Source: a bacterium
GTDB lineage: Bacteria > Vulcanimicrobiota > Vulcanimicrobiia > Vulcanimicrobiales > SCRA01
DNA length: 64,000 bases
Reading direction: 5' to 3'
NCBI GenBank assembly: GCA_004298675.1
Contig: SCRI01000086.1
Coordinates: 130,456-194,455, forward strand
Shown: positions 1 through 64,000 of the stretch, in pieces
How positions within the stretch are numbered: position 1 is the stretch's first letter
How the letters are laid out: each line of letters begins with the position of its first letter
Notes under the pieces: generated by a model
Database searches by the model: none
What the model saw: the letters and a program-made list of their open reading frames with translations, nothing else
What the model was told of the DNA's origin: nothing
Translations under genes and position numbers: made by a program

Positions 1-1
1 C

Positions 2-733
2 GGGCGCGTGACGCGCTTGAAAGTCGACAACATGGAGCGGCAGCACAACGTGATGGTGGTGGAGCGTCCGAGCAAACCCTGGGGCGTGGTGGCGGCGGTG
101 CCGGGCGCGGGATTCGCGGAGATCTATCGCGACCTTGGCACCGAGGTCGTCCTGCGTGCCGATAGCCGCAGCGGTATCTCGGTGCGCGACGTCGTGCTCG
201 CCTGCAACTCCGCGCTGGAACCGGTCGTCTATCTGCTGCCCAACGATCCTAATCTGCTGTTGGTGGCGCGCGAGGCTGCGGAGCTGGTGCGCGGGCGTGA
301 GGTTCGCGTCGTCTCCACGCGCAACCCCGCGCACGGCGTCGGCGTGCTCTTCGCGCTAGGCGCGCGCGGGCACGAACAGCCGGACGTTGACGAGTTGGAG
401 GCGGCCGCTGGGTCGATCGCGGTGGGAAGTGTTTTCCTCGCGGGGAAGGATGCGACGTTCGGCGGGATCTCGATCTCCCGCGGCGAGCCCACGGGCTTAG
501 CGGGCAGCGAGATGTTGACCGAAGCCACAGTCGACGAGACGGTCGTGGCCGTGGTGCGCCGGATCGGCGGGGAGGAAGGTGGTTTGCTGACGCTCTACTA
601 CGGCGGAGTTCAAAAAGAACGGGATGCCGAGCGTCTCGCGCAGCGGCTGCGTACCGAGTCCGCGCGGCTCGAGGTACAATACTACTACGGCGGCCAGCCG
701 AGCTCGGAGTATGTGATCTCCCTTGAGCGATAA
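2..733 (+). CDS. DAK2-domain fusion protein YloV-like, C-terminal part (5' end outside window)
   Basis: The reading frame is open to the window edge. C-terminal motifs LPNDPNLLLVA, LTLYYGG and YYGGQPSSEYVISLE match my memory of YloV-family C-termini. It lies directly upstream of plsX. Confidence 0.75.
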   Translation, partial: GRVTRLKVDNMERQHNVMVVERPSKPWGVVAAVPGAGFAEIYRDLGTEVVLRADSRSGISVRDVVLACNSALEPVVYLLPNDPNLLLVAREAAELVRGREVRVVSTRNPAHGVGVLFALGARGHEQPDVDELEAAAGSIAVGSVFLAGKDATFGGISISRGEPTGLAGSEMLTEATVDETVVAVVRRIGGEEGGLLTLYYGGVQKERDAERLAQRLRTESARLEVQYYYGGQPSSEYVISLER

Positions 734-1760
734 CCAACCCAGGAGTAAGTCGCGCATCGCCGTCGATGCCATGGGGGGCGACAACGCACCGCAAGAGATC
801 GTCGCCGGCGCCGTGCAGGCCGCAAACGACGGCATCGCGGAGGTCGTCCTGGTCGGAGACCGCAGTGTGATCGAGACCTGCGCCACGGCGAAGGAGCTTG
901 CCGCCGTCGAGATCGTCGACGTGCGCGGACAGCCGGTGGCGATGGACGAGCACGCGGCGCAGGCGGCGCGGCGCGCCGACCAGACGAGCCTGGGCGTGGC
1001 GGTGAATCTGGTACGTGACGGCAAGGCCGCCGCCGTCGTTTCCGCCGGCAATACCGGGGCCTTCCATGCCATCGCGTTGTTGAGCCTGGGGCGTATCCGC
1101 GGGGTCAAACGCCCGGCCATCGCCACCGTGCTGCCCGCGCCCACCGGGCCGGTGCTCTTGCTGGACGCTGGAGCGAACGTCGACTGCAAGCCGGAGTACC
1201 TGCTGCAGTTCGGCTTGATGGGGGATGCATACGCACGCACGGTGATGGCGATCGCGCGCCCGCGCGTCGGTGTGCTCTCCATCGGCGAGGAGGCCACCAA
1301 GGGCAATGCGCTCGCCGTTGCCGCACACGAGCTGTTGGCGAAGGCGCCACTGCACTTTATCGGCAACGTCGAGGGCAAGGATATCATGTCGGGCGCAACC
1401 GACGTGGTGGTGACCGACGGGTTCGTCGGCAACGTCGTGCTGAAGTTCGGTGAGGGCATGTTCACGCAGCTCTTCGCGCTCTTGCGCGAGAGCATCATGT
1501 CGTCGGGCATCTTGGGGAGAGTGGGTGCGATCATGCTGCGCCGCGCTCTGCGCCCGCTGGGCGAGCGGCTGAACTGGGAGCGCTACGGCGGTGCTCCGCT
1601 ACTGGGGCTGCAGGGCATCTGTATCGTGACCCACGGGCGTGCGAAGGCGCTGGCGATTCGAAACTCGGTGCGGGCGGCGGCCGTTGCGGTGGAGCGGGGG
1701 CTCGTGAAAGCGATCGCGGACGAGATCGCGCACCCGCGCGAAAGCGGACTGAGCCGATGA
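723..1760 (+). CDS. plsX: phosphate acyltransferase PlsX
   Basis: 345 aa. The N-terminal IAVDAMGGDNAP, then GNTGA and the VTHG region, are typical PlsX motifs. Confidence 0.9.
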   Translation: MSDNQPRSKSRIAVDAMGGDNAPQEIVAGAVQAANDGIAEVVLVGDRSVIETCATAKELAAVEIVDVRGQPVAMDEHAAQAARRADQTSLGVAVNLVRDGKAAAVVSAGNTGAFHAIALLSLGRIRGVKRPAIATVLPAPTGPVLLLDAGANVDCKPEYLLQFGLMGDAYARTVMAIARPRVGVLSIGEEATKGNALAVAAHELLAKAPLHFIGNVEGKDIMSGATDVVVTDGFVGNVVLKFGEGMFTQLFALLRESIMSSGILGRVGAIMLRRALRPLGERLNWERYGGAPLLGLQGICIVTHGRAKALAIRNSVRAAAVAVERGLVKAIADEIAHPRESGLSR

Positions 1761-2602
1761 GCGTCGCAATCGTCACCGACTCGACCGCCGACCTCGAGCC
1801 CGCGCTCGCGCGCGAGCTCGGCGTAACCGTCGTCCCGCTCTACGTGATCTTCGGCCAGCAGCGCTATCTCGATGGCGTGGAGATGACGCGGGCAGAGTTC
1901 TTCAAACGCATGGCCGCCGGCGGCGCGCTGCCGAGCACCTCGCAGCCCACGTCGCAGGCCTTTGAAGATGCCTACCGGCCGCTCGTGGAAGCCGGGCACG
2001 AGGTCGTCTCCATCCACATCAGCTCAAAGCTCTCCGGCACCATCAACTCGGCCGGCGCGGGCGCGCAGGCGTTTGCACACGCCCGCATCGAGCGCTTCGA
2101 CTCGCAGACGGCCAGCGGCGGTCTGGGGCTGCTGGTGACGGGGGCCGCGCGCATGGCGCGCGAAGGCGCCGGCAGCGACGAGATCCTGGCCGCGCTGCAT
2201 GCGTGGCGCGCTTCGCAGCACGGCTACGCCGTGTTTCCCGATCTCAATCACCTGGTGCGCGGAGGCCGCATCGGCAAAGCGCGCGCCTTGGTGGGCGGAA
2301 TCCTGCGCATCGTCCCGATCGTGGAAGTCAAGGACGGCGAGGCACATGAATACGGCAAGGCACGCACGTTCACGCGCGGGCTCGATGACGTCGCGACGGC
2401 GGCCGTGAGCCATGTGCTCCGCCCCGAGGATGCGCGCCTGGCCGTCGTTCACACCAACGCTCCGGAGATCGCCGCCGAGCTGGTGGCGCGTCTGCGCGCG
2501 CGCCTGCCCGTACAGGCGCAGGAGATACTCACGGTGGCGGCCGGTCCGGCGATCGGCGTCCATGGCGGACCCGGCGCCGCCGGCGTCTTCTCGGTAGGAT
2601 AG
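1757..2602 (+). CDS. DegV family fatty-acid-binding protein
   Basis: 281 aa. It opens with VAIVTDSTADL and contains STSQPT and SSKLSGT, the DegV signature pattern. The start forms an ATGA overlap with plsX. Confidence 0.85.
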   Translation: MSVAIVTDSTADLEPALARELGVTVVPLYVIFGQQRYLDGVEMTRAEFFKRMAAGGALPSTSQPTSQAFEDAYRPLVEAGHEVVSIHISSKLSGTINSAGAGAQAFAHARIERFDSQTASGGLGLLVTGAARMAREGAGSDEILAALHAWRASQHGYAVFPDLNHLVRGGRIGKARALVGGILRIVPIVEVKDGEAHEYGKARTFTRGLDDVATAAVSHVLRPEDARLAVVHTNAPEIAAELVARLRARLPVQAQEILTVAAGPAIGVHGGPGAAGVFSVG

Positions 2603-3748
2603 ATGGCCGGCATCTACGTTCACCTGCCGTTCTGTCCGTATCTCTGCCCCTACTGCGACTTCGCGAAGTGGCCCTTCCGGCGCTCGCAGGCGCGCCGTTA
2701 CGTCGACGCGTTGCTGCGCGAGATCGAGGGCGCGCCGGCGCTACAGGGCGAAACGGTTTTTCTGGGCGGGGGAACGCCCAACGCGCTGCCAGTCGAGGAT
2801 CTGCTGGCGGTGCTGGATGCGGTGCGGCGACGCTTCTCCGTGGCGGCGGGTGCGGAGGTCAGCGTGGAGGTGAATCCGGACGCGGGCTCGTTCGACGGTT
2901 TTGCCGCGTACGTCGCGCACGGCGTGACACGCTTCTCGGTCGGTGTGCAGTCGTTCGACGCAGACGAGCTGCGCACGTTGGGAAGGCGTCACAGCCCTGC
3001 CGACATCGCCGCCTGCGTGGCGGCAGCGCGTGCGGCGGGTGCGCGTTCGATCGGCATCGACTTGATCTTCGCGGTGCCGGGACAGACGGTAGCAAGCTGG
3101 CGGCGCTCGCTCGCGCAGGCGCTCGCGTTGGGCATCGATCACCTCTCGTGCTACGGTCTGACGGTGGAGCAAGGGACGCCGTATGCCGCCTGGCAGGCGC
3201 GTGAGCCTGCGGCGTTTCAGGATTCCGACGCCGAGGCGGAGCTGTATGCCGCGGCGATCGAGACGCTGGAGCACGAGGGGTTCGAGCACTACGAGATCTC
3301 CAACTTCGCGCGCCCCGGACGGCGCAGCGCGCACAATTGGAATTATTGGCAAAACGGTGAGTATCTGGGCTTGGGGGTGAGCGCGGCGTCGTTTCTCGCG
3401 GGCGAGCGTTCAGTTGCTACGAAGAGCCTGGAGACCTACTGCGCGGCGCTCGAGGCCGGTCACGAGGTGCCCCGCGAGCGCGAGCGCTTGAGCGGCGCGG
3501 CGGCGGCGGGCGAGGCGATCATGTTGCTTCTGCGCACGGCAGAGGGGGTAGCGGTCGAGCCGTTCAATCAACGTTACGGCGTTGACATACTGTCCTCATA
3601 CCGGCCCGCGATCGATCGGCTGGCGGATGCGGGCCTCATCATCGCCTCGGAACGGCGGATCGCCCTGACGCCGCGCGGCCGCTTCCTCGCCAACGACGTA
3701 TGCGCAGAGTTCATTGCGCCGGGAACGAGGTCCGAGGGCCGGCCGTAG
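2603..3748 (+). CDS. hemW: radical SAM heme chaperone HemW (HemN-like, oxygen-independent coproporphyrinogen oxidase family)
   Basis: 381 aa. It has the YVHLPFCPYLCPYCDF radical-SAM CxxxCxxC motif, GGGTP, and a HemN-like C-terminal domain. Confidence 0.85.
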   Translation: MAGIYVHLPFCPYLCPYCDFAKWPFRRSQARRYVDALLREIEGAPALQGETVFLGGGTPNALPVEDLLAVLDAVRRRFSVAAGAEVSVEVNPDAGSFDGFAAYVAHGVTRFSVGVQSFDADELRTLGRRHSPADIAACVAAARAAGARSIGIDLIFAVPGQTVASWRRSLAQALALGIDHLSCYGLTVEQGTPYAAWQAREPAAFQDSDAEAELYAAAIETLEHEGFEHYEISNFARPGRRSAHNWNYWQNGEYLGLGVSAASFLAGERSVATKSLETYCAALEAGHEVPRERERLSGAAAAGEAIMLLLRTAEGVAVEPFNQRYGVDILSSYRPAIDRLADAGLIIASERRIALTPRGRFLANDVCAEFIAPGTRSEGRP

Positions 3749-3758
3749 GGTTGTAACC

Positions 3759-4817
3759 GTGCTACGCCTGATTTTTGCCATCATCCTCGCCGCGACGGGT
3801 TTCCTTTTGGGGCGCGAGGCCTACCTGCACTTGCTCTCCCAGCACGTCGCGGGACAGTACTGGCAGTTCACGCTGCTCTTCGTGACACCGGTCATCGGTG
3901 CCGCGCTGGGCGTGTTGATCGCTCCGTCGGTGCAGCAGCTCTTCGAGCACGAGCTGACCGAGGCCGAGAGCTCCATCGAGCGCATGTCGCCTCCGGAGAT
4001 CGTGGGCGGCGCAATCGGGCTCATCGTCGGCCTGCTGATCGCCTTCCTCGTCCGTCTGGTTCTGCTGGAGTGGTTCGCCGTCGCGGGCGCTGCCGGCACG
4101 TATATCGGCCTAGCCCTCTACCTGATCGTCAGCGTCTTCTGCGTGTACCTGGGCGTGCGCGTGGGCGTGAAGCAGCGGCTGGGATGGCTGGCGCGCACGG
4201 GCGGCGGGGTCCCGGCCAACGTACAGCGCGCGATCCCCAAGATCGTCGACACCTCCGTGATCATCGACGGGCGCATCGTCGATATCGCCAAGACGGGGTT
4301 TGTCGACGGGCCGATGGTGGTGCCGCGCTTCGTGCTGCGCGAGCTGCAGATGATCGCCGACTCGCTCGACTCGCTCAAGCGCACGCGCGGACGGCGGGGG
4401 CTGGAGGTACTCTCGACGTTGCAGGAGAGCATGACCCTGGAGATCGCCGAGTCGGATTACGCGGACATCCACGAGGTCGACGCCAAACTCGTGCGGCTGG
4501 CGCGCGATCGCAAAGGCAAGTTGCTCACCAACGACTACAATCTCAACCGCGTGGCTCAGCTCGAGGGCGTCACGGTGCTCAATATCAACGAGCTGGCCAA
4601 TGCCGTCAAGCCGGTGGTGCTGCCGGGTGAGGAGCTCAACGTCAACATCATTCGCGACGGCAAGGAGATGAACCAGGGCGTCGGCTATCTGGACGATGGC
4701 ACCATGATCGTGGTCGAAAACGGCAAGCGGCTGATCGGAGAGCACGTCGACGTACAGGTCACGAGCGTCCTGCAGACGGTGGCCGGGCGCATGATCTTCG
4801 CGAGGCCCAAGCGCTAG
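3759..4817 (+). CDS. PIN/TRAM domain membrane protein (YacL-like)
   Basis: N-terminal transmembrane helices are followed by a PIN-like region (IVDTSVIIDGRI) and a C-terminal TRAM-like region (VDVQVTSVLQTVAGRMIFA). I chose the GTG at 3759 over the ATG at 3714, which would overlap hemW by 35 nt. The position upstream of ispD matches B. subtilis yacL. Confidence 0.7.
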   Translation: MLRLIFAIILAATGFLLGREAYLHLLSQHVAGQYWQFTLLFVTPVIGAALGVLIAPSVQQLFEHELTEAESSIERMSPPEIVGGAIGLIVGLLIAFLVRLVLLEWFAVAGAAGTYIGLALYLIVSVFCVYLGVRVGVKQRLGWLARTGGGVPANVQRAIPKIVDTSVIIDGRIVDIAKTGFVDGPMVVPRFVLRELQMIADSLDSLKRTRGRRGLEVLSTLQESMTLEIAESDYADIHEVDAKLVRLARDRKGKLLTNDYNLNRVAQLEGVTVLNINELANAVKPVVLPGEELNVNIIRDGKEMNQGVGYLDDGTMIVVENGKRLIGEHVDVQVTSVLQTVAGRMIFARPKR

Positions 4818-5512
4818 TGCCACTCTCCGGCTGGTGCGCGATCGTGACGGCGGCGGGTCAAGGACGGCGTTTTGGCGGACGCAAGCAGCTGGTGGAACTG
4901 CGCGGGCGGCCGCTGGTGGAGTGGTGCGTGGCGACGTTCGCCGCGTTGGAGGAGATACGCGCGATCGTGGTGGCCTGTGAGCCGGACGAGCTCGCGCGCA
5001 TGATCGAGCTGCTGACGCCGGCGGCGGCGGGAAAGCTAGCGGCGGTTGTTCCCGGCGGGCCGACGCGCCAGGAGAGCGTGGCGCGCGGCTTGACGGCGGT
5101 GCCTTCGCAGTGCGAGGGCATCTTCGTTCACGACGGCGCGCGGCCGCTCGTGAGCGCGGCCGACGTGCGTGCGACGCTGCTGGCCGCGCGGCCGGGGCGC
5201 GCGGCGGTGCTGGCCTCGCCGGTGGTGGACACGATCAAGCGCGTCGACGAGCGCGGGCGTGTCGTCGAGACGCTGCCGCGCAGCGAGCTGTGGGCGGCAA
5301 CGACGCCGCAAGCGTTTGCGGCCGAGGATCTGCGTGCGGCTCACCGCGCCGCGGCCGCCGCGGGCGTGCTGCAGACGGATGACGTCGCACTGGCGGAGCG
5401 GCTGGGCATCGAGACGGTCGTGGTCGCGGCGCAGTCGCCCAATCCGAAGGTCACGCATCCATTCGACCTCGACGTCGTCGAGAGATTGGCGGAGTCTCAT
5501 GGCTATCGGTGA
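4817..5512 (+). CDS. ispD: 2-C-methyl-D-erythritol 4-phosphate cytidylyltransferase
   Basis: 231 aa. It has AAGQGRRFG near the N-terminus, VHDGARP and DTIK, which are IspD motifs. Confidence 0.9.
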   Translation: MPLSGWCAIVTAAGQGRRFGGRKQLVELRGRPLVEWCVATFAALEEIRAIVVACEPDELARMIELLTPAAAGKLAAVVPGGPTRQESVARGLTAVPSQCEGIFVHDGARPLVSAADVRATLLAARPGRAAVLASPVVDTIKRVDERGRVVETLPRSELWAATTPQAFAAEDLRAAHRAAAAAGVLQTDDVALAERLGIETVVVAAQSPNPKVTHPFDLDVVERLAESHGYR

Positions 5513-5993
5513 GATGAGCAGCAGCCGCGTCGGCATCGGCTACGACGCGCATCCGTTGGCGGCGGGGAGGCCGCTGATCTTAGGCGGAGTGCGCGTCGAG
5601 CACGAGCTGGGTCTGCTCGGCTACTCCGATGCGGACGTCTTGACGCATGCCATCGCCGACGCAGTGCTGGGGGCCGCCGCACTCGGAGACCTGGGCGGGC
5701 GCTTCCCGGCCAGCGATCCGCGTTGGCAAGACGCGGACTCGCTGCGCATGCTGGCGGAGTGCGCCGGCGCGGTGCGTGAGGTGGGCTGGGATCTGGCCAA
5801 CGTCGATGCCGTGCTGGTGGCGCAGCGCCCGCGCCTGGGGGGCTTGGTGGACGCGATGCGTGAGAATCTCGCACGCGCGCTCTTCGTTCCGGTCGTGGCG
5901 GTGAGTCTCAAAGTCAAATCTCCCGAAGGGCTGGGCTTCGAGGGTGAGGAGAAGGGGATGAGCGCGCGCGCCGTCGCCTTGCTGGAGCGATGA
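5499..5993 (+). CDS. ispF: 2-C-methyl-D-erythritol 2,4-cyclodiphosphate synthase
   Basis: The IspF-like part of the 5169..5993 ORF begins at the ATG at 5499. Motifs: RVGIGYDAHPL, GYSDADVLTHAI, GDLGGRFP. Confidence 0.9.
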   Translation: MAIGEMSSSRVGIGYDAHPLAAGRPLILGGVRVEHELGLLGYSDADVLTHAIADAVLGAAALGDLGGRFPASDPRWQDADSLRMLAECAGAVREVGWDLANVDAVLVAQRPRLGGLVDAMRENLARALFVPVVAVSLKVKSPEGLGFEGEEKGMSARAVALLER

Positions 5994-7495
5994 TGGATTC
6001 GATCACGCCGCTACGGGTGCGTTTCGCGCCCTCGCCGACGGGGAGCTTGCACGTAGGCGGCGCACGTACCGCGCTCTTCAACGTGCTGCTGGCGCGCCGC
6101 TTGGGCGGCAAAGCGGTGCTGCGCTTGGAGGATACCGACGAGACGCGCAGCGTCAGCGGCAGCGAGGAGGGACTGCTGGCCGATCTCGCGTGGCTGGGTT
6201 TGACCTTCGACGAAGGGCCGGCCAATGGCGGACCGTACGGTCCCTACCGTCAGTCGGAGCGGTTGCCGGTCTATGCCGACATCGCGCGGCGTCTGATCGA
6301 AACCGGTCACGCCTACCGCTGCTACTGCACGCCGGCGGAGTTGGACGCGGAGCGCCGCCGGCAGTTGGCGGAGGGCATCAAGGCGCCGCGTTACTCCGGG
6401 CGTTGCCGCACGCTGGATGAGGCGGCGCGCGCGGCCTTCACACGCGAGGGGCGCGCCGCCGTGGTGCGCTTCGCGGTTGAGCCCGGGGAGACGGTGGTTC
6501 AGGACCTCGTGCACGGCGAGGTGCGCTTCGATCATCACCACCTCGGCGATTTCGTGATGCTCAAGTCCAGCGGCTGGCCCACCTACAACCTGGCCGCCGC
6601 CGTGGACGACGCGACCATGGACATCACGCTGGTGATGCGTGCCGACGAGCATCTGCCCAACACGCCGGCGCAGTTGATGATCCTCGCCGCCCTGGGTTTG
6701 CGCCCGCCACGCTACGCGCACGTGCCGCTCATCTTGAACGCCGAGCATCAGAAGTTATCCAAGCGCCACAACACCGTGGGCGTGGGCGAGTTCCGTACGC
6801 AAGGCATCCTGCCGCAAGCGCTGGTGAACTATTTGGCGTTTCTGGGTTGGACTCCGGAGGGGGAGCGCCAACTCTACACGTTTGAGGAGCTCGTGCAGGT
6901 CTTCGAGTTGGAGCGCATCCACCGCGCGCCGGCCGTCTTCGACGAACGGCGGCTGCGCTGGATGAACCGCCAGTATCTGCAGCGCTTGCCGCGCGCGGAG
7001 TTCGAAGGCCTGCTCGTGGAGGCGTTTCGCGGAGCGGGTCTGCTGAAGGAACTGGTAGACGAGGATTCGCAGTCAGCCGCGCTGGCATGGGCGTCGATCT
7101 TCGTCGATGCCTTCGGCGAGGGCCTGGAAACGATCGCCGATGCCGTGCCGATCGCGCGCGAGTTGGGCAACCGCGTGCCCGTGCTCGACGCCGCGCAGTC
7201 CGGCGTCGAGAGTAGCGCGGAGGTGCGAGCCTATCTGCGAGACGTTCGCGACTACGTCACCGGGATGGCCGCGAAGCGCGCGAACGAGGCGGGGCTGCTG
7301 CGCGATCTGCCGCTCTCCGTCGATCTGCCGGCGCTGGCGGCACGGCATGGCTTGGAGAAGCGCGACGCCTATCGCTGCGTCCGGGTCGCTCTCACCGGGC
7401 AAGAGCACGGCGCGCCGCTGCAGCTGCTGTTCGCGCTTCTCGGCGCCGCCAAGATCGAGGAGCGGCTGGATGCCGCGCTCGCTATAAGACACTAA
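5990..7495 (+). CDS. gltX: glutamate--tRNA ligase
   Basis: 501 aa. It has a class I HIGH-type motif (PSPTGSLHVGGART) and a KMSKS-type motif (KLSKR). The start forms an ATGA overlap with ispF. Confidence 0.9.
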   Translation: MMDSITPLRVRFAPSPTGSLHVGGARTALFNVLLARRLGGKAVLRLEDTDETRSVSGSEEGLLADLAWLGLTFDEGPANGGPYGPYRQSERLPVYADIARRLIETGHAYRCYCTPAELDAERRRQLAEGIKAPRYSGRCRTLDEAARAAFTREGRAAVVRFAVEPGETVVQDLVHGEVRFDHHHLGDFVMLKSSGWPTYNLAAAVDDATMDITLVMRADEHLPNTPAQLMILAALGLRPPRYAHVPLILNAEHQKLSKRHNTVGVGEFRTQGILPQALVNYLAFLGWTPEGERQLYTFEELVQVFELERIHRAPAVFDERRLRWMNRQYLQRLPRAEFEGLLVEAFRGAGLLKELVDEDSQSAALAWASIFVDAFGEGLETIADAVPIARELGNRVPVLDAAQSGVESSAEVRAYLRDVRDYVTGMAAKRANEAGLLRDLPLSVDLPALAARHGLEKRDAYRCVRVALTGQEHGAPLQLLFALLGAAKIEERLDAALAIRH

Positions 7496-7710
7496 CTTGA
7501 GCAAGTATCTTTGGTATAAAGATGCGCAGGAGTGCGCGGCTCGTTGGCGCGAAATCGCTGCGAGCCATGGATACCTGCTCGTCCTTCCATCGCCCGTGCT
7601 GTCGACGCTGTAAACGCTAATCGCGAAACCCGCGCGCCTCGCGGCGCGTTGCAGCAGCACCCGGTGGCCGAGGCCGCCGCACCGATAGGGACAGAGTTCG
7701 AGAGACTACC

Positions 7711-8376
7711 ATGCGTACCCCATTGCTTTTGGCCGACTTGCGCGCCGCGCTGGAGCGCGACCCCGCCGCCACGTCGTGGATCGAGGTCGTCCTGTGCTAT
7801 CCGGGGTTTCACGCCATCGTGATGCATCGGCTCGTCCACGCGATGTGGCGAGCGCGCATACCCCTGCTACCGCGCCTGCTCTCTCAGTTCGCGCGCTTTC
7901 TCACCGGTATCGAGATCCACCCCGGTGCCACGATCGGCCCGGGCTTCTTCGTGGATCACGGTATGGGAGTGGTGATCGGCGAGACCACGGAGATCGGCCG
8001 CGATGTGACCCTCTATCAGGGCGTGACGCTGGGCGGGACCTCGCTGCAACGGGGGAAGCGCCATCCCACGCTGGAGGACGGCGTGACGATCGGCGTTGGG
8101 GCGGCGGTCCTAGGCGCTATCACGGTGGGCGCCAACGCGAAGGTAGGCGGTGGCAGCGTCGTCGTCAAGGACGTGCCGCCAGACTCGACCGTGGTCGGCA
8201 TTCCTGGGCGCGTGGTGGCGCAGAACGGCGTGCCGATACGCGCGGTCAGCGAGCGGCCGCACGTGGAGATGCCCGATCCGGAGATGGAGCAGATCGCCGA
8301 GTTACGCGCGCGGGTGGCGCGTCTGGAACGCTTACTGGAGGAACGCGGCGGGCAGGATGTCTCTGCGGCTCTATAA
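7711..8376 (+). CDS. cysE: serine O-acetyltransferase
   Basis: 221 aa. It has hexapeptide-repeat left-handed beta-helix sequence ([28 protein letters not shown]), typical of CysE. Confidence 0.9.
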
Positions 8377-9847
8377 CTCGCGCACCCGCGCTGTCGAGAC
8401 ATTCACCCCACTGGACGGCAATCGCGTCCGCATCTACATGTGCGGTCTCACGCCGTCGGCGGATCCCCATCTGGGCCACGCGCGCTCGATGCTCTTCTTC
8501 GACGTGCTGCGCCGCTATCTGGATTTTCTGGGCTACGCGGTGACCTACGTGCAGAACGTCACCGACATCGACGACAAGATCATCAAGCGCGCCGCGGACG
8601 AGGGCGTGACCTGGCACGACATCGTCGAGAAGTACTACGGCAGCTTCGCAGCCAGCCTCGACAAGCTCGGCGTGCGCCGGCCGGAGGTCGAGCCGCGCGC
8701 CACCGAGCACGTACCGAAGATCATTGAAATCATACGCGGGTTGGAGCGTAAGGGCATCGCGTACGAGAGCGACGACGGCGTCTACTACAGCGTGCGCGCG
8801 TGGCCCGCGTACGGCCAGCTCTCGGGGCGCCATATCGACGATTTGCTGGAGAGCGTGCGCATCGATGCCAGCGAGCACAAACGCGACCCGCTCGACTTTG
8901 CGCTGTGGAAGAAGCAGAAGCCGGGAGAGCCGGCGTGGGAGTCGCCTTGGGGACCGGGGCGTCCCGGCTGGCACATCGAGTGTTCGGCGATGTCGTGGGA
9001 GTATCTGGGTGAGCCTTTCGACATTCACGGCGGCGGATTGGATTTGATCTTCCCCCACCACGAAAATGAAGTTGCGCAGACGGAGCCGTTGCTCGACGGC
9101 GGCTTCATGGCCAACTTCTGGGTGCACACGGGACTCCTGTTCTTCGATGGCTCGAAAATGTCGAAGAGTCTCGGCAATTTCGTACCCCTGGAGGAGGAGT
9201 TGCGCCGGCACGATCCACGCGCGCTGCGCACGCTCTTCCTGCAGATCGACTATCGTAAGCAGGCCAACTTTACCGTGGACTCCATCGCCGCCGCGACCAA
9301 AGGCTTGCAGCGCCTGGACGAGACGCTTGCCGATCTGGCGGTGCGCGGGGGCGTGGCGCATTTGGATGAGTTAGAGGCGCTCGACGCGTTGCGTGCGCCC
9401 GCGCCGGCGGCTGAGAGCATGGTGCGCGCTCTGCGCGAGGCATTGGACGCCGACATGAGCACGGCGGGGGCGCTGGCGGCGCTCTTCGGTTGGCTGCCCG
9501 GCACGCGTGCCCTCGAAGGCGAGCCGGCAGCGCAAGCGGCGCGCGCGCTCTACGGTGCGATGTGGATCCTTGGCGTTGCGCCGCGAGTCGAGCGCACGGC
9601 ACGGCCGGCCGATCTGCTGAATAGCGGTCAGGTCGAGCAGTTGCGCGGCCTCTATGCCGTGGAGGTTGGCCCGGCGCCCAACGGCAAACAGCCGGGCGAG
9701 ATGGTGGAAGAGATTGTCGAGTTGCGTGACAAGGCCCGCCGGGCGCGGGATTTCGCGCGTAGCGACTCGCTGCGCGATGCACTGGCGGGCGCGGGCATCG
9801 TGGTGAAGGACGGTAAGGAGGGCAGCACGTGGAGCGTCGTGCGGTAG
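8357..9847 (+). CDS. cysS: cysteine--tRNA ligase
   Basis: The CysS-like sequence starts at the ATG at 8357 ([11 protein letters not shown]). Motifs: [15 protein letters not shown] (HIGH-type), [17 protein letters not shown]. Confidence 0.9.
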
Positions 9848-10590
9848 CGCCGGTCAGTGACGTCGTCTACGGCATCCATGCCGTGGACGAGGCGCTCAGC
9901 GGCGGCGAGCACTTCCGGCGTATCCACGTCGGCAAGCAGCGCACGCGCGAGCCGCTCGTACGCAAGATCCTGGATGCCGCGCGCTCGTCGGGCTGCGCGG
10001 TGCGCTTGGAGGAGGCGGCGTTCTTCGAGCGCTTTCCGTTCAAGGCGCACCAGCAGGTGGTGGCGTATTCGGATCCCTTCGAATACGCGCGCCTGGACGA
10101 TCTGCTGGCCGCGCCCGCGCCCAGGCTGATCGTCGTGCTCGATCACCTGACCGATCCTCACAACCTGGGCGCCATCGCGCGCACGGCCGAAGGCGCGGGG
10201 GCGACGGGTATCGTGATCCCGGAACGCCGCAGCGTCGGAGTCAACGCCACCGTGCGCAAGGCCTCGGCGGGTGCCGTAGCGCACTTGCCGATCGTGCAGG
10301 TCACCAACGTCTCGCAGGCGCTGCGGACGATGAAGGAAGCCGGTATCTGGGTAGCCGGTGCCGCTGGCGGTACCGGCGCGCTCACCTACACACGCGCCGA
10401 CTTCAGCGGCGATATCTGTCTCGTGATCGGCGCGGAAGGCGCCGGCTTGGCCGACCTGGTGCGCAAACAGTGCGACTATCTCGTGAGCATTCCGATGCTC
10501 GGGAAGACGGCTTCGCTCAACGCCTCGGTCGCTGCGGGTATCCTGCTCTACGAAGTCCTGCGGCAGCGTAATCAGGCCCCTGCCACCTAG
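9829..10590 (+). CDS. rlmB: 23S rRNA (guanosine-2'-O)-methyltransferase RlmB / TrmH family (YacO-like)
   Basis: 253 aa SpoU/TrmH methyltransferase (LDHLTDPHNLGAIARTAEGAG, IPMLGKTASLNASVAAGILLYE). The position after cysS matches B. subtilis yacO. Confidence 0.85.
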   Translation: MERRAVAPVSDVVYGIHAVDEALSGGEHFRRIHVGKQRTREPLVRKILDAARSSGCAVRLEEAAFFERFPFKAHQQVVAYSDPFEYARLDDLLAAPAPRLIVVLDHLTDPHNLGAIARTAEGAGATGIVIPERRSVGVNATVRKASAGAVAHLPIVQVTNVSQALRTMKEAGIWVAGAAGGTGALTYTRADFSGDICLVIGAEGAGLADLVRKQCDYLVSIPMLGKTASLNASVAAGILLYEVLRQRNQAPAT

Positions 10591-10637
10591 ACAGGCAGCG
10601 CCGTCGCGCTACGACTGAAAACTCCTGCCGCTCGTGG

Positions 10638-10667
10638 TTGACGCGGCTAGCAGGAGACTCCTATAAT
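10638..10667 (+). promoter_or_regulatory. sigma-70-type promoter candidate for sigH
   Basis: TTGACG (10638-10643), an 18-nt spacer, then TATAAT (10662-10667). It lies about 80 nt upstream of the sigH ATG. Confidence 0.45.
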
Positions 10668-10745
10668 GTCCTATGTGCGGGGCGGCCGACGAGCTGCGGC
10701 TTGCGCTTCGCCTCCACGGAGACCCAGGGGGAGAGATCAAGATTC

Positions 10746-11393
10746 ATGGGGTTGACCCATCCGTCTCAGGACGGTCTGAGCTACCACGAACGGCCGGACG
10801 AGGATCTAGTCAGCGCTGCCAAGACCGGTGATAACCTGGCCATGGAGTGCCTGCTCACCAAGTATAAGAACTTCGTCCGCATCAAGGCCAAGAGCTACTT
10901 TTTGATCGGCGCGGATCGCGAGGATATCATCCAAGAAGGAATGATCGGCCTCTATAAGGCGGTACGCGATTTCAAAGCCGACAAGCTGTCTAGCTTCCGG
11001 GCCTTTGCCGAGCTCTGCATCACCCGTCAGATCATCACCGCGATCAAGACCGCGACCCGGCAGAAGCACATTCCACTCAACCAGTACATTTCGCTCAACA
11101 AACCGATCTATGACGAGGACAGCGAACGCACGCTACTCGACGTCATGGCGTCGGCGAAGATGTCCGATCCCGAGGAACTGGTGATCAACCAGGAGATCTC
11201 GGAAGACATCAAGGAGCGCATTCAGGAGAACCTCTCCGAACTGGAGTCGCAGGTGTTGCTGTCGTACCTGGAAGGGAAGTCCTACCAGGAGATGGCTCGC
11301 GATCTCAAGCGCCACGTGAAGTCGATCGACAACGCGCTGCAGCGTGTGAAGCGGAAGATCGAGAAGAACCTCGCGGAGATCGAGTTGCCGTAA
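10746..11393 (+). CDS. sigH: RNA polymerase sigma-H-like factor (Bacillota SigH type)
   Basis: The ATG at 10746 follows a GGGGGAGAG ribosome-binding site. AMECLLTKYKNFVRIKAKSYFLIGADREDIIQEGMIGLYKAVRDF and ELCITRQIITAIKTATRQKH closely resemble SigH/Spo0H sequence as I remember it. The synteny after cysS-rlmB also fits. Confidence 0.8.
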   Translation: MGLTHPSQDGLSYHERPDEDLVSAAKTGDNLAMECLLTKYKNFVRIKAKSYFLIGADREDIIQEGMIGLYKAVRDFKADKLSSFRAFAELCITRQIITAIKTATRQKHIPLNQYISLNKPIYDEDSERTLLDVMASAKMSDPEELVINQEISEDIKERIQENLSELESQVLLSYLEGKSYQEMARDLKRHVKSIDNALQRVKRKIEKNLAEIELP

Positions 11394-11426
11394 CGCGCGC
11401 TCGAAGGCCGGAAAAGAACGCGGGAA

Positions 11427-11451
11427 GGGGGCGGCCGGTGACCGCCCCTTT
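11427..11451 (+). terminator. intrinsic terminator candidate after sigH
   Basis: Stem GGGGGCGG / CCGCCCC with loop CCGGTGA, followed by TTTC. Confidence 0.45.
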
Positions 11452-11506
11452 CGCGTGGGAGCCGCGGCTCTCGCACCAGGCCGCAAATGCTTTAAGGAAT
11501 TGTGAG

Positions 11507-11980
11507 ATGAAAGCACGTATGAACTACCGCACCGCCAGCCCGGCGGTGCTCAACGGCATGATGGAGCTGGAGCAGGCCGTGCGCAAGCACGGCGGGCTCG
11601 AGTCCTCGCTGTTGGAACTGGTGAAGATGCGCGCCAGCCAAATCAACGGCTGCGCTTACTGCCTGGACATGCACAGCAAAGATGCGCGCGCGGCCGGCGA
11701 GACCGAGCAGAGGCTGTACGGCCTTTCGGCTTGGCGCGAGGCCCCCTACTATACCGATCGCGAGCGCGCGGCGCTGGCGTGGGCCGAGGCACTCACGCTG
11801 GTTTCGGAGAGCCATGCTCCCGATGACGTCTATGCGGAGATGCGCGCGCACTTCTCGGAGCCGGAGGCCGTCGCGTTGACGATGGCGATCATCGCCATCA
11901 ATGGTTGGAATCGTCTGGCGATTGGTTTCCGCGCGGAGGCGGGCACGTATCAGCCGCCGGCCGTGGGCGCCGCGCACTAA
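11507..11980 (+). CDS. carboxymuconolactone decarboxylase (AhpD-like) family protein
   Basis: The ATG at 11507 (MKARMNYR). Contains LVKMRASQINGCAYCLDMH, the AhpD-like CxxC motif region. Confidence 0.8.
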   Translation: MKARMNYRTASPAVLNGMMELEQAVRKHGGLESSLLELVKMRASQINGCAYCLDMHSKDARAAGETEQRLYGLSAWREAPYYTDRERAALAWAEALTLVSESHAPDDVYAEMRAHFSEPEAVALTMAIIAINGWNRLAIGFRAEAGTYQPPAVGAAH

Positions 11981-12057
11981 CGGCCGGCCCCTCGGGAGGT
12001 GCGGTGTGCGGCGCGTGGAACACCCGCCGGCCATCCCCTCCGAGGGTGCCGACGTAG

Positions 12058-12133
12058 CTCAGATGGTAGAGCAGCCGCTTTGTAAGCGGCTTGTCGCGAG
12101 TTCGACTCTCGCCGTCGGCTCCAGATGGTACGT
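12058..12133 (+). tRNA. tRNA-Thr (anticodon TGT)
   Basis: 76 nt, folded by hand as a cloverleaf. Acceptor GCCGACG/CGTCGGC, anticodon arm GCCGC-TTTGTAA-GCGGC, T-arm GCGAG-TTCGACT-CTCGC, encoded CCA. Confidence 0.9.
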
Positions 12134-12252
12134 ACGCCCGCCCACGTTCGTGAGGCGGGCGTCGTGCGTTTGGCTGGTTTGCCGCCGGGAACAAGTATGA
12201 TGCGTCCGCTGCCGCCGCAGCGGTATCTTTCGCGGTTGAGAGGAGTGTATCT

Positions 12253-12486
12253 ATGGACGCGAAGCAGACCTATCTCAGCGCCATGATCGCGCTGGCGACC
12301 GCCGCATTCGGCCTGATCGCGGCATTGGCTTGGAACGCGGCCATCACCGAGCTCTTCAAGCTCGTACTCAAGCCGGGCGCCGGCATCGTCTCGCTGTTCA
12401 TCTACGCCATCGTCGTCTCGCTGATCGCGGTCTGGGTGATCAACTCACTGGGCCGGCTCGCGGAGCGGGCTGCGAAGAGCGGTTAG
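12253..12486 (+). CDS. small two-helix membrane protein (DUF5654-like)
   Basis: 77 aa with two hydrophobic helices. AWNAAITELFK resembles the DUF5654 family as I recall it. Confidence 0.55.
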   Translation: MDAKQTYLSAMIALATAAFGLIAALAWNAAITELFKLVLKPGAGIVSLFIYAIVVSLIAVWVINSLGRLAERAAKSG

Positions 12487-12516
12487 CATCGCGGCATGGA
12501 CGCAATCTGCCGCCGC

Positions 12517-12545
12517 TTGCACCGCTCCATGGGCTATGGTAGAAT
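12517..12545 (+). promoter_or_regulatory. sigma-70-type promoter candidate for tRNA-Tyr
   Basis: TTGCAC, a 17-nt spacer, then TAGAAT, ending 17 nt before the tRNA 5' end. Confidence 0.4.
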
Positions 12546-12562
12546 CCACAATCGTGGACCGC

Positions 12563-12650
12563 GGGTAGGTGGCCGAGTGGTTAATGGCACCAGACTGTAA
12601 ATCTGGCGCGCGAGAGCGCTACGCTGGTTCGAATCCAGCCCTGCCCACCA
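12563..12650 (+). tRNA. tRNA-Tyr (anticodon GTA), long variable arm
   Basis: 88 nt. Acceptor GGGTAGG/CCTGCCC, anticodon loop CTGTAAA, long variable arm, T-arm GCTGG-TTCGAAT-CCAGC, encoded CCA. Confidence 0.9.
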
Positions 12651-12666
12651 TGTTCCAGGAGAGCGC

Positions 12667-13563
12667 GTGAGCAATCTCTTGACGGGTGCCCGCGGCGAGG
12701 TCTACGGCCCGCGTGAGACGCACCTGACCGATACGTTCACGGTCTTACGCGCATTGCCGCAACGCCGGCGGCGCCTGGTGGGCGCATGGTGCTTCCTCGA
12801 TCTCTATCGCGCGGACGACGAGGGACCCGCGGGCGCGCTCGATCTCTTGCCGCATCCGCACATCGGGCTTCAGACGGTGACGTGGCTCTTCAGCGGCGAG
12901 GTGCGCCACCGCGACAGCCTGGGCAACGACGTGCGCATTCGTCCGGGCGAGCTGAACATCATGACGGCGGGCTCCGGGATCGCGCACGCGGAGACGAGCA
13001 TACCGCACGGTGTGTTGCACGGGCTGCAGTTCTGGATTGCGCTGCCCGACCGGCAGCGCGGCAAGGCCCCCGCGTTCGAGCATCATGCGCAGCTACCCGT
13101 GGTGGATCTGGGCGGCGCGACGGCCCGTGTGATCGTGGGCGACATGCGCGGCGCTGCCTCACCGGCCACGGTGTACTCAGCCCTTGTCGGCGCGGAGATC
13201 GCGGCGTCAACCGGCGGTGCGATCTCGGTACCGCTCGAGCCGGCATTCGAGTATGCCGTGCTCTCCGTCGACGGTGCGGTAACCGTGGATGGGTTGGGCT
13301 CGGACGGCGTCGGGTTGATCTACGTGGGCGCCGGCCGGGAGGTCATGAAACTTCAGATGCAGGCGGATGCTCGCGCCTTTCTCATCGGCGGCGTTCCGCT
13401 GAACGAGCCCGTGCTGCTGTGGTGGAATTTCGTCGCTCGAAGCACCGCGGAGATGCTGGCCGCCCGCGAGGAGTGGCAGGGCGGGGGCCGGTTCGGCCGC
13501 GTCTCCGGCTTCGGCGATCGCCGGATCGATGCGCCGCCGCTGACCATGACGTTGCGCCCCTGA
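12667..13563 (+). CDS. pirin family protein
   Basis: 298 aa cupin. HPHIGLQTVTWLFSGEVRHRDSLGN and GIAHAE are pirin motifs. Confidence 0.85.
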   Translation: MSNLLTGARGEVYGPRETHLTDTFTVLRALPQRRRRLVGAWCFLDLYRADDEGPAGALDLLPHPHIGLQTVTWLFSGEVRHRDSLGNDVRIRPGELNIMTAGSGIAHAETSIPHGVLHGLQFWIALPDRQRGKAPAFEHHAQLPVVDLGGATARVIVGDMRGAASPATVYSALVGAEIAASTGGAISVPLEPAFEYAVLSVDGAVTVDGLGSDGVGLIYVGAGREVMKLQMQADARAFLIGGVPLNEPVLLWWNFVARSTAEMLAAREEWQGGGRFGRVSGFGDRRIDAPPLTMTLRP

Positions 13564-13627
13564 GACGGCGATCACAATCGTTTGTCTCGGTCTGGAACGT
13601 TTAGCGGTAGATACGGGTAAAGGAGGG

Positions 13628-14044
13628 ATGATGAAGTTACGACGCGTTGCGCTGCCGTTAATGGTGATCGTGCTCGTGGCCGGATGTGCGCGTGGTGGCG
13701 CTCCTAGGGCGCTCGCCGACACCGTGACGAAGGCCGTCTACAACAACGACGTCAGCCAGGTATCGGAGCGCTTCAACGCGCTTATCCGGCCGCAGCTGAA
13801 CCGGGCGTCGGTGGGCGCGCTCTCCGACAAGATGCACGCGCAGGGCGATTACCAGGGACTGGAACCGGTGCAGAGCGACGGCAGCAGCGGCGTCTACGGC
13901 TACGCGGCCAAGTTTTCGCACGGCTCGATGCTGGTCTGCATGAAGTTGGACCAAGATGGTAAGATCGCGGCCTACCGGGTAGAGCCCTTGGGGGCCGGGC
14001 AACCTTCGCCGTCCACCGAGAACCCGTGCGCCATGCTCAAGTAG
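13628..14044 (+). CDS. hypothetical lipoprotein
   Basis: 138 aa with a signal peptide and lipobox (LVAGC). I recognise no family. Confidence 0.55.
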   Translation: MMKLRRVALPLMVIVLVAGCARGGAPRALADTVTKAVYNNDVSQVSERFNALIRPQLNRASVGALSDKMHAQGDYQGLEPVQSDGSSGVYGYAAKFSHGSMLVCMKLDQDGKIAAYRVEPLGAGQPSPSTENPCAMLK

Positions 14045-14106
14045 ACTCAAACGGCGCTGCGCCGGAAGGGAGCCGCCGGTTCGGGCGCCAAATTGCCGCC
14101 CGGCGT

Positions 14107-14182
14107 GCGGGAGTAGCTCAGTTGGTAGAGCACTAGCCTTCCAAGCTCGGGGTCGCGGGTTCGAGTCCCGTCTCCCGCTCCA
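14107..14182 (+). tRNA. tRNA-Gly (anticodon TCC)
   Basis: 76 nt. Acceptor GCGGGAG/CTCCCGC, anticodon loop CTTCCAA, T-arm GCGGG-TTCGAGT-CCCGT, encoded CCA. There is one U-C mismatch in the anticodon stem. Confidence 0.85.
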
Positions 14183-14228
14183 TCGTCAAAGCCCCGTCCC
14201 ATAAGGGATCGGGGCTTTTTGACGATGG
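14180..14228. terminator. long hairpin / bidirectional intrinsic terminator candidate
   Basis: CCATCGTCAAAGCCCCG ... CGGGGCTTTTTGACGATGG forms an extended inverted repeat, with an A-tract on the 5' arm and a T-tract on the 3' arm. It starts within the tRNA-Gly CCA end. Confidence 0.55.
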
Positions 14229-14439
14229 CGACGATCGTGACCGGGTTGGCAAGCGCGGCGGACTCGCCCTTTCCGGGACAGTTCATGGAAATGCCCCGGT
14301 GAGCAGGCTTCTAGCCCAGTGTCTCGGCTTTACAGAGACTTTACGCAAGAGGTGTATATCACACTCTTGACGGCCCTTTCTGCATCGTGTACCATGCGGA
14401 CCAAGCAGCCGCCAGATAGCGGCAGACGAGCAGTAAATC

Positions 14440-15390
14440 TTGCGCTGGAAGGCGGGTGTTCCCATCGCAACGCTGGCACCGTCCCACCCCGATTCCGCTC
14501 GCGGATCCACCGTCGACGCGCTCGACGCCTTGATCGATCGCGCCATTGCCTGCGGAGCTAGCGACATCCATCTGGAGCCGCAAGCCGAGGGCGGACGGAT
14601 CCGCTTCCGGATCGACGGCACGCTGCGCCCCCATCTGACGCTCCCAAGCGGCCTGTTCGGCGCGTTGTGCGCCCGCGTCAAGCTGATCGGCGAGTTGGAT
14701 CTGGGCGAGCGGCGTCTGCCGCAAGACGGCCGCACCGCATTCCTACGCGGCGAACGCACCTACGAGACGCGCATCGCGACGCTGCCGGGTGTGCTGGGCG
14801 AGAAACTCGTCGTGCGCCTATTCGATCGTGACGGCGGTCTCCGTAGTCTGGAAGAACTGGGAATGTTGCCCGCACAGCGTGCCCGTTACGAGGCGATACT
14901 GCGCGCCCCGCATGGGCTCGTGCTCATCGCCGGTCCCACGGGCTGTGGCAAGACGACGACGCTCTACTCCTCGATCGAATTGCTGGATCCACAGCGGCGT
15001 AACGTGACCACGGTAGAGGATCCCGTCGAGCGTTACATTCCCGAGATCACGCAGGTGCAGGTTCACGCGCGCGCGGGCATGACGTTTCCCGTCGCGCTGC
15101 GGGCGCTCTTGCGTCAAGATCCCGACGTCATGATCGTCGGTGAGATCCGCGACGGCGAGAGCGCGCGGCTCGCTGTCTCGGCAGCGCTGACCGGGCACCT
15201 CGTTCTGGCCACGGTGCACGTCAACGACGCCGAGCGGGCGCCGGCGCGGCTCTTCGATCTGGGCGTGGAGGCGCAGGCGCTCGAGGCCGCGCTGCGCTGT
15301 GTCGTCGCACAGCGGCTCGTGCCGTGCGGCGGTGCTGGAAGGACCGCGCAATACGAGTTGCGCGAGTATGGAGCCGGCCCGCAATGCTGA
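14440..15390 (+). CDS. pilB: type II/IV secretion ATPase (GspE/PilB family), short form
   Basis: 316 aa starting at a TTG, with an in-frame TAA 6 nt upstream. Motifs: GASDIHLEP, RFRIDG, Walker A GPTGCGKTTT, and the RQDPDVMIVGEIRD Asp box. The N-terminal domains of long PilB proteins are absent. Confidence 0.8.
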   Translation: MRWKAGVPIATLAPSHPDSARGSTVDALDALIDRAIACGASDIHLEPQAEGGRIRFRIDGTLRPHLTLPSGLFGALCARVKLIGELDLGERRLPQDGRTAFLRGERTYETRIATLPGVLGEKLVVRLFDRDGGLRSLEELGMLPAQRARYEAILRAPHGLVLIAGPTGCGKTTTLYSSIELLDPQRRNVTTVEDPVERYIPEITQVQVHARAGMTFPVALRALLRQDPDVMIVGEIRDGESARLAVSAALTGHLVLATVHVNDAERAPARLFDLGVEAQALEAALRCVVAQRLVPCGGAGRTAQYELREYGAGPQC

Positions 15391-16457
15391 ACGCCTCCGC
15401 CGATCTCGCCACACTGCGCTTGCACGAATTGTTCCGCATCGCTTTTCGCTCGCGTGCGTCCGATCTCCATCTTGCTGCCGGCTATCCGCCGATGATGCGA
15501 GTCGGCGGCGCCATCGCGCCACTGGCGATGGCTCACCTATCCGAAGCCGACGTCCAGGCGCTCGCGCTATCGCTCCAAGAGAACAGGACGCACAGCGCGC
15601 GTTGCGATACCCCGCAGCATGACGACTTTGCGGTGGAGTGGCCCGAGTACGGAGTGGTGCGCGTGCATCTGTTTCGCGCGGGCGGACAGCGCATCGCGCT
15701 ACGCGCGCTCGGCGGTGCGGTGCCGTCGTTTGACGAACTCGGGTTGCCGCGCCGCATTCTGGAGCTGGCGTCGCTGCGCAGCGGTCTGATCGTGATTGCC
15801 GGAGCCACCGGCAGCGGTAAGACCACGACCGCGGCCGCGCTGTTGGATGCCGCCAACGAAATGGCGGCCCGGCACATCGTGACGATTGAAGAGCCCATCG
15901 AATATCGGCTGCGCGCGCGAAAAGGGCTCGTCACGCAGCGCGAGATCGGTCTAGACGTTGCCGACGCGGCGCACGGGATTCATGCGGCTTTGCGCGAGGA
16001 TCCGGACATCATCTTTCTCGGCGAACTGCGCGATGGTGACGCCGTTGAGACCGCGCTCACCGCCGCCGAAACCGGGCATCTCGTCGTGACCACGTTGCAC
16101 GCGCGCGCTGCCGATGGTGCGGTCGAGCGCATCGTCGATCTCGCGCCGGGCGAACGGCGTGAACACGTGCGCCGCCAACTCGCTCAGGTGCTGGCGGGCG
16201 TCGTTTACCAGCGTCTGGTGCGACGGGCGGACGGCGCCGGACGCACGCCCGCCGTCGAAACCCTGATTGCGACGCCGGCCGTGCGCAGCCTCGTGCGCGA
16301 AGAGAAGATCCATCAACTACGCAATGCGATAGCTACCGGGCGCGCCGTGGGAATGCAGACGCTAGCCGCACACTTGGAAGATTTGGCGCTACGCGGCACG
16401 ATCGATCGGGAGACTCTGCGCGAGACGTTACGCGAGCAGACGGCAGGCGATGCCTGA
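15384..16457 (+). CDS. pilT: twitching-motility ATPase PilT family
   Basis: The ATG at 15384 overlaps the pilB-like stop. Motifs: ASDLHL, Walker A GATGSGKTTT, REDPDIIFLGELRD, TGHLVVTTLH. Confidence 0.85.
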   Translation: MLNASADLATLRLHELFRIAFRSRASDLHLAAGYPPMMRVGGAIAPLAMAHLSEADVQALALSLQENRTHSARCDTPQHDDFAVEWPEYGVVRVHLFRAGGQRIALRALGGAVPSFDELGLPRRILELASLRSGLIVIAGATGSGKTTTAAALLDAANEMAARHIVTIEEPIEYRLRARKGLVTQREIGLDVADAAHGIHAALREDPDIIFLGELRDGDAVETALTAAETGHLVVTTLHARAADGAVERIVDLAPGERREHVRRQLAQVLAGVVYQRLVRRADGAGRTPAVETLIATPAVRSLVREEKIHQLRNAIATGRAVGMQTLAAHLEDLALRGTIDRETLRETLREQTAGDA

Positions 16458-17673
16458 GGCCGCGCCGTTCGAGTTCATCGCGCGCCGGGCGGACGGCACA
16501 CGCGCGCGCGGCCGCCTGCGCGCCGCTTCCCGGGAGGCAGCGCTAGCCTGCGTGCGGGAGCGCGCCCTGGTGCCGGTCGCTGTGCGTGCCTTGAGGCGGC
16601 GCCGCGTCATCGCGCCTCTGAGGCTGCTCGCGCCGGCTGTCGCGCAGCGCGAGCTCGTTGGTACGCTGCGGTCGTTCGCGGTACTGATGCGCGCCGGCGT
16701 ACCGGTGCTGCGCACGCTTGACGTGCTTGGCGAGGAGCAGGGTGGAGAGGCGCTCAAGGCGGCGTTTGCGCGCATGCAAGCGAGCCTCGTGCGCGGCGAG
16801 CCCCTCTCGCGCGCCGCGGAGCGCGCGGGGCTGTTCTCCCCGGTGCAGCTCGCGATGATGCGCGCGGGCGAGGCCGGCGGCATGCTCGACGAGACGCTCG
16901 AGCGCGTGGCGCGGATGGCCGAGCGCGAGCACGGGATTCGCAAACGCATCGCTTCAGCGCTGGCCTACCCGGCGATTCTGGCTGCGGCGGCGCTGCTTTC
17001 GATCATCTTGTTGATCGGTACCCTGACCCCGGCGTTGGCGCGCCTCTTCGCCGAGCTGTCCGCTCCGCTGCCGCCGTCGACCATCGCGCTGCTAGCAGTG
17101 GGGCGGCTGCTGCGTTCGCCGTTGTTCTTGGGCGCGGCCGGAGCGGCGGCGCTCTGCGCGGGAATAGGGCTGCGTGCACTGTCCCGCTCGGCTCACGCAG
17201 CCGCCAGCGCGGAGCGGTTGGCGTTGCGCCTCCCGCTGATCGGCTCGCTGCGCCGCGCCATCGTGGTCTCCCGTGTCGCTCGTACCCTAGGCGCGCTGCT
17301 GCGCGGCGGTCTCCCCGCGCTCGAAGCGATCGAGCTCTCCGCGCAATGCTCCGGTAGTCCGGTGGCCGCGCAGGCGCTGCGCGAGTTGCGCCGCTCGCTG
17401 CGTGAGGGCGAAGGGCTGGCGCAGCGCCTGGTCGCCGGCACGCTCTTCCCCGCACTCTTCGTAAACATGGTCCGCGCCGGCGAGGAGAGCGGCTCGCTCG
17501 ACACACTCTTGGAGTCGTTGGCGGAATTTTACGACGTCGAAGCGGAGGCCGCGCTGCACGTCTTGACGACGTTGATCGAGCCGACTCTGATCGCCTTGCT
17601 GGGCGGCGTGATCGCCGCCATCGCCTTAGCCGTCTTCGTTCCGCTATATGCTTTGATCGGGAGCCTACGATGA
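16450..17673 (+). CDS. pilC: type II secretion system F family / PilC platform protein
   Basis: 407 aa with two GspF-type repeats and three transmembrane segments. The C-terminal LIEPTLIALLGGVIAAIALAVFVPLY is typical. Confidence 0.8.
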   Translation: MPEAAPFEFIARRADGTRARGRLRAASREAALACVRERALVPVAVRALRRRRVIAPLRLLAPAVAQRELVGTLRSFAVLMRAGVPVLRTLDVLGEEQGGEALKAAFARMQASLVRGEPLSRAAERAGLFSPVQLAMMRAGEAGGMLDETLERVARMAEREHGIRKRIASALAYPAILAAAALLSIILLIGTLTPALARLFAELSAPLPPSTIALLAVGRLLRSPLFLGAAGAAALCAGIGLRALSRSAHAAASAERLALRLPLIGSLRRAIVVSRVARTLGALLRGGLPALEAIELSAQCSGSPVAAQALRELRRSLREGEGLAQRLVAGTLFPALFVNMVRAGEESGSLDTLLESLAEFYDVEAEAALHVLTTLIEPTLIALLGGVIAAIALAVFVPLYALIGSLR

Positions 17674-18380
17674 CCGCGAACCCAACCGAGCGCGCCACGG
17701 TCGAAGGTGAGGCGGTGCTCGCGCGCTGGCTACTCACTCGCGCGGTCGCCGATCGCAATGCGTTGGTCGAGCATTTCTGGTATCTCTGCCGGCGCGCCGC
17801 TCTGCGGCTGCGGCGCGACGCGTTGGATCGCGAAGATGCCGAACAAGTGGCGGCGCTCGGGTTGATCAAGGCCGCCGAGTATTTCCGCCCTGGCGAAGGC
17901 GTTCCGTTCGAAGCGTACGCGTGGACGATGGTGCTCGGCGAGCTGCTCCACTACATCCGGGACTCGACGCCGCTCGTGCGCGTGCCGCGGCGCTTGCGCG
18001 CGGCCGAGCGGCGCGCGGGCGTCATGCGCGACGAGTTGCGCCAGCGCATGCTGCGCGAGCCCACCAACTCCGAAGTGGCCGCCGAGCTCGGCGTCGACGT
18101 CGCGGAGATCGACGAGGCCGAGCGCGCCCGGCGCGCGCAGCGTTTCGAGGACCTCGCCCACGTGCGCGAGGGTAGTACCGTGGGGCTCTCCACGCCGGAC
18201 CGCGTTGCACTCGACGTGGCCTTGGACCGGCTCGACGAACGCGAGCGGCTGCTGGTACTAGCGACCTTCGGCGCGGGGCGCACGCAGACCGAGCTCGGCG
18301 CGCATCTGGGATGCTCGCAGCGGCACGTTTCGCGGCTGTTAAGCCGTGCCTTGAAGAAGATGGCCGACCACCTTCGTTAG
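17670..18380 (+). CDS. sigma-70 family sigma factor (group 3, SigB/SigF/FliA-like)
   Basis: 236 aa. Region 2 (DAEQVAALGLIKAAEYFRPGEGVPFEAYAWTMVLGEL), region 3, and a region 4 helix-turn-helix (TQTELGAHLGCSQRHVSRLLSRAL). The start forms an ATGA overlap with the pilC stop. Confidence 0.8.
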   Translation: MTANPTERATVEGEAVLARWLLTRAVADRNALVEHFWYLCRRAALRLRRDALDREDAEQVAALGLIKAAEYFRPGEGVPFEAYAWTMVLGELLHYIRDSTPLVRVPRRLRAAERRAGVMRDELRQRMLREPTNSEVAAELGVDVAEIDEAERARRAQRFEDLAHVREGSTVGLSTPDRVALDVALDRLDERERLLVLATFGAGRTQTELGAHLGCSQRHVSRLLSRALKKMADHLR

Positions 18381-18440
18381 CGCGCGTCTGCAGAGCGGCT
18401 GTACGGGGCATTGCGCTGCCACCAGAAAGGCGGTTCAGCA

Positions 18441-18941
18441 ATGCGGCGTTCGCCAGGATTCACGTTGATGGAGCTGATGGTGGTGGTAGCCGTCATCTCC
18501 GTGCTCGCCACGGTCATCATTCCCAACTTCATTCATGCTCGCGCGCAAGGCGTGACGGCGGCCTGCGAGAGTAACCTGCGTCAGATCGCGACCGCGATGG
18601 AGCTATACTACGCCGACAACGGAGCCTATCCGAACAGCGGCGCCGTTACGCCGGCGCTCTTCGCAGGCGGCGTCGCGCCCGCGGAGAGCTACCTGGGGCA
18701 GACCCCGATCGACCCCGCTGACAATCACCCGTACGCCGTGCGCGTGCTGGCCGCCAGCGGCAATACGCCGGCGCGCTATATCATCGAAGACACCGGCGGG
18801 CACGACCCGAGCACCACGCGCGCCCTGACCGATCGCGACAACCCCAGCACCGCCGGCCAGGTTCAGATCAATGCCGACTACCTGGTCTACTCGTCGGCTA
18901 ACGGCCTGCAATCGGCCGAGAATCCCAACGAAAGCCCGTGA
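18441..18941 (+). CDS. type IV pilin / pseudopilin with prepilin-type N-terminal cleavage-methylation domain
   Basis: MRRSPGFTLMELMVVVAVISVLA is a class III signal peptide (G/FTLxE). I chose the start at 18441, the second in-frame ATG. Confidence 0.8.
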   Translation: MRRSPGFTLMELMVVVAVISVLATVIIPNFIHARAQGVTAACESNLRQIATAMELYYADNGAYPNSGAVTPALFAGGVAPAESYLGQTPIDPADNHPYAVRVLAASGNTPARYIIEDTGGHDPSTTRALTDRDNPSTAGQVQINADYLVYSSANGLQSAENPNESP

Positions 18942-19378
18942 GCTGGCTCACTCTCGCCGTGCTCGCCGCTGCGCTAGCGGTGCATGTCACGACGGACCTG
19001 CGCGAAGGGTACGTCTACGACGTCGCCGTCTACCCGCCATTGCTCGTGCTGGCGGCGCTGGCGTGGGGCGCGGGGCGCCTAGCCGACGGCTGTACCGGCG
19101 CGCTGGCGTGCGCGGCCGTGCCGGCAGCGCTGACCGCTGTGACGCGCGGACGCGGCATGGGCATCGGTGATGCGAAGGTGGCCGGCCTGATGGGCATGGC
19201 GTTGGGGCCGTCGGCCGGCGTGCTGGCGCTCGGCTGCTCATTTATGTGGGGCGCCGGCGTGGCGCTTGCGCTCGTGGCCGTACGCCGTCTGCGCTGGGGC
19301 GCGCGGATGGCCTTCGTGCCGTTCTTAGGGCTGGGATTCCTCACGGTCGTCTTTATGCAGCACGCTGGGGTACGCTAG
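18938..19378 (+). CDS. pilD: prepilin peptidase (A24 family), peptidase core only
   Basis: 146 aa polytopic membrane protein with candidate catalytic Asp motifs (TTDLREG and GMGIGDAKV). The start forms a GTGA overlap with the pilin stop. Confidence 0.7.
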   Translation: MSWLTLAVLAAALAVHVTTDLREGYVYDVAVYPPLLVLAALAWGAGRLADGCTGALACAAVPAALTAVTRGRGMGIGDAKVAGLMGMALGPSAGVLALGCSFMWGAGVALALVAVRRLRWGARMAFVPFLGLGFLTVVFMQHAGVR

Positions 19379-19431
19379 GGCGGCTTGCCTGTCCCAAGGA
19401 GTGAACGGGCTCCGGGAGAACATGCCCACCT

Positions 19432-20109
19432 ATGGATCTCTCGCTGCTCCGCAAGATCCCGCTGTTCTCCGGGTTTGACGACGAGCAGATCGCCGAAGTC
19501 GGAAAGCTGGTGCAGACGCGGCGCGTCCCCAAGCACCAGATCATCGTGTACGAAGGTGACCCCGGCGATTCGTTCTACGTGTTGCTCAAGGGTTCGGTTG
19601 CCGTCTCGCACATGACCGGCGAGGGTAAGGAGACCATCCTCTCCATCCTCAAAGAGGGCGACTTCTTCGGCGAGATGGCGGTGCTGGACTCGTCGCTGCG
19701 CTCCGCCTCCGTGAAGACGCTCTCCGACGTCGAAGTGGGGCTGGTCACACGCGCCGACTTCCTCGACCTGCTTGGCAAGAATCCGTCGATTGGCCGCTCG
19801 CTGGTGATCGCGCTCTCGGAGCGTCTGCGCGACGCCAACCAGCAGATCGCGGCCTCGGCCTACCAGGACATCCGCAAACGCCTGGCGGCGCTGTTGTTGA
19901 AACTGGCGGAGAAGTTCGGCGAGCAGACGCCCGATGGCACGCGCATCACACAGCGCCTGACCAACCAAGAGATGGCGAGCATGGTCGGCACCACGCGCGA
20001 GACCGTCAACCGCACCCTCAACAAGTTCTGGGACGAGCAGTTGATCGACATGCGCACGGCCTACATCGTCATCAAGGACCCCAGCGCGCTGGAGAAGCAG
20101 CTAGAGTAG
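19432..20109 (+). CDS. Crp/Fnr family transcriptional regulator
   Basis: 225 aa. It has a cNMP-binding domain (GDFFGEMAVLD, RSASV) and a C-terminal helix-turn-helix (TNQEMASMVGTTRETVNRTL). Confidence 0.85.
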   Translation: MDLSLLRKIPLFSGFDDEQIAEVGKLVQTRRVPKHQIIVYEGDPGDSFYVLLKGSVAVSHMTGEGKETILSILKEGDFFGEMAVLDSSLRSASVKTLSDVEVGLVTRADFLDLLGKNPSIGRSLVIALSERLRDANQQIAASAYQDIRKRLAALLLKLAEKFGEQTPDGTRITQRLTNQEMASMVGTTRETVNRTLNKFWDEQLIDMRTAYIVIKDPSALEKQLE

Positions 20110-20143
20110 TCTAGCGGGGGCGCCGCGCGGGCATTGCGCGTGC

Positions 20144-20998
20144 GTGCCGATCTTCGCGCGCTTGCCGCTGCCCCTGGGAGTCCATGTCGATGCCGGCGGC
20201 TTCGCCATCTGCGAGCTGCACGCCGTGGCCCGCGGCGCGCAGCTGCGGCGCGTGATCTTCGAACGCTTCGACGGACGCGACCCCGCGCAGGCGCTGGCAG
20301 CGGCGGTGCGCGCCAACGGCTGGCGAAGCCGCAAATGCGTCGTTGCCGTCGCTACCGAGTGTGCCTCGCTGCACGTGCTGCATCTGCCGGGAATGCCGGC
20401 GCGCGAGCGGCGCGCCGCGGCCTATCTGGAGGCCGAGCGTCTGGCCCCGGCGCGCGAGGTGCCTCTGAGCATCGACGTCGAGCCGCTTGCCGGAGCCTGG
20501 CTGCTCGCGGCGGCGCCGCGCGCGGAGGTGTTGGGTGCGGCCGAGCGCGCGCGGGCTGCGGGGTTGCGCGTGCGCGCGGTCGACGTCGAGACGCTCGCTC
20601 TGGCGCGCGCGGCCGGCGCGCTGCCCGGCGATGCGATCGTCTGCGGCGGCAGCGCGCGCAGCATCCTGCATCTCGTGACGGAGAGCGCGCCGTTCGTGCG
20701 CGCGTGGTCCCGGCGCGTCAGCTGCACGGAACTGGCGGCGCCGTTGGCGGAGGCGCTGGAGTTCGCGGCTAGCCGCGGCTTCGGTGCCGCGCGCCGCGTC
20801 CTGCTCGCCGGGACGTTGGCCGCGGAGGACGGCGGCAGCGCGCGGCTGCAAGATGCGTTGGGGCGAGTTGTCGCGCCGGCCGAATTGTGCGCGCAGGTCG
20901 CGGTCTTGGAGCATCCGCTGGATTACGTTCGTGCCAGCGCGCCGCATTGGCTGACCGCGTGCGGCCTCGCGCTGTGGAGTCTCGCGTCGTGCGCGTGA
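20144..20998 (+). CDS. PilM-like pilus assembly protein (actin-like ATPase fold)
   Basis: 284 aa with a GTG start. The pattern LGVHVDAGG ... LHLPGMPARE ... AGLRVRAVDVETLALARA ... ILHLV follows the PilM layout. Low-complexity, Ala-rich composition makes this tentative. Confidence 0.55.
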   Translation: MPIFARLPLPLGVHVDAGGFAICELHAVARGAQLRRVIFERFDGRDPAQALAAAVRANGWRSRKCVVAVATECASLHVLHLPGMPARERRAAAYLEAERLAPAREVPLSIDVEPLAGAWLLAAAPRAEVLGAAERARAAGLRVRAVDVETLALARAAGALPGDAIVCGGSARSILHLVTESAPFVRAWSRRVSCTELAAPLAEALEFAASRGFGAARRVLLAGTLAAEDGGSARLQDALGRVVAPAELCAQVAVLEHPLDYVRASAPHWLTACGLALWSLASCA

Positions 20999-21504
20999 AT
21001 CTGCTGGAGCGCCGGCAGCCCGTTGCACCCGCGGCCCGCGCGGCGCGCGTGCTGCCGGCGCTAGCGCTCGTGCTGGCGTTGGCAGCGGCGGCCGCGCACG
21101 CGGCGGCGGCAAGCAGTGCCGAACGCGCCGCGCGCATCGCCCAGCTGCGCGCCGTGGCGCAAGCGCGGGCCGCGCCGGTGGAGCGCCTGCGCGCGCAGGT
21201 GACGCAGCTCGAACGCGCCGCAAGCGAGGCCGAGCATCTGCGTGCGACGGGTCCGCGCCTGGCCGCCCAGCTCGCGCGCTTGGCCGATGCGCTCCCGCGC
21301 GCTGCGTGGCTCACGGCGCTGGAGGTCGAGTCCGACGGCGCGTTGCGCATAAGCGGGCGTGCGCCCCAGTTTGCAACGGTGGGCGCGGTGCTCGCGGCGC
21401 TCGAGCGCGTGCATGCGTTCGGTGCGCCGCATCTGCTCGACGCGCAGCGCCCCAGCGATACCTCTGCGGCCCTGCGTTTTCAGATGGAGACACGCGCGCC
21501 GTAG
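20989..21504 (+). CDS. PilN-like pilus assembly protein
   Basis: The GTG at 20989 overlaps the pilM-like stop. It begins VRVNLLERR (PilN proteins typically begin xNLLP), followed by one transmembrane helix and a coiled-coil. Confidence 0.5.
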   Translation: MRVNLLERRQPVAPAARAARVLPALALVLALAAAAAHAAAASSAERAARIAQLRAVAQARAAPVERLRAQVTQLERAASEAEHLRATGPRLAAQLARLADALPRAAWLTALEVESDGALRISGRAPQFATVGAVLAALERVHAFGAPHLLDAQRPSDTSAALRFQMETRAP

Positions 21505-21540
21505 ATAAGGACGACGCGCCGCCACGGCGAAGTTGCCGCC

Positions 21541-22725
21541 ATGCCTACCGAGATCAACGACCGTGTCGTCGCGTGGCGGCGCTCCATTCACGCGCATCCC
21601 GAGCCGGGCTTTGAAGAGGAGCGGACCGCGGCGCTGATCGAGCGCGCGCTCGACGCCGCCGGCGTCGAGCATCGCCGGCTGGCGAAGACCGGCGTGGTGG
21701 GCGTGCTGCGCGGCGGGCTGCCCGGACGCGTGGTGGCGCTGCGTGCCGACATGGATTGCCTCTCCGTGCAGGAGCGCTCGGGCGAGCCGTTCGCTTCGGA
21801 GCGCGCGGGCTTCATGCACGCTTGCGGTCACGACGCGCACGTGGCGATGCTGCTGGGCGCGGCTACCGAGTTGGCGGCGCAGCGCGAGCACCTGCACGGG
21901 ACGGTGGTCTGCATCTTCCAGCCGGCGGAGGAGGGCCCCGGCGGCGCCAAGCCGATGATCGAGCAAGGCTGTCTGGACGATCCCAAGGTGGAGGCGATTG
22001 CCATGCTGCACGTCGACCCGCGCTGGGACACCGGTACGGCCGGAGTCACGCCCGGCCCCACCAACGCCGCCTCGGACGAAGTGCACATCGAGATCCGCGG
22101 CGTCGGCGGTCACGGCGCGCACCCGCACCGCGCGGTCGATGCCATCCCGGCCGCCGCGCACGTAGTCCTGGCGTTACAGAACGTCGTGGCGCGCGAGACC
22201 GATCCGTTGGCGTCGGTCGTGGTGACGATCGGCAAGATCGAGGGCGGTTACCGCAACAACGTCATCGCGGATCGCGTGCACTTAGCGGGCACGGTCCGCA
22301 CGCTCGATCCCGCCATCCGGTTGGCGACGCACGAGAAGATTCGCCGTATCGTCGAGCATGCGGCGGCCGCATACGGATGCTCGGCCGCCACGGAGTTCGG
22401 CCTAGGGTATCCCGTGCTGGTGAACGACCGCGTGCTCACGCCTGCGTACGCCGCATACTTGAAGGCTAAAGAGCCCGCACTGAGCGTGATCGAAACCATG
22501 CCGCCGACGATGGGCGGCGAGGACTTCGCCTTCTACGCCGAGCGCGTGCCGGGCGTCTCGTGCCGCCTAGGCGTGCGCAACGAGCAGAGCGGTGCTACCG
22601 CGATGATCCACAGCCCGGAGTTCAGACTGGATGAGCGGGCGCTGCCGATCGGCGTGCGTATGCTGACGCACTTCGCGCGCGGCTTCGCCGCGGGCGAGTT
22701 CGGCGCGCAGGCGTCGCAGGGCTAA
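21541..22725 (+). CDS. M20 family amidohydrolase (N-acyl-L-amino acid amidohydrolase / hippurate hydrolase type)
   Basis: 394 aa. Motifs: WRRSIHAHPEPGFEE, MHACGHDAH, FQPAEEGPGGAK, GGHGAHPH. Confidence 0.85.
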   Translation: MPTEINDRVVAWRRSIHAHPEPGFEEERTAALIERALDAAGVEHRRLAKTGVVGVLRGGLPGRVVALRADMDCLSVQERSGEPFASERAGFMHACGHDAHVAMLLGAATELAAQREHLHGTVVCIFQPAEEGPGGAKPMIEQGCLDDPKVEAIAMLHVDPRWDTGTAGVTPGPTNAASDEVHIEIRGVGGHGAHPHRAVDAIPAAAHVVLALQNVVARETDPLASVVVTIGKIEGGYRNNVIADRVHLAGTVRTLDPAIRLATHEKIRRIVEHAAAAYGCSAATEFGLGYPVLVNDRVLTPAYAAYLKAKEPALSVIETMPPTMGGEDFAFYAERVPGVSCRLGVRNEQSGATAMIHSPEFRLDERALPIGVRMLTHFARGFAAGEFGAQASQG

Positions 22726-23282
22726 ACCAGGCCGACCGGCTCGAGGCGGCCCCGCGCGAGGCCGCCGTTCTCGTCGAACAAGTCGTCGGCGAGGTGGACG
22801 CGCACCACGCGTCCGATGACCAAGTGGCCGCCGCCGGGCTCGTCACCGAGCTCGACGATACGGTGCGTCACGCACTCGAAGCTGACCGGGGACTCGGCCA
22901 CGCGCGGCGGGGCCACGTCGAGCGACGGCGCCGCCGTGACCCCCGCACGCGCGAACTCGTCGTCGGCGTCAGAGGTGAAACGCGCGGAGCGGCGCGCGGC
23001 ATCGGCGTGGCGGCGCGTGACGACGTTGACGACGAACTCGCCGCTGCCCTCGATGTTCCGCAACGTATCCTTCTTGAGCTCGGGCGAGTGGCCGCGCCGC
23101 AGCGGCGCGAAGGCCAGCGTCATCGGCCGCGCCGTCACGGGCATGAAGAAGGAGAACGGCGCCAGATTGCGTTCGCCCTTGGGCCCCAGCGTCGAGACCC
23201 AGGCGATCGGGCGCGGCAGAATCGTGTCGGCCAGGATCTGGTAGACGTCCTGCCACGGCCGATCGCTTGGGACCAAGTTCAT
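22722..23282 (-). CDS. flavin reductase family protein (FMN-binding split barrel)
   Basis: 186 aa. Motifs: RPIAWVSTL ... NLAPFSFF. The start forms an ATGA overlap with the upstream hmgA stop. Confidence 0.8.
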   Translation of the reverse strand: MNLVPSDRPWQDVYQILADTILPRPIAWVSTLGPKGERNLAPFSFFMPVTARPMTLAFAPLRRGHSPELKKDTLRNIEGSGEFVVNVVTRRHADAARRSARFTSDADDEFARAGVTAAPSLDVAPPRVAESPVSFECVTHRIVELGDEPGGGHLVIGRVVRVHLADDLFDENGGLARGRLEPVGLV

Positions 23283-24448
23283 CGAGGCGCTCCAACTCCG
23301 CTAGCCCAGGACGCGTAGTAGGCGCGGTCCTCGACGGTAAACGCTGCTTCGCTCAGGCGCAACGGCCGGAAGGTATCCACCATCGGCGCCAACTCGTTGG
23401 TCTCCTTGGTGCCTAGCGCGGCTTCGATCGTTCCAGGCTGCGGTCCGTGCCACGCGCCGGGCACGTGAATGGTGATCGAACCCCCCTCGATGCCGCGGCG
23501 GCTCATGAAGTTGCCGCTGGCGTAGTAGAGCACTTCGTCGCAGTCCACGTTGGAGTGGAAGTAGGGAACGGGTATCGCCTGCGGGTGAAAGTCGAACGGG
23601 CGCGGCACGAAGACGCAGAAAGCGGCGCCGGGGGCTTCGAACGTCTGATGCACCGGTGGCGGCAGATGCAGTTGCCCCACCAGTGGCGCGAAGTCGTGCG
23701 CGTTGAACGCGTACGGATAGCAGTAACCGTCCCAGCCCGCGACGTCGAAGGGATGGTTTTGCAGCGTGTAGATCGCGCTACGGCCGCGGCTCGTGACTCG
23801 CACCTCGAACGTTCCGGTGGCGTCAACGGGCGCCCCCAGCACCGGTGCGCGGAAGTCGCGCTCGTAGTAGGGCGCCAGCTCGAGCAGCTGACCGTAGGCG
23901 TTACGGTACTTCTTGGGAATCGTGATGGCGCCGCTGGATTCGTGCACCAGCATACGCGTGGGCGTTGTGGGCCGCAAGCGCCAGGTGATGCCGCAGGGGA
24001 TGACCACGAAGTCGTGCCGGCGATATGCCAGCTCGCCCAGCACCGACTCGACGACGCCCTCACCCTCGTGGATGAAGAGCAGCTCGTCGCCGCTGGCGTT
24101 GCGATAGAACCACTCCATGGGCGCGGTGACTTCGGCCACGGAGATGACGATGTCGTCGTTGCCCAGCACCGGCACGCGTGCCTCGACGGCGTTGCCTTTG
24201 CTCTCGATACGCTGCGCGCGCAGATGGCGGTTGAGCAGCGGATCGTTGGGGAGAAAGCGCGCCAGGGGGCGCTCCCAGGGGCGCACCTCCAGAGTAGCCG
24301 TGGGCGGGCGCAGATGATAGAGGAGCGAGTAAACGCTTTCGAAGCCCTTGGTCGAGAGCAGCTCCTCGGCGTAGAGTTCGCCGTCGGCCTTGCGGAATTG
24401 GATGTGGCGCTTGGGCGGCAAGGCGCCTTGACTGACGTAGAAGGGCAT
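23279..24448 (-). CDS. hmgA: homogentisate 1,2-dioxygenase (short cupin type)
   Basis: The ATG at 24448 (MPFYVSQGALPPKRHIQF). Motifs: ELLFIHEGEG and YFHSNVDCDEVLYY. The upstream 136 codons of the ORF are Arg/Pro-rich, non-protein-like sequence and were excluded. Confidence 0.8.
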   Translation of the reverse strand: MPFYVSQGALPPKRHIQFRKADGELYAEELLSTKGFESVYSLLYHLRPPTATLEVRPWERPLARFLPNDPLLNRHLRAQRIESKGNAVEARVPVLGNDDIVISVAEVTAPMEWFYRNASGDELLFIHEGEGVVESVLGELAYRRHDFVVIPCGITWRLRPTTPTRMLVHESSGAITIPKKYRNAYGQLLELAPYYERDFRAPVLGAPVDATGTFEVRVTSRGRSAIYTLQNHPFDVAGWDGYCYPYAFNAHDFAPLVGQLHLPPPVHQTFEAPGAAFCVFVPRPFDFHPQAIPVPYFHSNVDCDEVLYYASGNFMSRRGIEGGSITIHVPGAWHGPQPGTIEAALGTKETNELAPMVDTFRPLRLSEAAFTVEDRAYYASWASGVGAPR

Positions 24449-24561
24449 CGTAGTCGCGATCCTCGTCTGTGCGGAGTAAGACCTGCTATCCTTCGTTCCC
24501 GTGCGGCAGGAACTCTTGCGCGTGCGCAGGGATGGGGCCCGCCGCTCACCAACGCTTCGCC

Positions 24562-25026
24562 ATGGTTCAGGCCAGCGAGGAGATCGTCTCCGATGCCGGC
24601 GCCGCTTTCGCCTTGCTCTGCGAGGTGGAGAAATGGCCGGTGTGGCTCTCGCTGGCGCGCAGCGTCCGTCGCGTCGACGGCGAGCGCGCCCTAGGTCCAG
24701 GCAGCGAGATTGCGATGCAGGCGCCGCGGCTGGGTGCGCGGGAGGAGCTCTTCGTCGTGGAGCGCTTCTTGCAGGGGCATCTCCTGTATCTCGAGAGCGC
24801 TTACTCGTGCCGGCGCAGTTGGGAGTTTCGCATCGAGCGCAAAGGCGCGCGCGCACGGCTGGTGGCGACGCTAGCCTACCCCACCTACGGCGGCTGGCTC
24901 GGCGCCCAGGCCGAGCGCCTGCTCCATCGGCACGGCGTGGAGCGCGAGCTGCAGGCTTCCGTGGTGCACTTCAAGGGCTTGGTGGAGTTCGAGAACCACC
25001 CGGACCGCGTGCTGGCCGATTTTTAG
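24562..25026 (+). CDS. SRPBCC (polyketide cyclase/dehydrase-like) family protein
   Basis: The ATG at 24562. The ~155 aa size and the CEVEKWPVWL region are typical of SRPBCC ligand-binding proteins. Confidence 0.55.
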   Translation: MVQASEEIVSDAGAAFALLCEVEKWPVWLSLARSVRRVDGERALGPGSEIAMQAPRLGAREELFVVERFLQGHLLYLESAYSCRRSWEFRIERKGARARLVATLAYPTYGGWLGAQAERLLHRHGVERELQASVVHFKGLVEFENHPDRVLADF

Positions 25027-25032
25027 CAGTCG

Positions 25033-25062
25033 TTGACGTCGGCTGCTAACCTCCGGTAGAAT
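25033..25062 (+). promoter_or_regulatory. sigma-70-type promoter candidate
   Basis: TTGACG, an 18-nt spacer, then TAGAAT. An AAGGAG ribosome-binding site lies ahead of the GTG at 25102. Confidence 0.4.
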
Positions 25063-25101
25063 AGGCTTAGTTCGTCCTACTGAGGACAAAGGAGTTCCCT
25101 C

Positions 25102-25428
25102 GTGCCGCTCTACGAATACCTCTGCCGTGATTGTCGCGTACGCCACGACATCCGCCACGGTTTCGATGAGACGGCCGGCCCCTGCCCGGCTTGCGGAGGG
25201 GTGTTGGAGCGGGTCTTCCATGTCGGCGGGATCCACTTCAAGGGCTCCGGCTTCTACACCACCGATTACAAACGCAGCAACCCCGCGGCCGGTCCCTCGG
25301 CCTCGAATGGGTCGAGTGATTCCGCCAGCGCGAAGAGCGATGGCGCGGCAGCCAAGAGCGTCGCACCCGCCAAGAGCGATACCGCTGCCCCAGCCCCGGC
25401 TTCGAAGGCCGCGGAGAAGTCGGCCTAG
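25102..25428 (+). CDS. FmdB family zinc-ribbon protein
   Basis: MPLYEYLCRDC ... CPACGG is the FmdB/CxxC-x-CxxC signature. The C-terminal tail is low-complexity Ser/Ala/Lys. Confidence 0.75.
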   Translation: MPLYEYLCRDCRVRHDIRHGFDETAGPCPACGGVLERVFHVGGIHFKGSGFYTTDYKRSNPAAGPSASNGSSDSASAKSDGAAAKSVAPAKSDTAAPAPASKAAEKSA

Positions 25429-25431
25429 GCG

Positions 25432-25770
25432 ATGAGCGCGCACACGCTCGCCGGCTGGGCGACGGTGGCCGTGGTCGTCATCGTGGCGATCGTGCTGAGC
25501 GCCTACGCCGCGGCGCTGGCTTTGCGCGCGCGCCGGCTCACGCGACGGTTGGATCACCCGCTGCTCGTGCGCATCCGCGAGGCCAGCGTGCAGTTGCGCG
25601 CGCTCGAGGGTGCCCGCACCAAGTTTGAGGGACTAGCCAAGCGCGCAGCGGAGGCGGGTACCGTGCTCGCGCACACGTCGGCCGAACGCGAGCGCCTGCG
25701 CCGGGAAGGCGGGCAGGCCGTGAGCTCGATCTTTCGCGACCTGCGCTCGATCCGCGATCTGCTCTCGTAG
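25432..25770 (+). CDS. hypothetical membrane-anchored protein
   Basis: 112 aa with one N-terminal transmembrane helix and a helical Arg/Glu-rich tail. It starts 4 nt after the FmdB-like stop. Confidence 0.45.
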   Translation: MSAHTLAGWATVAVVVIVAIVLSAYAAALALRARRLTRRLDHPLLVRIREASVQLRALEGARTKFEGLAKRAAEAGTVLAHTSAERERLRREGGQAVSSIFRDLRSIRDLLS

Positions 25771-25784
25771 TCCGGAAACGCCGA

Positions 25785-26825
25785 CTAGATCGGCCCGGTC
25801 TCCTCGGGCGGCTCCCAATGCCAGCCCAGCGGCGGCTCGTCGACGCCTGGGGCGCCAAAGGACTGCTCTCCGTCGTCCTCCGGAGCAAAGGGTAGCTCTG
25901 CCGGCTCCGCACCCATCTGCGGTTGCGGCGGTTCACCGCTGAGGGGCTGGACGGCCGGCGCCGGCGCAGGCTCCGCTGCGGCCGGCGGCGGTTGCGGCTG
26001 TGGGGGCTGCGGCGGTGCAGCGGGCGCCACCGGTGCTGCAGGCGCCGTGGGCGCACCCTGTCCCACGGCTAGCAGCGCGGCGAGACTCTTGGGCGGCAGG
26101 GCGCCCTCTTTCTCCGCGACGCCGATCAAGACCAACCGCCCCTGCGGCAGCAGCTGCGCGCCAGGCTTGGCGGCCAGCTCGCGCAATTGGTCGATGTAGT
26201 ACTGCGGCGCCGCCTCGACCTTCATCGTGTCCAACAGCAGATTCAACGTGTCGACCAGGTAGTCGCGCGGCGGAGTCTTGGCGAACGCGAAGATCGCCTC
26301 GGCGACCTGCGGCTTGCTCATGGCCAGCAACTTGCGCCAGTAGCTGGGTGCTTGGTAGTACTCGAACTGTCCGAGCTCGCGTTTGGCGCGCGAGTAGAGC
26401 GTTGCGATGCGCTTGCCGATGGCGTCGCTCGGCGGCAGCGGCTCGACGATGACCACGCGTGCCGCGACGCGCGCCAACTCCTGCATGACGTCGGCGTGGA
26501 AGAGCGGATCGATCTCGTGCAGATAGCTGTTGGCGACGGCTACGTCGAAGCTGGCGTTCTTGGCGGGGATGGCGGAGGTGCTGCCGCGTAGCATCGTGGC
26601 CGCAAGGCTCTCGTAGCGCTTCATCACGTCGTCGTGTGACTCGATCACCGTGACCTGCGCGCCCTCGCCGAGCGCGCGCGCGATGTTCGCGGCATCGGAG
26701 CCGTAGCCGCAGAAGAGGACGCGGTCGCCCGCGGAGATGCCCATGGCATCCCACACCAGCGTGGCTAAGCGCTCCGATTCACGCTCGAACTCGGCGGGAT
26801 CGTAGACCGTCGCAATCTTGCTCAT
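25785..26825 (-). CDS. class I SAM-methyltransferase-like protein with proline-rich acidic C-terminal tail
   Basis: The ATG at 26825 forms an ATGA overlap with the aroA stop. There is a weak motif I (RVLFCGYGSD) and motif post-I (VTVIE). The last ~110 aa are a PAAP/PQPP low-complexity region. Confidence 0.5.
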   Translation of the reverse strand: MSKIATVYDPAEFERESERLATLVWDAMGISAGDRVLFCGYGSDAANIARALGEGAQVTVIESHDDVMKRYESLAATMLRGSTSAIPAKNASFDVAVANSYLHEIDPLFHADVMQELARVAARVVIVEPLPPSDAIGKRIATLYSRAKRELGQFEYYQAPSYWRKLLAMSKPQVAEAIFAFAKTPPRDYLVDTLNLLLDTMKVEAAPQYYIDQLRELAAKPGAQLLPQGRLVLIGVAEKEGALPPKSLAALLAVGQGAPTAPAAPVAPAAPPQPPQPQPPPAAAEPAPAPAVQPLSGEPPQPQMGAEPAELPFAPEDDGEQSFGAPGVDEPPLGWHWEPPEETGPI

Positions 26826-28114
26826 CGCTGCAGCTCCGCCCAGGCCTCGTGGAAGCGTGGATAACTCACCCGTGCGCACTGGGCGTCGTCGACGTAGACG
26901 CCGGCGGGGCTGGCTGCGGCTAGGGCGGCGGCGGCCATGGCGATGCGATGGTCGCCGTGGCTGGCCACCTCGATGCGCTCGTGCAGGTGTGCCGTTCCGG
27001 TGACGTCGAGACCGTCGGGATGGCGCGTGACGGCAATGCCCGCCGCCTCCAGCATCGCGGCGACCGTCTCGATGCGGTCGCTCTCCTTCACGCGCAGCTC
27101 GGCGGCGTTGCGAATATGCGTGGTGCCGCGCGCGAATGCCGCCGCCACCGCCAGCGCCGGCACTTCGTCGATCATCGTCGGCAGCAGCGCGGGATCGAGA
27201 TCGACGCCATGCAAAGCACTGGCACGCGCGATCACGTCGCCGACGGGCTCGCCGCAGACTTCGCGCTCGCCCTGGATCGTGAGGTTCGCGCCCATCGCGC
27301 GCAGCGCGCGCAGCAGGCCGTCGCGCGTGGGATTGAGGCAGAGTCGCTCCACGCGCACCTCCGAACCCGGCGTCACGAGCGCGCCCACGATCGCGAAGGC
27401 CGCGGCGCTGGGATCTCCGGGAACCTCGATGTCGCGCGCCTGCAGCGGCGACGGCGCCAGCTCGATGCGTTCGCCGTCCCAGGTGATGCGCGCGCCAAGA
27501 TAGCGCAGCATGCGCTCGGTGTGATCGCGCGAGCGCTCGTCTCCGCTGATCTGCGCCGTGGTTCCCGCAACCAGCGCGGCCAGCAGCAGTGCCGACTTCA
27601 CCTGTGCCGACGGCACGCGCAGACGTTGGGAGACGGCGTGCAGTCCCGCGTGCGCCCTCAGCGTCACGGGGGCGTGGCCCTCAACCGTATCGATCGCGGC
27701 GCCGGCCTCGCGCAGCGGCGCCGCCACGCGCTCCATCGGCCGGCGTGAGAGCGAGTCGTCGCCGCTGAGCCGGGCGGGCAGCGCGGCTCCGGCGAGGATG
27801 CCCATCAGCAGGCGCATCGTCGTGCCGGAGTTGAGGCAATCGACGTCGCCCGGCGCGGCGAGACGCTCCGGCGCGTGCAACGTGAGGTCGGGGCCGTCAC
27901 CGTCGATGCGCGCGCCCAGTGCCGTCACGGCGTTGCGCGTGGCCTGGAGGTCGGCACCGGTATTGAGATTGGTGAGTGAGAGCCGTCCGCGCGTCAGGGC
28001 TCCGATCAACAGCGCGCGATGGGAGATCGACTTGTCCGGAGCGACGCGTAGCGCGCCGTGTAAGGGCCCGGGACGGAAGCGGGTAGCGGAGGCGGATGAC
28101 ATCTTGCCGGGCAT
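26822..28114 (-). CDS. aroA: 3-phosphoshikimate 1-carboxyvinyltransferase (EPSP synthase)
   Basis: 430 aa. Motifs: VAPDKSISHRALL, LNSGTTMRLL, RVKESDR. Confidence 0.9.
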   Translation of the reverse strand: MPGKMSSASATRFRPGPLHGALRVAPDKSISHRALLIGALTRGRLSLTNLNTGADLQATRNAVTALGARIDGDGPDLTLHAPERLAAPGDVDCLNSGTTMRLLMGILAGAALPARLSGDDSLSRRPMERVAAPLREAGAAIDTVEGHAPVTLRAHAGLHAVSQRLRVPSAQVKSALLLAALVAGTTAQISGDERSRDHTERMLRYLGARITWDGERIELAPSPLQARDIEVPGDPSAAAFAIVGALVTPGSEVRVERLCLNPTRDGLLRALRAMGANLTIQGEREVCGEPVGDVIARASALHGVDLDPALLPTMIDEVPALAVAAAFARGTTHIRNAAELRVKESDRIETVAAMLEAAGIAVTRHPDGLDVTGTAHLHERIEVASHGDHRIAMAAAALAAASPAGVYVDDAQCARVSYPRFHEAWAELQR

Positions 28115-28161
28115 TCGCGTCCCGAGTAGATTGCGCCTATGGGCGGCTTCTTACTTCATTA

Positions 28162-28245
28162 TGGGGAAGGTGGGACTCGAACCCACACGGAGTCACCCCC
28201 GGACGCTTTTGAGGCGTCTGCGTCTACCGATTCCGCCACTTCCCC
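28162..28245 (-). tRNA. tRNA-Leu (anticodon CAA)
   Basis: The reverse complement folds as a type II tRNA. Acceptor GGGGAAG/CTTCCCC, anticodon arm GACGC-CTCAAAA-GCGTC, long variable arm, T-arm GTGGG-TTCGAGT-CCCAC. No CCA is encoded. Confidence 0.85.
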
Positions 28246-28784
28246 GTCGCCACCGATTGTAGCATGTGGCGCAACCCCACCCCGAGCATCTGCGCGCGTG
28301 AAAATGCCTCCACGCGGCGCGCACCGCAGACGCGCTCGTAGAATGCCTCGGGTCCTACCGCACCGATCAGCGCGCGCGTGCAGCGCTGGTTCTTGAGCGA
28401 CTGCAAGGCCAGCAGGCAGAGCAGCGAGCCAAGCCCGCGCTTACGCTCGCTTTCGGCCACGCCCATCGGGCCGAAGATGCCCACGCCGGGCTCGTCCCGC
28501 CACTTGCGCAGCCACGGAAAATCCAGGCGGCAGTCGTACGCCGCAAAGCCCAACTCGTTACCGTCCCAGTCGGTAGCAAACCAGGCGTACCCGGTGGCGA
28601 CTTCCTCCGCCCAGAGGCCGCCAAAGGTGCGCCGCAGCCACGCCTGCTGCGAGGGCGTCGCGCCCTGACGCTCGTGCAGCACGACGCCGCGGTCGAGTGT
28701 GCTCCGGTATAGGTCTGGGGAGACGCGGGACCACAGTTGGTCATCCAGCTCCGCGAGCATGTTGATCAGCGTGGCGCCGCTCAT
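28224..28784 (-). CDS. GNAT family N-acetyltransferase
   Basis: The ATG at 28784 forms an ATGA overlap with the upstream substrate-binding-protein stop. The acetyl-CoA site-like region is ESERKRGLGSLL. The last 7 codons overlap the tRNA-Leu 5' end. Confidence 0.6.
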   Translation of the reverse strand: MSGATLINMLAELDDQLWSRVSPDLYRSTLDRGVVLHERQGATPSQQAWLRRTFGGLWAEEVATGYAWFATDWDGNELGFAAYDCRLDFPWLRKWRDEPGVGIFGPMGVAESERKRGLGSLLCLLALQSLKNQRCTRALIGAVGPEAFYERVCGARRVEAFSRAQMLGVGLRHMLQSVATGKWRNR

Positions 28785-30391
28785 CGCGCCTCCCAACGCC
28801 AGGCGTTCCAGGTGGGCGAGAAGCCGCTGGGAGCGAAATTGCGCAGGCGCTCGCGGTACGCGTAGATGTAGGTGGGATTGAAGAGATAGACGATCGGCAC
28901 GTCGGCGGCGACGATGCGCTGGATGCGTTGGTAGTCGCGCTTGCGCGCCGCCTGGTCGTAGGTGCCGAGCGCGGCCTGCTCCAGACGATCGACGAGCGGG
29001 TTGCAGTAGCGCATGTAGTTCGCAGGCGCGTTACACGTCAGCAGCGTGCTGTCATCGGGGTCGGAGCCCATCGGCCAAACCACGTAGGCGAGATCGAAGT
29101 TTCCCAGCGCCAGCAGTCCGCCCTCGCTCTTTGGAAGGAAGAGCTGCGCGTTCGACACGGATTTGATCCGCATCTCGATGCCCACGGCGTGCAGATCGAG
29201 TTGAATTGCCGCGGCCGCGCGCACGCCGGTGGTGCTCTCGGGGAACTGCACGTACGTGAGCGACAGCTGCCTTCCGTTCTTCGCGCGTATGCCGCTGGGG
29301 CCGCGCCGCCAGCCGGCCTGGTCCAGCAGGTGGTTTGCGGCGGCAGGGTCGTAGGCGGGCAGCTTCGCGCGCGGATCGTAGGCCCAAGAGAGGCGCGGCT
29401 GATCGGTGTCGGTGGCCGGATAGCGCCCCAACGTGATCTTCTTGCTGATGGTGCCGCGATCGATGGCGGCGGCCAACGCGCGGCGCACGCGTACGTCGTC
29501 GAGCGGTGGATGCGAGAGGTTGATCGCTACGCCGGCTACGAGCGCCAGCGGCGCGTAGGCGTAGCGCAAACCGCCGACCCCTGCTAGTGCGGGCTGCTGC
29601 GCCGGCGCGATGAGGTTCCAGTCGCTGGCGCCTGACTGCAGCAGCGTGAGGTTGGTGCCGGGATCGGGGACGATGCGCAGGATCAGCTGCGCGACTTTGG
29701 GCGTGCCACGCCAGTAGCGCGCATTGGCCGCGTAGACCAACCGCTCGCCGCGATGCCACGAGCGTAACACGTAGGGGCCGTCGCACACCGGCGCGGCGTT
29801 GAAGGTGGCGTGGAGCAGCGGGCCTTGGCCGCTTAGGACATGCGCCGGCAGCACGTACTGCGGCACGGCGCCGTACGAGAAGAAGCTTTCGACGGCCGGA
29901 GCCCAGGGCCGGCGCAGATGGAAGACGACGGTGTGCGCGTCGGGTGCCGCGGCGCGCTCCACGAGATCGTAGCCCGCGCGCGAGCGCACGGGGTTGCGCG
30001 GATCCATGAGCGCGTGCAGCGAGAAGAGCACGTCGGCCGAGGTGACGAGAGCGCCGTCTTGCCAGCGCACATTCGGGCGTAAGTGGTAGGTGATGGTGCG
30101 CCCGTCGGGCGAGATGCCGCCGTTGGTGCGCGTGGGGATGCGGCGCAAGAGTTCCGGGATACGCCTACCGCTGGGATCGATATCGATGAACGGCTCGAAA
30201 CACAGACGCGCCACCTCTTGATCCACCGATGCCGCGTCCTGCACCGCGAAGAGTGGGTTGAGGCTGGTGGGATCGGCGGCGAGGTTGAAGCGCACCACAC
30301 TTCCAAGCGTGGGCGGTGCCGCTACCCGGCTGCAGCCGGAGAGCGGCGCGAGCGAGAGCAACGCACAGAGCAGCGGAGCGAATGGGCGCAT
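28781..30391 (-). CDS. ABC transporter substrate-binding lipoprotein, family 5 (peptide/nickel type)
   Basis: 536 aa with lipobox LSGC. The overall DppA/OppA-like pattern includes TYHLRPNVRWQDG. Confidence 0.8.
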   Translation of the reverse strand: MRPFAPLLCALLSLAPLSGCSRVAAPPTLGSVVRFNLAADPTSLNPLFAVQDAASVDQEVARLCFEPFIDIDPSGRRIPELLRRIPTRTNGGISPDGRTITYHLRPNVRWQDGALVTSADVLFSLHALMDPRNPVRSRAGYDLVERAAAPDAHTVVFHLRRPWAPAVESFFSYGAVPQYVLPAHVLSGQGPLLHATFNAAPVCDGPYVLRSWHRGERLVYAANARYWRGTPKVAQLILRIVPDPGTNLTLLQSGASDWNLIAPAQQPALAGVGGLRYAYAPLALVAGVAINLSHPPLDDVRVRRALAAAIDRGTISKKITLGRYPATDTDQPRLSWAYDPRAKLPAYDPAAANHLLDQAGWRRGPSGIRAKNGRQLSLTYVQFPESTTGVRAAAAIQLDLHAVGIEMRIKSVSNAQLFLPKSEGGLLALGNFDLAYVVWPMGSDPDDSTLLTCNAPANYMRYCNPLVDRLEQAALGTYDQAARKRDYQRIQRIVAADVPIVYLFNPTYIYAYRERLRNFAPSGFSPTWNAWRWEAR

Positions 30392-30436
30392 CGCGCCCCC
30401 ATTCGCCTCGCTGCTCGCGTTCTCCGCGCCGTTGCG

Positions 30437-30688
30437 TTAGGCGGTGCGGCGTATGAGCCGGACGATCCAGAGGAGGATCACCGCTCCGATGATGGAGACG
30501 ATGATCGACCACACGAATCCGCCGCCAGCGGCGGCACCAAAGAGCGAGACCACCCAACCACCGATGACGGCGCCGATCATACCGATGATGATGTCGGTGA
30601 TCCAGCCGCCGCCGACGGTAGAGGGAACGATCATGCGCGCAATGGCACCGGCGATCAGGCCGATGATGAGCCAGACGATCAGGTGCAT
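30437..30688 (-). CDS. GlsB/YeaQ/YmgE family stress-response membrane protein
   Basis: 83 aa with three Gly-rich transmembrane helices (IIGLIAGAIA, IIGMIGAVIGGW). Confidence 0.8.
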   Translation of the reverse strand: MHLIVWLIIGLIAGAIARMIVPSTVGGGWITDIIIGMIGAVIGGWVVSLFGAAAGGGFVWSIIVSIIGAVILLWIVRLIRRTA

Positions 30689-30769
30689 CGATGAACTCCT
30701 CTCCTTCGCTTGGCTCCCTTATCTCCGAAGGTGGAAGCGTGCAAACACGCAGCCGGGCGTCTGCTTGGG

Positions 30770-32344
30770 CTAGCGCTTTCTCGCGATCGCTTTGGCCTGC
30801 ACGAAGAGCAGCAGATAGTCGTGGCCGCCGGCCTTCGAGTCCGTGCCGGACATGTTGAAGCCCCCGAACGGATGCACGCCGACCAAAGCGCCCGTGCACT
30901 TGCGATTCAAGTAGAGATTGCCCACGTGGAACTCGCGCGCGGCGCGCTCCAGCTTCGCCGGGTCCCGTGAGAAGAGGCCGCCGGTCAGGCCGTACTTGGT
31001 GCCGTTGGCGATCGTCAGCGCCTCGTCGAAGTCACGGGCCTTGATGAAGGCCACGACCGGTCCGAAGACCTCCTCTTGCGCCAAGGTCTTCTCCGGGGTG
31101 ACGTTTTCCACGATCGTGGGCTCGATGAAGTAGCCGGCGCGATCGGCGGCCTTACCGCCGGCGGCAACGCGTCCGCCCTCCTCCAGCGCGCGTGCGATTG
31201 CGCGTTGGATGCGCTGATGCGCCTTCTCGTTGACGACGGGACCGACGGCCACGTTCGCGCTCTCGACCGGGTCGCCCACCTCCAACTTTGCGATGCGCTC
31301 CAATACCTTGGCTTTGAGCGCGTCGTAGACGGGCTCTTCGATGATAGCGCGCGACGCCGCGGAGCACTTCTGTCCAGAGAATCCGAAGGCTGAGGCCACG
31401 ATGCCGTCGGCGGCGGCGTCGAGATCGGCGTCCGCTGCCACGACGATCGCGTCCTTGCCACCCATCTCGGCGACGACGCGCTTGATCCAGACCTGGCCCT
31501 CGCGCGGCTTGGCCGCGACTTCGTTGATATGCAGCCCTACCGCCATCGAGCCGGTGAACGATACGAAGCGCGTGCGCGGATGCTCCACGAGGCGCTCGCC
31601 GACGTCGGCGCCGCCGGGCAGGAAGTTCACCACGCCTGCCGGGAGCCCCAGCTCGATCAGCAAATCCACGAAGCCCGCGGCGATGATCGTGCTGTCCGGT
31701 GAGGGCTTGAGCACGACGGTGTTGCCGGTGACGATCGCCGCCGTCGTCATGCCCGCCATGATCGCCAGCGGGAAGTTCCACGGCGGTAGGACGGCGCCCA
31801 CGCCCAGCGGCAGATACTCGAGCCAGTTGTCCTCGGGTAACGGGCTCGGCACGATGGATTGGCGGCCGCCCAAGCGCAGCGCTTCGCGCGCGTAGAACTC
31901 GAGGAAGTCGATGGCCTCGGCGGTATCGGCGTCGGCCTCGACCCACGGCTTGCCGACTTCCACGATCATGGAGGCGTTGAAGTCGTCCTTGCGCGCGCGC
32001 ATGGCGGCGGCGGCACGGAAGAGCAGATCCGCGCGCTCCTCCCACGGCACCTTGCTCCAGCTTGCGAAGGCCTTCTCGGCTTCGGCGATGGCGCGATCCG
32101 CCAACTGCGGCGTACCCTCGTAGTACCAGCCGGCGTAGCGGGTGGGCTCGGCAGGCGTCACCGATGGCACCGCGGGCTCGGGCGTGAGGCGCTCGTTGCC
32201 AATGATGATCGGGTAACGGCGCTCGCTCTGCGCGAGGAAACGCTCGATGGCGGCGGCTTGCGCCGCACGCTCGGCGGGGTCACTGAACGTCCGGACGGGT
32301 TCGTTGCGGAACGGCGGGTGCGTCTTCTCGAGCACGGTTGCCAT
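30770..32344 (-). CDS. pruA: L-glutamate gamma-semialdehyde (1-pyrroline-5-carboxylate) dehydrogenase
   Basis: 524 aa aldehyde dehydrogenase. It has FTGS, EMGGKD and FGFSGQKCSAASR (catalytic Cys), with RocA/PruA-like ends. Confidence 0.85.
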   Translation of the reverse strand: MATVLEKTHPPFRNEPVRTFSDPAERAAQAAAIERFLAQSERRYPIIIGNERLTPEPAVPSVTPAEPTRYAGWYYEGTPQLADRAIAEAEKAFASWSKVPWEERADLLFRAAAAMRARKDDFNASMIVEVGKPWVEADADTAEAIDFLEFYAREALRLGGRQSIVPSPLPEDNWLEYLPLGVGAVLPPWNFPLAIMAGMTTAAIVTGNTVVLKPSPDSTIIAAGFVDLLIELGLPAGVVNFLPGGADVGERLVEHPRTRFVSFTGSMAVGLHINEVAAKPREGQVWIKRVVAEMGGKDAIVVAADADLDAAADGIVASAFGFSGQKCSAASRAIIEEPVYDALKAKVLERIAKLEVGDPVESANVAVGPVVNEKAHQRIQRAIARALEEGGRVAAGGKAADRAGYFIEPTIVENVTPEKTLAQEEVFGPVVAFIKARDFDEALTIANGTKYGLTGGLFSRDPAKLERAAREFHVGNLYLNRKCTGALVGVHPFGGFNMSGTDSKAGGHDYLLLFVQAKAIARKR

Positions 32345-32411
32345 GGTGTGGGGATCCTCCTCTTGTCAGCTTCAGGAGTTTTGCGCCGGGAGGACGGCGA
32401 ACCTCCGCGCG

Positions 32412-33458
32412 ATGCACACCAGGCCTACCGACCTGCAGCGTCTGCTCGCGCTCTCCGGCACGCTGATTGTGGAGGAGATCGAGAGCGAGGCGCTGAGGGG
32501 CAATCTCTTGGGCGATCCCCATCGCCGCCCGCTCCCCGTCTACCTTCCTCCCGGCTACGATGCCGAGGGGAGCCGCCGTTATCCCACGCTCTACTGCTTG
32601 CATGGTTTCACCGGGTCTGCGGCGTCGTTGGCGGCGGCGCGCGTGTGGTCGCTCAATCCAATCCAGTGGCTCGATCGGCTGATCGTGGAGGGACGCGTGC
32701 CGCCGGCGATCCTCGTGTTGGTCGACGGGTTGACGCGCTATGGCGGCAGTCAGTATGTGAATAGCGCGCTGAGCGGAAACTATGCGGATTACGTGGTGAA
32801 CGACGTGGTGCCGTACGTGGATGCCGCGTTCCGCACCATCGCGCGGCCGCAGGGCCGTGGGCTCTTCGGCAAGTCCAGCGGCGGCTTCGGCACGCTGCAT
32901 CTGGTGATGGAGTATCCGGGGCGTTTCGCCGCCGCCGCCTCGCAGAGCGGCGACGCCTACTTCCAGTACTGCTACTTGCCGGATTTCGTGAAGGCGCAGC
33001 GCGCGCTCGAGCGCCACGGCGGCTTGGCAGGCTTCGTCGCCGCCTTCGACGCCGAGAAGAAGAAGAGCAATGGATCGGTGGAGGTGATGAACATCGTGGC
33101 CATGGCCGCGGCGTACTCCCCAGCCGCCGCTCCGCGCGATCCGTTCGACATCGAGTTCCCCTTCGATCTGCGGACGGGCCTGCTGCGCGACGACGTCTGG
33201 GCGCGCTGGCTGCGCTTCGATCCGGCCCTGACGTGTGTGGAACGGATCGAGGGCTTCCGTGCGTTGCGAGCGTTGTACGTGGAGTGTGGGCGGCGCGATC
33301 AGTACGCGCTGGACCTGGGAGCGCGCATTCTGGTCGAGCGGCTGCGCGCGCATGGCGTCGAGGTTCAGCACGAAGAGTTCGACGACGACCACATGAGCGT
33401 GCTCTACCGCCACGAGCAGGTCTACCCGGCGCTGCTGGAGAGGTTGGAACGAGAGTGA
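32412..33458 (+). CDS. esterase family protein (putative esterase / esterase D type)
   Basis: The ATG at 32412. Motifs: YPTLYCLHGFTGS and GKSSGGFG (nucleophile elbow GxSxG). Confidence 0.7.
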   Translation: MHTRPTDLQRLLALSGTLIVEEIESEALRGNLLGDPHRRPLPVYLPPGYDAEGSRRYPTLYCLHGFTGSAASLAAARVWSLNPIQWLDRLIVEGRVPPAILVLVDGLTRYGGSQYVNSALSGNYADYVVNDVVPYVDAAFRTIARPQGRGLFGKSSGGFGTLHLVMEYPGRFAAAASQSGDAYFQYCYLPDFVKAQRALERHGGLAGFVAAFDAEKKKSNGSVEVMNIVAMAAAYSPAAAPRDPFDIEFPFDLRTGLLRDDVWARWLRFDPALTCVERIEGFRALRALYVECGRRDQYALDLGARILVERLRAHGVEVQHEEFDDDHMSVLYRHEQVYPALLERLERE

Positions 33459-34012
33459 ACCGGAGATCGCTGCTGACCGCGCTGGGCGTGGGCGCGTTGT
33501 GTACGTTGCCGCAGCTGCCCGCGTGGGCCAGCGAGGCGAAGGAGATCGCCGTCGACGGCTTCACGTTCGTGGTGCCGGACGGCTGGCGTCACGTGAAGGC
33601 CGGCGCGGGCGAGAACTCCGTCACGCATCTGGGATTGTGGGTGCAGGGGAATTACGCCGACCAAGCCTTCATCGCGCTCGACGAAGATCAGGATCCCGGC
33701 AGCACGCTCGCCGCGTTCGCGCAAGTGACGGAAAACGACATGCGCTCGCGGCTCTCCAAGGTCTTCGTGGACACCCGCGACAAGCTGCAGATGCCCAACG
33801 GCATGCCGGCGCTGCGCATGAAAGTGGAGTACTTGGCCGGCGACTCCGACACGCTCTATCAGCAGTACGTCTGGCTGATCTACGACGGCCAGATCGGGAT
33901 CTCGCTGGCCGTCGGCGGGCGCGTGGGACGTATCGATTTGGATCAAGCCACGAAGATCGCCTCGACACTCACCGTGGTATGGCGCGGCGACGGCCCGCCA
34001 CCGCCGCCGTAG
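33455..34012 (+). CDS. hypothetical exported protein
   Basis: The GTG at 33455 overlaps the esterase stop. The N-terminus VNRRSLLTALGVGAL...AWA looks like a Tat/Sec signal. I recognise no family. Confidence 0.45.
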   Translation: MNRRSLLTALGVGALCTLPQLPAWASEAKEIAVDGFTFVVPDGWRHVKAGAGENSVTHLGLWVQGNYADQAFIALDEDQDPGSTLAAFAQVTENDMRSRLSKVFVDTRDKLQMPNGMPALRMKVEYLAGDSDTLYQQYVWLIYDGQIGISLAVGGRVGRIDLDQATKIASTLTVVWRGDGPPPPP

Positions 34013-34032
34013 TAACGTAACGGTCGAGGAAT

Positions 34033-34539
34033 ATGAAGACGTTGGATGACGATCGTGCGCGCTCGTTTCGTGTGCGGCCGGCTCGCGAGGACGATGTCTC
34101 GTTCATTGTGAGGCTGCACGAGCTGGAGCACGTCCAGAAGTTTCTGAAGGCACCGGCGGAGGATGATATCCGTAGGGCATTCGCTAGCGATCGTGTCAAG
34201 CAATTCATCTTGGAGCAGGGTGGAGAGCCCGCGGGACTCATGCTCCTCGATTATTTCGAGGATTGGCTCGTAGAGTTGCGTCGCATTGCCGTCGCGCGCC
34301 CGGGAACGGGTTTGGGGACGTTCGCGATTCGGTGGGCCCTTGATCATGCGTTCAACGAACGCGGGGCGCACCGCGTGTACCTCTCAGTTGCCGCAGCCAA
34401 CGAGCGGGCGCGCGCCCTGTACGGACGCCTGGGCTTCGTGCTCGAAGGCACGTCCCGGCACGGCTTCCGGAACCATGTCAGCTGCGCTTACGAGGACCTG
34501 TGCTCCTATGGCTGCCTGGCGACGGATCGCCGCGACTGA
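34033..34539 (+). CDS. GNAT family N-acetyltransferase (RimJ/RimL-like)
   Basis: 168 aa. Motifs: RRIAVARPGTGLGT (acetyl-CoA motif A) and NERARALYGRLGFVLEG. Confidence 0.75.
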   Translation: MKTLDDDRARSFRVRPAREDDVSFIVRLHELEHVQKFLKAPAEDDIRRAFASDRVKQFILEQGGEPAGLMLLDYFEDWLVELRRIAVARPGTGLGTFAIRWALDHAFNERGAHRVYLSVAAANERARALYGRLGFVLEGTSRHGFRNHVSCAYEDLCSYGCLATDRRD

Positions 34540-34586
34540 TCGTAGGTACGCCTGTCTTTAAGACAGTAGCGTGTTACACTGTAGGC

Positions 34587-34829
34587 ATGGCGGAAACGTT
34601 GACCGTCCGGCTCGACGAGCGTGACCGCGAGGTTCTCGAAGCAGCGGCCCGCCAGCGGGGTATGGGACTGAGTGCCTTCGTGCGCGGCCTTGCCGAAGCA
34701 GAGGCTCGGCGCTTGCGACGCTCCGCGATCCGGGCCCAAGGCGAGAAGGTCGTTTCGTATCTCCTGGAGCACCCGGAGGCGCAGGCCGAGGTGGAGACCT
34801 ACGGCCGGCCCATCGGCGAGCTGCCATGA
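34587..34829 (+). CDS. ribbon-helix-helix (CopG/antitoxin-like) protein
   Basis: 80 aa. TLTVRLDERDREVLEAAARQRGMGLSAFVRGL fits the RHH strand-helix-helix pattern. Confidence 0.55.
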   Translation: MAETLTVRLDERDREVLEAAARQRGMGLSAFVRGLAEAEARRLRRSAIRAQGEKVVSYLLEHPEAQAEVETYGRPIGELP

Positions 34830-35464
34830 GGCGTATGCGTGGACGGCGGATCGTGGCGTGGGTGGTGGTGCTGGCGGCCGCACTCTTGGCGGCTCCGGCA
34901 GCGGCGCCGGCCCAGGGCGACCGGGCCACGCCCGCGGAGGCCGCGTTCGTACAACGCATCGCGGGCGTGTTGCTAGCACGCTACCCGACGGCGGCACAGG
35001 CGGAGAAGGCGGGCTACTTTCGCAGCACCGGCATCGAAGACGACGGCACCGCCGTCTACTTCAACGGCACGTTCACGCGTATCGACGAGCTGCATCCGAA
35101 CTTTCTCTGGTACGACCGCGCGGGCAGGCTCGTGGGATTGGATTACGAGTTCCCGCAGCCGGCGTATGCGCATGCGCCGGTCGCGCGCTTTCCCGTGCAG
35201 GCGCAGCGTTGGACGGTGGTGCGCGAACACGTGCATTTCGCCTACCGCGCCGGCAGTGGTCCGCTCCAACTCCACGGCGCGCGCGCCTATCCGAACTTGC
35301 GCGCGGAGCGCATCACCGCCGCGGCACTCGAAGCCGATCATCTGCTGCCTTCTGGGGTGACGCTGGTGTGGGCGTACCACCATCCCGCGTGCTGGGATCT
35401 GGGCTTCTGGCTGATCCCCAACGCCAACGGCGCCTTCGCCGAGCGCAACCCCGCCGTCAAGTAG
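34826..35464 (+). CDS. hypothetical secreted protein
   Basis: 212 aa with a signal peptide (VVVLAAALLAAPAAAPAQG). The start forms an ATGA overlap with the RHH gene. Confidence 0.5.
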   Translation: MRRMRGRRIVAWVVVLAAALLAAPAAAPAQGDRATPAEAAFVQRIAGVLLARYPTAAQAEKAGYFRSTGIEDDGTAVYFNGTFTRIDELHPNFLWYDRAGRLVGLDYEFPQPAYAHAPVARFPVQAQRWTVVREHVHFAYRAGSGPLQLHGARAYPNLRAERITAAALEADHLLPSGVTLVWAYHHPACWDLGFWLIPNANGAFAERNPAVK

Positions 35465-35542
35465 CGGTTGAGCGGGAGCTCGCACGGGTAACAGATCAGG
35501 GCAGCCCGCAGTTCCCAAGTCTACCGGCGAGGAGGCTTTGCG

Positions 35543-36976
35543 ATGGCGCTCTGGGGTCGTTTGAACAATCGGCTCGTTGTTTCGTGTACGGCGATGCTGC
35601 TGCTCGCCGCCTGCTCGGGTGGAGGCGGGAGGTCCGTCGCGCCGGTCGCACCGGCGAACTTCACGGCTGGCAGCACGCGTCCCACGGCCGCCGCTGCCTC
35701 GCGTTTCCTGACGGCTTCAAGCGGCGCGCCGAACGCCACGCCGATCATCTATCAAGCCAACCCGCCGCGTAGGCTTGCGCTGGCCAGCGAAGGCCCCGCC
35801 GCGTTCCCGTTCACGCCCTCGCAGTGCGTGCAGCAATTTGGTGTGGCGTGCTATGCTCCCGCCCAGATCCGCGCCGGCTACGACGTGCCCGCGGCGTTGG
35901 ACGGCCGTGGGCAGACGATCGTGATCGTCGATGCGTTTGGCAGTCCCACGATCCGGGAGGATCTGCACGCTTTCGACCAGGAGTTCGGTCTGCCCGATCC
36001 CACGCTCAACATCATCTATCCCATGGGCGCGCCGCCGGTCGCCGCGACCAAGTTGGACAAACACCACAGCAACCAGCTAGGTTGGGCCTTCGAGACCAGC
36101 CTCGACGTGGAATGGTCGCACGCGCTGGCGCCGAGCGCGACGATCGACCTCGTGATCGCGCCGAGCAACTTCGGCAACGCGCTCAACGTGGCGCAGGCGT
36201 ACGCCGTCGACAACCATCTCGGCAGCGTCATGTCGTTGAGCTTCGGCAGCGCCGAAGGGATGATCGCCGGCCGCGGCAACAATCTGCAGCTGCAGCAGGC
36301 GGATCGCGTGTACCAGGCCGCGCAAGCCGCCGGCATGACCGTCTTCGCATCCTCTGGCGACAGCGGTGCGGCCAACGGTTTGAGTTTCGCCAACGCGGGC
36401 TTCCCCGCGTCCGATCCGCTGGTCACGGCGGTGGGAGGCACCAATCTCTTCTTGAGCGATGCCGGGACATACCAAAGCGAGAACGTCTGGAATGACGGCG
36501 ACGCGTGTCCGTTCGGCTGCAGCGATGGGGCGTTTGGCGCCACCGGTGGCGCCCCTAGCGTCATCTTTGCCGCGCCGGCATACCAGCAAGCGCTCTCACA
36601 TCTCGCCGCCCGCACGACGTCCGACGTTGCGTACAACGCCTCGGTGTACACCTCCGTACTTGCGTACGTTGGGTTCTTCCCAGCCGGCAGCGGGCAGAAC
36701 GGGTTCTACTTCTTCGGTGGGACGAGCGAGGGCGCGCCGCAATGGGCGGCCATCACGGCGCTGGCGAATCAGTCGGCCGGCCATGCCGTGGGCTTCATCA
36801 ACCCCAAGCTCTACGCGATCGGAGCCAACGCCGGGAAGTATCTCTCCGCGTTTCACGACATCACCGCCGGTGACAACAGGTTCAACGGGCCAGGTTTCCC
36901 GGCCGGTCCGGGCTATGACATCCCGACGGGGCTGGGATCGCCGAACGTGGCGAATCTCGTGGGTCTCTTACACTAG
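35543..36976 (+). CDS. S53 (sedolisin/kumamolisin-like) serine peptidase, lipoprotein
   Basis: 477 aa with lipobox LLAACS. Motifs: ETSLDVEW, SSGDSGA, GGTSEGAPQWAA (Ser nucleophile). Confidence 0.75.
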   Translation: MALWGRLNNRLVVSCTAMLLLAACSGGGGRSVAPVAPANFTAGSTRPTAAAASRFLTASSGAPNATPIIYQANPPRRLALASEGPAAFPFTPSQCVQQFGVACYAPAQIRAGYDVPAALDGRGQTIVIVDAFGSPTIREDLHAFDQEFGLPDPTLNIIYPMGAPPVAATKLDKHHSNQLGWAFETSLDVEWSHALAPSATIDLVIAPSNFGNALNVAQAYAVDNHLGSVMSLSFGSAEGMIAGRGNNLQLQQADRVYQAAQAAGMTVFASSGDSGAANGLSFANAGFPASDPLVTAVGGTNLFLSDAGTYQSENVWNDGDACPFGCSDGAFGATGGAPSVIFAAPAYQQALSHLAARTTSDVAYNASVYTSVLAYVGFFPAGSGQNGFYFFGGTSEGAPQWAAITALANQSAGHAVGFINPKLYAIGANAGKYLSAFHDITAGDNRFNGPGFPAGPGYDIPTGLGSPNVANLVGLLH

Positions 36977-37737
36977 CGCGCCGTGAGGCCGCCGTCGACG
37001 ATCATGGCCGCGCCCACGACCGAGGCCGACTCGCTGGAGGCCAGATAGGCGGCCATCGCCGCGATCTCTTCGGGGGTGACGAAGCGTCCGTGCGGTTGGC
37101 GCGCCTCCATGGTCTGGCGCGCCTGCGCCGGGTCGGCGTAGCCTGCGGTGATGCGTCCGATCCAGGGCGTGTCGACCGTGCCCGGAGCGATGCAGTTGAT
37201 GCGGATCCCTTCGTGCACGTGGTCGATGGCGGCCGCGCGCGTCAGCGCCACCACGCCGCCTTTGGAGGCGCAGTAGGCGGCGCGATCGGGCACGCCCACG
37301 AGCCCCGCGATCGAGGCCGTGTTGATGATCGAGCCGCCGCCGCACGCGCGCATCGCGGCGACGGCGTACTTGACACCGTAGAACGTACCCGAGAGATTGA
37401 CGGCGATGACGCGCTCCCAGTCGCTCTCCGCCGTGTCGCAAACCGTCGCCGCGACGCCCACGCCCGCGTTGTTGACCATCACGTCCAGGCCGCCCCAGCG
37501 CGTCACCGCCGCGCCGACCAGCGCCTCCACCTCGGTGGCGCGCGTGACGTCGACGCGCTGGGCGAAGCACTCGCCGCCTAGCTCCCGCGCCACGCTCTGC
37601 GCCGCGGCTAGGTCGACGTCGCCCACCACCACGCGCGCCCCCTCGGCGGCGAAACGTTGCGCAATGGCGCGGCCGATGCCGGAGGCCGCCCCCGTGACGA
37701 CGGCCCGGCTGCCCTCTAAGCGTCGCATCTCGCTCAT
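36973..37737 (-). CDS. SDR family oxidoreductase
   Basis: 254 aa. Motifs: TGAASGIGRA, NNAG, YCASKGG. Confidence 0.85.
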   Translation of the reverse strand: MSEMRRLEGSRAVVTGAASGIGRAIAQRFAAEGARVVVGDVDLAAAQSVARELGGECFAQRVDVTRATEVEALVGAAVTRWGGLDVMVNNAGVGVAATVCDTAESDWERVIAVNLSGTFYGVKYAVAAMRACGGGSIINTASIAGLVGVPDRAAYCASKGGVVALTRAAAIDHVHEGIRINCIAPGTVDTPWIGRITAGYADPAQARQTMEARQPHGRFVTPEEIAAMAAYLASSESASVVGAAMIVDGGLTAR

Positions 37738-37738
37738 C

Positions 37739-39001
37739 CTATGACGGATAGACCATGTGGCAGACGGAGGCAGGCGACGAGCCGAGGCGCTCCGGCTCCT
37801 GGCGGTCGATGATGTCGAAGACGTCCTTGGGATCCGCCGCTGTGCCGTTGGCGCGCAGCTTCGCGAGCCAGACCGGCCACATCAGCGAATGATCGGCGCG
37901 GCGATAGTACGACGAGCCCTCCCAGATGGAGTGAAACTTCGCGCCCTCCAGCGTGCGGGCGATCTTCACCGCATCGGTGGATTTGCTTTGATTGATGGCC
38001 CAGAGAAGCCGGTCGGCGGCGACGTAGCCGAAGCAGCTGCGTGCCGTGGGCGGCTCGCCGTACTTCTTGCGATACTCCTCCACGAACTGGTGGCCGGGCG
38101 AGCCGGGGTCGCCCAGCACGCTATTTCCGTCGAAGTACCACTCGGCGCCCCAATAGCCAACGCGCGCTGCCGGCGGCAAGGCCCAGATGTTCTCCAGTTC
38201 CGCCGCCCAGCCCGCGGTTGGAATCTTGTCGAGCAGCCCGAACGACTGCGCCTGTTTCATGAAGTCGACGAAGCCCAGGCCGCCCAGCGTCACGATCACG
38301 CAGTCCGGCTTCGCGGCCATGATCTTCGTGATGTAGGCGCTGTAGTCCGACGTCCCGATCGGCGTCAAGTCGTTGTTGATGACCGTGCCGCCGACCTTGC
38401 CGTTGATGTCGCCGTAGCCTTTGACGATGGCATGACCGAACGCGTAGTCGTCGGTGATCATGTACCAGCGCTTGCCGAAGAGCTTGGCGATCGAATACCC
38501 GGTGGCATGCGTCATCATCCAGGTATTGTGGCACGTCATGAAGGTGTTCCAGTGGCAGTCCTTGCCGACCGCGTCGTCGGTGTGACCGCCGCTGTCCACG
38601 AAGGCAACGCCGAGATTGTTGGCGGCCGCACCGGTGGAGAGCGTGGCCGCGCTGTTGACGGTGCCGAAGAGCGCGGAGACGTGGTCTAGCTGAACCAGCT
38701 TGCGCGCCTTCTCCACGCTTACGCCTGGGTTGTTCTGGTTATCCTCGACGACGACTTCGACTTTGCGCCCCATGACGCCGCCGCGGCGATTCCATAACTC
38801 CACCGCGAGCGCGCTCCCGCGCACGTGGTTTTGCGCGAGTGCGCTGAACGGCCCGGTGAGCTCCTCGATCTCGCCGATCCGGATGCTGTCGGCCGCCTCA
38901 CCGCGGCGCGGAATGAAGGCGGGAAAGCCGCCGGCTAGAACGGCGGCGGCGCCGCCAAGCCCGCGTACCACGGCGCGGCGAGAGATAGAAGGTTGCGTCA
39001 T
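37739..39001 (-). CDS. ABC transporter substrate-binding protein (LivJ/branched-chain amino acid type), Tat signal
   Basis: The ATG at 39001 (MTQPSISRRAVVRGLGGAAA) forms an ATGA overlap with the upstream gene. It has a periplasmic-binding-protein type I pattern. Confidence 0.75.
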   Translation of the reverse strand: MTQPSISRRAVVRGLGGAAAVLAGGFPAFIPRRGEAADSIRIGEIEELTGPFSALAQNHVRGSALAVELWNRRGGVMGRKVEVVVEDNQNNPGVSVEKARKLVQLDHVSALFGTVNSAATLSTGAAANNLGVAFVDSGGHTDDAVGKDCHWNTFMTCHNTWMMTHATGYSIAKLFGKRWYMITDDYAFGHAIVKGYGDINGKVGGTVINNDLTPIGTSDYSAYITKIMAAKPDCVIVTLGGLGFVDFMKQAQSFGLLDKIPTAGWAAELENIWALPPAARVGYWGAEWYFDGNSVLGDPGSPGHQFVEEYRKKYGEPPTARSCFGYVAADRLLWAINQSKSTDAVKIARTLEGAKFHSIWEGSSYYRRADHSLMWPVWLAKLRANGTAADPKDVFDIIDRQEPERLGSSPASVCHMVYPS

Positions 39002-40104
39002 CGAGAAAGACTCCCTTCGCTCAGAAGATGCTCCATGTGCTCGCGCGAGAGACCGCAACTCTCCGCCGCCTGCAAGATGCCTTCCCAGACGGCGTCTTCT
39101 AATGGAATGCCTTCGCGGCGCCGGCGCTCCCGCGAGCGCTGCTCGGGTCCGCCGGGCATCAGGACCTCGGTGCCGGGGACGGCGGGACGCGAACTCGTGA
39201 AGAAAGCCGCGAAGGCGCGTACCTCGTCCGTAAAGGCCCGCGCGTCCCCGAAGGCGGATGGCGCGAGGTAGATCGAGAGCATCGCATTGGTGATGCTTGG
39301 GTGGGCGCTCGCCGCGGTGCCGCCGCCGGAGAACGCCCCCGCCAACAGCTCGCACATGAACGAGAGGCCGGAGCCCTTATGCTGTCCGAAGGCACGAATC
39401 GCACCGGGACCGTCGCGTGCATCGGCGGGCTTTCCTGGATGCGGCGTGCCATAGAGCGCCGCGGGATCGCCGGTCGTGCGCCCGTCGGGCTCCACCAGTG
39501 CGTCGGGCGGCAACGCTGCGCCACCCTTGTAGGCGACCAGCGCCTTGCCTTCGGCGACCGTGGAGGTCGCGAAGTCGAGTACGATCGGCAGTTCGCCCGT
39601 CACCGGAATGCCGATCGCAATCGGATTGGTGGACATGCGCCGCTCGACGCCGTTGAAGGGCGCCACCAAGATGCTTCCCGGCACGTTGACGAAATGGATC
39701 GAGATCAAGCCCGCGGCTGCCGCGCGCTCGGCCCACTCGCCGATGCGTCCGACGTGCGCCGTGTGACGCAGCGCGACGATCGCCATGCCCGAGGTCGTCG
39801 CCTTGCCGATGCCGAGATCGGTTGCTTGTTGCGCGATCGTCTGCCCGAAGCCGTTGTTGCCGTCGACGACGGCCAGCACGGGGGTCTCCGTGACGATCGT
39901 GATGCCGCGCCCAGCGTGAACGTCGCCGCGTTTGAGCGCGGCGATGTAGCGCGGCACGCGGATCACGCCGTGGCTGTCATGGCCGGTGAGGTTGGTCTCG
40001 ACCAGGGACTCCGCGACGCGTGCGCTCTCGACTGCGGAGCAGCCTGCAGCTTCGAAGATCGCCGCAACGGTACGGCGCAGGGCGGCCGCCTCAATGGATC
40101 TCAT
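38998..40104 (-). CDS. Ldh_2 family (malate/L-lactate/ureidoglycolate-type) dehydrogenase
   Basis: 368 aa. Motifs: TNLTGHDSHGV, MSTNPIAIG, FGQHKGSGLS. Confidence 0.8.
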   Translation of the reverse strand: MRSIEAAALRRTVAAIFEAAGCSAVESARVAESLVETNLTGHDSHGVIRVPRYIAALKRGDVHAGRGITIVTETPVLAVVDGNNGFGQTIAQQATDLGIGKATTSGMAIVALRHTAHVGRIGEWAERAAAAGLISIHFVNVPGSILVAPFNGVERRMSTNPIAIGIPVTGELPIVLDFATSTVAEGKALVAYKGGAALPPDALVEPDGRTTGDPAALYGTPHPGKPADARDGPGAIRAFGQHKGSGLSFMCELLAGAFSGGGTAASAHPSITNAMLSIYLAPSAFGDARAFTDEVRAFAAFFTSSRPAVPGTEVLMPGGPEQRSRERRRREGIPLEDAVWEGILQAAESCGLSREHMEHLLSEGSLSR

Positions 40105-40798
40105 CGGCGTTCTCTAACGCGGCGCGCAGCCGCGTGATATCGAAGCCGCTGCGGCGTGCCGCCTCCAAGACGACGGCCTCGCGCCGCGCGCAGAGCGCGG
40201 CGGCCGCGGGAACCTCGGCGGCAACGGTGTGCGGGATCACGACCGCCCCATGGCGATCGGCATGAATGAGATCGTTGTGCGCCACCGTCATGCCGAAAAC
40301 GTTCACTTGCACGCCGAAGTCGACGGCGTGGACGTGCGCGTGGCTGGGCCCTAGCTTGCCGCCCAGCAACTGAAATCCCGGCGCGAGCGCGCCGAGGTCG
40401 CGGAACGAGCCGTTGGTAATGGCGCCCAGGCAGCCCAAGCCCTGGTGGATGGTCGAGTTGACCTCGCCCCAGAAGGCGCCGAAGCCTGGTTCGGGGTCTA
40501 GATCCTGCATGACGACGATGCTGGGGCCCGGCGGCTGCGCGACGTAGGCGTAGTAGTCGAGGCGCTTGCGGCGCGTCTCTTCCTTGGTCTGTGCCGGCGG
40601 CTCGACGGCGCGCATCGTCGCCGTGCGCGCATAGCCGACGATGGGGGCGTGTTCCGGTTCGGCGCAGACGAAGTGGTGCGTGGTGAAGCCGGTGGCGCGG
40701 CGCTGCGGCGCGACGATCTCCAGCGCATTGCAGATCGTCGGCGTGTCGAACTGCGCCAACTGCTGCAGAAGCTCGAGGGAAAGAGATTCCGCGCTCAT
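40091..40798 (-). CDS. RraA family protein (4-hydroxy-4-methyl-2-oxoglutarate aldolase/oxaloacetate decarboxylase-like)
   Basis: The ATG at 40798. Motifs: FDTPTICNALE ... FWGEVN ... GAITNGSFRD. Confidence 0.7.
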   Translation of the reverse strand: MSAESLSLELLQQLAQFDTPTICNALEIVAPQRRATGFTTHHFVCAEPEHAPIVGYARTATMRAVEPPAQTKEETRRKRLDYYAYVAQPPGPSIVVMQDLDPEPGFGAFWGEVNSTIHQGLGCLGAITNGSFRDLGALAPGFQLLGGKLGPSHAHVHAVDFGVQVNVFGMTVAHNDLIHADRHGAVVIPHTVAAEVPAAAALCARREAVVLEAARRSGFDITRLRAALENADEIH

Positions 40799-40834
40799 CG
40801 TTCTCCCCGCTGAAGAAGTCTGGTCGCGTAAGAA

Positions 40835-40855
40835 GTTGTCTAATGACTTGACGAC
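40835..40855. promoter_or_regulatory. candidate GntR-type operator, copy 1
   Basis: GTTGTC-taatgactt-GACGAC, 37-57 nt upstream of the rraA-like start. It has the same architecture as the sites at 49507 and 59783. Confidence 0.5.
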
Positions 40856-41256
40856 TTCCTGGTGCCCCTGTATGGCGCGACGTAATGCAAGATCGATGCA
40901 GCACCACTGATGCGCACTTCGATCGGCGGCGATTAGCGGACGTAGCGTTGAAGCGCAGCCCGTCCTGCCATGTGCTACGGTCCTCACGACGACGAGTACA
41001 TCAGTCCTCTTCGGCAGTGTGCCGACATGGTGGCACACCAGCCTACTATGCTGTGCGCGTGATGCGTATTAAGCGGGAACGTGTGCTCGACGTCTACTGC
41101 GAATTCTAAGACGCCTTTGTTGGACGGGGCGTTGCGGGCCTTGCCGGGATACGGGGTGCGGATTGGCGGCGAGTGGCGGCACCGAGATCGCCGCGGTGGC
41201 CCGCTTGTCGTGGCCTATCGTTAGAACGAACGTGTGTTTGATACCGACGCCGCCCA

Positions 41257-41285
41257 TTGATTCTCGAAATATAGACTGATATAAT
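41257..41285 (+). promoter_or_regulatory. sigma-70-type promoter of the cas operon
   Basis: TTGATT (41257-41262), a 17-nt spacer, then consensus TATAAT (41280-41285), in an AT-rich stretch. A GAGGTGA ribosome-binding site lies ahead of the ATG at 41329. Confidence 0.55.
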
Positions 41286-41328
41286 CATTTGGAACATGGT
41301 TATACATTAGGCTGTTCAGAGGTGAAAT

Positions 41329-42546
41329 ATGCTTGATGAACTTCGAAATGCGGTTCAAGAAGCCAACGCCCTCTACTTTGTGACATTGTTGCGAGCGGAT
41401 GACGCTGGCGCTCGGCGTCCGGACGACACGACCGAGCCATCGATTGTCGCCCCGGCGACGTACGCGGCGATCCCTGGGGTCCCTAACAGCGGCGGCCCTC
41501 GCGTCAATCGCGTTCGGACGCACGACCGCGCTGAGGCCCGGACCGTCCTAAGCTCAACCGGTGCTGAAGCCCACCGCCATAAGCTTGCCCTCCGCGATGC
41601 CCTCGCGGAAGACCCGGCACTTCCCTTCCCACGTGTTCACGTCGAAGGCGCGGTCGATCTCAAGGGAAAGGGCAGGCGCCCATGGGCGCTCGACATACTC
41701 GACCTTCCGCACGGCGGCTCTGATACGTATCTGCGGTGGACGAGCGAGTGGAGTGAGTTTGACCCGTTTGTCATGGGGTTCGGCCAGCTCGATCTGCGCG
41801 ACGATGCTACGAGGATCTACCAGCGTTGCATCCACATGCTCCTCGTGGGCGGCTGGGCGTCGTACTATCGCGCTGCGGCTCGGATACCACGCACTCTAAG
41901 CTCTAGCATTGAAGGCATCACGATCCTGCCCAACGATACGGCCGACGACCCTCTCGTCACGTACAAAACGCAACGTAGCGATCCTCTCATCAAGGGCACC
42001 ATCGGTCTCCCTGAGGGAATGAAACCCAAAAAGAAAGACAAAGATAAGCTCAGCGCTGAAGGCCTTGGGGATATTCCGGGTAAGCACCCTACGTCGAAGG
42101 TGCTCATTGACTACGCGGTTGCCAAGACGACGATCAGCTTCGCTGGATTGCGCCAAATCCGCTTCGCTGAAAATGGCGGGCGTTCACACGAACGTGACCT
42201 CGCTGGCCGAACCGTTGCAGCTGCGCTAGGCTTATTGATGCACGAGCTTGTTCAGCGGCACGGCTATTACTTGCGCTCTGGCTGCTCCCTAGTGCCAATC
42301 TTAGGTAAAACGTCTCGAGTACTTGTCGGTGCCGACGGCCGGGAATCTGCATTACCGTGGGATCAGGATGCACGTCCGCGTTTGACCATCGCGAGGGAAC
42401 TCTACGTTGCCGCTGTGCAGGCCGCCGAGGGAACGGGTCTGCAATTCGACCCGGCGCGGACGTTGCATGCGGACCGTAACCTTAACGATGCCGTCTCCCA
42501 TTCTACGCGTTTCGAGCGCGTCGACGAAGATGAGGGGGTCGCATGA
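41329..42546 (+). CDS. cas7: Csb1/Cas7u-like protein (type I-G/I-U backbone subunit candidate)
   Basis: 405 aa. The call rests on position (first gene, immediately upstream of csb2) and loose similarity to the GSU0053 family pattern as I remember it (APATYA near the N-terminus; LRQIRF ... AAALGLL near the C-terminus). It needs an HMM check. Confidence 0.6.
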   Translation: MLDELRNAVQEANALYFVTLLRADDAGARRPDDTTEPSIVAPATYAAIPGVPNSGGPRVNRVRTHDRAEARTVLSSTGAEAHRHKLALRDALAEDPALPFPRVHVEGAVDLKGKGRRPWALDILDLPHGGSDTYLRWTSEWSEFDPFVMGFGQLDLRDDATRIYQRCIHMLLVGGWASYYRAAARIPRTLSSSIEGITILPNDTADDPLVTYKTQRSDPLIKGTIGLPEGMKPKKKDKDKLSAEGLGDIPGKHPTSKVLIDYAVAKTTISFAGLRQIRFAENGGRSHERDLAGRTVAAALGLLMHELVQRHGYYLRSGCSLVPILGKTSRVLVGADGRESALPWDQDARPRLTIARELYVAAVQAAEGTGLQFDPARTLHADRNLNDAVSHSTRFERVDEDEGVA

Positions 42547-43988
42547 CGACGATTGCCGCCCGTTTCCTCTCGAATCGATACGTAGCGCGGCGCTCCGACG
42601 ATCTGGCATCGGCGGAATGGCCCCCTAGCCCCGATCGCCTCTATCAGGCGCTCGTCAATGCGGCCTCACGGCTCGACGTGGAAAGAGGGAAGGCGCGGGC
42701 GTGGCTCGAGTGGCTATCTGGGCAACCGGCGCCGACAATCGTCGCTGTCCCGCAAGTACAGGAGCGCACAAGACACCGACGTTATGACCCCCGTAACGCC
42801 GAGACTCGGCGGCAGGTCGTCGAGCAGGGGCGCAAGCACGTCGTCACCTTGATCGACCAGCGTCAAGATCTGATCGATCTCGTCGATACGCCGCTCGCGC
42901 ACCCCCTCGTCATCTACCACTACGCAGACCGCGTTCCTGACGACCTGATTAGTGTCGCCGATCGCGTTGCCGCGAACGTAGGCTACCTAGGTACGAGCGA
43001 ATCCCCCGTACTGCTACGACTTGCCGAACCCATAGTCGGCACCGATCATCGCACCTTCGTTCCCGATGATGACGGGGACCTGATACTGCCGACGCCGTAT
43101 CCAAATCGCCTTGGTGACCTTGACGCGATGTTCGCTGATGCCTATCGGCCGGACCGCCCAGTCTGGGCACCATCGCTGCGTATCGACGCGCGGCGTACGC
43201 GCTATGCAATCGTCGAGAATCGCAAGTCTAGACCCCGAAGTGGCGATTACGAAGATCTCGTCGCACTTGCGTTCACCGTTGCGCCGAACGTCGATTCCCG
43301 GTTCTTCCCGGCCTTCGTCGCCGCGGTGCGTGCAGCGTACCTTCGCCGGCTTCCCGATGGGGTTCACGGGATGCTCTCAGGTCACGATCATACCGCGCCG
43401 GATCCGAGCTCTACGGCATACCCCGGTGCGCATGCTGCGTTTCTACCGCTTGCCGACGTCAACATGCCGTATGCGAGCTCGCGACTCCGTGGCATCGCCC
43501 TGGCTCTACCGTATGCAATGGGCTATGACCCCCGCCGACAAGCGATAGCCGCCTTCGATATCGATCACATCGTTGTCGCTGGCAGCAAGTACGAGCTGAC
43601 GCCGGTCATCCCTCTCGACCGCGAGTTCGAGGCAACCAGACTCGCACGTTACAGTCGCGTTGGCCGGACCTGGGCGACGCTGACGCCCATTCGTCTCTGG
43701 AAGATGCCCAATCGTAATGGGGGCGATGTTCCGGCGCTAGTCGCGGAGGCCATCCAGCAGACCGGCTACCCGGAACCGCGGTGGATCGAGATTGGTCCTG
43801 CGCCGTATGTGCCCGGCGCGCTCCACGTCACCGCTTACCGTCATCGATTCGAAAAGCCGTACTGGCTCGTTCACGCCCGATTCCAGTTTAGTGAGCCCGT
43901 GCGCGGACCGATGCTCGTTGGGCGAGGACGCTCGGTTGGTTTCGGCTTCTGCGGACTGGTGAACAGCGCAGGGATGCGGGTCGCGTGA
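42543..43988 (+). CDS. csb2: Csb2 (Cas5u-Cas6 fusion, type I-G/I-U)
   Basis: 481 aa. The N-terminal FLSNRYVARRSDDLASAEWPPSPDRLYQALVNAA matches the Csb2 signature (GRYHA ... EWPPxPxRLFxALV) as I remember it. The start forms an ATGA overlap with the upstream gene. Confidence 0.75.
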   Translation: MTTIAARFLSNRYVARRSDDLASAEWPPSPDRLYQALVNAASRLDVERGKARAWLEWLSGQPAPTIVAVPQVQERTRHRRYDPRNAETRRQVVEQGRKHVVTLIDQRQDLIDLVDTPLAHPLVIYHYADRVPDDLISVADRVAANVGYLGTSESPVLLRLAEPIVGTDHRTFVPDDDGDLILPTPYPNRLGDLDAMFADAYRPDRPVWAPSLRIDARRTRYAIVENRKSRPRSGDYEDLVALAFTVAPNVDSRFFPAFVAAVRAAYLRRLPDGVHGMLSGHDHTAPDPSSTAYPGAHAAFLPLADVNMPYASSRLRGIALALPYAMGYDPRRQAIAAFDIDHIVVAGSKYELTPVIPLDREFEATRLARYSRVGRTWATLTPIRLWKMPNRNGGDVPALVAEAIQQTGYPEPRWIEIGPAPYVPGALHVTAYRHRFEKPYWLVHARFQFSEPVRGPMLVGRGRSVGFGFCGLVNSAGMRVA

Positions 43989-46816
43989 GGTTCGAAGACT
44001 TCTTCAGCGCCGTGACCGGGAACACGCCGTTCGACTGGCAGCGTCGGCTTGCCGATCAGGTCACGCAGAACGATCCAGCACGCGTGAGCTGGCCAGACCT
44101 GATCGAGCTTCCTACTTCGGCAGGGAAGACGTCGATCCAACTCATCGCGGCGTATGCGCTCGCGGTGCACCCGAACGCACATCGTCGGATCGTCTACGTT
44201 ATCGACAGGCGTACCGTCGCCGACGATGCCTACGAGACCGCGCATATTCTCCGGGAACGGCTCAGGCGGGGCGATCCTGCCCTGGCCCCGTTTGCCGCTT
44301 CTCTTCGTTACAATGTCGGTCTGAAGTCCACGGAACCCTTGCTTGAGACACATCTCCTCCGCGGAGGTCTCGGAGAGCCGTTGGCGCGATTACGGTCCCC
44401 AATCGCGCCAACGATCCTCGTTGGAACAGTAGATCAGCTCGGGTCGCGACTTTTGTTTCGCGGTTACGGTGTCAGCGAACGCATGCGTCCGGTCGCGGCA
44501 GGACTACTCGCCTACGATACGCTCTGGATCGTCGATGAGGCACATCTTTCCCCGGCCTTCTTGGACACCCTACGTGCCGTGCGTGCATCGGTCTTGGCAT
44601 CTCCACTTCCGCACGATCGTCCACTGCACCTCATTGAGATGACTGCTACCCCGCGCAAGCGCGCCGGGCGAACCGTCTTTGCACTGGGGAGACCCGACGA
44701 TCGCATCGCTCAGAGAATCAGCTGCTCTAAGCCCGCGTTGATTCGTGATCCAATTCAGACAAGAGATCTGGTTGCTGCGTTCGCAGCGCTCGTCGAGGAA
44801 GCGCTGGGATCAAAATCCTTTCGGCGCCTCGGCGTGATCGTGAACCGAGTAGGACTGGCGCGCGAGATTTTCGATGCGCTTCGAAAGGGCGGGTCGAAAG
44901 ATAGCGCAGACTATCTCTTATTCATCGGTCCGATTCGTCCGTACGATCGTAAGTTGCTCTACGAGCGTTCTGCCGCCGTGTCTCTCAAGGCGCAGTCGCA
45001 CGAGCGACGCGCCCACCCGGTAGTCGCCATCTGCACGCAGACGATTGAGGTCGGAGCAGACATCGACTTTGATGCCTTATTCGTCCAAGCGGCACCCCTC
45101 GACGCGCTGCGTCAGCGCTTCGGTCGTCATAATCGGCTTGGCTCGAGCAACGGCACACTTGCGATTATTGTGCCAGAACTGCTCGAAAAAGTGGAGCCCA
45201 TCTACGGAGATGCCACGCAGCGGACGATACGGTGGTTATGTTCGGTCGCCCAGAGGGCGTCATCGGGGCAGAAGGTCGATTTCGGCATAGCCGCCATGGA
45301 CGATGTAGTGGGCCGACTCTCACCGCAAGAGCTTGAGGCGCTGTGCAGTTCGGGACCACTCGGCGAGCCGCTACATGTGCAACACGCGCGAAACCTCGCT
45401 CGCTCCACCAGCCCATGCATCGACGAGCCTGATGTCAGTATCTTCCTTCACGGAGAGCCTGCGCGTGCCGATGTCCAGCTAGTCTGGCGGGAACTCCCCA
45501 AGGACTACGATATCGGTAGGCTCTCGGAAGAGGTCAAGGATGATCTGTCGGCCGCACCACCTTGTGCTGGGGAAATGCTAAGTATCCCGGTCTATGCGGC
45601 GCGTTCCTTCCTTGAGGGTGAGAAGGCGGACGTCGCCGATGTTCCGGCAGAGTTGGAATCCACGCGTCAGGGCCGCAGGCACGGGGTTAAGGCAATCCGG
45701 TGGTCACCGGATAAGGACCAGATTGCCGCTGTTGAGCCTGATCAGATTCGACCCGGAGATACCCTCGTGTTACCCCTAAGTGCCGGGGGCTCCGATGAGT
45801 TCGGCTGGTCCCCTGATCGTATGGACTCTGTTTCAGACCTTTCCTTAGCGGCATACTTCGCGAAAAACGGAGACAGAGTTCGAGCCGCGCGAATGAGAGT
45901 CTTGGTTGCATTTGACCCTGAGGATGGTCGCACGGTCACCGAGCGCGTCGACGATGCTCTCACGAACAAGTGTGAAAGCGGTGACGGCTTGCTCGAGCGA
46001 GAGATCGCACGTGTACTGATGCAAGTGCCCAAGGACCAACGAACGATCCAGCTGATCCAAGCCGCAGGCGGCAACGAACATGCGTGGGTAACCTGGCGCG
46101 AGTCGGTGCGCGACGACGAAGATCCAAACGCCGACGCTAGTTCTTTCACGGTCCGCGTGGGGCTCACCGACCACTTAGAGCACGTTGCCGCCCGCGCACT
46201 CGATCTTGCGCAGCGCTGCGGGTTGCTCAAGGAGCTGTGTGAAAAGCTCTCTCTGGCTGGCCTTCTGCATGACCTCGGCAAGGCCGACGTTCGCTTCCAG
46301 ACGGTACTTCGCGGGGGCGATCTCATCGGTGCGCTTCGAGCCGAAGGCCAGACGGAGAACTTGCTGGCGAAGGGCCTTCGGCGATTTGCGGGAGGGGTCC
46401 AGCGTAGCGTTGCCGTTCCAATGTCTGAACGCTGGTTCCCTGGCATGCGCCACGAAGCGATCTCCGTGGCCATGGCTGGTGTCCAAGACCCGTTGGTCCG
46501 TCACCTCATCGGTAGTCATCACGGCTTTGGACGACCGACGTTCCCGACGATTGAGGATGCGGCGCCGCGTACAGTCCGTGCTCGAATCAACGGAGTCGCA
46601 TACGAAGCTTCGAGCGACCATCATCTCAATGCGAGCGGCTGGGATGAGCAATTTGCCGCGTTGCTCGACGATTACGGAATATGGGGCCTCGCGTATCTAG
46701 AGGCAATCTTACGCCTTGCCGACCATCGATGTTCTAGAGAAGAAGAGAGCGGGTCTGTGTTGGGGCTCCCAGAGCGGGATGGAGGAAACTCGTGCAGCTT
46801 GAGCTCGACGGTCTAG
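43985..46816 (+). CDS. cas3: Cas3 helicase-nuclease, type I-G/I-U architecture (helicase N-terminal, HD C-terminal)
   Basis: 943 aa. It has Walker A LPTSAGKTS, DEAH box IVDEAHL, helicase C region QTIEVGADIDFD and QRFGRHNR, and a C-terminal HD domain (HLEHV ... LLHDLGKADVRFQ ... HEAIS ... GSHHG). GTGA start overlap. Confidence 0.85.
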   Translation: MRFEDFFSAVTGNTPFDWQRRLADQVTQNDPARVSWPDLIELPTSAGKTSIQLIAAYALAVHPNAHRRIVYVIDRRTVADDAYETAHILRERLRRGDPALAPFAASLRYNVGLKSTEPLLETHLLRGGLGEPLARLRSPIAPTILVGTVDQLGSRLLFRGYGVSERMRPVAAGLLAYDTLWIVDEAHLSPAFLDTLRAVRASVLASPLPHDRPLHLIEMTATPRKRAGRTVFALGRPDDRIAQRISCSKPALIRDPIQTRDLVAAFAALVEEALGSKSFRRLGVIVNRVGLAREIFDALRKGGSKDSADYLLFIGPIRPYDRKLLYERSAAVSLKAQSHERRAHPVVAICTQTIEVGADIDFDALFVQAAPLDALRQRFGRHNRLGSSNGTLAIIVPELLEKVEPIYGDATQRTIRWLCSVAQRASSGQKVDFGIAAMDDVVGRLSPQELEALCSSGPLGEPLHVQHARNLARSTSPCIDEPDVSIFLHGEPARADVQLVWRELPKDYDIGRLSEEVKDDLSAAPPCAGEMLSIPVYAARSFLEGEKADVADVPAELESTRQGRRHGVKAIRWSPDKDQIAAVEPDQIRPGDTLVLPLSAGGSDEFGWSPDRMDSVSDLSLAAYFAKNGDRVRAARMRVLVAFDPEDGRTVTERVDDALTNKCESGDGLLEREIARVLMQVPKDQRTIQLIQAAGGNEHAWVTWRESVRDDEDPNADASSFTVRVGLTDHLEHVAARALDLAQRCGLLKELCEKLSLAGLLHDLGKADVRFQTVLRGGDLIGALRAEGQTENLLAKGLRRFAGGVQRSVAVPMSERWFPGMRHEAISVAMAGVQDPLVRHLIGSHHGFGRPTFPTIEDAAPRTVRARINGVAYEASSDHHLNASGWDEQFAALLDDYGIWGLAYLEAILRLADHRCSREEESGSVLGLPERDGGNSCSLSSTV

Positions 46817-47814
46817 ACGGCTCGAATCCTCTTGCATTCCTAGCGGCCCTTGGCGTCCTTGCGACCGTTGGAGGGAGACTCGCGTGGGTGGAGCACGGAG
46901 CGGCCTGGAGGCCGATAATCACCGAGTTGTCAAGCGATATAAGTATGGAGCAACTCGCCGACGTTCTCTATTCGCGGCTCCAGGCGGTTCCGTTCGCCTA
47001 CACACTCGCCCAACCAGGCGAAGCGCCATACGAAGATTTTGCGACGCGAAAGAAGGACCCCGCGACGACGACGGTTCGCCTTGTTGACGGCGAGACGGCC
47101 TTTCGTGCCGCAATCGAACGGGCGGCGATTGAGTGCCAAAATAGCGGCGATTGCGCCGAGCTCGAACGACTCGCGGCCCATACGTGTGTGCTCGGCGTAC
47201 GCAAGGGTAGCACGACGGACGTGCGGTCCGTCTCCGGGCCCGTGCGTTACCTTTCCAATATCCGTGCCATCGTGGAAGCGACGACACGTGAGGACATCGC
47301 ACGCGCGTTGTTCGAGCGTTGGCAGTATTATGCGGGCGAAGTAAAGCGTAAGAAAGAACGAGGTAGGATAAAGGGCCCAGGAAAGCGACCGAAGCTCGGC
47401 CTCGATCCCCGGGCCGTTGTCGAGAATGTTCCCGTTAACATCGCCGGCCTCGGTTCGATCTCCGAACTTGGCGCTGAACGACTCGCGCTCGAGGGATTGC
47501 GCGCCCTTCCCACTAGCATCCACGGTGGGAGGCTTGTTACCCGCGGTTACCATTATAGGCGGGGTAGGGCTTACGCATTTCGCTGGGTGCTCTCGCGAAG
47601 CCCTCGCTCGCTGCGAACGAGCTCGGAGCTTCTGGCGAGCGCGCCATTGGACTTTAGCCCCGATGGCCGAGATCAAGGGCGCGCAGCCCTGTTGTGCTGG
47701 ATGCGAGATCTCGGGGTTGCCGCGTTGTTCGAGTCCCGGCTCCGGTACTATGGGCAAGGGTACAAGCAGTTACTTCCGGCGGTAGCGATAGCGGAAGCGG
47801 GTTCGAGCGCTTAG
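46792..47814 (+). CDS. short Csx17/Cas8u-like protein (large-subunit candidate)
   Basis: 340 aa with a GTG start 25 nt inside the cas3 3' end. The N-terminal LDGLDGSNPLAFLAALGVLATV resembles the Csx17 N-terminal motif (GC..PLASYLKALGVLRL) as I remember it. I recognise nothing in the rest. Confidence 0.5.
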   Translation: MQLELDGLDGSNPLAFLAALGVLATVGGRLAWVEHGAAWRPIITELSSDISMEQLADVLYSRLQAVPFAYTLAQPGEAPYEDFATRKKDPATTTVRLVDGETAFRAAIERAAIECQNSGDCAELERLAAHTCVLGVRKGSTTDVRSVSGPVRYLSNIRAIVEATTREDIARALFERWQYYAGEVKRKKERGRIKGPGKRPKLGLDPRAVVENVPVNIAGLGSISELGAERLALEGLRALPTSIHGGRLVTRGYHYRRGRAYAFRWVLSRSPRSLRTSSELLASAPLDFSPDGRDQGRAALLCWMRDLGVAALFESRLRYYGQGYKQLLPAVAIAEAGSSA

Positions 47815-47981
47815 GTAATGGAGAGTATAACCGGAGGCGCTCGATCCCCGGTTTTGCGCGGAAAATCACTGGGATCCACCGTGAAATGCACCTTGAAAGC
47901 TGAAAAGCAAAGTCGCCAGGGAATACCCGCTCGAAAAATGAGGCTCATTTCGAGACGGCACCAGGCGGTTTAATACCTGCC
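47815..47981 (+). promoter_or_regulatory. CRISPR leader candidate
   Basis: A 167-nt AT-richer non-coding stretch between the csx17-like stop and the first, perfectly conserved repeat. Degenerate repeats lie at the far end of the array. It contains a 7-bp inverted repeat, CTCGAAA-N11-TTTCGAG (47930-47954). Confidence 0.6.
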
Positions 47982-49465
47982 GTTTCCGCGCCCACTAGGG
48001 CGCGGCTCTGTTGAAGGTTGGCGATAGAGATGATCTCGTCGCCGTTCGATTCGGTTTCCGCGCCCACTAGGGCGCGGCTCTGTTGAAGGCAATTGAAAGC
48101 GACGCATTTGGATTCGATGACCTATGTTTCCGCGCCCACTAGGGCGCGGCTCTGTTGAAGGTTATTCGATGGGGCTAACACGACGGAGATCCTTGGGTTT
48201 CCGCGCCCACTAGGGCGCGGCTCTGTTGAAGGTACGAAACTCGCGTCGTTGCACTCGAAACCGTCGAGTTTCCGCGCCCACTAGGGCGCGGCTCTGTTGA
48301 AGGGCGCTCGATTGGCGCGTACGTTCCGTGATTCTCGAGTTTCCGCGCCCACTAGGGCGCGGCTCTGTTGAAGGGATCATCTATGGCTGTGGGCTTCTTG
48401 TCCTCGGCTGAGTTTCCGCGCCCACTAGGGCGCGGCTCTGTTGAAGGCCTGCCCCGATCTTGCGGTCGAAGAAATGGCGGTCGTTTCCGCGCCCACTAGG
48501 GCGCGGCTCTGTTGAAGGCGCTGCTTGCTGCTGGCGTTATAGATAACATGTCGCGTTTCCGCGCCCACTAGGGCGCGGCTCTGTTGAAGGACATAGAGAC
48601 GATTACCGGTGGTTCCGTCAATGCGGTTTCCGCGCCCACTAGGGCGCGGCTCTGTTGAAGGCGGTCCAGATCGAGCGTTTCCCCGATCTTGACCATAATT
48701 TCCGCGCCCACTAGGGCGCGGCTCTGTTGAAGGTGGAAGTGCGGGCGAGTCTGGGTCACGGAAGGAGCAGTTTCCGCGCCCACTAGGGCGCGGCTCTGTT
48801 GAAGGATCCAATCGCGCTGATCCCCGGCCGCGACGAGGTCATGTTTCCGCGCCCACTAGGGCGCGGCTCTGTTGAAGGATCGCGCCCACCGGAACGACGT
48901 CGAGCGGAAAGGTCGTTTCCGCGCCCACTAGGGCGCGGCTCTGTTGAAGGTCGGAGATCCACAGGGCCTTGGTCCGTCCGTGTGCGTTTCCGCGTCCGCT
49001 AGGGCGCGGCTCTGTTGAAGGTTTGGCAGCTGGCGCATCAGCATCCCTGTCGCAACGTGTTTTCGCGCCCACTAGGGCGCGGCTCTGTTGAAGGAGGTGA
49101 TGGCCGAAGTTGAGCGTGCCGCTTCCGGTCGGTTTCCGCGTCCACTAGGGCGCGGCTCTGTTGAAGCGAGGAAGAGTTTCTCGCGCACATCGTTCTGCCG
49201 GACGAGTTTCCGCGTCTACTGGCGCGCGGTTCTGTAGAAGCCCGTACCCGTATACTAACCAATGGCTCACCATCACGTCCTGGTGTTTCCGCGTCTACTG
49301 GGACGCGGCTCTGTTGAAGCCCGGAAGCTCGGTGCGCGTTGTTCTTCAAGGTGATGGTTTCCTTGCCCGCTAGGGCGCGGCTCTGTTGAAGCGCTGTCAC
49401 GTCGGTCGACGCGTTGATGTCGCGGATGCATTTCCGCGTCCGCTGGAGCGCGGCTCTGTTGAAGG
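47982..49465 (+). CRISPR. CRISPR array, 21 repeats / 20 spacers
   Basis: The 36-nt repeat is GTTTCCGCGCCCACTAGGGCGCGGCTCTGTTGAAGG. Copies start at 47982, 48054, 48126, 48197, 48268, 48339, 48412, 48483, 48555, 48626, 48698, 48770, 48843, 48915, 48986, 49059, 49132, 49206, 49285, 49357 and 49430. Spacers are 35-38 nt, with one of 43 nt. Repeats 1-14 are identical except for a G-to-A first base in repeat 11. Repeats 15-21 carry 1-7 substitutions. The internal hairpin is CCGCGCCC-ACTA-GGGCGCGG. Confidence 0.95.
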
Positions 49466-49506
49466 TAGTGGCCGAGCGCCTCCGACTCCCGCTGCGGATG
49501 GCAGGA

Positions 49507-49527
49507 GTTGTCGAGTCATCAGACAAC
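49507..49527. promoter_or_regulatory. candidate GntR-type operator, copy 2
   Basis: A perfect palindrome, GTTGTC-gagtcatca-GACAAC, ending 13 nt before the SDR ATG at 49541. Confidence 0.5.
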
Positions 49528-49540
49528 GTTCCAGCGTGAA

Positions 49541-50302
49541 ATGAACAAGATCGATCTCGACGGCCGGGTTGCGATCGTCACCGGCGGTGCGCGCGGCATC
49601 GGGCACGCCATCGTCCGGCGCCTGCTGCAATCCGGGGCGGCGGTGGCGATCTGGGATGCCGACGAGGGGCGTCTCGCGCAGGCTGCTCAGACGCTGGAGG
49701 CCGCGTTCGGTGCGCCGCGCGTCGCCACGCAAGCGGTTGAGCTGACCCGCGAGGACGAGGTCGAGGCGGCGGCGCGCGCGACGGCGCAACGTTTCGGAAA
49801 GATCGACATCCTGGTCAACAACGCCGGCATCACCGGCGGTAATGCTCCCACCTGGGAGTTGGAGCCGCAAGCTTGGCGCCGCGTTATCGAGGTCAATCTC
49901 GTGGCGCCCTACCTGGTCTGCCGCGCGGTGGTGCCGCGGATGCTGGAGAACGGCTACGGGCGAATCGTCAACATCGCCTCGATCGCCGGGAAAGAGGGCA
50001 ACCCCAACGCGTCGCACTACAGCGCCTCGAAAGCCGGCTTGATCGGGCTCACGAAGTCGCTGGGCAAGGAGCTCGCCGGCAAGAACATCCTGGTGAATGC
50101 CGTCACGCCGGCGGCTGCGAAGACCGACATCTTCGCGCAGATGACGGCAGAACACATTGAATACATGCGCTCCCGCATTCCCATGGGGCGTTTCCTCGAG
50201 GTCGAGGAGGTAGCGGCAATGGTGGCTTGGCTGGCGTCCGAAGAGTGCTCGTTCACGACGGGCAGCGTCGTCGATATCTCCGGCGGCCGCGCGGTGTACT
50301 GA
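49541..50302 (+). CDS. SDR family oxidoreductase (FabG-like; candidate sugar dehydrogenase)
   Basis: The ATG at 49541 gives the canonical N-terminus [21 protein letters not shown]. Other motifs: NNAG, YSASKAG. Confidence 0.85.
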
Positions 50303-50303
50303 C

Positions 50304-52088
50304 ATGACCGAACAAGCAAAGCGTGGGCTGCGCAGCGCGCAGTGGTGGGACAATCCCGACAATCCCGGGATGACGGCTCTCTATCTCGAGCGCTACCTCA
50401 ACTTCGGTCTCACGCGTGAGGAGCTGCAGTCGGGCAAGCCGATCGTCGGCATCGCTCAGACCGGCAGCGATCTCTCGCCGTGCAACCGCCATCACTTGGA
50501 TCTGGCGCAGCGCGTGCGCGCGGGCATTCGCGACGCCGGCGGCATCCCCATCGAGTTTCCCGTCCATCCCATCCAGGAGACCGGCAAGCGGCCGACGGCG
50601 GCCCTCGATCGCAACCTCGCCTACCTCGGGCTCGTGGAAGTGCTCTACGGCTACCCGCTCGACGGCGTCGTGCTCACCACCGGCTGCGACAAGACCACGC
50701 CGGCCATGCTGATGGGAGCCGCCACAGTCGATCTCCCCGCCATCGTGCTCTCCGGCGGTCCCATGCTCGACGGCTATTTCGAAGGAGAGTTGGTCGGCTC
50801 GGGCACAGTGGTGTGGGAGGCGCGCCGCCGCTATGCCGCAGGCGAGATCGACTATGTCACGTTCATGGAGATGGTCGCGGCCGCGGCGCCGAGCCCGGGT
50901 CATTGCAATACGATGGGCACCGCCAGCTCCATGAACGCGATGGCGGAGGCGCTGGGCATGTCGCTGCCGGGCTGCGCGGCGATCCCCGCGCCCTACCGCG
51001 AGCGCGGCCAGATCGCCTACGCCACGGGCAGACGTATCGTCGAGATGGTGCGCGAAGATCTGCGTCCCTCACGCATCCTCACGCGCGCGGCCTTCGAGAA
51101 CGCGATCGTCTGCGCGTCGGCCATCGGCGCATCCACGAACTGCCCGCCGCACGTCAACGCCATCGCGCGCCACATCGGCGTGGAGCTGAACAACGACGAC
51201 TGGGACCGCATCGGCTACGAGATTCCCTTGCTGGTGAACGTGATGCCGGCCGGCGCCTACCTCGGCGAGGCCTACTACCGCGCCGGTGGCCTGCCGGCAG
51301 TGGTGAGCGAGCTCATGCGCCACGGCAAGATTCGCGCGAGCGCGCTGACGGTGACGGGCAAGACGATCGGTGAGAATCATCGCGAAGCGCGCATCCTGGA
51401 CGAAGACGTCATCCGCCCCTGGGAGCGGCCGCTCAAAGAGAACGCGGGCTTTGCCGTGCTCACGGGTAATCTGTTCGACAGCGCGATCATGAAGACGTCG
51501 GTGATCTCGGATGATTTCCGCGAGCGCTATCTGCGCCGCCCCGGCGACGAGGACGCCTTCGAAGGGCGCGCGATCGTCTTCGAAGGTCCGGAGGACTACC
51601 ATCACCGCATCAACGACCCCGTGCTCGCGATCGACGAGGGGTGTCTGCTGGTGATTCGCGGCAGCGGCCCCATCGGATACCCGGGCTCGGCGGAGGTGGT
51701 CAACATGCTGCCGCCCGACGCGCTCGTGCGGTGCGGCGTCTGCGAGCTGCCCTGCATGGGTGACGGGCGTCAGAGCGGCACGTCGGGGAGCCCCTCCATT
51801 CTCAACGCTTCGCCGGAGTCCGCCGTGGGCGGCGGACTCGCGTTGCTTCAGACCGGCGACCGCATCCGCGTCGACCTCAAGCGCCGCCGCGCCGACATGC
51901 TGGTCCCCGAAGCGGAGTTGGCACGTCGCCAAGCCGAACTCAAGCTACCCGAGCTCGTCAACCAGACGCCGTGGCAAGAGATCTACCGCAACCACGTCGG
52001 TCAACTTGCCGAAGGCGCGGTGTTGGAGAGCGCCGTGAAGTATCAGCGCGTGGCGGAGCGCTTCGGCATCCCGCGCGACAACCACTAG
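50304..52088 (+). CDS. IlvD/Edd family dehydratase (sugar-acid dehydratase type: arabonate/xylonate-like)
   Basis: 594 aa. Motifs: [37 protein letters not shown]. The N-terminus resembles pentonate dehydratases rather than short IlvD. Confidence 0.85.
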
Positions 52089-53615
52089 CTACATCACGGC
52101 GCCGAGCTGCCACGGGACGAACTCGTTATCGCCGTAGTCATACTCCTCGCTGCGTGTGCGCTCGCCTGAGGCCACGGCGAGGATGTGCTCGAAGATGCGG
52201 TGGCCAACTTGCTCGATGCTTTCGTCACCCGTGACGATGCCGCCGCAGTTGAGGTCCATGTCGTCGGACATGCGCTCGTACATGGGCGTGTTGGTGGCCA
52301 GCTTGATGCAGGGCGCGGGCTTGAAGCCCGACGTCGAGCCGCGCCCCGTCGTGAAGCAGATGACGTTGGCTCCACCCGCCACTTGGCCCGTGACCGCAAC
52401 CGGATCGTAGCCCGGCGTATCCATGAAGACGAAACCGTGCTCGGTGATCGGCTCGGCATACTCGTAGACGGCTTGCAGCGGTGTGGTGCCGCTCTTGGCC
52501 ACGGCCCCAAGCGACTTCTCGAGGATCGTGGTGAGTCCGCCGGCTTTGTTGCCGTGCGAGGGGTTGTTGTTCAGCTCCATCTCATGGCGTGAGGTGTACT
52601 CGCGCCACCACGCGATGCGCGCCAACAGTCGTTCGGCCACGGCCGGCGTGGCGGCGCGCCGCGTCAGCAGGTGCTCCGCTCCGTAGATCTCCGGCGTCTC
52701 GCTGAGCACCGCCGTACCGCCGTGGCGCACCAGCAGGTCGGCTGCGTAGCCCAGCGCGGGATTGGCGGAGATGCCGGAGTAGCCGTCGGAGCCGCCACAC
52801 TCCAGCGCGAGCAGCAACGCCGACGCCGGTTGGCGCGAGCGCCGTGCCGCGTTGACTTCATCGAGCATCGAGCCCACGGCCTCGATGGCCGCGTCGATGG
52901 TCTTGCGCGTGCCGCCGAGCCCTTGGATCGTCATGGTGCGCAGCGTGGAGCTCTGCTTGGCGCCGTAGCGCTGCATGAGCAGCGGAATCTGGTTGGTTTC
53001 GCAACCCAAGCCGATCAGCACGGCGCCGCCGACGTTGGGGTGGGTGGCGTAACCCCACATCGTGCGCGTGAGAAAGCGATACGCCTCCCCGTCCAGGCTG
53101 AGCGCGCAGCCGCCGTCATGCGTGAGCGCGACGACGCCGTCGACGTGCTCGTAGTTGCGCAAGCCGCCGCCGCGGTTGAAGTGGTCCGCCACGGCGCGCG
53201 TCACGGTCGCCGAGCAGTTCACGGAGGAGATGAGCGCGACGTAGTTACGCGTACCGACGCGGCCGTCGGCGCGGAGATAGCCTTCGAAGGCGGCGCGCTC
53301 GCCCTCCGGCACGAACGTGGGAGCGGAGGCGTCCACGCACGGCGCGTAGTCCAAGGCGACCTCGCCCATCTCGACGTTGTCGACGTGGACGTGCTCCCCC
53401 GGTTCGATGTCGCGTTGCGCGTAGCCGATGACCTGGCCGTACTTGCGGACCGCCTCACCACGAGCGATCGCGCGCAGCGCGATCTTATGCCCTTGCGGCA
53501 CCGCCGCCTGCGCCACCAGACCCGCGCCGGCGTCGTCGCCGGGTGCCAGGGAGCGGCGTGCGACCGCGACGTTGTCCGAGGGATTGAGCACGATCACGGG
53601 CGACATGACGGTCAT
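52089..53615 (-). CDS. UxaA family hydrolyase (altronate/galactarate dehydratase type)
   Basis: 508 aa. An N-terminal SAF domain (LNPSDNVAVA) is followed by a UxaA C-terminal domain (VALISSVNCSA, LECGGSD, FTTGRGS). Confidence 0.85.
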   Translation of the reverse strand: MTVMSPVIVLNPSDNVAVARRSLAPGDDAGAGLVAQAAVPQGHKIALRAIARGEAVRKYGQVIGYAQRDIEPGEHVHVDNVEMGEVALDYAPCVDASAPTFVPEGERAAFEGYLRADGRVGTRNYVALISSVNCSATVTRAVADHFNRGGGLRNYEHVDGVVALTHDGGCALSLDGEAYRFLTRTMWGYATHPNVGGAVLIGLGCETNQIPLLMQRYGAKQSSTLRTMTIQGLGGTRKTIDAAIEAVGSMLDEVNAARRSRQPASALLLALECGGSDGYSGISANPALGYAADLLVRHGGTAVLSETPEIYGAEHLLTRRAATPAVAERLLARIAWWREYTSRHEMELNNNPSHGNKAGGLTTILEKSLGAVAKSGTTPLQAVYEYAEPITEHGFVFMDTPGYDPVAVTGQVAGGANVICFTTGRGSTSGFKPAPCIKLATNTPMYERMSDDMDLNCGGIVTGDESIEQVGHRIFEHILAVASGERTRSEEYDYGDNEFVPWQLGAVM

Positions 53616-53626
53616 CCTTTCATCGG

Positions 53627-54810
53627 TTACGTGCTGCCGCAGAGGCCGCGCGCGTGCAGGTTGGCGATCAGCGCGCGTACGCCGAAGTTCCAGGGCGCGG
53701 CAACGTCGCAGGTGGTGACGCGGTTGATCAGCGTGCCCAAGTGGGGCGAGGCGATCGTCACCACGTCTCCGAGCTTGTGCGTGAAGCCGGCGCCGTCGCG
53801 CTCCTGCGTGGGCGCGAACATCGTGCCCAGGAAGAGCGCGAAGCCGTCGGGGTATTGGTGGTGGCCGCCGAAGGTGGCGTCGACCAGTTCCAGCACGTCG
53901 CGGCTGATCTGCGCCATCGAGCTGGTGGCATCGAGCAGAAAGCCATCCTCGCCTTCGACGCGCAGCGTGACTTCGGCACTGCGCACCTCGTCGAGACCGA
54001 AGCCGTCGTCGAAGAGACGCACGAAGGGGCCGATCGCAGTGGAGGCGTTGTTGTCCTTGGCCTTACCGAGTAGCAGCGCGCTGCGCCCTTCGAAGTCGCG
54101 CAGGTTGACGTCGTTGCCGAGCGTTGCGCCGACGACGTGGCCCGTACTCGATGCCACGATCACGATCTCGGGCTCGGGATTGTTCCAATTCGAGCGCGGG
54201 TGCACGGCCACGTCGGCACCGAAGCCGATCGCGGAGAGCGGCTGCGCCTTCGTGAACACCTCCGCGTCGGGACCGATGCCGACTTCTAGATATTGCGACC
54301 AGAGACCGCGCTCCACGAGTGCCGCGCGCAGTGCCTGCGCCTGCGGTGATCCGGGCCGGATCTTGGAGAGATCCACACCGACTTGCGCCACCAGCGCGCG
54401 CCGCGCGGCCTCGGCGGCGGCGGGATCGCCTTTGGCGTGCTCTTCGACCACGCGCTCGAGCAGGCTTGCGGCGAACGTGACGCCGGCGGCTTTCACGGCT
54501 TGCAGATCGATCGGCGCGAGCAGCCAGGGCTTAGCGGTGTCGCGGTGACGCGGATCGGAGTTGGCCACGAGCTCCGCCACGCTCCCCAGCCGGTGCTTGC
54601 GCGGTGCCGCCGCCACGCGTCCCGCGGGATCGGCGGCGTCGAAGAGCGCCGACGTAGTCGCGGCGGTAGCACTGATGTCGTAGACGCCCTCGTCGTCAAC
54701 GGTGACGACGGAGGGACCCGGAATCGCTCCGGGCACCCAGGCGCGGCCGACGAATGTGCCCATGTAACCGCCGTTGGGAGCACGATAGCGCGTGGCGATC
54801 TCCAGTGGCG

Positions 54811-54817
<7 letters not shown>
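53627..54817 (-). CDS. fumarylacetoacetate hydrolase family protein (candidate 2-keto-3-deoxy-sugar-acid dehydratase)
   Basis: The FAH-family core is PEPEIVIVASSTGHVVGATLGNDVNLRDFEG ... GKAKDNN. I chose the ATG at 54817, which overlaps the upstream ABC ATPase stop by 7 nt; 54763 is an alternative start. Confidence 0.75.
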
Positions 54818-55905
<1,088 letters not shown>

Positions 55906-55920
55906 GTCTTTGCGGTTCCC

Positions 55921-56775
55921 TCAATCCTTCAGCGCGCCGGCCATGCCGGAGACGTAGTGCTCGACGAAGAAGAAATAGATGATGATGACGGGCAGCGTTC
56001 CCAGCAGTGCCCCCGCCATGAGCTGCCCCCACTGAAAGACGTCGCCGCGGATGAGCTCCGTGGTGAGCCCGACCGTGATCGTCTTGTTCGCGCTCGAGAA
56101 CATGTACACCAGGGCATAGAGATACTCGTTCCACGAGAGCGTGAAGCAGAAGATGGTCGAGGAGATCAGCCCCGGCTTGGCCAGCGGGAGCACGATGCGC
56201 GTCATGATCTGGAAGTGGCTAGCGCCGTCGACGCGTCCCGCCTCCTCCAACTCGCGGGGGAGCGTGCGCAGGAAGCCGCTGAGCAGCCACGTGCAGAACG
56301 GCACGAGGAACGTGGTGTAGATCGGGATCAGCGCCCACAGCTTGTCGAACCAGTGCAGCGCGATCAAGACGTTGGCGAGCGGCAGAAAGAGGATCGCCGG
56401 CGGCACCAGGTAGGCGAAGAAGATGGCGGCGCTCAGCGTCTTCGAGCCCGGGAAGCGCAGACGCACGATGGCGTAGGCGGCCAGGAAGGACACCGCCACG
56501 CTGAGCGCGGTGGCCCCTACCGATACCAGCAGCGTGTTGGCGAACCAGTGCAGGTACTGCGTCCCTGCCACCAGATCCACCACGTGCTTGAAGGTGGGGT
56601 GAAAGATCCACCAGGGATTGGGCGTGGTGAGCAGCTCGTGGTCGGCCTTGAACGTGGTGAGCAGCATCCAGTAGAACGGCACGAACATGAAGACGAAGTA
56701 GCATGTCAGCGGTACGTAGATGCGCAGCCAGGGTTTGCTCGCGCTGCTTGCGCTCATCACGATCCTATTTCTCAC
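55921..56775 (-). CDS. carbohydrate ABC transporter permease
   Basis: 284 aa with six transmembrane helices and an EAA-loop region (LEEAGRVDGASHFQI). Confidence 0.85.
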   Translation of the reverse strand: MRNRIVMSASSASKPWLRIYVPLTCYFVFMFVPFYWMLLTTFKADHELLTTPNPWWIFHPTFKHVVDLVAGTQYLHWFANTLLVSVGATALSVAVSFLAAYAIVRLRFPGSKTLSAAIFFAYLVPPAILFLPLANVLIALHWFDKLWALIPIYTTFLVPFCTWLLSGFLRTLPRELEEAGRVDGASHFQIMTRIVLPLAKPGLISSTIFCFTLSWNEYLYALVYMFSSANKTITVGLTTELIRGDVFQWGQLMAGALLGTLPVIIIYFFFVEHYVSGMAGALKD

Positions 56776-57691
56776 GCATGGCGCGCAGCGCGAAGTATGC
56801 CAGAACGATCATGAAGGGGAGCGTCGAGATGGCGATGGCGGCACCCTGACCGAGGTTGCCGCTAGGGATGGCGCGTTGATAGGCGAGGGTCGTGAAAACT
56901 TGAGTGCCGTTCACCGGGCCGCCCTGGGTCATCGTCCAAATCAATTGGAAGTCGGTGATCGTCCAGATCGACGAGAAGCAGACCAGGATCGTGGTCAGCG
57001 GCGCGAGCAGCGGCCAGATGATATGGCGGAACGAGGCCCAGCCGCCGGCGCCGTCGATGGCCGCCGCTTCCAGCAGCTCCGCGGGAATCGACTGGAGTCC
57101 GGCCATGAAGCCGATGGCGAAGTACGGCACGCCGCGCCAGACGTTGACTACGATCAATGAGACGCGCGCGTTCCACTCCGTGCCGAGAAAGTTGATGGCG
57201 TGGTGGATGAGTCCCAGGCGCTCGAACAGCCAGCTGATGCCGCTGAACTGCGGATCGAGCAGCCACTGCCACGCCAGCACCGCCAGCACCGTCGGTGCCA
57301 CCCATGGCAGCAGCATGAGCGAACGCGCCGCACGGTAGCCGCGGAAGCGTTGGTTGAGCACCATCGCCAGTGCTAAGCCGATGCTCAGCTTGAGCGCCTC
57401 TGAGCCTACCGTGTAGAGGATCGAATAGAACGTGGCCGCGCGATAGGTGGGATCGGCGAAGAGCGCGGTAAAGTTCGCCAGTCCCACGAAATGCCCGGCG
57501 TTGCCGAGCGTCGCGCTCGTCAGTCCGAGCCACACACCGAAGACGAGCGGGTAGGCGACGAGCGCAGCCAAGAGACCCACCGCTGGGGCCGCAAGCAGCG
57601 GCCCCAAGACGGCGGGCGTATCGGCCGCCCTGCGTAGACGCTCGAAGAGCGTGGGGGTTCTTGCCGCCAGCGCGGGGGCGGCCTCAGCCAT
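56765..57691 (-). CDS. sugar ABC transporter permease
   Basis: 308 aa with an EAA loop (LLEAAAIDGAGGWASF). Confidence 0.85.
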   Translation of the reverse strand: MAEAAPALAARTPTLFERLRRAADTPAVLGPLLAAPAVGLLAALVAYPLVFGVWLGLTSATLGNAGHFVGLANFTALFADPTYRAATFYSILYTVGSEALKLSIGLALAMVLNQRFRGYRAARSLMLLPWVAPTVLAVLAWQWLLDPQFSGISWLFERLGLIHHAINFLGTEWNARVSLIVVNVWRGVPYFAIGFMAGLQSIPAELLEAAAIDGAGGWASFRHIIWPLLAPLTTILVCFSSIWTITDFQLIWTMTQGGPVNGTQVFTTLAYQRAIPSGNLGQGAAIAISTLPFMIVLAYFALRAMREK

Positions 57692-59000
57692 AGATGGCTT
57701 TCAGCCGGTTCTCGGCGCGTTGGATGGCTTGTTTTGGCGGCATGTCGTTGACGCAGGCGTCGGCAAACATGTCGACCACGATGAAGTCGTTCAACGCGGT
57801 CGCCGCCTCTTTGCCGGGAGCCCCCGCGAAACCGTCGGAGAGTTCGCCGACCATGGCGTCGCGATAGGGCGTGACGTTGGGATTGCTTGTCCACACCGGC
57901 AGACTGCGGTAGCCGCGCGCGGCCGGCGTCACGTAGCCGTTCATCGCCGTCACCCACGCGTCGGCCTGCTTGCGCTCGAGCATGAAGCGCAGATATTCCT
58001 TGGCTGCCTTCGGGTAGCTCGAGTACTTGAAGATGAAGGCTTGCGTGAAGAGGTTGAAGGGCGTGGGGCGATTGACCGGTCCCATCGGGATCGGTGCGTT
58101 GATCGTGTCGGCAAAGATCTGCGGGAAGCTCTCCTTGGCTACCACCCAGATGCTGATACCGTTGATGGTCCACGAGATGTCGCCGGCGAGGAAGGCTTTG
58201 TTGTTGGAGGGATCGAGCCACGACGAGACACCCGGGATCATCGTCTCGTACAGCTCCTTGGCGTACTCCAAAGCGTGGACCGTCTGCGGCGAGTTGATCG
58301 CGACGGAGCCGTCCGGGTTGACCTGTTTGCCGCCGAAGCCCCAGAGGAGCGAGTGGGCCCAGGTATTGGCGTCACCGACGGCGTGCCCCAAGGCTAGACC
58401 GCAGGGATGGCCGTTCTTTTTCAAGGCTTTGGAGAGTTTCAGGAGACCGCCGAGGTTCTTGGGGAACTCGTGGAAGCCGGCTTGCTCCACCCAACTCTTC
58501 CGGTACACTGCCGCGGCGCCCGCCACGCCGATGGGAACGGCGATCCAACGCCGCTCCTTCGTGTCGTAGCCGTACTCACGTGAGACGGGATACCAGCCGC
58601 CGCCGTCGTGGCCCAGGTAGTTGGCGAGATCCGAGACGTCGACCAGTTTGTCGGGATAGATGAAGGGCGCGTCGTACCAGCCCATCACGATGTCGGGCCC
58701 CGAGTTGACCTGCGCCGAGAGCGCGGCCTTGGGTGAGACGTCCGTCCAGGAGAGGTACTGCACCTCGACCGGAATGCCGGTGAGCTTGGTGAAGAGCTGC
58801 GTATTCGCGTTCCACGCGGCCTCGTCGCTCTTGACGAAGCCGCTCCAGCGCAGGAGTTGGAGCTTGGCGCCGCTCTCGGGCGTAAACATCGGTGTGTAGG
58901 CGGCGGCCTGCGCGCCGGCCGTGTCGAGCAGGACGCCGGCGGCCGTCGCGGCGACGGCACCGGTGCCTACGAGGAACTCACGTCGATCGAGCGATCTCAT
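57684..59000 (-). CDS. ABC transporter extracellular solute-binding protein (family 1, sugar type), Tat signal
   Basis: 438 aa with the N-terminus MRSLDRREFLVGTGAVAATAAG. Confidence 0.85.
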   Translation of the reverse strand: MRSLDRREFLVGTGAVAATAAGVLLDTAGAQAAAYTPMFTPESGAKLQLLRWSGFVKSDEAAWNANTQLFTKLTGIPVEVQYLSWTDVSPKAALSAQVNSGPDIVMGWYDAPFIYPDKLVDVSDLANYLGHDGGGWYPVSREYGYDTKERRWIAVPIGVAGAAAVYRKSWVEQAGFHEFPKNLGGLLKLSKALKKNGHPCGLALGHAVGDANTWAHSLLWGFGGKQVNPDGSVAINSPQTVHALEYAKELYETMIPGVSSWLDPSNNKAFLAGDISWTINGISIWVVAKESFPQIFADTINAPIPMGPVNRPTPFNLFTQAFIFKYSSYPKAAKEYLRFMLERKQADAWVTAMNGYVTPAARGYRSLPVWTSNPNVTPYRDAMVGELSDGFAGAPGKEAATALNDFIVVDMFADACVNDMPPKQAIQRAENRLKAIYG

Positions 59001-59060
59001 ATCCGAGTTGCCTCCTTGTCGTCAAGCGAAGATGTATTCGGGTACGGGAAGCTGCGTCTC

Positions 59061-59774
59061 TTATAAGTTCAAGAGTGCCTTGACGTCACGTTCCGTTCCC
59101 GCGAGGTGTTTGCGCATGGCCGTGCGCGCGGCGGCGCCGTCACCGCGCTTCACGGCGCGAAAGATCGCGACGTGATCGCGCAGTGCCCGCTTGAGCACGC
59201 CGGGCAGCGAACTGGTGGTCTGCTGGCTGAAGGTCAAGAGCTCGCGCATCGAGTCACCCATCTTGATCAGCGCGCGATTGCGTGTGGCCTGCAAGAGCGC
59301 GCGATGGAAGACGGCGTCGGCATGACTGAAGGCGACGTGATCCTCTACCGTGCCCTGCATCAGCCGGACCGCCGACTGCATGGCCTGGAGGTCGTCTTCC
59401 TCCGCGCGTTCGGCCGCTAGCGCAGCGACTTCGCACTCGAAGATGCGGCGCGCCTCCATGAGGTCCTGCAGCACGGAGACCATGGTGCCGCGCTCGCGCC
59501 GGGCCGCCAGGATGTCGACGTCGAGCGGATCCCAGGACTCGGGCTCCGTGATACGGGTGCCGGCACCGTGCCGGATCTCTACGAGGCCTTTCTCCGAGAG
59601 CACGCGCAGGGCTTCGCGAACGACGGCACGTGAGGCGCCGAACTGCATCGCCATCTCCGGCTCGGAGGGGAGAAACGTGCCGGGCTCAAGCTCGCCCGAG
59701 ACGATGCGCCCCACGATCGCTTCCACGATCTGAACGTGCAGACGCTTCGCCTCGACAGGCTTGTAGCGTGTCAT
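59061..59774 (-). CDS. GntR family transcriptional regulator (FadR/FCD subfamily)
   Basis: The ATG at 59774. It has a winged helix-turn-helix (LPSEPEMAMQFGASRAVVREALRVLSEKGLVEIRHGAGTRI) and an all-helical FCD-like C-terminal domain. Confidence 0.85.
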   Translation of the reverse strand: MTRYKPVEAKRLHVQIVEAIVGRIVSGELEPGTFLPSEPEMAMQFGASRAVVREALRVLSEKGLVEIRHGAGTRITEPESWDPLDVDILAARRERGTMVSVLQDLMEARRIFECEVAALAAERAEEDDLQAMQSAVRLMQGTVEDHVAFSHADAVFHRALLQATRNRALIKMGDSMRELLTFSQQTTSSLPGVLKRALRDHVAIFRAVKRGDGAAARTAMRKHLAGTERDVKALLNL

Positions 59775-59782
59775 GTGGTATA

Positions 59783-59803
59783 GTTGTCTAGTGAGTCTAC
59801 AAC
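59783..59803. promoter_or_regulatory. candidate GntR-type operator, copy 3 (divergent gntR/aldolase intergenic region)
   Basis: GTTGTC-tagtgagtc-TACAAC, in the ~50-nt gap between the gntR start (59774) and the aldolase start. Confidence 0.5.
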
Positions 59804-59825
59804 ATCCTACCGCGGGGGAAGAGCA

Positions 59826-60632
59826 GTGCGCGCGAATGGTTTGAGAGATCTCTGGCAATCGGGCGAGGCGGCGATCAACGGCTGGCTCGCGATTCCAAGT
59901 TCGTTTTCGGCCGAAGTGATGGCGCACGCCGGCTGGAACTCGCTCACGGTCGACATGCAGCACGGCTGCGTCGACTACCAGACGGCGGTGACGCTGCTGC
60001 AGGCAATCTCCACGACGCCGACGGTGCCGTTGGTGCGCGTGCCGTGGAACGATCCCGGCATCATCATGAAGTCGCTGGATGCCGGCGCCTATGGTGTGAT
60101 CTGCCCCATGGTCAACAGCCGCGCGGATGCCGAGCGTTTCGTGCAGGCGTGCCGCTATCCACCGCAGGGGTATCGCAGCTCCGGTCCCATCCGCGCTTCG
60201 CTATACGGCGGCAGCGACTACCAGCTGCACGCCAATCAGACCGTGCTCGCCTTCGCGATGATCGAGACGAAAGAGGCGCTGGAACGCGCCGACGAGATCC
60301 TCTCGACGCCGGGCCTCGACGCCGTCTATATCGGCCCCGCGGACTTGAGCTTCTCGCTCACGGGGCGCTTCGGTTTCGATCATGCCGAAGGGACCGTGCA
60401 GTTCCAAGCCGTCGAGCGAATCCTCGCCGCGGCCAAGCGCAATGGAGTCGCGGCGGGCATTCACACCGGCTCTCCCAACTATGCCGCGAAAATGATCGCG
60501 CTCGGTTTCAACCTCGTGACCATCAACTCCGACGCGAAGCTGCTCGATGCCGCTGCCCGTGCGGCCGTCGCGCAGGCGCGCGCCGGCGGCGGCGAGGTGT
60601 CTGCGACCGTTTCGGCTTCCTCGCCGTATTAG
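59826..60632 (+). CDS. HpcH/HpaI family aldolase (2-keto-3-deoxy-sugar-acid aldolase type)
   Basis: Motifs: NGWLAIPSSFSAEVMAHAGWNSLTVDMQHG and MIETKEAL. I chose the GTG at 59826, which follows GGGGGAAGAG, over the TTG at 59784, which lies inside the operator. Confidence 0.8.
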   Translation: MRANGLRDLWQSGEAAINGWLAIPSSFSAEVMAHAGWNSLTVDMQHGCVDYQTAVTLLQAISTTPTVPLVRVPWNDPGIIMKSLDAGAYGVICPMVNSRADAERFVQACRYPPQGYRSSGPIRASLYGGSDYQLHANQTVLAFAMIETKEALERADEILSTPGLDAVYIGPADLSFSLTGRFGFDHAEGTVQFQAVERILAAAKRNGVAAGIHTGSPNYAAKMIALGFNLVTINSDAKLLDAAARAAVAQARAGGGEVSATVSASSPY

Positions 60633-60637
60633 GAGGC

Positions 60638-60862
60638 ATGAAGGCGGTTGTCATTCCCCACGTGCATGGCGCGTGGACGGTTTCTCATGTCGCGGTTCCG
60701 GAGCCCAAGAGCGACGAGGTGCTTCGTCGTGCCCGCGCGTTTGTTCGAGCAGCGGGGGCGCATCGTAGCGTCGGGACAGAACGGCGCGTGGTACTTGTAC
60801 GAACGGCGCCGGAATGGGTGCCTCCACAGAATCTCCACACTTATGTGGCAAACTGTATGTGA
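60638..60862 (+). pseudogene. remnant of a zinc-type alcohol dehydrogenase gene (N-terminal ~30 codons only)
   Basis: AGGAGG plus ATG, then MKAVVIPHVHGAWTVSHVAVPEPKSDEVL, which fits the GroES-like N-terminus of MDR alcohol dehydrogenases. The frame then reads non-homologous, lower-GC sequence and stops after 74 codons. Confidence 0.35.
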
Positions 60863-61380
60863 TGACACGGGGGCACTTTTTGGGTTTTGCGGCACTGCTG
60901 ACGACTGCCGCATGTAATCGTTCCGCGGATGCAACGGCTGTAGGCGGTCTTCAGGGGCTGGTGGGTCGACCCGTACCGAATTTTTCGGTCCCCCGGCTCG
61001 GGGGCGGAACCGGCTCTCTGGCGGACTATCGTGGAAAGGCGGTGCTTGCCAATCTTTGGGCCACGTGGTGCCCGCCTTGCCGGCACGAGATGCCGAATCT
61101 CGAACGGCTCTACCATACCTATGCGCCGCACGGTTTCGTGATCGTTGGGATCGACCAGGGTGAAGCGGCGAGCGTCGTGGCCGCGTATATCAAGAAGGTC
61201 GGCGTCACCTACCCGATCCTGCTCGACAACGATCAGCAATACGGTCCGGCCTTTCAGGCCGTGGGATTGCCGACGAGCGTATTCGTCAAACGCGACGGTA
61301 CAGTGTCCGCCGCGTTTGACGGCGAGTTGACGTATGAGAAGATGCGCGCGAACGCGCAAGCTGCGCTCGGAGCGAAGTAG
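60862..61380 (+). CDS. TlpA/ResA-like thiol-disulfide oxidoreductase lipoprotein
   Basis: The ATG at 60862, with lipobox LTTAAC. The thioredoxin active site is WATWCPPCRHEMP. Confidence 0.85.
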   Translation: MTRGHFLGFAALLTTAACNRSADATAVGGLQGLVGRPVPNFSVPRLGGGTGSLADYRGKAVLANLWATWCPPCRHEMPNLERLYHTYAPHGFVIVGIDQGEAASVVAAYIKKVGVTYPILLDNDQQYGPAFQAVGLPTSVFVKRDGTVSAAFDGELTYEKMRANAQAALGAK

Positions 61381-61439
61381 TCCCGCGGCGTGCCTGGCGG
61401 GCCGCGGGAGCGTGACAACGGCAGCGCGAATCGGTAGGC

Positions 61440-62105
61440 ATGCCACGAGTGCTCCTCGTCGATGACGACCCGGTGGTGTACGACGCGATTACACCGTATG
61501 CCAGAAGAGAGCGGTGGGATCTGCGTTGGGCTCGCTCGGTGGGAGAGGCTACGCAGGCAATCGAAGGCGCGCCTCCCGACGTCGTGCTGCTGGACCGTGG
61601 GCTACCCGGCGTCGCCGGCGATGCCCTCGCCGCTCGGTTGAGCAAACTCGGTGCGCCGTTTCTCATGCTCACCGCGCTGACGGACGAGCCCGACCGGTTA
61701 TCTGGATTCGACCTGGGGGCGGATGATTACGTCGTCAAACCGTTCAGCGTTCCAGAGCTGGTTCGGCGCGTTCACGTCGTGTTACGCCGGCGCGGATCAC
61801 CTCGAATCCGGTTGCCGGGCGGCGTTGAGCTCGATAGCGAGGCACGTTTGGTGCGAGTGGCCGGCCGCACCGTGTCTCTGACCGCCACTGAATACGCTCT
61901 CTTCGAGCGCATGGCGCGGTCTCCGGATCGCGTTTACTCGCGCGAGGAGCTTGCTTCTCTCTGCGATTTGGATCTCGATACGTCCGATCGGGTCATCGAC
62001 TCGCATGTCAAGAACATTCGAAAGAAACTCCGGGGCGCCGGAAGCATGCATCCGGCGATCGAGACCGTCGTTGGGGTGGGCTACGTCGTGCGAGAAGAAC
62101 GATGA
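61440..62105 (+). CDS. OmpR-family response regulator
   Basis: 221 aa. It has a receiver domain (VLLVDDD, phospho-acceptor LLDRGLPG, KPF) and a winged-helix domain (LTATEYALFERMA, VGVGYV). Confidence 0.9.
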   Translation: MPRVLLVDDDPVVYDAITPYARRERWDLRWARSVGEATQAIEGAPPDVVLLDRGLPGVAGDALAARLSKLGAPFLMLTALTDEPDRLSGFDLGADDYVVKPFSVPELVRRVHVVLRRRGSPRIRLPGGVELDSEARLVRVAGRTVSLTATEYALFERMARSPDRVYSREELASLCDLDLDTSDRVIDSHVKNIRKKLRGAGSMHPAIETVVGVGYVVREER

Positions 62106-63211
62106 CGCTTGCGGGACGCGTTACGCTTGCTTGTGCCATCGTGATGGGCGTTGGCATGGTTATCGCGGGACTCTTGATGCGAGTGACGATCGATCATTCC
62201 CTAGAGCCTTACGCGCGGCAATTCGTGATGATGCGGCAGATGATGGATGCCGGACCGGACCTCCCCGGCATTCTCGCAGCGGTAGATTGGGCGATGTTGC
62301 TATCCACGGTCGTCGCGATCGTCGTCGGGTGCCTCATCTCGTGGTTGCTCGGCGCGGAGCTCGCGCGTTCCGTCGTGGCCGTGCGCCGAGGCCTCGATCG
62401 CTTTGCCGCAGGCCAGCTTACTCAGCCGATCGATGCTCAGGGGCCGAGCGAGCTTCAATCGATTGCGGACGCCGCCAACGGCATGGCGCGGCAACTGCAT
62501 CAGTCGCGGCAGCTCGAGCGTGAGCTGGTTGCAGGAGTCGCGCACGACCTTGCGCATCCGGTCATCGGAATGCGAGGGACCGTGGAAGGCATTCGCGATG
62601 GACTGGTAGACGCCGCAGACGGGCGGACGATCGATCGATTGCTGATGAATCTCGATACGCTCGAAGCGACGTTGACCGATCTTCGGGACGTCGCCGCGGT
62701 GAACGCGGGCCGTATCCAGATCTCGCTGGGTGATGTGGACATGCCGCGCGTTGCCGCGAGCGTCCATGATGCGTATGCGGATCTGGCGGCGCAAAAGGGT
62801 GTCGTTCTCGAACTCGACCGCGAAGGGAAGGCAAACGTACTCGTACGCTCTGACGAGCAGCGTCTCCACCGCATCTTGAGCAACCTCGTCCTCAATGCGT
62901 TGCACGCGACGGCGCCCGGTGGCAGCGTACGTATCGGGGCTCGGACAGAGGCTGCCCGCGCGGTTGTATTCGTCGAAGATGCAGCCGGCGCAGAGTCCAC
63001 TGCACGTATTCGGTCTGCACTGGAGGCTGGTTCGGGTGGTGGCCTCGGCTTGCACGTCGTCAGGGCTCTCTCCTCGGCGCTACATGCGGAGGTCCGTGTC
63101 CGAGAGGGCGTTGCCGGTACGGTCGTCGAGGTCGAGTTGCCGGTCCATCGCGCCGGGTTCGTGCCGCCGGAAGCGTTATCTGCCTTTGGAAACAGCGGCG
63201 GCCGTAACTAG
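62102..63211 (+). CDS. sensor histidine kinase (HAMP-HisKA-HATPase)
   Basis: 369 aa with two transmembrane helices, H-box VAGVAHDLAHP, N-box LSNLVLNALHAT and G-box GGGLGLHVV. ATGA overlap with the response regulator gene. Confidence 0.85.
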   Translation: MTLAGRVTLACAIVMGVGMVIAGLLMRVTIDHSLEPYARQFVMMRQMMDAGPDLPGILAAVDWAMLLSTVVAIVVGCLISWLLGAELARSVVAVRRGLDRFAAGQLTQPIDAQGPSELQSIADAANGMARQLHQSRQLERELVAGVAHDLAHPVIGMRGTVEGIRDGLVDAADGRTIDRLLMNLDTLEATLTDLRDVAAVNAGRIQISLGDVDMPRVAASVHDAYADLAAQKGVVLELDREGKANVLVRSDEQRLHRILSNLVLNALHATAPGGSVRIGARTEAARAVVFVEDAAGAESTARIRSALEAGSGGGLGLHVVRALSSALHAEVRVREGVAGTVVEVELPVHRAGFVPPEALSAFGNSGGRN

Positions 63212-64000
63212 CGGCGCGATACTTCTTGAGGGTCCGGCGTTTCAACGGGTGCCCGTCGTGTCGTGACGACGACGCCCGCGGCGACTCCCGTGGCGAGGGC
63301 AAGCAGGATGGCTGCTTGGGCGATGATCGGTAGGTGTCCGAGTGCGAGTGAGAGCGCGCCGGCGATTCCGGTCGCCCAGCGCGTCCACGCGACGAGCGCG
63401 TCGGGAGTCAGCGTGCTGGTTCCCGTTATGGCAATCGTCAGCGCCAACGACCCCATCGCGATGAAGATCGTGCCGGAAGCAGCATCGGTCCACAGCACCG
63501 GCCGGCCGCCAATCGTGATGCGAGGCCAGTGCCGCGAGGCTAGCCGCTGCTGCAGATTGAGGCGTTCCCAAAGCAGCGCGGCGGTGAAGAGCGGGAACAC
63601 CATGCCGAAAACATACGAGATCCCAAGACCGGCCGCGCCGAGCGGCGAGGCCGCGAGCGCGGAGAGCGCGATCACGCCGGCGAGCACCGGGGCGCAGCAA
63701 GAGCTGACGACACCGGAGACGACGCCAAGCATGAACGTATCGCCGATCCCGCCGGCGCTGCCTGCGCGATAGCGAAAGCTCGGCATCGGGAGCGTGAAGC
63801 CGCGGCCTACGAAGACCGCTAGACCCAGCGCCAGGAGCAAGAGCCCGACGACCAGGTAAACGGTCCGATGGTAGATTCCGAGGACGTGACCGAGCGCGCC
63901 CACGCCCAGGATGATCGGCAGCAAGACCACCGCAACGCCGGCGGCAAAAATCGTCGTCGTGATCGGCAGGCGCAGCCGCCCTGAGCGCAGGGCCGCGCCG
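63208..64000 (-). CDS. cytochrome c biogenesis CcdA/DsbD-like transmembrane protein (5' end probably outside window)
   Basis: A polytopic membrane protein with SSCCAPVLAG. The reading frame stays open and hydrophobic upstream of the annotated Met (63930) to the window edge. Confidence 0.6.
   Translation of the reverse strand, partial: GAALRSGRLRLPITTTIFAAGVAVVLLPIILGVGALGHVLGIYHRTVYLVVGLLLLALGLAVFVGRGFTLPMPSFRYRAGSAGGIGDTFMLGVVSGVVSSCCAPVLAGVIALSALAASPLGAAGLGISYVFGMVFPLFTAALLWERLNLQQRLASRHWPRITIGGRPVLWTDAASGTIFIAMGSLALTIAITGTSTLTPDALVAWTRWATGIAGALSLALGHLPIIAQAAILLALATGVAAGVVVTTRRAPVETPDPQEVSRR

Follow-up and report, generated by a model that had tools for sequence, protein, structure and literature searches.

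A predicted operator and sugar-acid regulon of a FadR-type GntR regulator at a locus carrying a type I-G CRISPR-Cas block

A palindrome of the form GTTGTC-N9-GACAAC recurs three times in a 64-kb stretch of bacterial DNA (the window), and a CRISPR-Cas block lies between two of the copies. This raises the question of whether the three copies belong to one regulon and how the block came to lie between its parts. We consider it probable (roughly 0.78) that the GntR regulator encoded at 59061-59774 uses all three sites as operators, acting over four transcription units, and that the CRISPR-Cas block is a foreign passenger.

On the forward strand the three copies read GTTGTCtaatgacttGACGAC (40835-40855), GTTGTCgagtcatcaGACAAC (49507-49527) and GTTGTCtagtgagtcTACAAC (59783-59803), exactly as in the original prediction, which was also correct in noting an A before each site and A/T/A at spacer positions 2, 4 and 6. 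Its promoter-proximal placement of the sites holds as well, since all three copies (3/3) fall in promoter gaps, and our measurements agree with its distances: 13 nt from site 2 to the SDR/IlvD operon (ATG 49541), 41 nt from the last CRISPR repeat (end at 49465) to operator 2, and a divergent gntR/HpcH gap around site 3 given as about 50 nt and measured as 51 nt (ATG 59774 on the minus strand, GTG 59826, the latter 22 nt from O3). O1 and O2 are 8651 nt apart. With at most one mismatch allowed, the pattern matches the 64-kb window 3 times where chance would give 0.10, and none of 100 shuffles reached this count; in a control of 80 unrelated high-GC loci (1.5 Mb) it was matched once. The features of the locus are collected in Table 1.

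Table 1. Coordinates of the predicted operators, the genes of the proposed regulon and the CRISPR-Cas block in the window
Feature	Coordinates	Strand	Details
SDR of rraA operon	36973-37737	-	
Peripla_BP_6 binding protein	37739-39001	-	rraA operon
Ldh_2 oxidoreductase	38998-40104	-	rraA operon
RraA-like aldolase	40091-40798	-	first gene of four-gene operon 36973..40798
Predicted operator O1	40835..40860	-	AGGAA-GTCGTCAAGTCATTAGACAAC read toward RraA-like gene; 36 nt upstream of ATG 40798
Type I-G cas operon	41257..47814	+	own sigma-70-like promoter 41257-41285
Csb1-like	41329-42546	+	PF09617 (Csb1/Cas7), 37.9 bits vs cut-off 25
Csb2 (Cas5-Cas6)	42543-43988	+	TIGR02165, 195 bits vs cut-off 45
Cas3g, C-terminal HD domain	43985-46816	+	TIGR02621, 681 bits vs cut-off 400
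Cas3-extension protein	46792-47814	+	
CRISPR array	47982..49465	+	21 repeats of 36 nt, 20 spacers; leader on cas side
Predicted operator O2	49503..49527	+	AGGA-GTTGTCGAGTCATCAGACAAC; 13 nt upstream of SDR ATG 49541
SDR	49541-50302	+	Pfam, NCBIfam
IlvD/EDD-type sugar-acid dehydratase	50304-52088	+	Pfam, NCBIfam
Genes behind gntR, same direction	52089..59000	-	Pfam, NCBIfam, start codons
UxaA/GarD-type dehydratase	52089-53615	-	
FAH-family protein	53627 to about 54817	-	
MalK-like ATPase	54811-55905	-	
Two permeases	55921-56775 and 56765-57691	-	
CUT1-type sugar-binding protein	57684-59000	-	
FadR-subfamily GntR regulator, 237 aa	59061..59774	-	winged helix-turn-helix + FCD domain
Predicted operator O3	59783..59808	-	AGGAT-GTTGTAGACTCACTAGACAAC read toward gntR; 8 nt upstream of gntR ATG 59774
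HpcH/HpaI-family aldolase	59826..60632	+	PF03328; divergent from gntR

Because alignment of the sites improves greatly once every one is oriented to face the gene that follows it (which means reverse-complementing sites 1 and 3), we regard the nine 'spacer' bases as part of the motif. Read in this way, the window sites conform to GTyGTm-rAsTCAyyA-GACAAC with AGGA in front. The element as a whole forms a nested palindrome that can be written AGGA-TyGTC-rGT(s)AyC-GACAA; its central GT-N-AC (GT-N-AY) core is of the FadR type, and the GT/AC pairs fall at 4-5/17-18 and 9-10/12-13. AGGA/TCCT arms stretch the symmetry of the orthologue sites to about 29 bp, so that the operator size is 21-29 bp. Thus the hexamers of the 'hexamer-N9-hexamer' first described are retained, but the N9 is not a mere spacer, since the centre holds the conserved core and the AGGA/TCCT arms lie outside. 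According to Suvorova et al. (2015, PMC4494728), operators of the FadR subfamily are GT/AC palindromes that frequently carry additional half-site boxes 7-12 nt off centre, and the usual GT-AC distance is 3 nt, against which the inner distance of 1 nt found here is atypical. A search for a sigma-70 consensus promoter at the three sites found none at any of them.

The proposed regulator combines a GntR winged helix-turn-helix (PF00392, residues 14-75, E=1.8e-19) with an all-helical C-terminal FCD effector domain (PF07729, residues 104-225, E=1.1e-27), and its nearest solved structure is that of E. coli DgoR (7c7e, E=6e-28). The predicted metal residues D153, H157, H201 and H223, which align with the metal ligands of DgoR and the FCD family, are conserved together with R109; among 24 orthologues the three histidines are invariant and D153 nearly so. 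The recognition-helix residues are also invariant among orthologues. The protein met no NCBIfam equivalog cut-off, its best match being the NanR subfamily model (125 bits vs 260). We rejected its assignment as a DgoR orthologue governing a D-galactonate regulon: there was no equivalog match, Pfam scans of the neighbours revealed no dgo enzyme families, and the operator differs.

For footprinting we used gntR orthologue loci from metagenomes and metagenome-assembled genomes (MAGs), with regulators 42-75% identical to that of the window, and counted sites of at least 13 bits no more than 100 nt upstream of gntR. One element lies directly upstream of gntR in 38 of the 43 loci, 7-14 nt before the start codon. 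Every element directly upstream of a mapped gntR faces gntR, irrespective of the divergent partner, which varies by clade (HpcH, UxaA/GarD or IlvD-like). In both placement and direction O3 agrees with these orthologue sites. We also scored both orientations of the window (128,000 positions of 64 kb) with a matrix trained solely on sites from outside it. The first three ranks went to O2 (28.8 to about 30 bits), O1 (26.2 to about 28) and O3 (17.8 to about 18), each scoring best in the orientation that faces its downstream gene. The maximum of the same matrix in the 1.5-Mb control was 18.7 bits; O3 alone is borderline, its 17.8 bits being reached by 2 control matches in 1.5 Mb. The original claim of a single sugar-acid regulon under GntR is thus well supported by the footprints, by the matrix ranks and by the operon found in relatives. 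Since the orthologue loci have one site each and none before SDR/IlvD or rraA, the assignment of these two operons to the regulon comes from the window's own sites and from gene co-localisation: the families beside the window sites that cluster at the orthologues are RraA-like, Ldh_2, Peripla_BP_6, SDR, IlvD/EDD, UxaA/GarD and HpcH.

The predicted regulon would comprise four units and about 14 genes: gntR with a sugar ABC transporter, a FAH-family protein and a UxaA/GarD dehydratase (unit 1), the divergent HpcH aldolase (unit 2), SDR with the IlvD/EDD dehydratase (unit 3), and RraA-like, Ldh_2, Peripla_BP_6 and SDR (unit 4). The unit 1 genes at 52089-59000 overlap or are at most 15 nt apart, with a gap of 60 nt after gntR, and the HpcH aldolase shares 79% identity with the gene that diverges from gntR in the related loci L081-L084. 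Clusters of UxaA/GarD, FAH, SDR and IlvD/EDD genes with an ABC transporter belong to non-phosphorylative sugar catabolism (PMC6336799). Neither a sugar 1-dehydrogenase nor a lactonase was identified in the window, and the gene set matches no characterised pathway. The sites, 8-36 nt from the start codon, are predicted to lie at or just downstream of the core promoter, and the repressor, bound there as one dimer or perhaps two, would keep transcription from starting. It would be freed by a carboxylate effector occupying the metal-containing FCD pocket; this ligand is probably a compound of the pathway, either a sugar acid or a 2-keto-3-deoxy acid.

Between units 3 and 4 lies the type I-G block. 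Its four ORFs (41329-47814) gave no match to cas1, cas2, cas4 or Csx17/Cas8g, the nearest homologue of its Cas3 is merely 54% identical, and the last seven repeats of the array are degenerate. The cas genes have a GC3 of 0.64-0.67 vs 0.81-0.92 in all flanking genes, and GC is 0.60 in the block vs 0.65-0.69. According to the original prediction, the island had been inserted between two neighbouring operons of the regulon. The foreign composition fits an insertion, but a former adjacency is not borne out by the only informative relatives, which put rraA beside gntR and not beside SDR-IlvD. In loci L081-L083 HpcH is divergent from a single operon, gntR-rraA-ldh2-PBP6, in which the gntR stop adjoins or overlaps the rraA start, and the DNA of the window's rraA operon matches L081 10714-13834 at 79% identity, a region in which its genes directly follow gntR. 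UxaA/GarD, PBP6, SDR, IlvD and RraA-like genes surround gntR in loci L088-L109, with the SDR and IlvD homologues 2-4 kb from gntR and rraA after IlvD. At 75% GntR identity, the closest relatives are still arranged unlike the window; no empty site was found, and exact-protein look-ups with the window's GntR, SDR and RraA-like proteins matched no second contig. Because rraA directly follows gntR in the nearest relatives, it is a stretch of about 18 kb, beyond the island alone, that parts gntR from the rraA genes here, and the island is one component of this larger rearranged stretch. As to the direction of these changes, unit 4, fused to gntR in the nearest relatives, would have become separate with an operator copy of its own, and the block, outside the regulon, would be a passenger in a rearrangement-prone locus. 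Its juxtaposition with the regulon is most likely incidental.

An alternative history, in which the island cleanly entered a divergent intergenic region that had joined the rraA and SDR-IlvD operons, each with its operator, is conceivable but in our judgement doubtful. The composition of the cas genes and the presence of operators on both sides of the block, facing outward, would fit it, and in the FadR family there are known cases of divergent gene pairs that have two distinct sites (PMC4494728). However, no relative shows the rraA operon adjoining SDR-IlvD, and we found no target-site duplication, integrase or transposase by the block and no flanking repeat family in 40800-49600. The SDR-IlvD unit may itself be a later arrival, because the window IlvD shares 81-85% identity with Rhodospirillales proteins and only about 46% with the IlvD beside gntR orthologues.

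Other readings concern the element itself. It seems improbable to us that it belongs to the promoters themselves as a common element, or that some transcription factor other than this GntR, encoded elsewhere, binds it. Some orthologue loci with diverged palindrome arms still keep the AGGA/TAGGA arm, and because this arm outlasts the others, a promoter element may make up some of the conserved block; moreover, sites 7-14 nt from start codons have no Shine-Dalgarno sequence. On the other hand, the palindrome accompanies gntR across clades with differing neighbours at one copy per locus, other loci (1.5 Mb, IlvD operons included) hold at most one match to the pattern, and its GT/AC dyad symmetry is typical of the family (PMC4494728). 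We think it very unlikely that the palindromes work as RNA hairpins attenuating, terminating or stabilising transcripts. A short hairpin is possible at each site and site 1 in context folds somewhat better than shuffles (z = -2.2), but the other three folds do not (z = -1.3, +1.6 and +0.9), no T-run follows any site, no terminator-like site or Rfam match was found, and arm changes in orthologues are non-compensatory, with ATCGTC opposite GACAAC. Origin by chance is excluded by the shuffle and control counts, and the idea that the copies are functionless neutral remnants of duplicated DNA, which we rate with it as extremely improbable, has to accommodate an element kept down to 45% regulator identity, as well as flanks of the three window sites that are otherwise unrelated to one another. 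Nevertheless, at least one copy may stem from duplication, because the similarity between the O1 region (40827-40874) and the DNA upstream of gntR in L081 and L084 extends past the palindrome, at 83% over 48 nt.

Within the operator reading, two further ideas taken jointly strike us as a long shot. One is that O2, 41 nt past the CRISPR trailer without an intervening terminator, acts as a regulated roadblock: under repression pre-crRNA read-through would stop there, and on induction array transcription would enter SDR-IlvD, coupling the two. The other is that the 29-bp palindrome, with its inner GT-N-AC core and outer boxes, might be bound by two dimers or a tetramer on leaderless promoters, a mode that to our knowledge is undescribed for FadR-subfamily sugar-acid regulators.

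Among known systems, E. coli DgoR, the D-galactonate repressor (PDB 7C7E), shares the two-domain build; its D146, H150, H195 and R102 align with D153, H157, H201 and R109 here, its gene likewise heads its own sugar-acid operon, and its operators, palindromic too, overlap the promoter (PMC11705089). The similarity is distant, however, and no dgoK, dgoA, dgoD or dgoT is present. The DgoR operator TTGTAGTACAA (TTGTAnTACAA, GT-N3-AC) lies in two adjacent inverted repeats (PMC11705089), whereas the predicted operator here is a single nested palindrome built on a GT-N1-AY core, with outer TyGTC/GACAA boxes 11 nt apart, and the third histidine, H223, is as in classical FCD metal sites. Compared with the local FadR-subfamily regulons derived from comparative genomics (PMC4494728; RegPrecise), the locus has the same GT/AC palindrome in the divergent gap beside the regulator, the same extra half-site boxes, and the same pairing of transport with catabolic genes; it departs from them in its 1-nt GT-AC distance, in sites just 7-14 nt from start codons, and in a host lineage (uncultured, related to Eremiobacterota MAGs) absent from the taxa listed in the part of that study available to us. 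[quoted passage not shown] 2019, PMC6336799) show the same clustering of acid-sugar dehydratase, IlvD/EDD, SDR 4-dehydrogenase, FAH, transporter and regulator, to which the window adds RraA-like, Ldh_2, HpcH and Peripla_BP_6. The CRISPR-Cas block lacks the adjacent cas1, cas2, cas4 and Csx17/Cas8g of type I-G (formerly I-U) systems but has their Cas3g, Csb2, Csb1-like and Cas3-extension proteins and an array of 36-nt repeats. The system is of a known kind, and what is new is the predicted operator and regulon in this lineage, which provide a testable case for a FadR-type regulator from poorly known, unclassified MAGs. By tying RraA-like, Ldh_2 and HpcH to UxaA/GarD, IlvD/EDD, SDR and FAH enzymes it may aid pathway assignment, and, judged from sequence, it may exemplify a regulon kept intact though its operon was broken up, the detached rraA operon carrying its own copy of the operator.

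Three 21-nt copies of the palindrome GTTGTC-N9-GACAAC had been proposed as operators of a FadR-subfamily GntR regulator encoded in the same window, and we verified the sequences and coordinates of all three (sites 1, 2 and 3, beginning at 40835, 49507 and 59783), including the A that precedes each site and the A/T/A at spacer positions 2, 4 and 6. The distances claimed were likewise correct (site 2 is 13 nt from the SDR start and 41 nt from the last CRISPR repeat, and site 3 occupies a gap of ~50 nt). With at most one mismatch allowed, the window contains three matches to the pattern where 0.10 would be expected by chance, and none of 100 dinucleotide-preserving shuffles of the window attained three matches. 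A single match was returned from a 1.5-Mb control of 80 unrelated high-GC loci, obtained by a scan of GTDB genomes with the window IlvD protein; none of these 80 loci showed synteny with the window. A literature search pairing the hexamers with GntR gave unrelated papers only.

Features of the window discussed in the text
Feature	Coordinates	Strand	Remark
SDR	36973-37737	-	ORF annotation
Peripla_BP_6 binding protein	37739-39001	-	ORF annotation
Ldh_2 oxidoreductase	38998-40104	-	ORF annotation
RraA-like aldolase	40091-40798	-	site 1 lies 36 nt upstream of ATG
Site 1	40835-40855		
cas operon promoter	41257-41285	+	good sigma-70-like; the operon's own
Type I-G cas operon		+	Csb1-like protein, Csb2, Cas3g, Cas3-extension protein
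CRISPR array	47982-49465	+	21 repeats, last seven degenerate
Site 2	49507-49527		
SDR	49541-50302	+	13 nt after site 2
IlvD/EDD dehydratase	50304-52088	+	after SDR
UxaA/GarD-type dehydratase	52089-53615	-	last in gntR row
Rest of gntR row		-	CUT1 sugar-binding protein, two permeases, MalK-like ATPase, FAH-family protein
gntR	59061-59774	-	heads tightly packed row, convergent with SDR-IlvD
Site 3	59783-59803		8 nt upstream of gntR ATG; 22 nt from HpcH GTG
HpcH aldolase	59826-60632	+	divergent from gntR

An unclassified bacterial MAG encodes a protein identical to the regulator; the relatives that come next (75% identity) likewise belong to unclassified MAGs, and many more show 52-59% identity, several of them named Eremiobacterota (Elarobacter, Velthaea). 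Our comparison set comprised the four loci of the nearest gntR relatives (L081-L084) and 80 metagenomic loci with the orthologue alignment A1, of which we counted the 43 loci where the orthologue was at least 42% identical and enough upstream sequence was present. In 38 of the 43, a single site scoring 13 bits or more was found no further than 100 nt from the start of gntR; its distance from the ATG is 7-14 nt, and every such site upstream of a mapped gntR faces that gene. What lies divergent from gntR depends on the clade: most loci have a UxaA/GarD dehydratase there, L110 and L120 an IlvD-like gene and L081-L084 HpcH. The element accompanies the regulator, not the neighbouring gene.

We scanned both strands of the window with a weight matrix built from sites outside the window only, the L081/L084 type also being excluded. 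Sites 2, 1 and 3 ranked first, second and third (28.8, 26.2 and 17.8 bits), each with its top score in the orientation facing its own gene, and the next matches reached 12-13 bits. As the maximum in the 1.5-Mb control was 18.7 bits, with none of 20 bits or more, sites 1 and 2 are far above background; the score of site 3 is borderline, but the site lies exactly at the orthologous position. Weaker matches at 9713 and 9139 were rejected as operators because they fall within a long ORF (8150-9847) with a KMSKS-type aminoacyl-tRNA synthetase motif, as was the match at 53571, which encodes the dehydratase N-terminus.

The best reading of each site is in the direction of the gene downstream, for which sites 1 and 3 are taken as the reverse complement. 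So oriented, the window sites follow AGGA(N)-GTyGTm-rAsTCAyyA-GACAAC and the consensus in the orthologue loci is TAGGA-aTyGTC-rGGTsAyCg-GACAAc-TCCT, with T2, G4, T5, T10, A12, A17, C18, A19 and A20 as the most informative positions. This alignment and consensus point to a nested palindrome, with an inner GT-N-AC core, outer TyGTC/GACAA boxes and AGGA/TCCT arms. The 9-nt "spacer" of the original prediction is thus the core of the predicted operator. According to PMC4494728, FadR-subfamily operators are GT/AC palindromes, usually GT-N3-AC, that often have further half-site boxes at a distance of 7-12 nt from the centre, and the nested palindrome fits this description. In the 100 nt before gntR in the orthologue loci L098, L111 and L114, the palindrome arms are no longer recognisable, yet the TAGGA on their 5' side is retained and could be a promoter element resembling a -10 box, not a piece of the operator.

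Distances from the window sites to start codons are 8, 13, 22 and 36 nt, and no sigma-70 consensus promoter was detected at any of the three. In the orthologues the palindrome nearly fills the 55-60-nt gap between divergent start codons, which are without Shine-Dalgarno sequences. Given such short distances and tight gaps, the putative operator would coincide in part with the core promoter, or else with the 5' end of transcripts that are very short or leaderless, with steric repression by bound GntR as the likely mode. That the palindromes work instead at the RNA level is unlikely, since three of the four contexts fold no better than shuffles, there is no Rfam match, and arm substitutions among orthologues are non-compensatory. 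Apart from the mode of repression, very close divergent starts without Shine-Dalgarno sequences suggest leaderless or very-short-leader mRNAs in the lineage of the orthologue loci: dehydratase and gntR start codons are ~55-60 nt apart near position 9950 of L087-L116, and those of SDR and IlvD only 11 nt apart in L089 (13612-13630).

The gene families flanking the window sites reappear around the gntR orthologues. L081-L083 carry one operon, gntR-rraA-ldh2-PBP6, with HpcH divergent and proteins 75-90% identical to those of the window. In the common Eremiobacterota-type locus a row of ATPases, permeases, Peripla_BP_6 and UxaA/GarD is divergent from gntR, and an epimerase, SDR, IlvD and then an RraA-like gene lie 2-6 kb downstream; close homologues (61-70%) of the window CUT1 transporter also occur in L103 and L109. 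Such clustering argues for control of all four window units by this GntR, namely gntR with its row, HpcH, SDR-IlvD and the RraA-like/Ldh_2/Peripla_BP_6/SDR operon. Together, the orthologue footprinting, the matrix and the gene linkage lend good comparative support to the prediction that the regulator controls them as one regulon. Each orthologue locus had one site, and none was found before SDR/IlvD or rraA, so that the three-operator layout appears specific to the lineage of the window. The convergent IlvD/EDD (+) and UxaA/GarD (-) stops end at 52088 and 52089, with zero spacer and no room for a terminator.

Between sites 1 and 2 lies a type I-G CRISPR-Cas island, over which GC falls to 0.60 (40.5-49 kb). 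GC3 is 0.64-0.67 in its four cas genes versus 0.81-0.92 in all 14 metabolic genes on both sides. The degenerate last repeats place the leader at the cas side and direct array transcription toward site 2; within 41329-49465 the 14 leader-side repeats are identical and there are 20 spacers. No cas1, cas2, cas4 or Csx17/Cas8g adjoins the type I-G block. None of the 20 spacers matched the window itself, and self-targeting was rejected: only short matches exist, and a 20/24 similarity between spacer 1 and csb2 is due to chance. A GC-rich stretch of ~365 nt (40856-41220) separates site 1 from the AT-rich cas promoter; it has no recognisable gene, similarity to relatives or Rfam match, blastx against window proteins found no pseudogene remnant in 40856-41328, and the stretch could be either ancestral intergenic DNA or the island edge.

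The regulon had been described as split by insertion of this island between once-adjacent operons. A compositionally foreign cas block does stand between two operator-bearing promoters, and a split is plausible only in this weak sense. No direct repeats or mobility genes flanking the island were found in the window, the closest Cas3 homologue is only 54% identical, and exact-protein look-ups (window GntR, SDR and RraA-like) gave no other contig and no island-less strain variant. In the related L081 rraA directly follows gntR, which points away from once-adjacent rraA and SDR-IlvD operons; either arrangement may be the ancestral one. Window 37718-40802 (rraA-ldh2-PBP6) is 79% identical at the DNA level to L081 10714-13834, directly after gntR, and a 48-nt stretch that includes site 1 (40827-40874) aligns to the L081 gntR-upstream promoter and operator at 83%. 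The separated rraA operon has its own copy of a gntR-type promoter and putative operator. Relative to L081-type genomes, gntR and rraA are ~18 kb apart in the window, with the transporter-FAH-dehydratase row, the convergent SDR-IlvD unit, the array and the cas genes intervening. The locus is unstable in this lineage: L084 has lost rraA and most of ldh2, keeping directly after gntR a 97-nt ldh2 remnant (11019-11115) that is 87% identical to window 39665-39761, inside Ldh_2. Since the window IlvD (50304-52088) is 81-85% identical to Rhodospirillales/Ferrovibrionaceae proteins (L001-L004) but only ~46% to the IlvD adjoining gntR orthologues (L088-L109), the SDR-IlvD unit may be a later recruit of separate, possibly horizontal, origin.

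The closest solved structure to the regulator is E. coli DgoR (7C7E, E=6e-28). The DgoR metal/ligand residues D146, H150, H195 and R102 align with D153, H157, H201 and R109, and with H223 as a third histidine the classical FCD metal site is complete; across the 24 aligned orthologues all three histidines (H157, H201, H223) are invariant, and D153 and R109 are almost so. These residues support a carboxylate effector. We rejected DgoR orthology because no NCBIfam equivalog cut-off was reached, dgo genes are absent, and the DgoR operator, TTGTAGTACAA (PMC11705089), differs in geometry from those of the window. The enzyme set (UxaA/GarD, IlvD/EDD, SDR and FAH) with an ABC transporter resembles non-phosphorylative sugar and sugar-acid routes (PMC6336799), so the predicted label of sugar-acid regulon is reasonable. 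Of modest interest are the nested operator geometry very near start codons and the operator duplication accompanying operon break-up, in what is otherwise a newly found, uncharacterised example of a well-known class, the FadR-type local sugar-acid regulons.

What the first reader, a model, noticed from the sequence alone, without database searches (positions are those of the whole stretch)
41257..49465. Interference-only, compact type I-G (I-U)-like CRISPR-Cas island without cas1/cas2/cas4
Seen in the sequence:
- One near-consensus promoter (TTGATT-17-TATAAT) drives four overlapping ORFs (ATGA at 42543, GTGA at 43985, a 25-nt overlap at 46792).
- A 21-repeat array begins 167 nt after the last ORF.
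- ORF2 has the EWPPSPDRLYQALV signature that I associate with Csb2 (Cas5u-Cas6).
- ORF3 has helicase motifs (PTSAGKT, VDEAH) followed by a C-terminal HD nuclease (LLHDLGK ... GSHHG). That is the I-G/I-U Cas3 domain order, not the usual N-terminal HD.
- ORF1 and ORF4 fit Csb1 and Csx17 only loosely.
- No ORF in any frame between 40.8 and 49.5 kb resembles Cas1, Cas2 or Cas4. The last repeat ends 75 nt before the next metabolic gene.

Established knowledge: canonical I-G loci (for example Geobacter sulfurreducens GSU0051-0058) carry a cas4-cas1 fusion and cas2 beside the array.

Inference, three options: (a) a stand-alone effector module that depends on adaptation genes elsewhere in the genome; (b) a frozen array after recent loss of the adaptation module, although 14 identical leader-proximal repeats argue against long decay; or (c) an undescribed minimal I-G-like variant.
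Basis: partly seen in the sequence, partly recalled or inferred. Interest (0 to 1): 0.8.

Follow-up and report, generated by a model that had tools for sequence, protein, structure and literature searches.

The report
Type I-G CRISPR locus lacking adaptation genes
This is an intact type I-G CRISPR-Cas interference operon with a 21-repeat array but no spacer-acquisition genes; both the gene layout and the missing genes have been described before, so it is a fairly ordinary member of a known system.

Summary
One promoter-like site precedes four overlapping ORFs and a 21-repeat CRISPR array. No Cas1, Cas2 or Cas4 is detectable anywhere in the 64-kb window, not even as a fragment.

The genes are cas7g (csb1), csb2 (cas5-cas6), cas3g (helicase then C-terminal HD) and a short large subunit. 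ORF4 is not Csx17. It belongs to NCBIfam NF049934 ("type I-G Cas3-extension family") and PADLOC "Cas8g, effector_LS".

That family is large:
- 2,290 50%-identity clusters.
- At least 423 species genomes.
- Sometimes fused to the Cas3g C-terminus.

In 47 of 90 loci compared, cas4g/cas1g-cas2 lies in the fetched flanks, usually between cas8g and the array. Nine loci with at least 4 kb of flank on both sides lack it.

The window belongs to a deep Cas3g branch. In all five lineages of that branch the array starts about 170 nt after cas8g, with no adaptation gene seen. Three near-identical relatives (99.7-99.8% DNA identity) share no spacers, so spacers turn over in this branch.

A 2024 myxobacteria survey already describes csb1-csb2-cas3-cas8u1, 36-nt repeats ending TTGAAGC, and I-G loci without adaptation modules.

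Verdict: a new member of a known kind, most likely served by adaptation genes elsewhere. Interest is low to moderate.

The parts
41257..41285 (+). Sigma-70-like promoter TTGATT-17-TATAAT (extended TG), 44 nt upstream of cas7g
   Evidence: the only such site in 40.5-50.5 kb, 10 of 12 matches. A consensus match only; not enriched over shuffles. Sequence read, with an RBS-like GAGGTG before the ATG at 41329.
41329..42546 (+). cas7g / csb1 (405 aa), divergent backbone subunit
   Evidence: Pfam PF09617 Cas_GSU0053 at 2.3e-9, 37.9 bits against a cut-off of 25. PADLOC Cas7g at 4.9e-10. Clusters by BLAST with the Csb1 genes of 69 related loci. No NCBIfam hit at E <= 0.01.
42543..43988 (+). csb2 (481 aa), Cas5-Cas6 fusion and presumed pre-crRNA endonuclease
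   Evidence: TIGR02165 at 2.5e-57, 195 bits against a cut-off of 45, full length. PADLOC Cas56g at 1.4e-85. The conserved C-terminal His444 and the Gly-rich loop G460-G468 are retained.
43985..46816 (+). cas3g (943 aa): N-terminal SF2 helicase, C-terminal HD nuclease
   Evidence: TIGR02621 at 4.3e-204, 681 bits against a cut-off of 400. Helicase motif I G47-K48-T49, DEAH 184-187, motif VI Q377-R381, and HD residues H730, H762-D763, K766 and H823 are all retained against a 77-sequence family alignment.
46792..47814 (+). Short cas8g (340 aa), the 'Cas3-extension'/cas8u1-type large subunit; not Csx17
   Evidence: NF049934 adjac_Cas3_IG at 3.9e-33, 115 bits against a cut-off of 65. PADLOC PDLC01514 Cas8g, CAS-I-U effector_LS, at 1.2e-32. 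The N-terminus aligns with 14 homologues. The family has 2,290 clusters, some fused to the Cas3g C-terminus. AF2 model pTM 0.75 with no PDB fold match.
47815..47981 (+). 167-nt leader with motifs shared with relatives (GGCGCTCGA, TTGAAA, CCGCTCGAAA)
   Evidence: Alignment with the leaders of L003 and L008, whose ORF4 proteins are 52-56% identical to the window's, shows conserved blocks. The function of these blocks is inferred, not shown.
47982..49465 (+). CRISPR array: 21 repeats of 36 nt (GTTTCCGCGCCCACTAGGGCGCGGCTCTGTTGAAGG) and 20 unique spacers; the last 7 repeats are degenerate
   Evidence: The repeat folds as an 8-bp hairpin with a 12-nt 3' tail, -17.9 kcal/mol, z = -2.7. The stem covaries with the repeats of relatives. 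No Rfam CRISPR-DR family reaches its gathering score.

Best explanation
The locus is a complete type I-G interference unit of the csb1-csb2-cas3g-short-cas8g architecture.

Proposed mechanism:
1. A single promoter transcribes the four translationally coupled genes.
2. The array is transcribed from its 167-nt leader.
3. The Cas6-like C-terminal domain of Csb2 cuts the pre-crRNA next to the 8-bp repeat hairpin and stays bound.
4. Several Cas7g subunits coat the guide.
5. The short Cas8g, which in some relatives is literally the C-terminal extension of Cas3g, tethers Cas3g to the complex.
6. Cas3g unwinds and degrades matching DNA with its helicase and C-terminal HD nuclease.

The unit carries no adaptation genes of its own. 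It belongs to a deep sub-lineage of I-G in which the array follows cas8g directly. New spacers are most likely inserted by a Cas4g/Cas1g-Cas2 module encoded elsewhere in the cell (a second I-G locus or a mobile element).

Shown here: gene identities, intact catalytic motifs, array anatomy, absence of adaptation genes in 64 kb, and the recurring architecture.

Inferred: expression, crRNA processing, interference and trans-adaptation.
For: - Family assignments are far above curated cut-offs.
- Cas3g catalytic motifs and the conserved C-terminal features of Csb2 are intact.
- The repeat hairpin has compensatory stem changes across relatives.
- The array is polarised. Thirteen of the 14 leader-proximal repeats are identical and the seven distal ones are degenerate. 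Repeats 17-20 end in C, the family consensus TTGAAGC, whereas repeats 1-16 end in G. This is what leader-end copying of a mutated first repeat would give.
- All 20 spacers are unique.
- No Cas1, Cas2 or Cas4, or fragment of them, is found in the window.
- Five independent lineages of the same Cas3g branch (the window, L003-7, L008-9, L090-92, L093) put the array about 170-180 nt after cas8g and show no adaptation gene.
- L003, L004 and L005 have cas-plus-leader DNA 99.7-99.8% identical but share none of their 7, 11 or more, and 5 or more spacers. Acquisition is therefore active in this branch.
- Leader motifs are conserved across the branch.
- The literature reports csb1-csb2-cas3-cas8u1 I-G loci that lack the adaptation module, and I-G arrays scattered around genomes (PMC11237760).
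- Biochemistry of Csb2, Cas7, Cas8g and Cas3 in I-G comes from PMC9638904.
Against: - The rest of the source genome is not available, so no trans-acting cas1/cas2 has been seen.
- The relatives' contigs are short, with 0.3-4.5 kb upstream of csb1. An upstream adaptation module, as in L019, L062 and L076, cannot be excluded for them.
- No protospacer match was found in phage or plasmid collections, so there is no direct sign of recent immunity and no PAM.
- Csb1 and Csb2 differ from the wider family at many otherwise conserved positions.
- The promoter is a consensus match only.
Confidence: 0.55

Rival explanations
1. Frozen memory. The adaptation module was lost and no Cas1-Cas2 exists anywhere in this genome. 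The effector still works but uses a fixed set of 20 spacers.
For: No adaptation gene in 64 kb. Adaptation-less I-G loci recur in other branches: 9 of 56 loci with decidable flanks. L044 and L050 keep weak Cas2-like remnants, which shows that such deletions do happen. No spacer matches known phages or plasmids.
Against: There is no remnant of cas4/cas1/cas2 here. The same compact layout is shared by five lineages whose ORF4 proteins are only 52-58% identical to the window's, so it is old and maintained rather than a recent loss. Near-identical relatives have entirely different arrays. All four genes are intact.
Confidence: 0.3
2. A decaying or silent remnant acquired horizontally. The genes are intact by chance or only recently inactivated, and the locus does nothing.
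For: GC content is 60% against 67% in the flanks, which indicates foreign origin. Csb1 is very divergent, with no NCBIfam hit. The distal repeats are degenerate. No targets were found.
Against: The four long ORFs have no frameshifts and use coupled overlapping starts and stops. Catalytic residues are kept. Thirteen of the 14 leader-proximal repeats are identical. The Csb1 divergence belongs to a whole branch that keeps the same gene set.
Confidence: 0.08
3. A repurposed I-G system with a job other than adaptive defence, for example competition between mobile elements or gene regulation. Such a system would not need adaptation genes, as with CRISPR-associated transposons or type IV systems.
For: Adaptation genes are missing across the branch. 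IS-family genes lie next to two relatives: DDE_Tnp_1 in L008 and IstB_IS21 in L090.
Against: Cas3g with an intact HD nuclease and helicase is present, unlike in transposon-associated systems. No transposition genes flank the window locus; its flanks are sugar-acid metabolism genes. No spacer matches the window itself above the shuffled background. The arrays are long and variable, as in defence systems.
Confidence: 0.05

Closest known systems
Type I-G CRISPR-Cas, csb1-csb2-cas3-cas8u1 arrangement (described for myxobacteria, PMC11237760)
   Same: Same four-gene order. Repeats are 36 nt with a hairpin and a ...TTGAAG(C) tail. That survey also reports loci lacking the adaptation module. The same order is seen in most of the 80 GTDB genome loci fetched here.
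   Different: The window and its closest relatives form a separate deep Cas3g branch. Their repeat tail is CTCTGTTGAAG rather than CCYCATTGAAGC. No WYL regulator lies upstream. The array follows cas8g directly in every member seen. That the paper's 'cas8u1' is the same family as ORF4 is inferred from gene order, not tested.
Canonical type I-G of Geobacter sulfurreducens / Thioalkalivibrio sulfidiphilus (cas3-cas8g1/csx17-cas7-csb2-cas4/cas1-cas2; PMC9638904)
   Same: Csb2 Cas5-Cas6 fusion, Cas7g backbone, and Cas3g with a C-terminal HD that is a stable part of the effector. There is no separate Cas11 gene.
   Different: The gene order differs. The large subunit here is a roughly 300-aa protein of another family, not the larger Csx17 (the largest Cas8g variant according to PMC9638904). 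The cas4/cas1 fusion and cas2 are absent.
Bifidobacterium animalis type I-G with Csb3 as large subunit (bioRxiv 10.1101/2022.08.19.504415)
   Same: A Csb1-Csb2 core with a non-Csx17 large subunit. This shows that the large subunit of I-G is interchangeable.
   Different: No relationship between ORF4 and Csb3 was tested here. The B. animalis system has its own adaptation genes (from my own knowledge, not checked).
Adaptation-less CRISPR-Cas loci in general (many type III and IV loci, Tn7-associated I-F3/I-B)
   Same: An effector plus array without cas1/cas2, presumed to rely on spacer acquisition in trans.
   Different: Transposon-associated type I systems have lost Cas3, whereas this locus keeps an intact Cas3g. 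No transposon or plasmid genes flank it.

Membership tests
Type I-G (I-U) CRISPR-Cas | Csb2, a Cas5-Cas6 fusion and the signature gene of the subtype | tested here: met
   TIGR02165 at 2.5e-57, 195 bits against a cut-off of 45, covering residues 1-470 of 481. PADLOC Cas56g at 1.4e-85.
Type I-G (I-U) CRISPR-Cas | Cas3g: helicase followed by a C-terminal HD nuclease | tested here: met
   TIGR02621 at 4.3e-204. Helicase motifs lie at residues 47-381 and HD motifs at 730-824, all conserved.
Type I-G (I-U) CRISPR-Cas | Csb1 / Cas7g backbone subunit | tested here: met
   Pfam PF09617 at 37.9 bits against a cut-off of 25. PADLOC Cas7g at 4.9e-10. BLAST cluster with the Csb1 genes of 69 loci. It is divergent, with no NCBIfam hit at E <= 0.01.
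Type I-G (I-U) CRISPR-Cas | A Cas8g/Cas8u large subunit | tested here: met
   The short variant: NF049934 at 115 bits against a cut-off of 65, and PADLOC Cas8g effector_LS at 1.2e-32. No Csx17 (TIGR04113) hit.
Type I-G (I-U) CRISPR-Cas | Cas4-Cas1 fusion and Cas2 next to the array | tested here: not met
   Absent from the whole 64-kb window by PADLOC and by subtype-specific HMMs and tblastn. This concerns the adaptation module, not the effector, so the effector module remains I-G.
Type I-G (I-U) CRISPR-Cas | 36-37-nt hairpin repeat with a TTGAAG(C)-type 3' tail | tested here: met
   The 36-nt repeat has an 8-bp stem and the tail CTCTGTTGAAGG, with older copies ending GAAGC. It matches the repeat pattern of 40 related I-G loci and the 'G-type' repeat of PMC11237760.
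   No Csx17 model is hit at E <= 0.01 in NCBIfam or E <= 1 in PADLOC. ORF4 is 340 aa and belongs to NF049934.
CRISPR-associated transposon / other repurposed type I | Loss of Cas3 and linkage to tnsABC/tniQ | tested here: not met
   Cas3g is intact. The flanks encode metabolic enzymes and transporters.

The most novel reading that the evidence does not exclude
The window represents an old, stable sub-lineage of type I-G that has no adaptation genes of its own and always places the array directly after the short cas8g. It nevertheless keeps acquiring spacers, which implies obligate dependence on a Cas4/Cas1-Cas2 module from another locus or a mobile element. Far less likely, it would imply a spacer-uptake route that does not use its own Cas1-Cas2 at all.
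Probability: 0.3. Interest if true: 0.45.

Novelty: new member of a known kind. Interest (0 to 1): 0.25.

Why it matters
It matters modestly.

- It corrects the annotation of the fourth gene: a short Cas8g / Cas3-extension protein, not Csx17.
- It shows that the supposedly minimal layout is a widespread, already catalogued I-G architecture.
- The one point worth following up is that a whole deep branch of these systems seems to live without cis adaptation genes while still turning over spacers. If confirmed in complete genomes, this branch would be a clean natural case for studying how type I effectors share adaptation machinery in trans.
- It would also offer a compact four-gene Cas3 system of about 6.5 kb for engineering.

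Tried and rejected
- Exact-protein look-ups of ORF1 and ORF3 found no record, so the source genome could not be identified or searched for cas1/cas2.
- Both metagenome scans returned nothing: the ORF4 sub-clade alignment, and the repeat pattern TTTCCGC-N12-GCGGCTCTGTTRAAG. That collection evidently lacks the newer JGI samples that hold the relatives.
- BLAST of the array against 50,697 phage and 72,556 plasmid records gave one chance-level hit (E = 0.4) and none, so no protospacers or PAM.
- Self-targeting: the best spacer-to-window identity is 25 of 36-38 positions, against 23-24 for shuffled spacers, so it is rejected. This includes the 20/24 similarity of spacer 1 to csb2.
- ORF4 fold: the AF2 model (pTM 0.75, mean pLDDT 70.5) has no Foldseek PDB match at E < 0.7. 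A profile search against PDB sequences found nothing. The afdb50 library was unavailable. Its role as large subunit therefore rests on family annotation, gene position and Cas3 fusions.
- Csb1 and Csb2 have no PDB sequence relatives at E <= 0.01.
- No Rfam family reaches its gathering score in 40.8-49.7 kb.
- No convincing direct or inverted repeats bound the island.
- Megablast of the downstream flank against plasmids gave only about 75% identity to proteobacterial megaplasmid genes. The host is probably a proteobacterium but is not identified.
- The PADLOC TIR hit elsewhere in the window could not be located with the two Pfam calls spent on it.


Full report
**1. What is in the sequence**

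Four ORFs lie on the + strand: 41329-42546, 42543-43988, 43985-46816 and 46792-47814. They overlap by 4, 4 and 25 nt. They follow the only sigma-70-like site in the 10-kb region, TTGATT-17-TATAAT at 41257-41285. One such site is no more than chance would give (shuffle mean 2.3), so it is a plausible promoter and not a proven one.

After a gap of 167 nt comes an array of 21 direct repeats of 36 nt at 47982-49465, with 20 unique spacers of 35-43 nt. Thirteen of the first 14 repeats are identical; repeat 11 has G1A. The last seven carry one to six substitutions each. The island has 60-63% G+C against 66-68% on both sides.

**2. Gene identities**

| ORF | Assignment | Evidence |
|---|---|---|
| ORF2 | Csb2 (Cas5-Cas6) | TIGR02165, 2.5e-57, full length |
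| ORF3 | Cas3g | TIGR02621, 4.3e-204 |
| ORF1 | Divergent Cas7g/Csb1 | Pfam PF09617 2.3e-9, above cut-off; PADLOC Cas7g 4.9e-10; no NCBIfam hit |
| ORF4 | Short Cas8g | NF049934 "type I-G CRISPR-associated protein, Cas3-extension family", 3.9e-33; PADLOC Cas8g "CAS-I-U effector_LS", 1.2e-32 |

In Cas3g the helicase motifs sit at residues 47-381 and the HD motifs at 730-824. All are conserved relative to a 77-sequence family alignment.

ORF4 is not Csx17. Its GTG start aligns exactly with the N-termini of 14 homologues. Its extra length (340 aa against about 305) comes from internal insertions that are poorly modelled.

The effector set is therefore complete: Cas7, Cas5-6, a large subunit and Cas3.

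**3. Are adaptation genes really absent?**

Every six-frame ORF of 75 aa or more in the whole 64-kb window was scanned against PADLOC. That is 146 ORFs of at least 150 aa and 150 ORFs of 75-149 aa. No Cas1, Cas2 or Cas4 model was hit.

I then built subtype-specific HMMs from 48 Cas4g/Cas1g and 44 Cas2 proteins found next to homologous loci. Their identity was checked with NF049935 (3.8e-221) and TIGR01573. I searched all stop-to-stop segments of at least 30 aa. The best E-values were 1.2 and 0.25. The tblastn run gave only short 29-residue Cas2 matches at E = 0.002-0.006 at 1296-1382, 40 kb from the locus. Controls gave 1e-46 to 1e-259. There is not even a pseudogene fragment.

The flanks encode sugar-acid metabolism and transport genes:
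- an ABC substrate-binding protein,
- a malate/lactate dehydrogenase,
- an RraA-like aldolase,
- an SDR,
- a dihydroxy-acid dehydratase,
- a galactarate dehydratase.

**4. How common is this layout?**

The ORF4 family has 2,290 representatives of 50%-identity clusters at E <= 1e-3, and 869 at E <= 1e-30. Most are about 300-320 aa. About one in ten of the top hits is the C-terminal part of a 1,296-1,414-aa protein. In the fetched loci the corresponding long ORFs cluster with Cas3g, which explains NCBI's name for the family.

A scan of one genome per GTDB species found at least 423 loci across Planctomycetota, Acidobacteriota, Verrucomicrobiota, Pseudomonadota, Latescibacterota and others.

In the 80 loci kept, the typical order is: (WYL regulator) - csb1 - csb2 - cas3g - short cas8g - cas4g/cas1g - cas2 - array. 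Of the 90 loci compared:
- 47 carry the adaptation genes.
- 9, the window included, lack them despite at least 4 kb of flank on both sides.
- 34 are too short to tell.

Repeats throughout are 36-37 nt. They have a GC-rich hairpin whose stem covaries, and a ...CATTGAAGC tail.

[quoted passage not shown] It also reports adaptation modules that are variable or lacking, 36-bp repeats ending TTGAAGC, and I-G arrays scattered in genomes (PMC11237760). The I-G structural paper likewise notes variable large subunits (PMC9638904). The layout is therefore known.

**5. The window's own branch**

In a neighbour-joining tree of Cas3g, the window groups with metagenomic loci L003-L009 on a deep branch separate from all 68 other sequences in the tree. 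L090-93 are assigned to this branch from their ORF4 identity and shared layout; they were fetched after the tree was built.

Five independent lineages of this branch have ORF4 proteins 52-58% identical to the window's: the window, L003-7, L008-9, L090-92 and L093. All have csb1-csb2-cas3g-cas8g followed after about 170-180 nt by the array. None gives a Cas4/Cas1 or Cas2 hit.

Their repeats share TTTCCGC-stem/loop-GCGGCTCYGTTRAAG, with compensatory stem changes. Their leaders share short blocks. Two relatives sit beside IS genes.

The compact layout is thus inherited within the branch, not a recent accident in this genome. Elsewhere in the family, adaptation-less loci L044 and L050 retain weak Cas2-like remnants (E = 2e-3 and 7e-6), as expected for recent deletions. 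The window has none.

**6. Is the array alive?**

There are three indirect arguments.

(i) The array is polarised. Repeats are homogeneous at the leader end and degenerate at the far end. The old repeats 17-20 end in C, the family consensus, while repeats 1-16 end in G. This fits repeated copying of a mutated first repeat during leader-end integration.

(ii) All spacers are unique.

(iii) Contigs L003, L004 and L005 come from different samples. They have 99.7-99.8% identical cas-plus-leader DNA and encode the identical Cas8g, yet share none of their 7, 11 or more, and 5 or more spacers. L006 and L007 repeat L004's first spacers. Spacer turnover therefore occurs in this branch.

The caveat is that these contigs reach at most 270 nt upstream of csb1, so an upstream adaptation module in that population is not excluded. 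For the window itself the rest of the genome is unknown. No spacer matches phage or plasmid records or the window itself above background.

**7. Mechanism**

The biochemistry of the Thioalkalivibrio system provides the model (PMC9638904):
- Csb2's Cas6-like domain processes the pre-crRNA and stays on the 3' hairpin.
- Cas3 is a stable subunit held through Cas8g.

The same scheme is the best model here. The short Cas8g acts as the Cas3 tether, a role supported by the natural Cas3g-Cas8g fusions and by its fixed position after cas3g. Its predicted fold (pTM 0.75) matches nothing solved, so PAM reading by this protein is conjecture.

Spacer uptake is most likely supplied in trans (confidence about 0.55). 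A frozen array is the main rival (about 0.3).

**8. Verdict**

The fourth gene was mis-assigned, and the layout is not undescribed.

It is a new member of a known kind. The one mildly interesting feature is membership of a branch that appears to do without cis adaptation genes.

Noticed in passing
L001:2283-10915 (ENA ERZ18242361 NODE_408) and L002: A related I-G module has a 402-aa YhcG/DUF1016 nuclease-family gene inserted between csb2 and cas3g. It has no array downstream. Only a two-repeat mini-array lies upstream in reverse orientation (L001:938-1041). No cas1/cas2 is found within 10 kb.
   Followed up: partly
L022, L035, L036, L051, L056, L060, L062, L073, L078, L080, L089; P0024, P0038 and others: In roughly one in ten family members the short Cas8g is fused to the C-terminus of Cas3g, giving proteins of 1,296-1,440 aa. 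The large subunit and the nuclease-helicase are then a single polypeptide.
   Followed up: partly
L044:10913-11230 and L050:2099-2434: Two adaptation-less I-G loci from other branches keep weak Cas2-like fragments (E = 2e-3 and 7e-6). These look like scars of recent deletion of the adaptation module.
   Followed up: no
L012, L029, L041, L059, L063, L083 (mostly Vicinamibacterales MAGs): A sub-group has the order cas3g-cas8g-csb1-csb2 and an enlarged Csb2 of about 780-830 aa. No array or adaptation genes appear in the fetched flanks (about 5-7 kb on each side for most).
   Followed up: no
window, location not determined: PADLOC scans of all window ORFs gave a TIR/PycTIR effector hit (3.7e-15) and weaker hits to PycC cyclase, CARF and HerA models. 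Multi-member hits to mad3/mad8 may be generic matches. Two Pfam calls on 20 candidate ORFs did not find the TIR protein.
   Followed up: partly
window:14440-19378: A type II secretion / type IV pilus-like cluster: two T2SSE ATPases, a pseudopilin with an N-methylation motif, and a prepilin peptidase. It is followed by a Crp-family regulator at 19432-20109.
   Followed up: no
window:47982-49465: The last base of the repeat is G in repeats 1-16 and 21 but C in repeats 17-20. C is the family consensus. Position 10 is T in repeats 15, 17, 18, 19 and 21. This is a record of repeat evolution along the array.
   Followed up: yes
window:47320-47390 (ORF4 residues about 180-200): The window's Cas8g has a lysine/arginine-rich insertion (EVKRKKERGRIKGPGKR) that is absent from all 14 homologues and modelled with pLDDT below 50.
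   Followed up: no
L008:50-631 and L090:9-374: IS-family genes (DDE_Tnp_1; IstB_IS21) lie just upstream of two members of the window's branch. This hints that the compact module travels with mobile DNA.
   Followed up: no
many loci, e.g. L010:2724, L015:2063, L043:1567, L075:1749: An HTH protein of about 320-385 aa is encoded upstream of csb1 in 14 of the related loci and is absent from the window. I take it to be a WYL-type regulator from reading the sequence; the only family hit was a weak biotin-repressor HTH match.
   Followed up: no

Follow-up and report, generated by a model that had tools for sequence, protein, structure and literature searches.

The open reading frame in the large-subunit position of this type I-G CRISPR locus encodes a protein of only 340 amino acids (here called X), and this raises the question of whether X is a damaged Csx17 or a complete protein of a short type. 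When we re-read the sequence of the window (the whole stretch of 64,000 nucleotides that was analyzed), the earlier description of a 340-residue reading frame starting at a GTG 25 nt inside the cas3 3' end was borne out. The overlap with cas3, the TAG stop codon of which occupies positions 46814-46816, is exactly 25 nt and involves different frames. The GTG at 46792 is preceded, at a distance of 6 nt, by a GGAGG sequence, and the closest homologues of X (MPLELS.., MSLELN..) start at the same position. The overlap and the strong Shine-Dalgarno sequence might couple translation of X to that of cas3.

Judged by its genes, the locus is a type I-G (formerly I-U) effector operon of the common variant cas7g-csb2-cas3g-X (Table 1), and X and the other three effector genes are all intact. 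Cas7g scored 37.9 bits with PF09617 Cas_GSU0053 (cut-off 25) and E 4.9e-10 with the PADLOC Cas7g model, and for Csb2 the corresponding values were 195 bits with TIGR02165 (cut-off 45) and E 1.4e-85 with PADLOC Cas56g. The csb2 product is identical to NCBI TAM56388.1, which is annotated as 'type I-U CRISPR-associated protein Cas5/Cas6'. Cas3g reached 681 bits with TIGR02621 cas3_GSU0051 (cut-off 400) and its HD domain covers residues 727-895. The repeats of the neighboring array end with GTTGAAGG, which fits the I-G-type 36-nt repeat ending in ..UUGAAG(C/G). The Thioalkalivibrio I-G repeat is also 36 nt long and has the same layout, and its 8-nt handle AUUGAAGC is similar to the 3' end GUUGAAGG of the window repeat. 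Six-frame searches of the window with HMMs from 43 Cas4g/Cas1g and 14 Cas2 sequences detected no cas1, cas2 or cas4; a Cas4-Cas1 fusion and a Cas2 adaptation module accompany 27 of 41 related loci. No matches were found for the array spacers. Since adaptation genes and spacer matches are both missing, activity of the window locus is putative.

Table 1. Features of the type I-G locus (positions refer to the window)
Feature	Position	Strand	Basis
cas7g/csb1, backbone subunit, 405 aa	41329-42546	+	PF09617, PADLOC Cas7g
csb2, Cas5-Cas6 fusion, type I-G signature gene, 481 aa	42543-43988	+	TIGR02165, PADLOC Cas56g
cas3g, helicase and C-terminal HD nuclease domain, 943 aa	43985-46816	+	TIGR02621, HD match
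Shine-Dalgarno sequence GGAGG of the X gene	46781-46785	+	Read from sequence; within cas3 3' end
X, short Cas8g-family protein (NF049934), homologous to the Csx17 N-terminal half by profile comparison	46792-47814	+	NF049934, PADLOC, AF2
Lineage-specific basic insertion VKRKKERGRIKGPG	47341-47382 (residues 184-197)	+	Alignment columns with >=90% gaps (A2)
Probable CRISPR leader, X stop codon to first repeat	47815-47981	+	Position; repeats degenerate at far array end
CRISPR array, 21 repeats of 36 nt (GTTTCCGCGCCCACTAGGGCGCGGCTCTGTTGAAGG)	47982-49465	+	Repeat search

Against the NCBIfam profile NF049934 ('type I-G CRISPR-associated protein, Cas3-extension family'), X scored 115.4 bits (cut-off 65), the match being split into two stretches by insertions, and with the PADLOC model PDLC01514 ('Cas8g, CAS-I-U effector_LS') an E-value of 1.2e-32 was obtained. 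Both profiles (299 positions for NF049934, adjac_Cas3_IG, and 287 for PDLC01514) describe the same family, to which a Thermus gene labelled cas8U1 by CRISPRone apparently also belongs. X shares with this family the N-terminal G-x-NPL-x-FLAALG motif and the W-P-x-W block; its gene likewise follows cas3g immediately, and its length is comparable. A search with the family profile retrieved 2290 representative clusters (50% identity, E<=1e-3), and the family is spread over at least 423 GTDB species genomes. Its typical length is about 300-320 aa, and in a 118-sequence alignment, in which X can be matched with 117 relatives over its full length, the unfused members have a median of 312 aa. The six nearest relatives (304-313 aa, 97-98% query coverage) share 45-51% identical residues with X, and for most family members the identity is only 24-34%. 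The short form is conserved in related genomes, with conserved synteny. The sequence-only reading had regarded the short length as anomalous; it is the norm among the homologues, and X is complete and of ordinary length for its family, a widespread group of short type I-G large subunits that databases already list. Size variation of I-G large subunits has been reported before (PMC9638904, PMC3150331). Within the searchable literature, no member of the short family has been experimentally characterized. Cas8g2/Csb3/GSU0052 (TIGR04106, about 290 aa) is likewise short and is located directly after cas3g in an I-G locus of a Cereibacter plasmid, which shows that a small size is nothing unusual for type I-G large subunits. 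However, X had no NCBIfam match to Csb3, hhalign probabilities were 2% and 0.4%, and neither profile recognizes the other family.

When the family profile was compared with the PDB sequences (177,635 entries), the sole match was 8b2x_M, 'Type I-G CRISPR Cascade large subunit CSX17' (E 0.12). Here, we found two blocks of similarity by hhalign. Residues 1-65 of X aligned with Csx17 3-66 (score 37.1; 40 column shuffles gave 16.0+/-2.6, maximum 23.2) and residues 240-286 with Csx17 278-324 (score 31.2; 40 shuffles gave 14.4+/-2.3, maximum 19.7). The two blocks follow each other in the same order in both proteins, with probabilities of 22% and 6% without secondary-structure scoring. The middle of X (66-239) did not align significantly with Csx17, and the homology consists of two motif blocks and their collinearity. 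When alignment over the full length was forced, X 1-340 corresponded to columns 3-381 of the 728 Csx17 columns, and the X HMM matched Csx17 sequences in a 54-sequence set down to E 2e-6. In NCBIfam, TIGR04113 (Csx17) did not match X even at E<=1, and of the PADLOC Cas8g models only PDLC01514 matched. The AF2 model of X is confident (pLDDT 88, pTM 0.90) and shows an alpha/beta fold with no helical bundle, and in a Foldseek search this model matched no PDB chain significantly, not even the deposited model of Csx17. From profile comparison, X is homologous to about the first 380 residues of Csx17/Cas8g1, which form its N-terminal alpha/beta domain, and the similarity is weak. Of the earlier proposal that X resembles Csx17 only at its N-terminus, the resemblance was confirmed but the restriction was not, since the second collinear block lies at X 240-286. 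The suggested profile alignments gave a divided answer: X covers the N-terminal part of Csx17, but TIGR04113 itself and Csb3 remained unmatched.

Among the Csx17 relatives gathered for this analysis, the median length is about 730 aa, in agreement with the earlier figure of roughly twice the length of X. Csx17/Cas8g1 (TIGR04113; 8B2X chain M, Thioalkalivibrio sulfidiphilus) belongs to the same subtype as X and has the same operon role. Its gene is also located between or beside cas3g and the backbone genes, and both types of systems involve a Cas3 with a C-terminal HD domain. In contrast, X is less than half as long and lacks the Cas11-like C-terminal helical domain; the usual gene order is cas7-csb2-cas3-X rather than cas3-csx17-cas7-csb2; and fusion to Cas3g is frequent for the X family, whereas none was seen for Csx17 in the loci collected here.

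For synteny analysis, we surveyed 77 loci from distinct GTDB species, 54 of which had enough upstream sequence to read the gene order. In every one of the 77, the family gene is either the next gene after cas3g or joined to it as a C-terminal extension of Cas3g. The order cas7-csb2-cas3-X, with cas7g in first position as in the window, was present in 38 of the 54 loci, cas3-X-cas7-csb2 in six and cas7-csb2-cas3X in four. Plasmids of Azotobacter, Thermus, Streptomyces and Methylomagnum carry the major order too, as do the nearest metagenomic relatives, and a Rhodothermus plasmid has the order cas7-csb2-cas3. Fusion with Cas3g was observed in 13 of the 77 loci (about one in six; 12 confirmed by domain envelope), and a rough NJ tree places the fused loci in at least seven separate clades. 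P0024, P0038 and P0056 are single proteins containing both a full Cas3g and NF049934, and among the top 160 family representatives 14 comprise at least 1200 aa. The short family has been fused with Cas3g repeatedly. Taken together, these data show that X is a full-length family member and that synteny and fusions tie the family to cas3g.

In the cryo-EM study of the Thioalkalivibrio type I-G Cascade, the N-terminal domain of Cas8g was modelled in contact with Cas7.1/7.2 and the crRNA, its C-terminal domain was helical and Cas11-like, and Cas3 co-purified with Cascade only when Cas8g was present (PMC9638904). The X gene is complete and occupies the large-subunit position in a common I-G variant, and its product most likely acts as an N-terminal-domain-only Cas8g, which tethers Cas3g to the Cas7-Csb2-crRNA backbone. 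X would bind Cas3g, its operon neighbor and, in about one locus in six, its covalent fusion partner, and it would dock the Cas3g-X unit onto a crRNA-bound Cas7g filament capped by Csb2. This proposed docking follows the bridging role shown experimentally for Thioalkalivibrio Cas8g, and X probably also helps in PAM and target recognition. From the homology to the Csx17 N-terminal domain and the Cas3g fusions we infer, by analogy, that X is a Cascade subunit for which Cas3 tethering, docking and PAM reading are the expected functions.

Alternatively, X might be an accessory or extension domain of Cas3, which for instance regulates or positions the HD nuclease, and not a Cascade subunit; the variant would then lack a large subunit. 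NCBI curators deliberately chose the name 'Cas3-extension' rather than Cas8, X is invariably encoded beside Cas3g or joined to the Cas3g C-terminus, close to the HD domain, and Foldseek detects no Cas8 fold. Moreover, Cas8-less type I systems are known, such as type I-F2 (I-Fv), the effector of which has neither Cas8 nor Cas11 (PMC12956352). However, X is collinear with that Csx17 domain which was modelled on Cas7.1/7.2 and the crRNA, Cas8g is needed to hold Cas3 on the Thioalkalivibrio Cascade (PMC9638904), and the PADLOC/Makarova-derived model labels the family effector_LS. Type I-F2 is an unrelated subtype without an X-like protein, in which Cas3 is recruited independently of Cas8, whereas the X-type system has kept a Cas8g-derived protein and tied it to Cas3. 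We consider an exclusive Cas3-accessory function unlikely, and the two roles are compatible with each other.

If X serves as a Cas8g tether, the composition of the complex becomes of interest. X does not contain the Cas11-like C-terminal helical half of Csx17, which it either never had or lost long ago. The suspicion that a protein this short may lack this part was thus well founded: there is no helical bundle in the structural model, and a profile of the Csx17 C-terminal half gave no significant match to Cas3, Cas7 or Csb2 or to any of the six translated frames of the window. The proposed complex would consequently have no small-subunit 'belly', and in this respect it would resemble type I-F2, which works without one (PMC12956352). 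On this basis, we tentatively suggest, as a possibility that is less probable than the tethering role itself, that the X-type Cascade lacks any Cas11-like element, that Cas3g is a constitutive component held by the N-terminal-domain-only Cas8g (as one polypeptide in about one-sixth of the lineages), and that the role of the belly has passed to Cas7g and Cas3g, which are larger in this variant by about 100 and 180 aa, respectively. If this were true, the X-type systems would have an effector architecture of their own among type I systems and would provide a natural compact single chain of nuclease-helicase and large subunit with possible use in genome editing. The short family is in any case a good test case for R-loop stabilization by a type I effector without a small subunit and for the way in which type I-G Cascade holds Cas3.

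A small subunit might still be made, either by internal translation in X or a neighboring gene or through transfer of the domain into Cas7g or Cas3g. Internal translation of Cas11 is established for types I-B, I-C and I-D (McBride et al.), and the size increments of Cas3g and Cas7g just mentioned, measured against Csx17-type loci, would accommodate such a transfer. When we searched X for an internal start with a ribosome-binding site, as the sequence-only reading had suggested, no usable or conserved one was found. The 3' half contains no start preceded by a Shine-Dalgarno sequence, the 118-sequence alignment has no conserved internal Met, its C-terminal third included, and the only internal candidates, codon 33 (GTG) and codon 173 (TTG), are both poorly spaced. 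The absence of a helical bundle from X and the dissimilarity of the window Cas3, Cas7 and Csb2 to the Csx17 C-terminal profile also argue against a hidden small subunit. McBride et al. reported no conserved internal start for Cas8u2, and no small subunit was seen in the Thioalkalivibrio Cascade (PMC9638904). Retention of a small subunit is thus quite improbable.

That X is an inactive Csx17 remnant, the C-terminal half of which was recently lost by deletion or frameshift, is hardly credible: its length, its match to the N-terminal half only and the lack of cas1, cas2 and cas4 would fit, but proteins of this short form are usual in many phyla and have a conserved gene context, the reading frame matches its relatives over the entire length, scores higher than the curated family threshold and follows a strong Shine-Dalgarno sequence, all four effector genes are intact, no frame of the window retains a trace of the Csx17 C-terminal half, and the 167 nt (47815-47981) between the X stop codon and the first repeat leave no room for a frameshifted continuation. 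The family survey, in which the short form was normal in thousands of clusters, ruled out a truncated or decaying Csx17 pseudogene, and the earlier option of a truncated, inactive gene was abandoned. For annotation, X should be named a short type I-G Cas8g/Cas3-extension family protein and not a truncated Csx17. What is new about this family is its correspondence to the N-terminal half of Csx17, the lack of the Cas11-like half and the repeated fusion with Cas3g.

Both sequence elements that had been pointed out in X were located. The N-terminal motif LDGLDGSNPLAFLAALGVLATV (residues 5-26) is the most conserved block of the NF049934 family, and G10, N12, P13, F16, A18, A19 and G21 are invariant in the homologue alignment (A1). 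The other conserved blocks (W32, W39/P41, W177/Y179, G227-A228-L231-A232, W265/P266/W268) are all present in X. The basic patch EVKRKKERGRIKGPGKRPK (residues 183-201) includes the insertion 184-197, which is missing from at least 90% of the 117 homologues, including those that are 45-51% identical to X, and which is located in a flexible loop of low pLDDT joining the two lobes. Together with the loop insertions 84-99 and 292-298, it accounts for the extra length of X (28 aa above the family median). The K/R-rich patch was present in no other NF049934 family member examined; it may be a lineage-specific decoration of the inter-lobe loop and might add nucleic-acid contacts. Only the loop insertions, including this patch, and the missing adaptation genes are specific to the window, and all other properties are family-wide.

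Four genes on the forward strand of the window, cas7g/csb1, csb2, cas3g and the gene encoding a 340-aa product (X), form a type I-G operon that is followed after 167 nt by a CRISPR array. The TAG stop of cas3g (46814-46816) creates a 25-nt overlap with X, which is read in a different frame, and a Shine-Dalgarno sequence (GGAGG, 46781-46785) lies 6 nt ahead of the GTG. We consider this start call sound because the equivalent residue is the start in the nearest homologues. The open reading frame is present as the sequence-only reading had described it, including its N-terminal motif (residues 5-26) and its basic patch (residues 183-201). The overlap and the strong Shine-Dalgarno sequence imply a putative translational coupling of X to cas3. 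With the start codon adopted in this analysis, the X protein had no exact-sequence record in public look-ups. The Cas7g of the window is identical to NCBI entry TAM56387.1, which is labelled 'hypothetical protein EPN52_14880' yet scores above the threshold of Pfam PF09617.

Features of the type I-G locus (window coordinates)
Feature	Position	Strand	Details
cas7g/csb1	41329-42546	+	PF09617
csb2	42543-43988	+	TIGR02165, type I-G signature gene
cas3g	43985-46816	+	943 aa; TIGR02621 681 bits; HD domain residues 727-895
X	46792-47814	+	340 aa, GTG start
CRISPR array	47982-49465		21 repeats, 36 nt each

X belongs to a family for which curated NCBIfam and PADLOC models already exist. It scored 115.4 bits (cut-off 65) against the 299-position NCBIfam profile NF049934 ("type I-G CRISPR-associated protein, Cas3-extension family") and matched the 287-position PADLOC profile PDLC01514 ("Cas8g; CAS-I-U; effector_LS") with an E-value of 1.2e-32; Pfam has no family for it. 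The six closest homologues (45-51% identity, 304-313 aa) span 97-98% of X, and 14 word-indexed homologues measured 298-376 aa. An exhaustive profile search yielded 2290 representative clusters at E<=1e-3, 869 of them at E<=1e-30. Among the top family proteins listed, 136 of 160 were shorter than 400 aa (median 314 aa) and 14 of 160 had at least 1200 aa; the long proteins are complete Cas3g sequences carrying NF049934 at the C-terminus. In our 118-sequence alignment, the unfused members had a median length of 312 aa, and X owes its extra length solely to loop insertions at three poorly ordered sites (residues 84-99, 184-197 and 292-298), the second of which is the K/R-rich patch VKRKKERGRIKGPG. 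The suggestion that X is anomalously short or truncated must therefore be dropped: since similar lengths are the family norm and the surplus comes from loop insertions, X is a complete, slightly oversized family member and not half a gene.

The resemblance to Csx17 noted in the sequence-only reading was borne out. When the 118-sequence X profile was searched against 177,635 distinct PDB sequences, the sole match was the "Type I-G CRISPR Cascade large subunit CSX17" (8b2x_M, 720 aa, E 0.12), which aligned over the N-terminal motif (X 5-46, Csx17 7-47) and over a W-P-x-W-x-x-P block (X 221-265, Csx17 284-328). PDB searches with a single sequence or a 15-sequence X profile gave nothing relevant, Foldseek found no PDB match below E 0.5 for either X model, and neither the Csx17 HMM (TIGR04113) nor that of Cas8g2 (TIGR04106) matched X, although hits up to E<=1 were admitted. 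With hhalign, the comparison with Cas8g2/Csb3 reached a probability of at most 2%, and we rejected this homology. A search seeded with PDB fragments of Csx17 returned fragments only, but starting from these, and by way of a gene interrupted by an IS21 element, we reached 80 metagenomic Csx17 loci, and 54 sequences from these loci (median ~730 aa) were used as Csx17 profile. In the split gene (metagenomic locus L090, 2696-8443), an IS21-family insertion (IstB + transposase) divides Csx17 into a 95-aa N-terminal reading frame and a 627-aa remainder. Profile-profile comparison aligned X 1-65 with Csx17 3-66 at a score of 37.1 (40 column-shuffled controls 16.0+/-2.6, maximum 23.2) and X 240-286 with Csx17 278-324 at 31.2 (controls 14.4+/-2.3, maximum 19.7), and a third block, X 164-176 on Csx17 197-209, was weak but collinear with these two. 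The reversed-profile control scored 14.5. When the alignment was forced over the full length, X 1-340 covered columns 3-381 of the 728 columns of Csx17, the X HMM matched some sequences of the 54-sequence set with an E-value of 2e-6, and in a six-frame search of the window the X frame was the best match of the Csx17 N-terminal profile. At the level of sequence profiles, X is homologous to the N-terminal half of Csx17.

In the Thioalkalivibrio Cascade, the N-terminal alpha/beta domain of Cas8g touches Cas7.1/7.2 and the crRNA, its C-terminal domain forms a Cas11-like helical bundle along the Cas7 belly, and Cas8g is needed for co-purification of Cas3 with the complex; a separately translated small subunit was not seen (PMC9638904). 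Our structural model of X (118 sequences; pLDDT 88.1, pTM 0.90) shows a pair of alpha/beta lobes with a flexible loop between them, and the helical bundle is absent. We considered a Csx17 C-terminal remnant or a relocated Cas11-like domain, but with the C-terminal half of Csx17 as profile, no reading frame across the window gave a significant match, and neither did Cas3, Cas7, Csb2 or X. An internal translation start in X was likewise rejected (no usable Shine-Dalgarno start in the 3' half, no conserved internal methionine), which agrees with the published lack of such a site in Cas8u2. Since the Cas11-like half is absent and no internal start was found, the idea of a Cascade without a small subunit, which the sequence-only reading had considered for this gene, still stands; it applies to the whole variant and is not specific to X of the window. 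At the alignment column of window residue 225, directly ahead of the helix that opens the C-terminal lobe, ~35% of the members carry Met and the window protein Glu; this is probably merely a hydrophobic position. Cas3g has a median length of ~984 aa in X-type loci (L006-L085) versus 800 aa in Csx17-type loci (L092-L171), and the corresponding values for Cas7g are ~416 aa and 319 aa. The larger Cas3g and Cas7g may compensate for the absent Cas11-like domain. Cas3 of the window has ~83 extra residues in the helicase-to-HD interval (Cas3g residues about 605-725).

Scanning one genome per GTDB species, we confirmed at least 423 X relatives in many groups, among them Planctomycetota, Acidobacteriota, Pseudomonadota, Verrucomicrobiota, Latescibacterota and Chloroflexota. 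We retrieved 80 loci and recovered the X gene in 77, in every one of which it either directly follows cas3g or is fused to it. Among the 54 loci having enough upstream sequence, the order was cas7-csb2-cas3-X in 38, cas3-X-cas7-csb2 in six and cas7-csb2-cas3X (fused) in four. Fusions of Cas3g and X, called from longest-ORF gene models, occurred in 13/77 loci and were spread over at least seven clades of a rough neighbour-joining tree, a distribution that suggests repeated fusion or fission. Independent gene calls also show such fusions. No other large-subunit candidate was conserved in the surveyed X loci. The sole other recurrent genes were those of Cas4g/Cas1g (NF049935) and Cas2, present in 27 and absent from 14 of the 41 loci having enough downstream sequence; the window lacks them too. 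The same operon is found in contigs of the closest relatives and on plasmids of Azotobacter chroococcum, Thermus thermophilus, Streptomyces and Methylomagnum, where the gene is annotated "hypothetical protein".

X is most likely a large-subunit equivalent, cut down to the part that would attach to the Cas7 filament at its head and retain Cas3g. The constant adjacency to cas3g, the repeated fusion to the Cas3g C-terminus and the homology to Cas8g, which tethers Cas3, argue for such a bridging function. The fusion point lies beside the HD domain. The basic insertion, which is unique to X of the window, sits in the inter-lobe loop and may, speculatively, add nucleic-acid contacts. In the main rival explanation, X would act for Cas3 alone and not form part of Cascade. 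The cautious family name chosen by NCBI points in this direction and the idea is compatible with the bridging model, but we regard it as rather improbable. Because X is read in the -1 frame with respect to cas3, a -1 programmed frameshift giving a Cas3-X fusion in the window was considered. No slippery heptamer occurs within the 25-nt overlap GTGCAGCTTGAGCTCGACGGTCTAG, so no such fusion is proposed, and most of the surveyed loci keep the two as separate, coupled genes.

The 36-nt repeat of the array, GTTTCCGCGCCCACTAGGGCGCGGCTCTGTTGAAGG, matches the layout of the characterised Thioalkalivibrio type I-G 36-nt repeat, and its 3' end GUUGAAGG resembles the 8-nt handle AUUGAAGC of that system. At the distal end (49125-49465) five or six repeats have degenerated, and one unit of repeat and spacer, at 79 nt (49199-49278), is long. 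This pattern is consistent with a cas-proximal leader. Long minus-strand 'ORFs' over the array (e.g. 49038-49526) are artefacts of repeat translation. The spacers had no match in phage and plasmid collections (blastn 'distant' mode, E<=0.01), so neither a PAM nor a target can be inferred. HMMs built from Cas4g/Cas1g and Cas2 of related loci detected no cas1, cas2 or cas4 across the 64-kb window, and the closest relatives (L172, L175) likewise carry no adjacent Cas4g/Cas1g module. Activity of the locus stays putative, with adaptation genes absent nearby and spacer matches absent.

Three size variants of the type I-G large subunit have been described, of which Csx17 is the biggest (PMC9638904), and short Csb3 co-purified with Csb1, Csb2 and crRNA (bioRxiv 2022.08.19.504415). 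Cas8 was called "deteriorated" in Geobacter and was not recognisable in Bifidobacterium (PMC3150331). For T. thermophilus SG0.5JP17-16, CRISPRone lists "cas7, csb2gr5, cas3, cas8U1", with identical gene names for JL-18 (PMC5529391), and a "csb1-csb2-cas3-hypothetical protein" locus has been described in Mycobacterium heckeshornense (PMC10333696). The literature searched contained no explicit mapping of the X family onto the Csx17 N-terminal half and stated neither the frequency and polyphyly of Cas3g fusions nor how Cas3g and Cas7g differ in size between loci of the X type and of the Csx17 type. These three points are modest additions on the X family, not on the window.

Csb2 is ~780-830 aa long instead of ~500 aa in a subset of the related loci (L017, L019, L025, L037, L041, L050, L051, L055, L059, L065 and L084), which takes in every cas3-X-cas7-csb2 locus with an intact csb2 reading frame. 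An Actinomyces oris plasmid (NZ_CP116225.1; L088, 11768-13279) carries a type I-G-like locus. Behind cas3u, this locus has a gene for a 303-aa product that hits none of the NCBIfam models, and then a distinct gene with a Cas6e-like annotation, again without NCBIfam match. The 303-aa gene may represent a further large-subunit variant.
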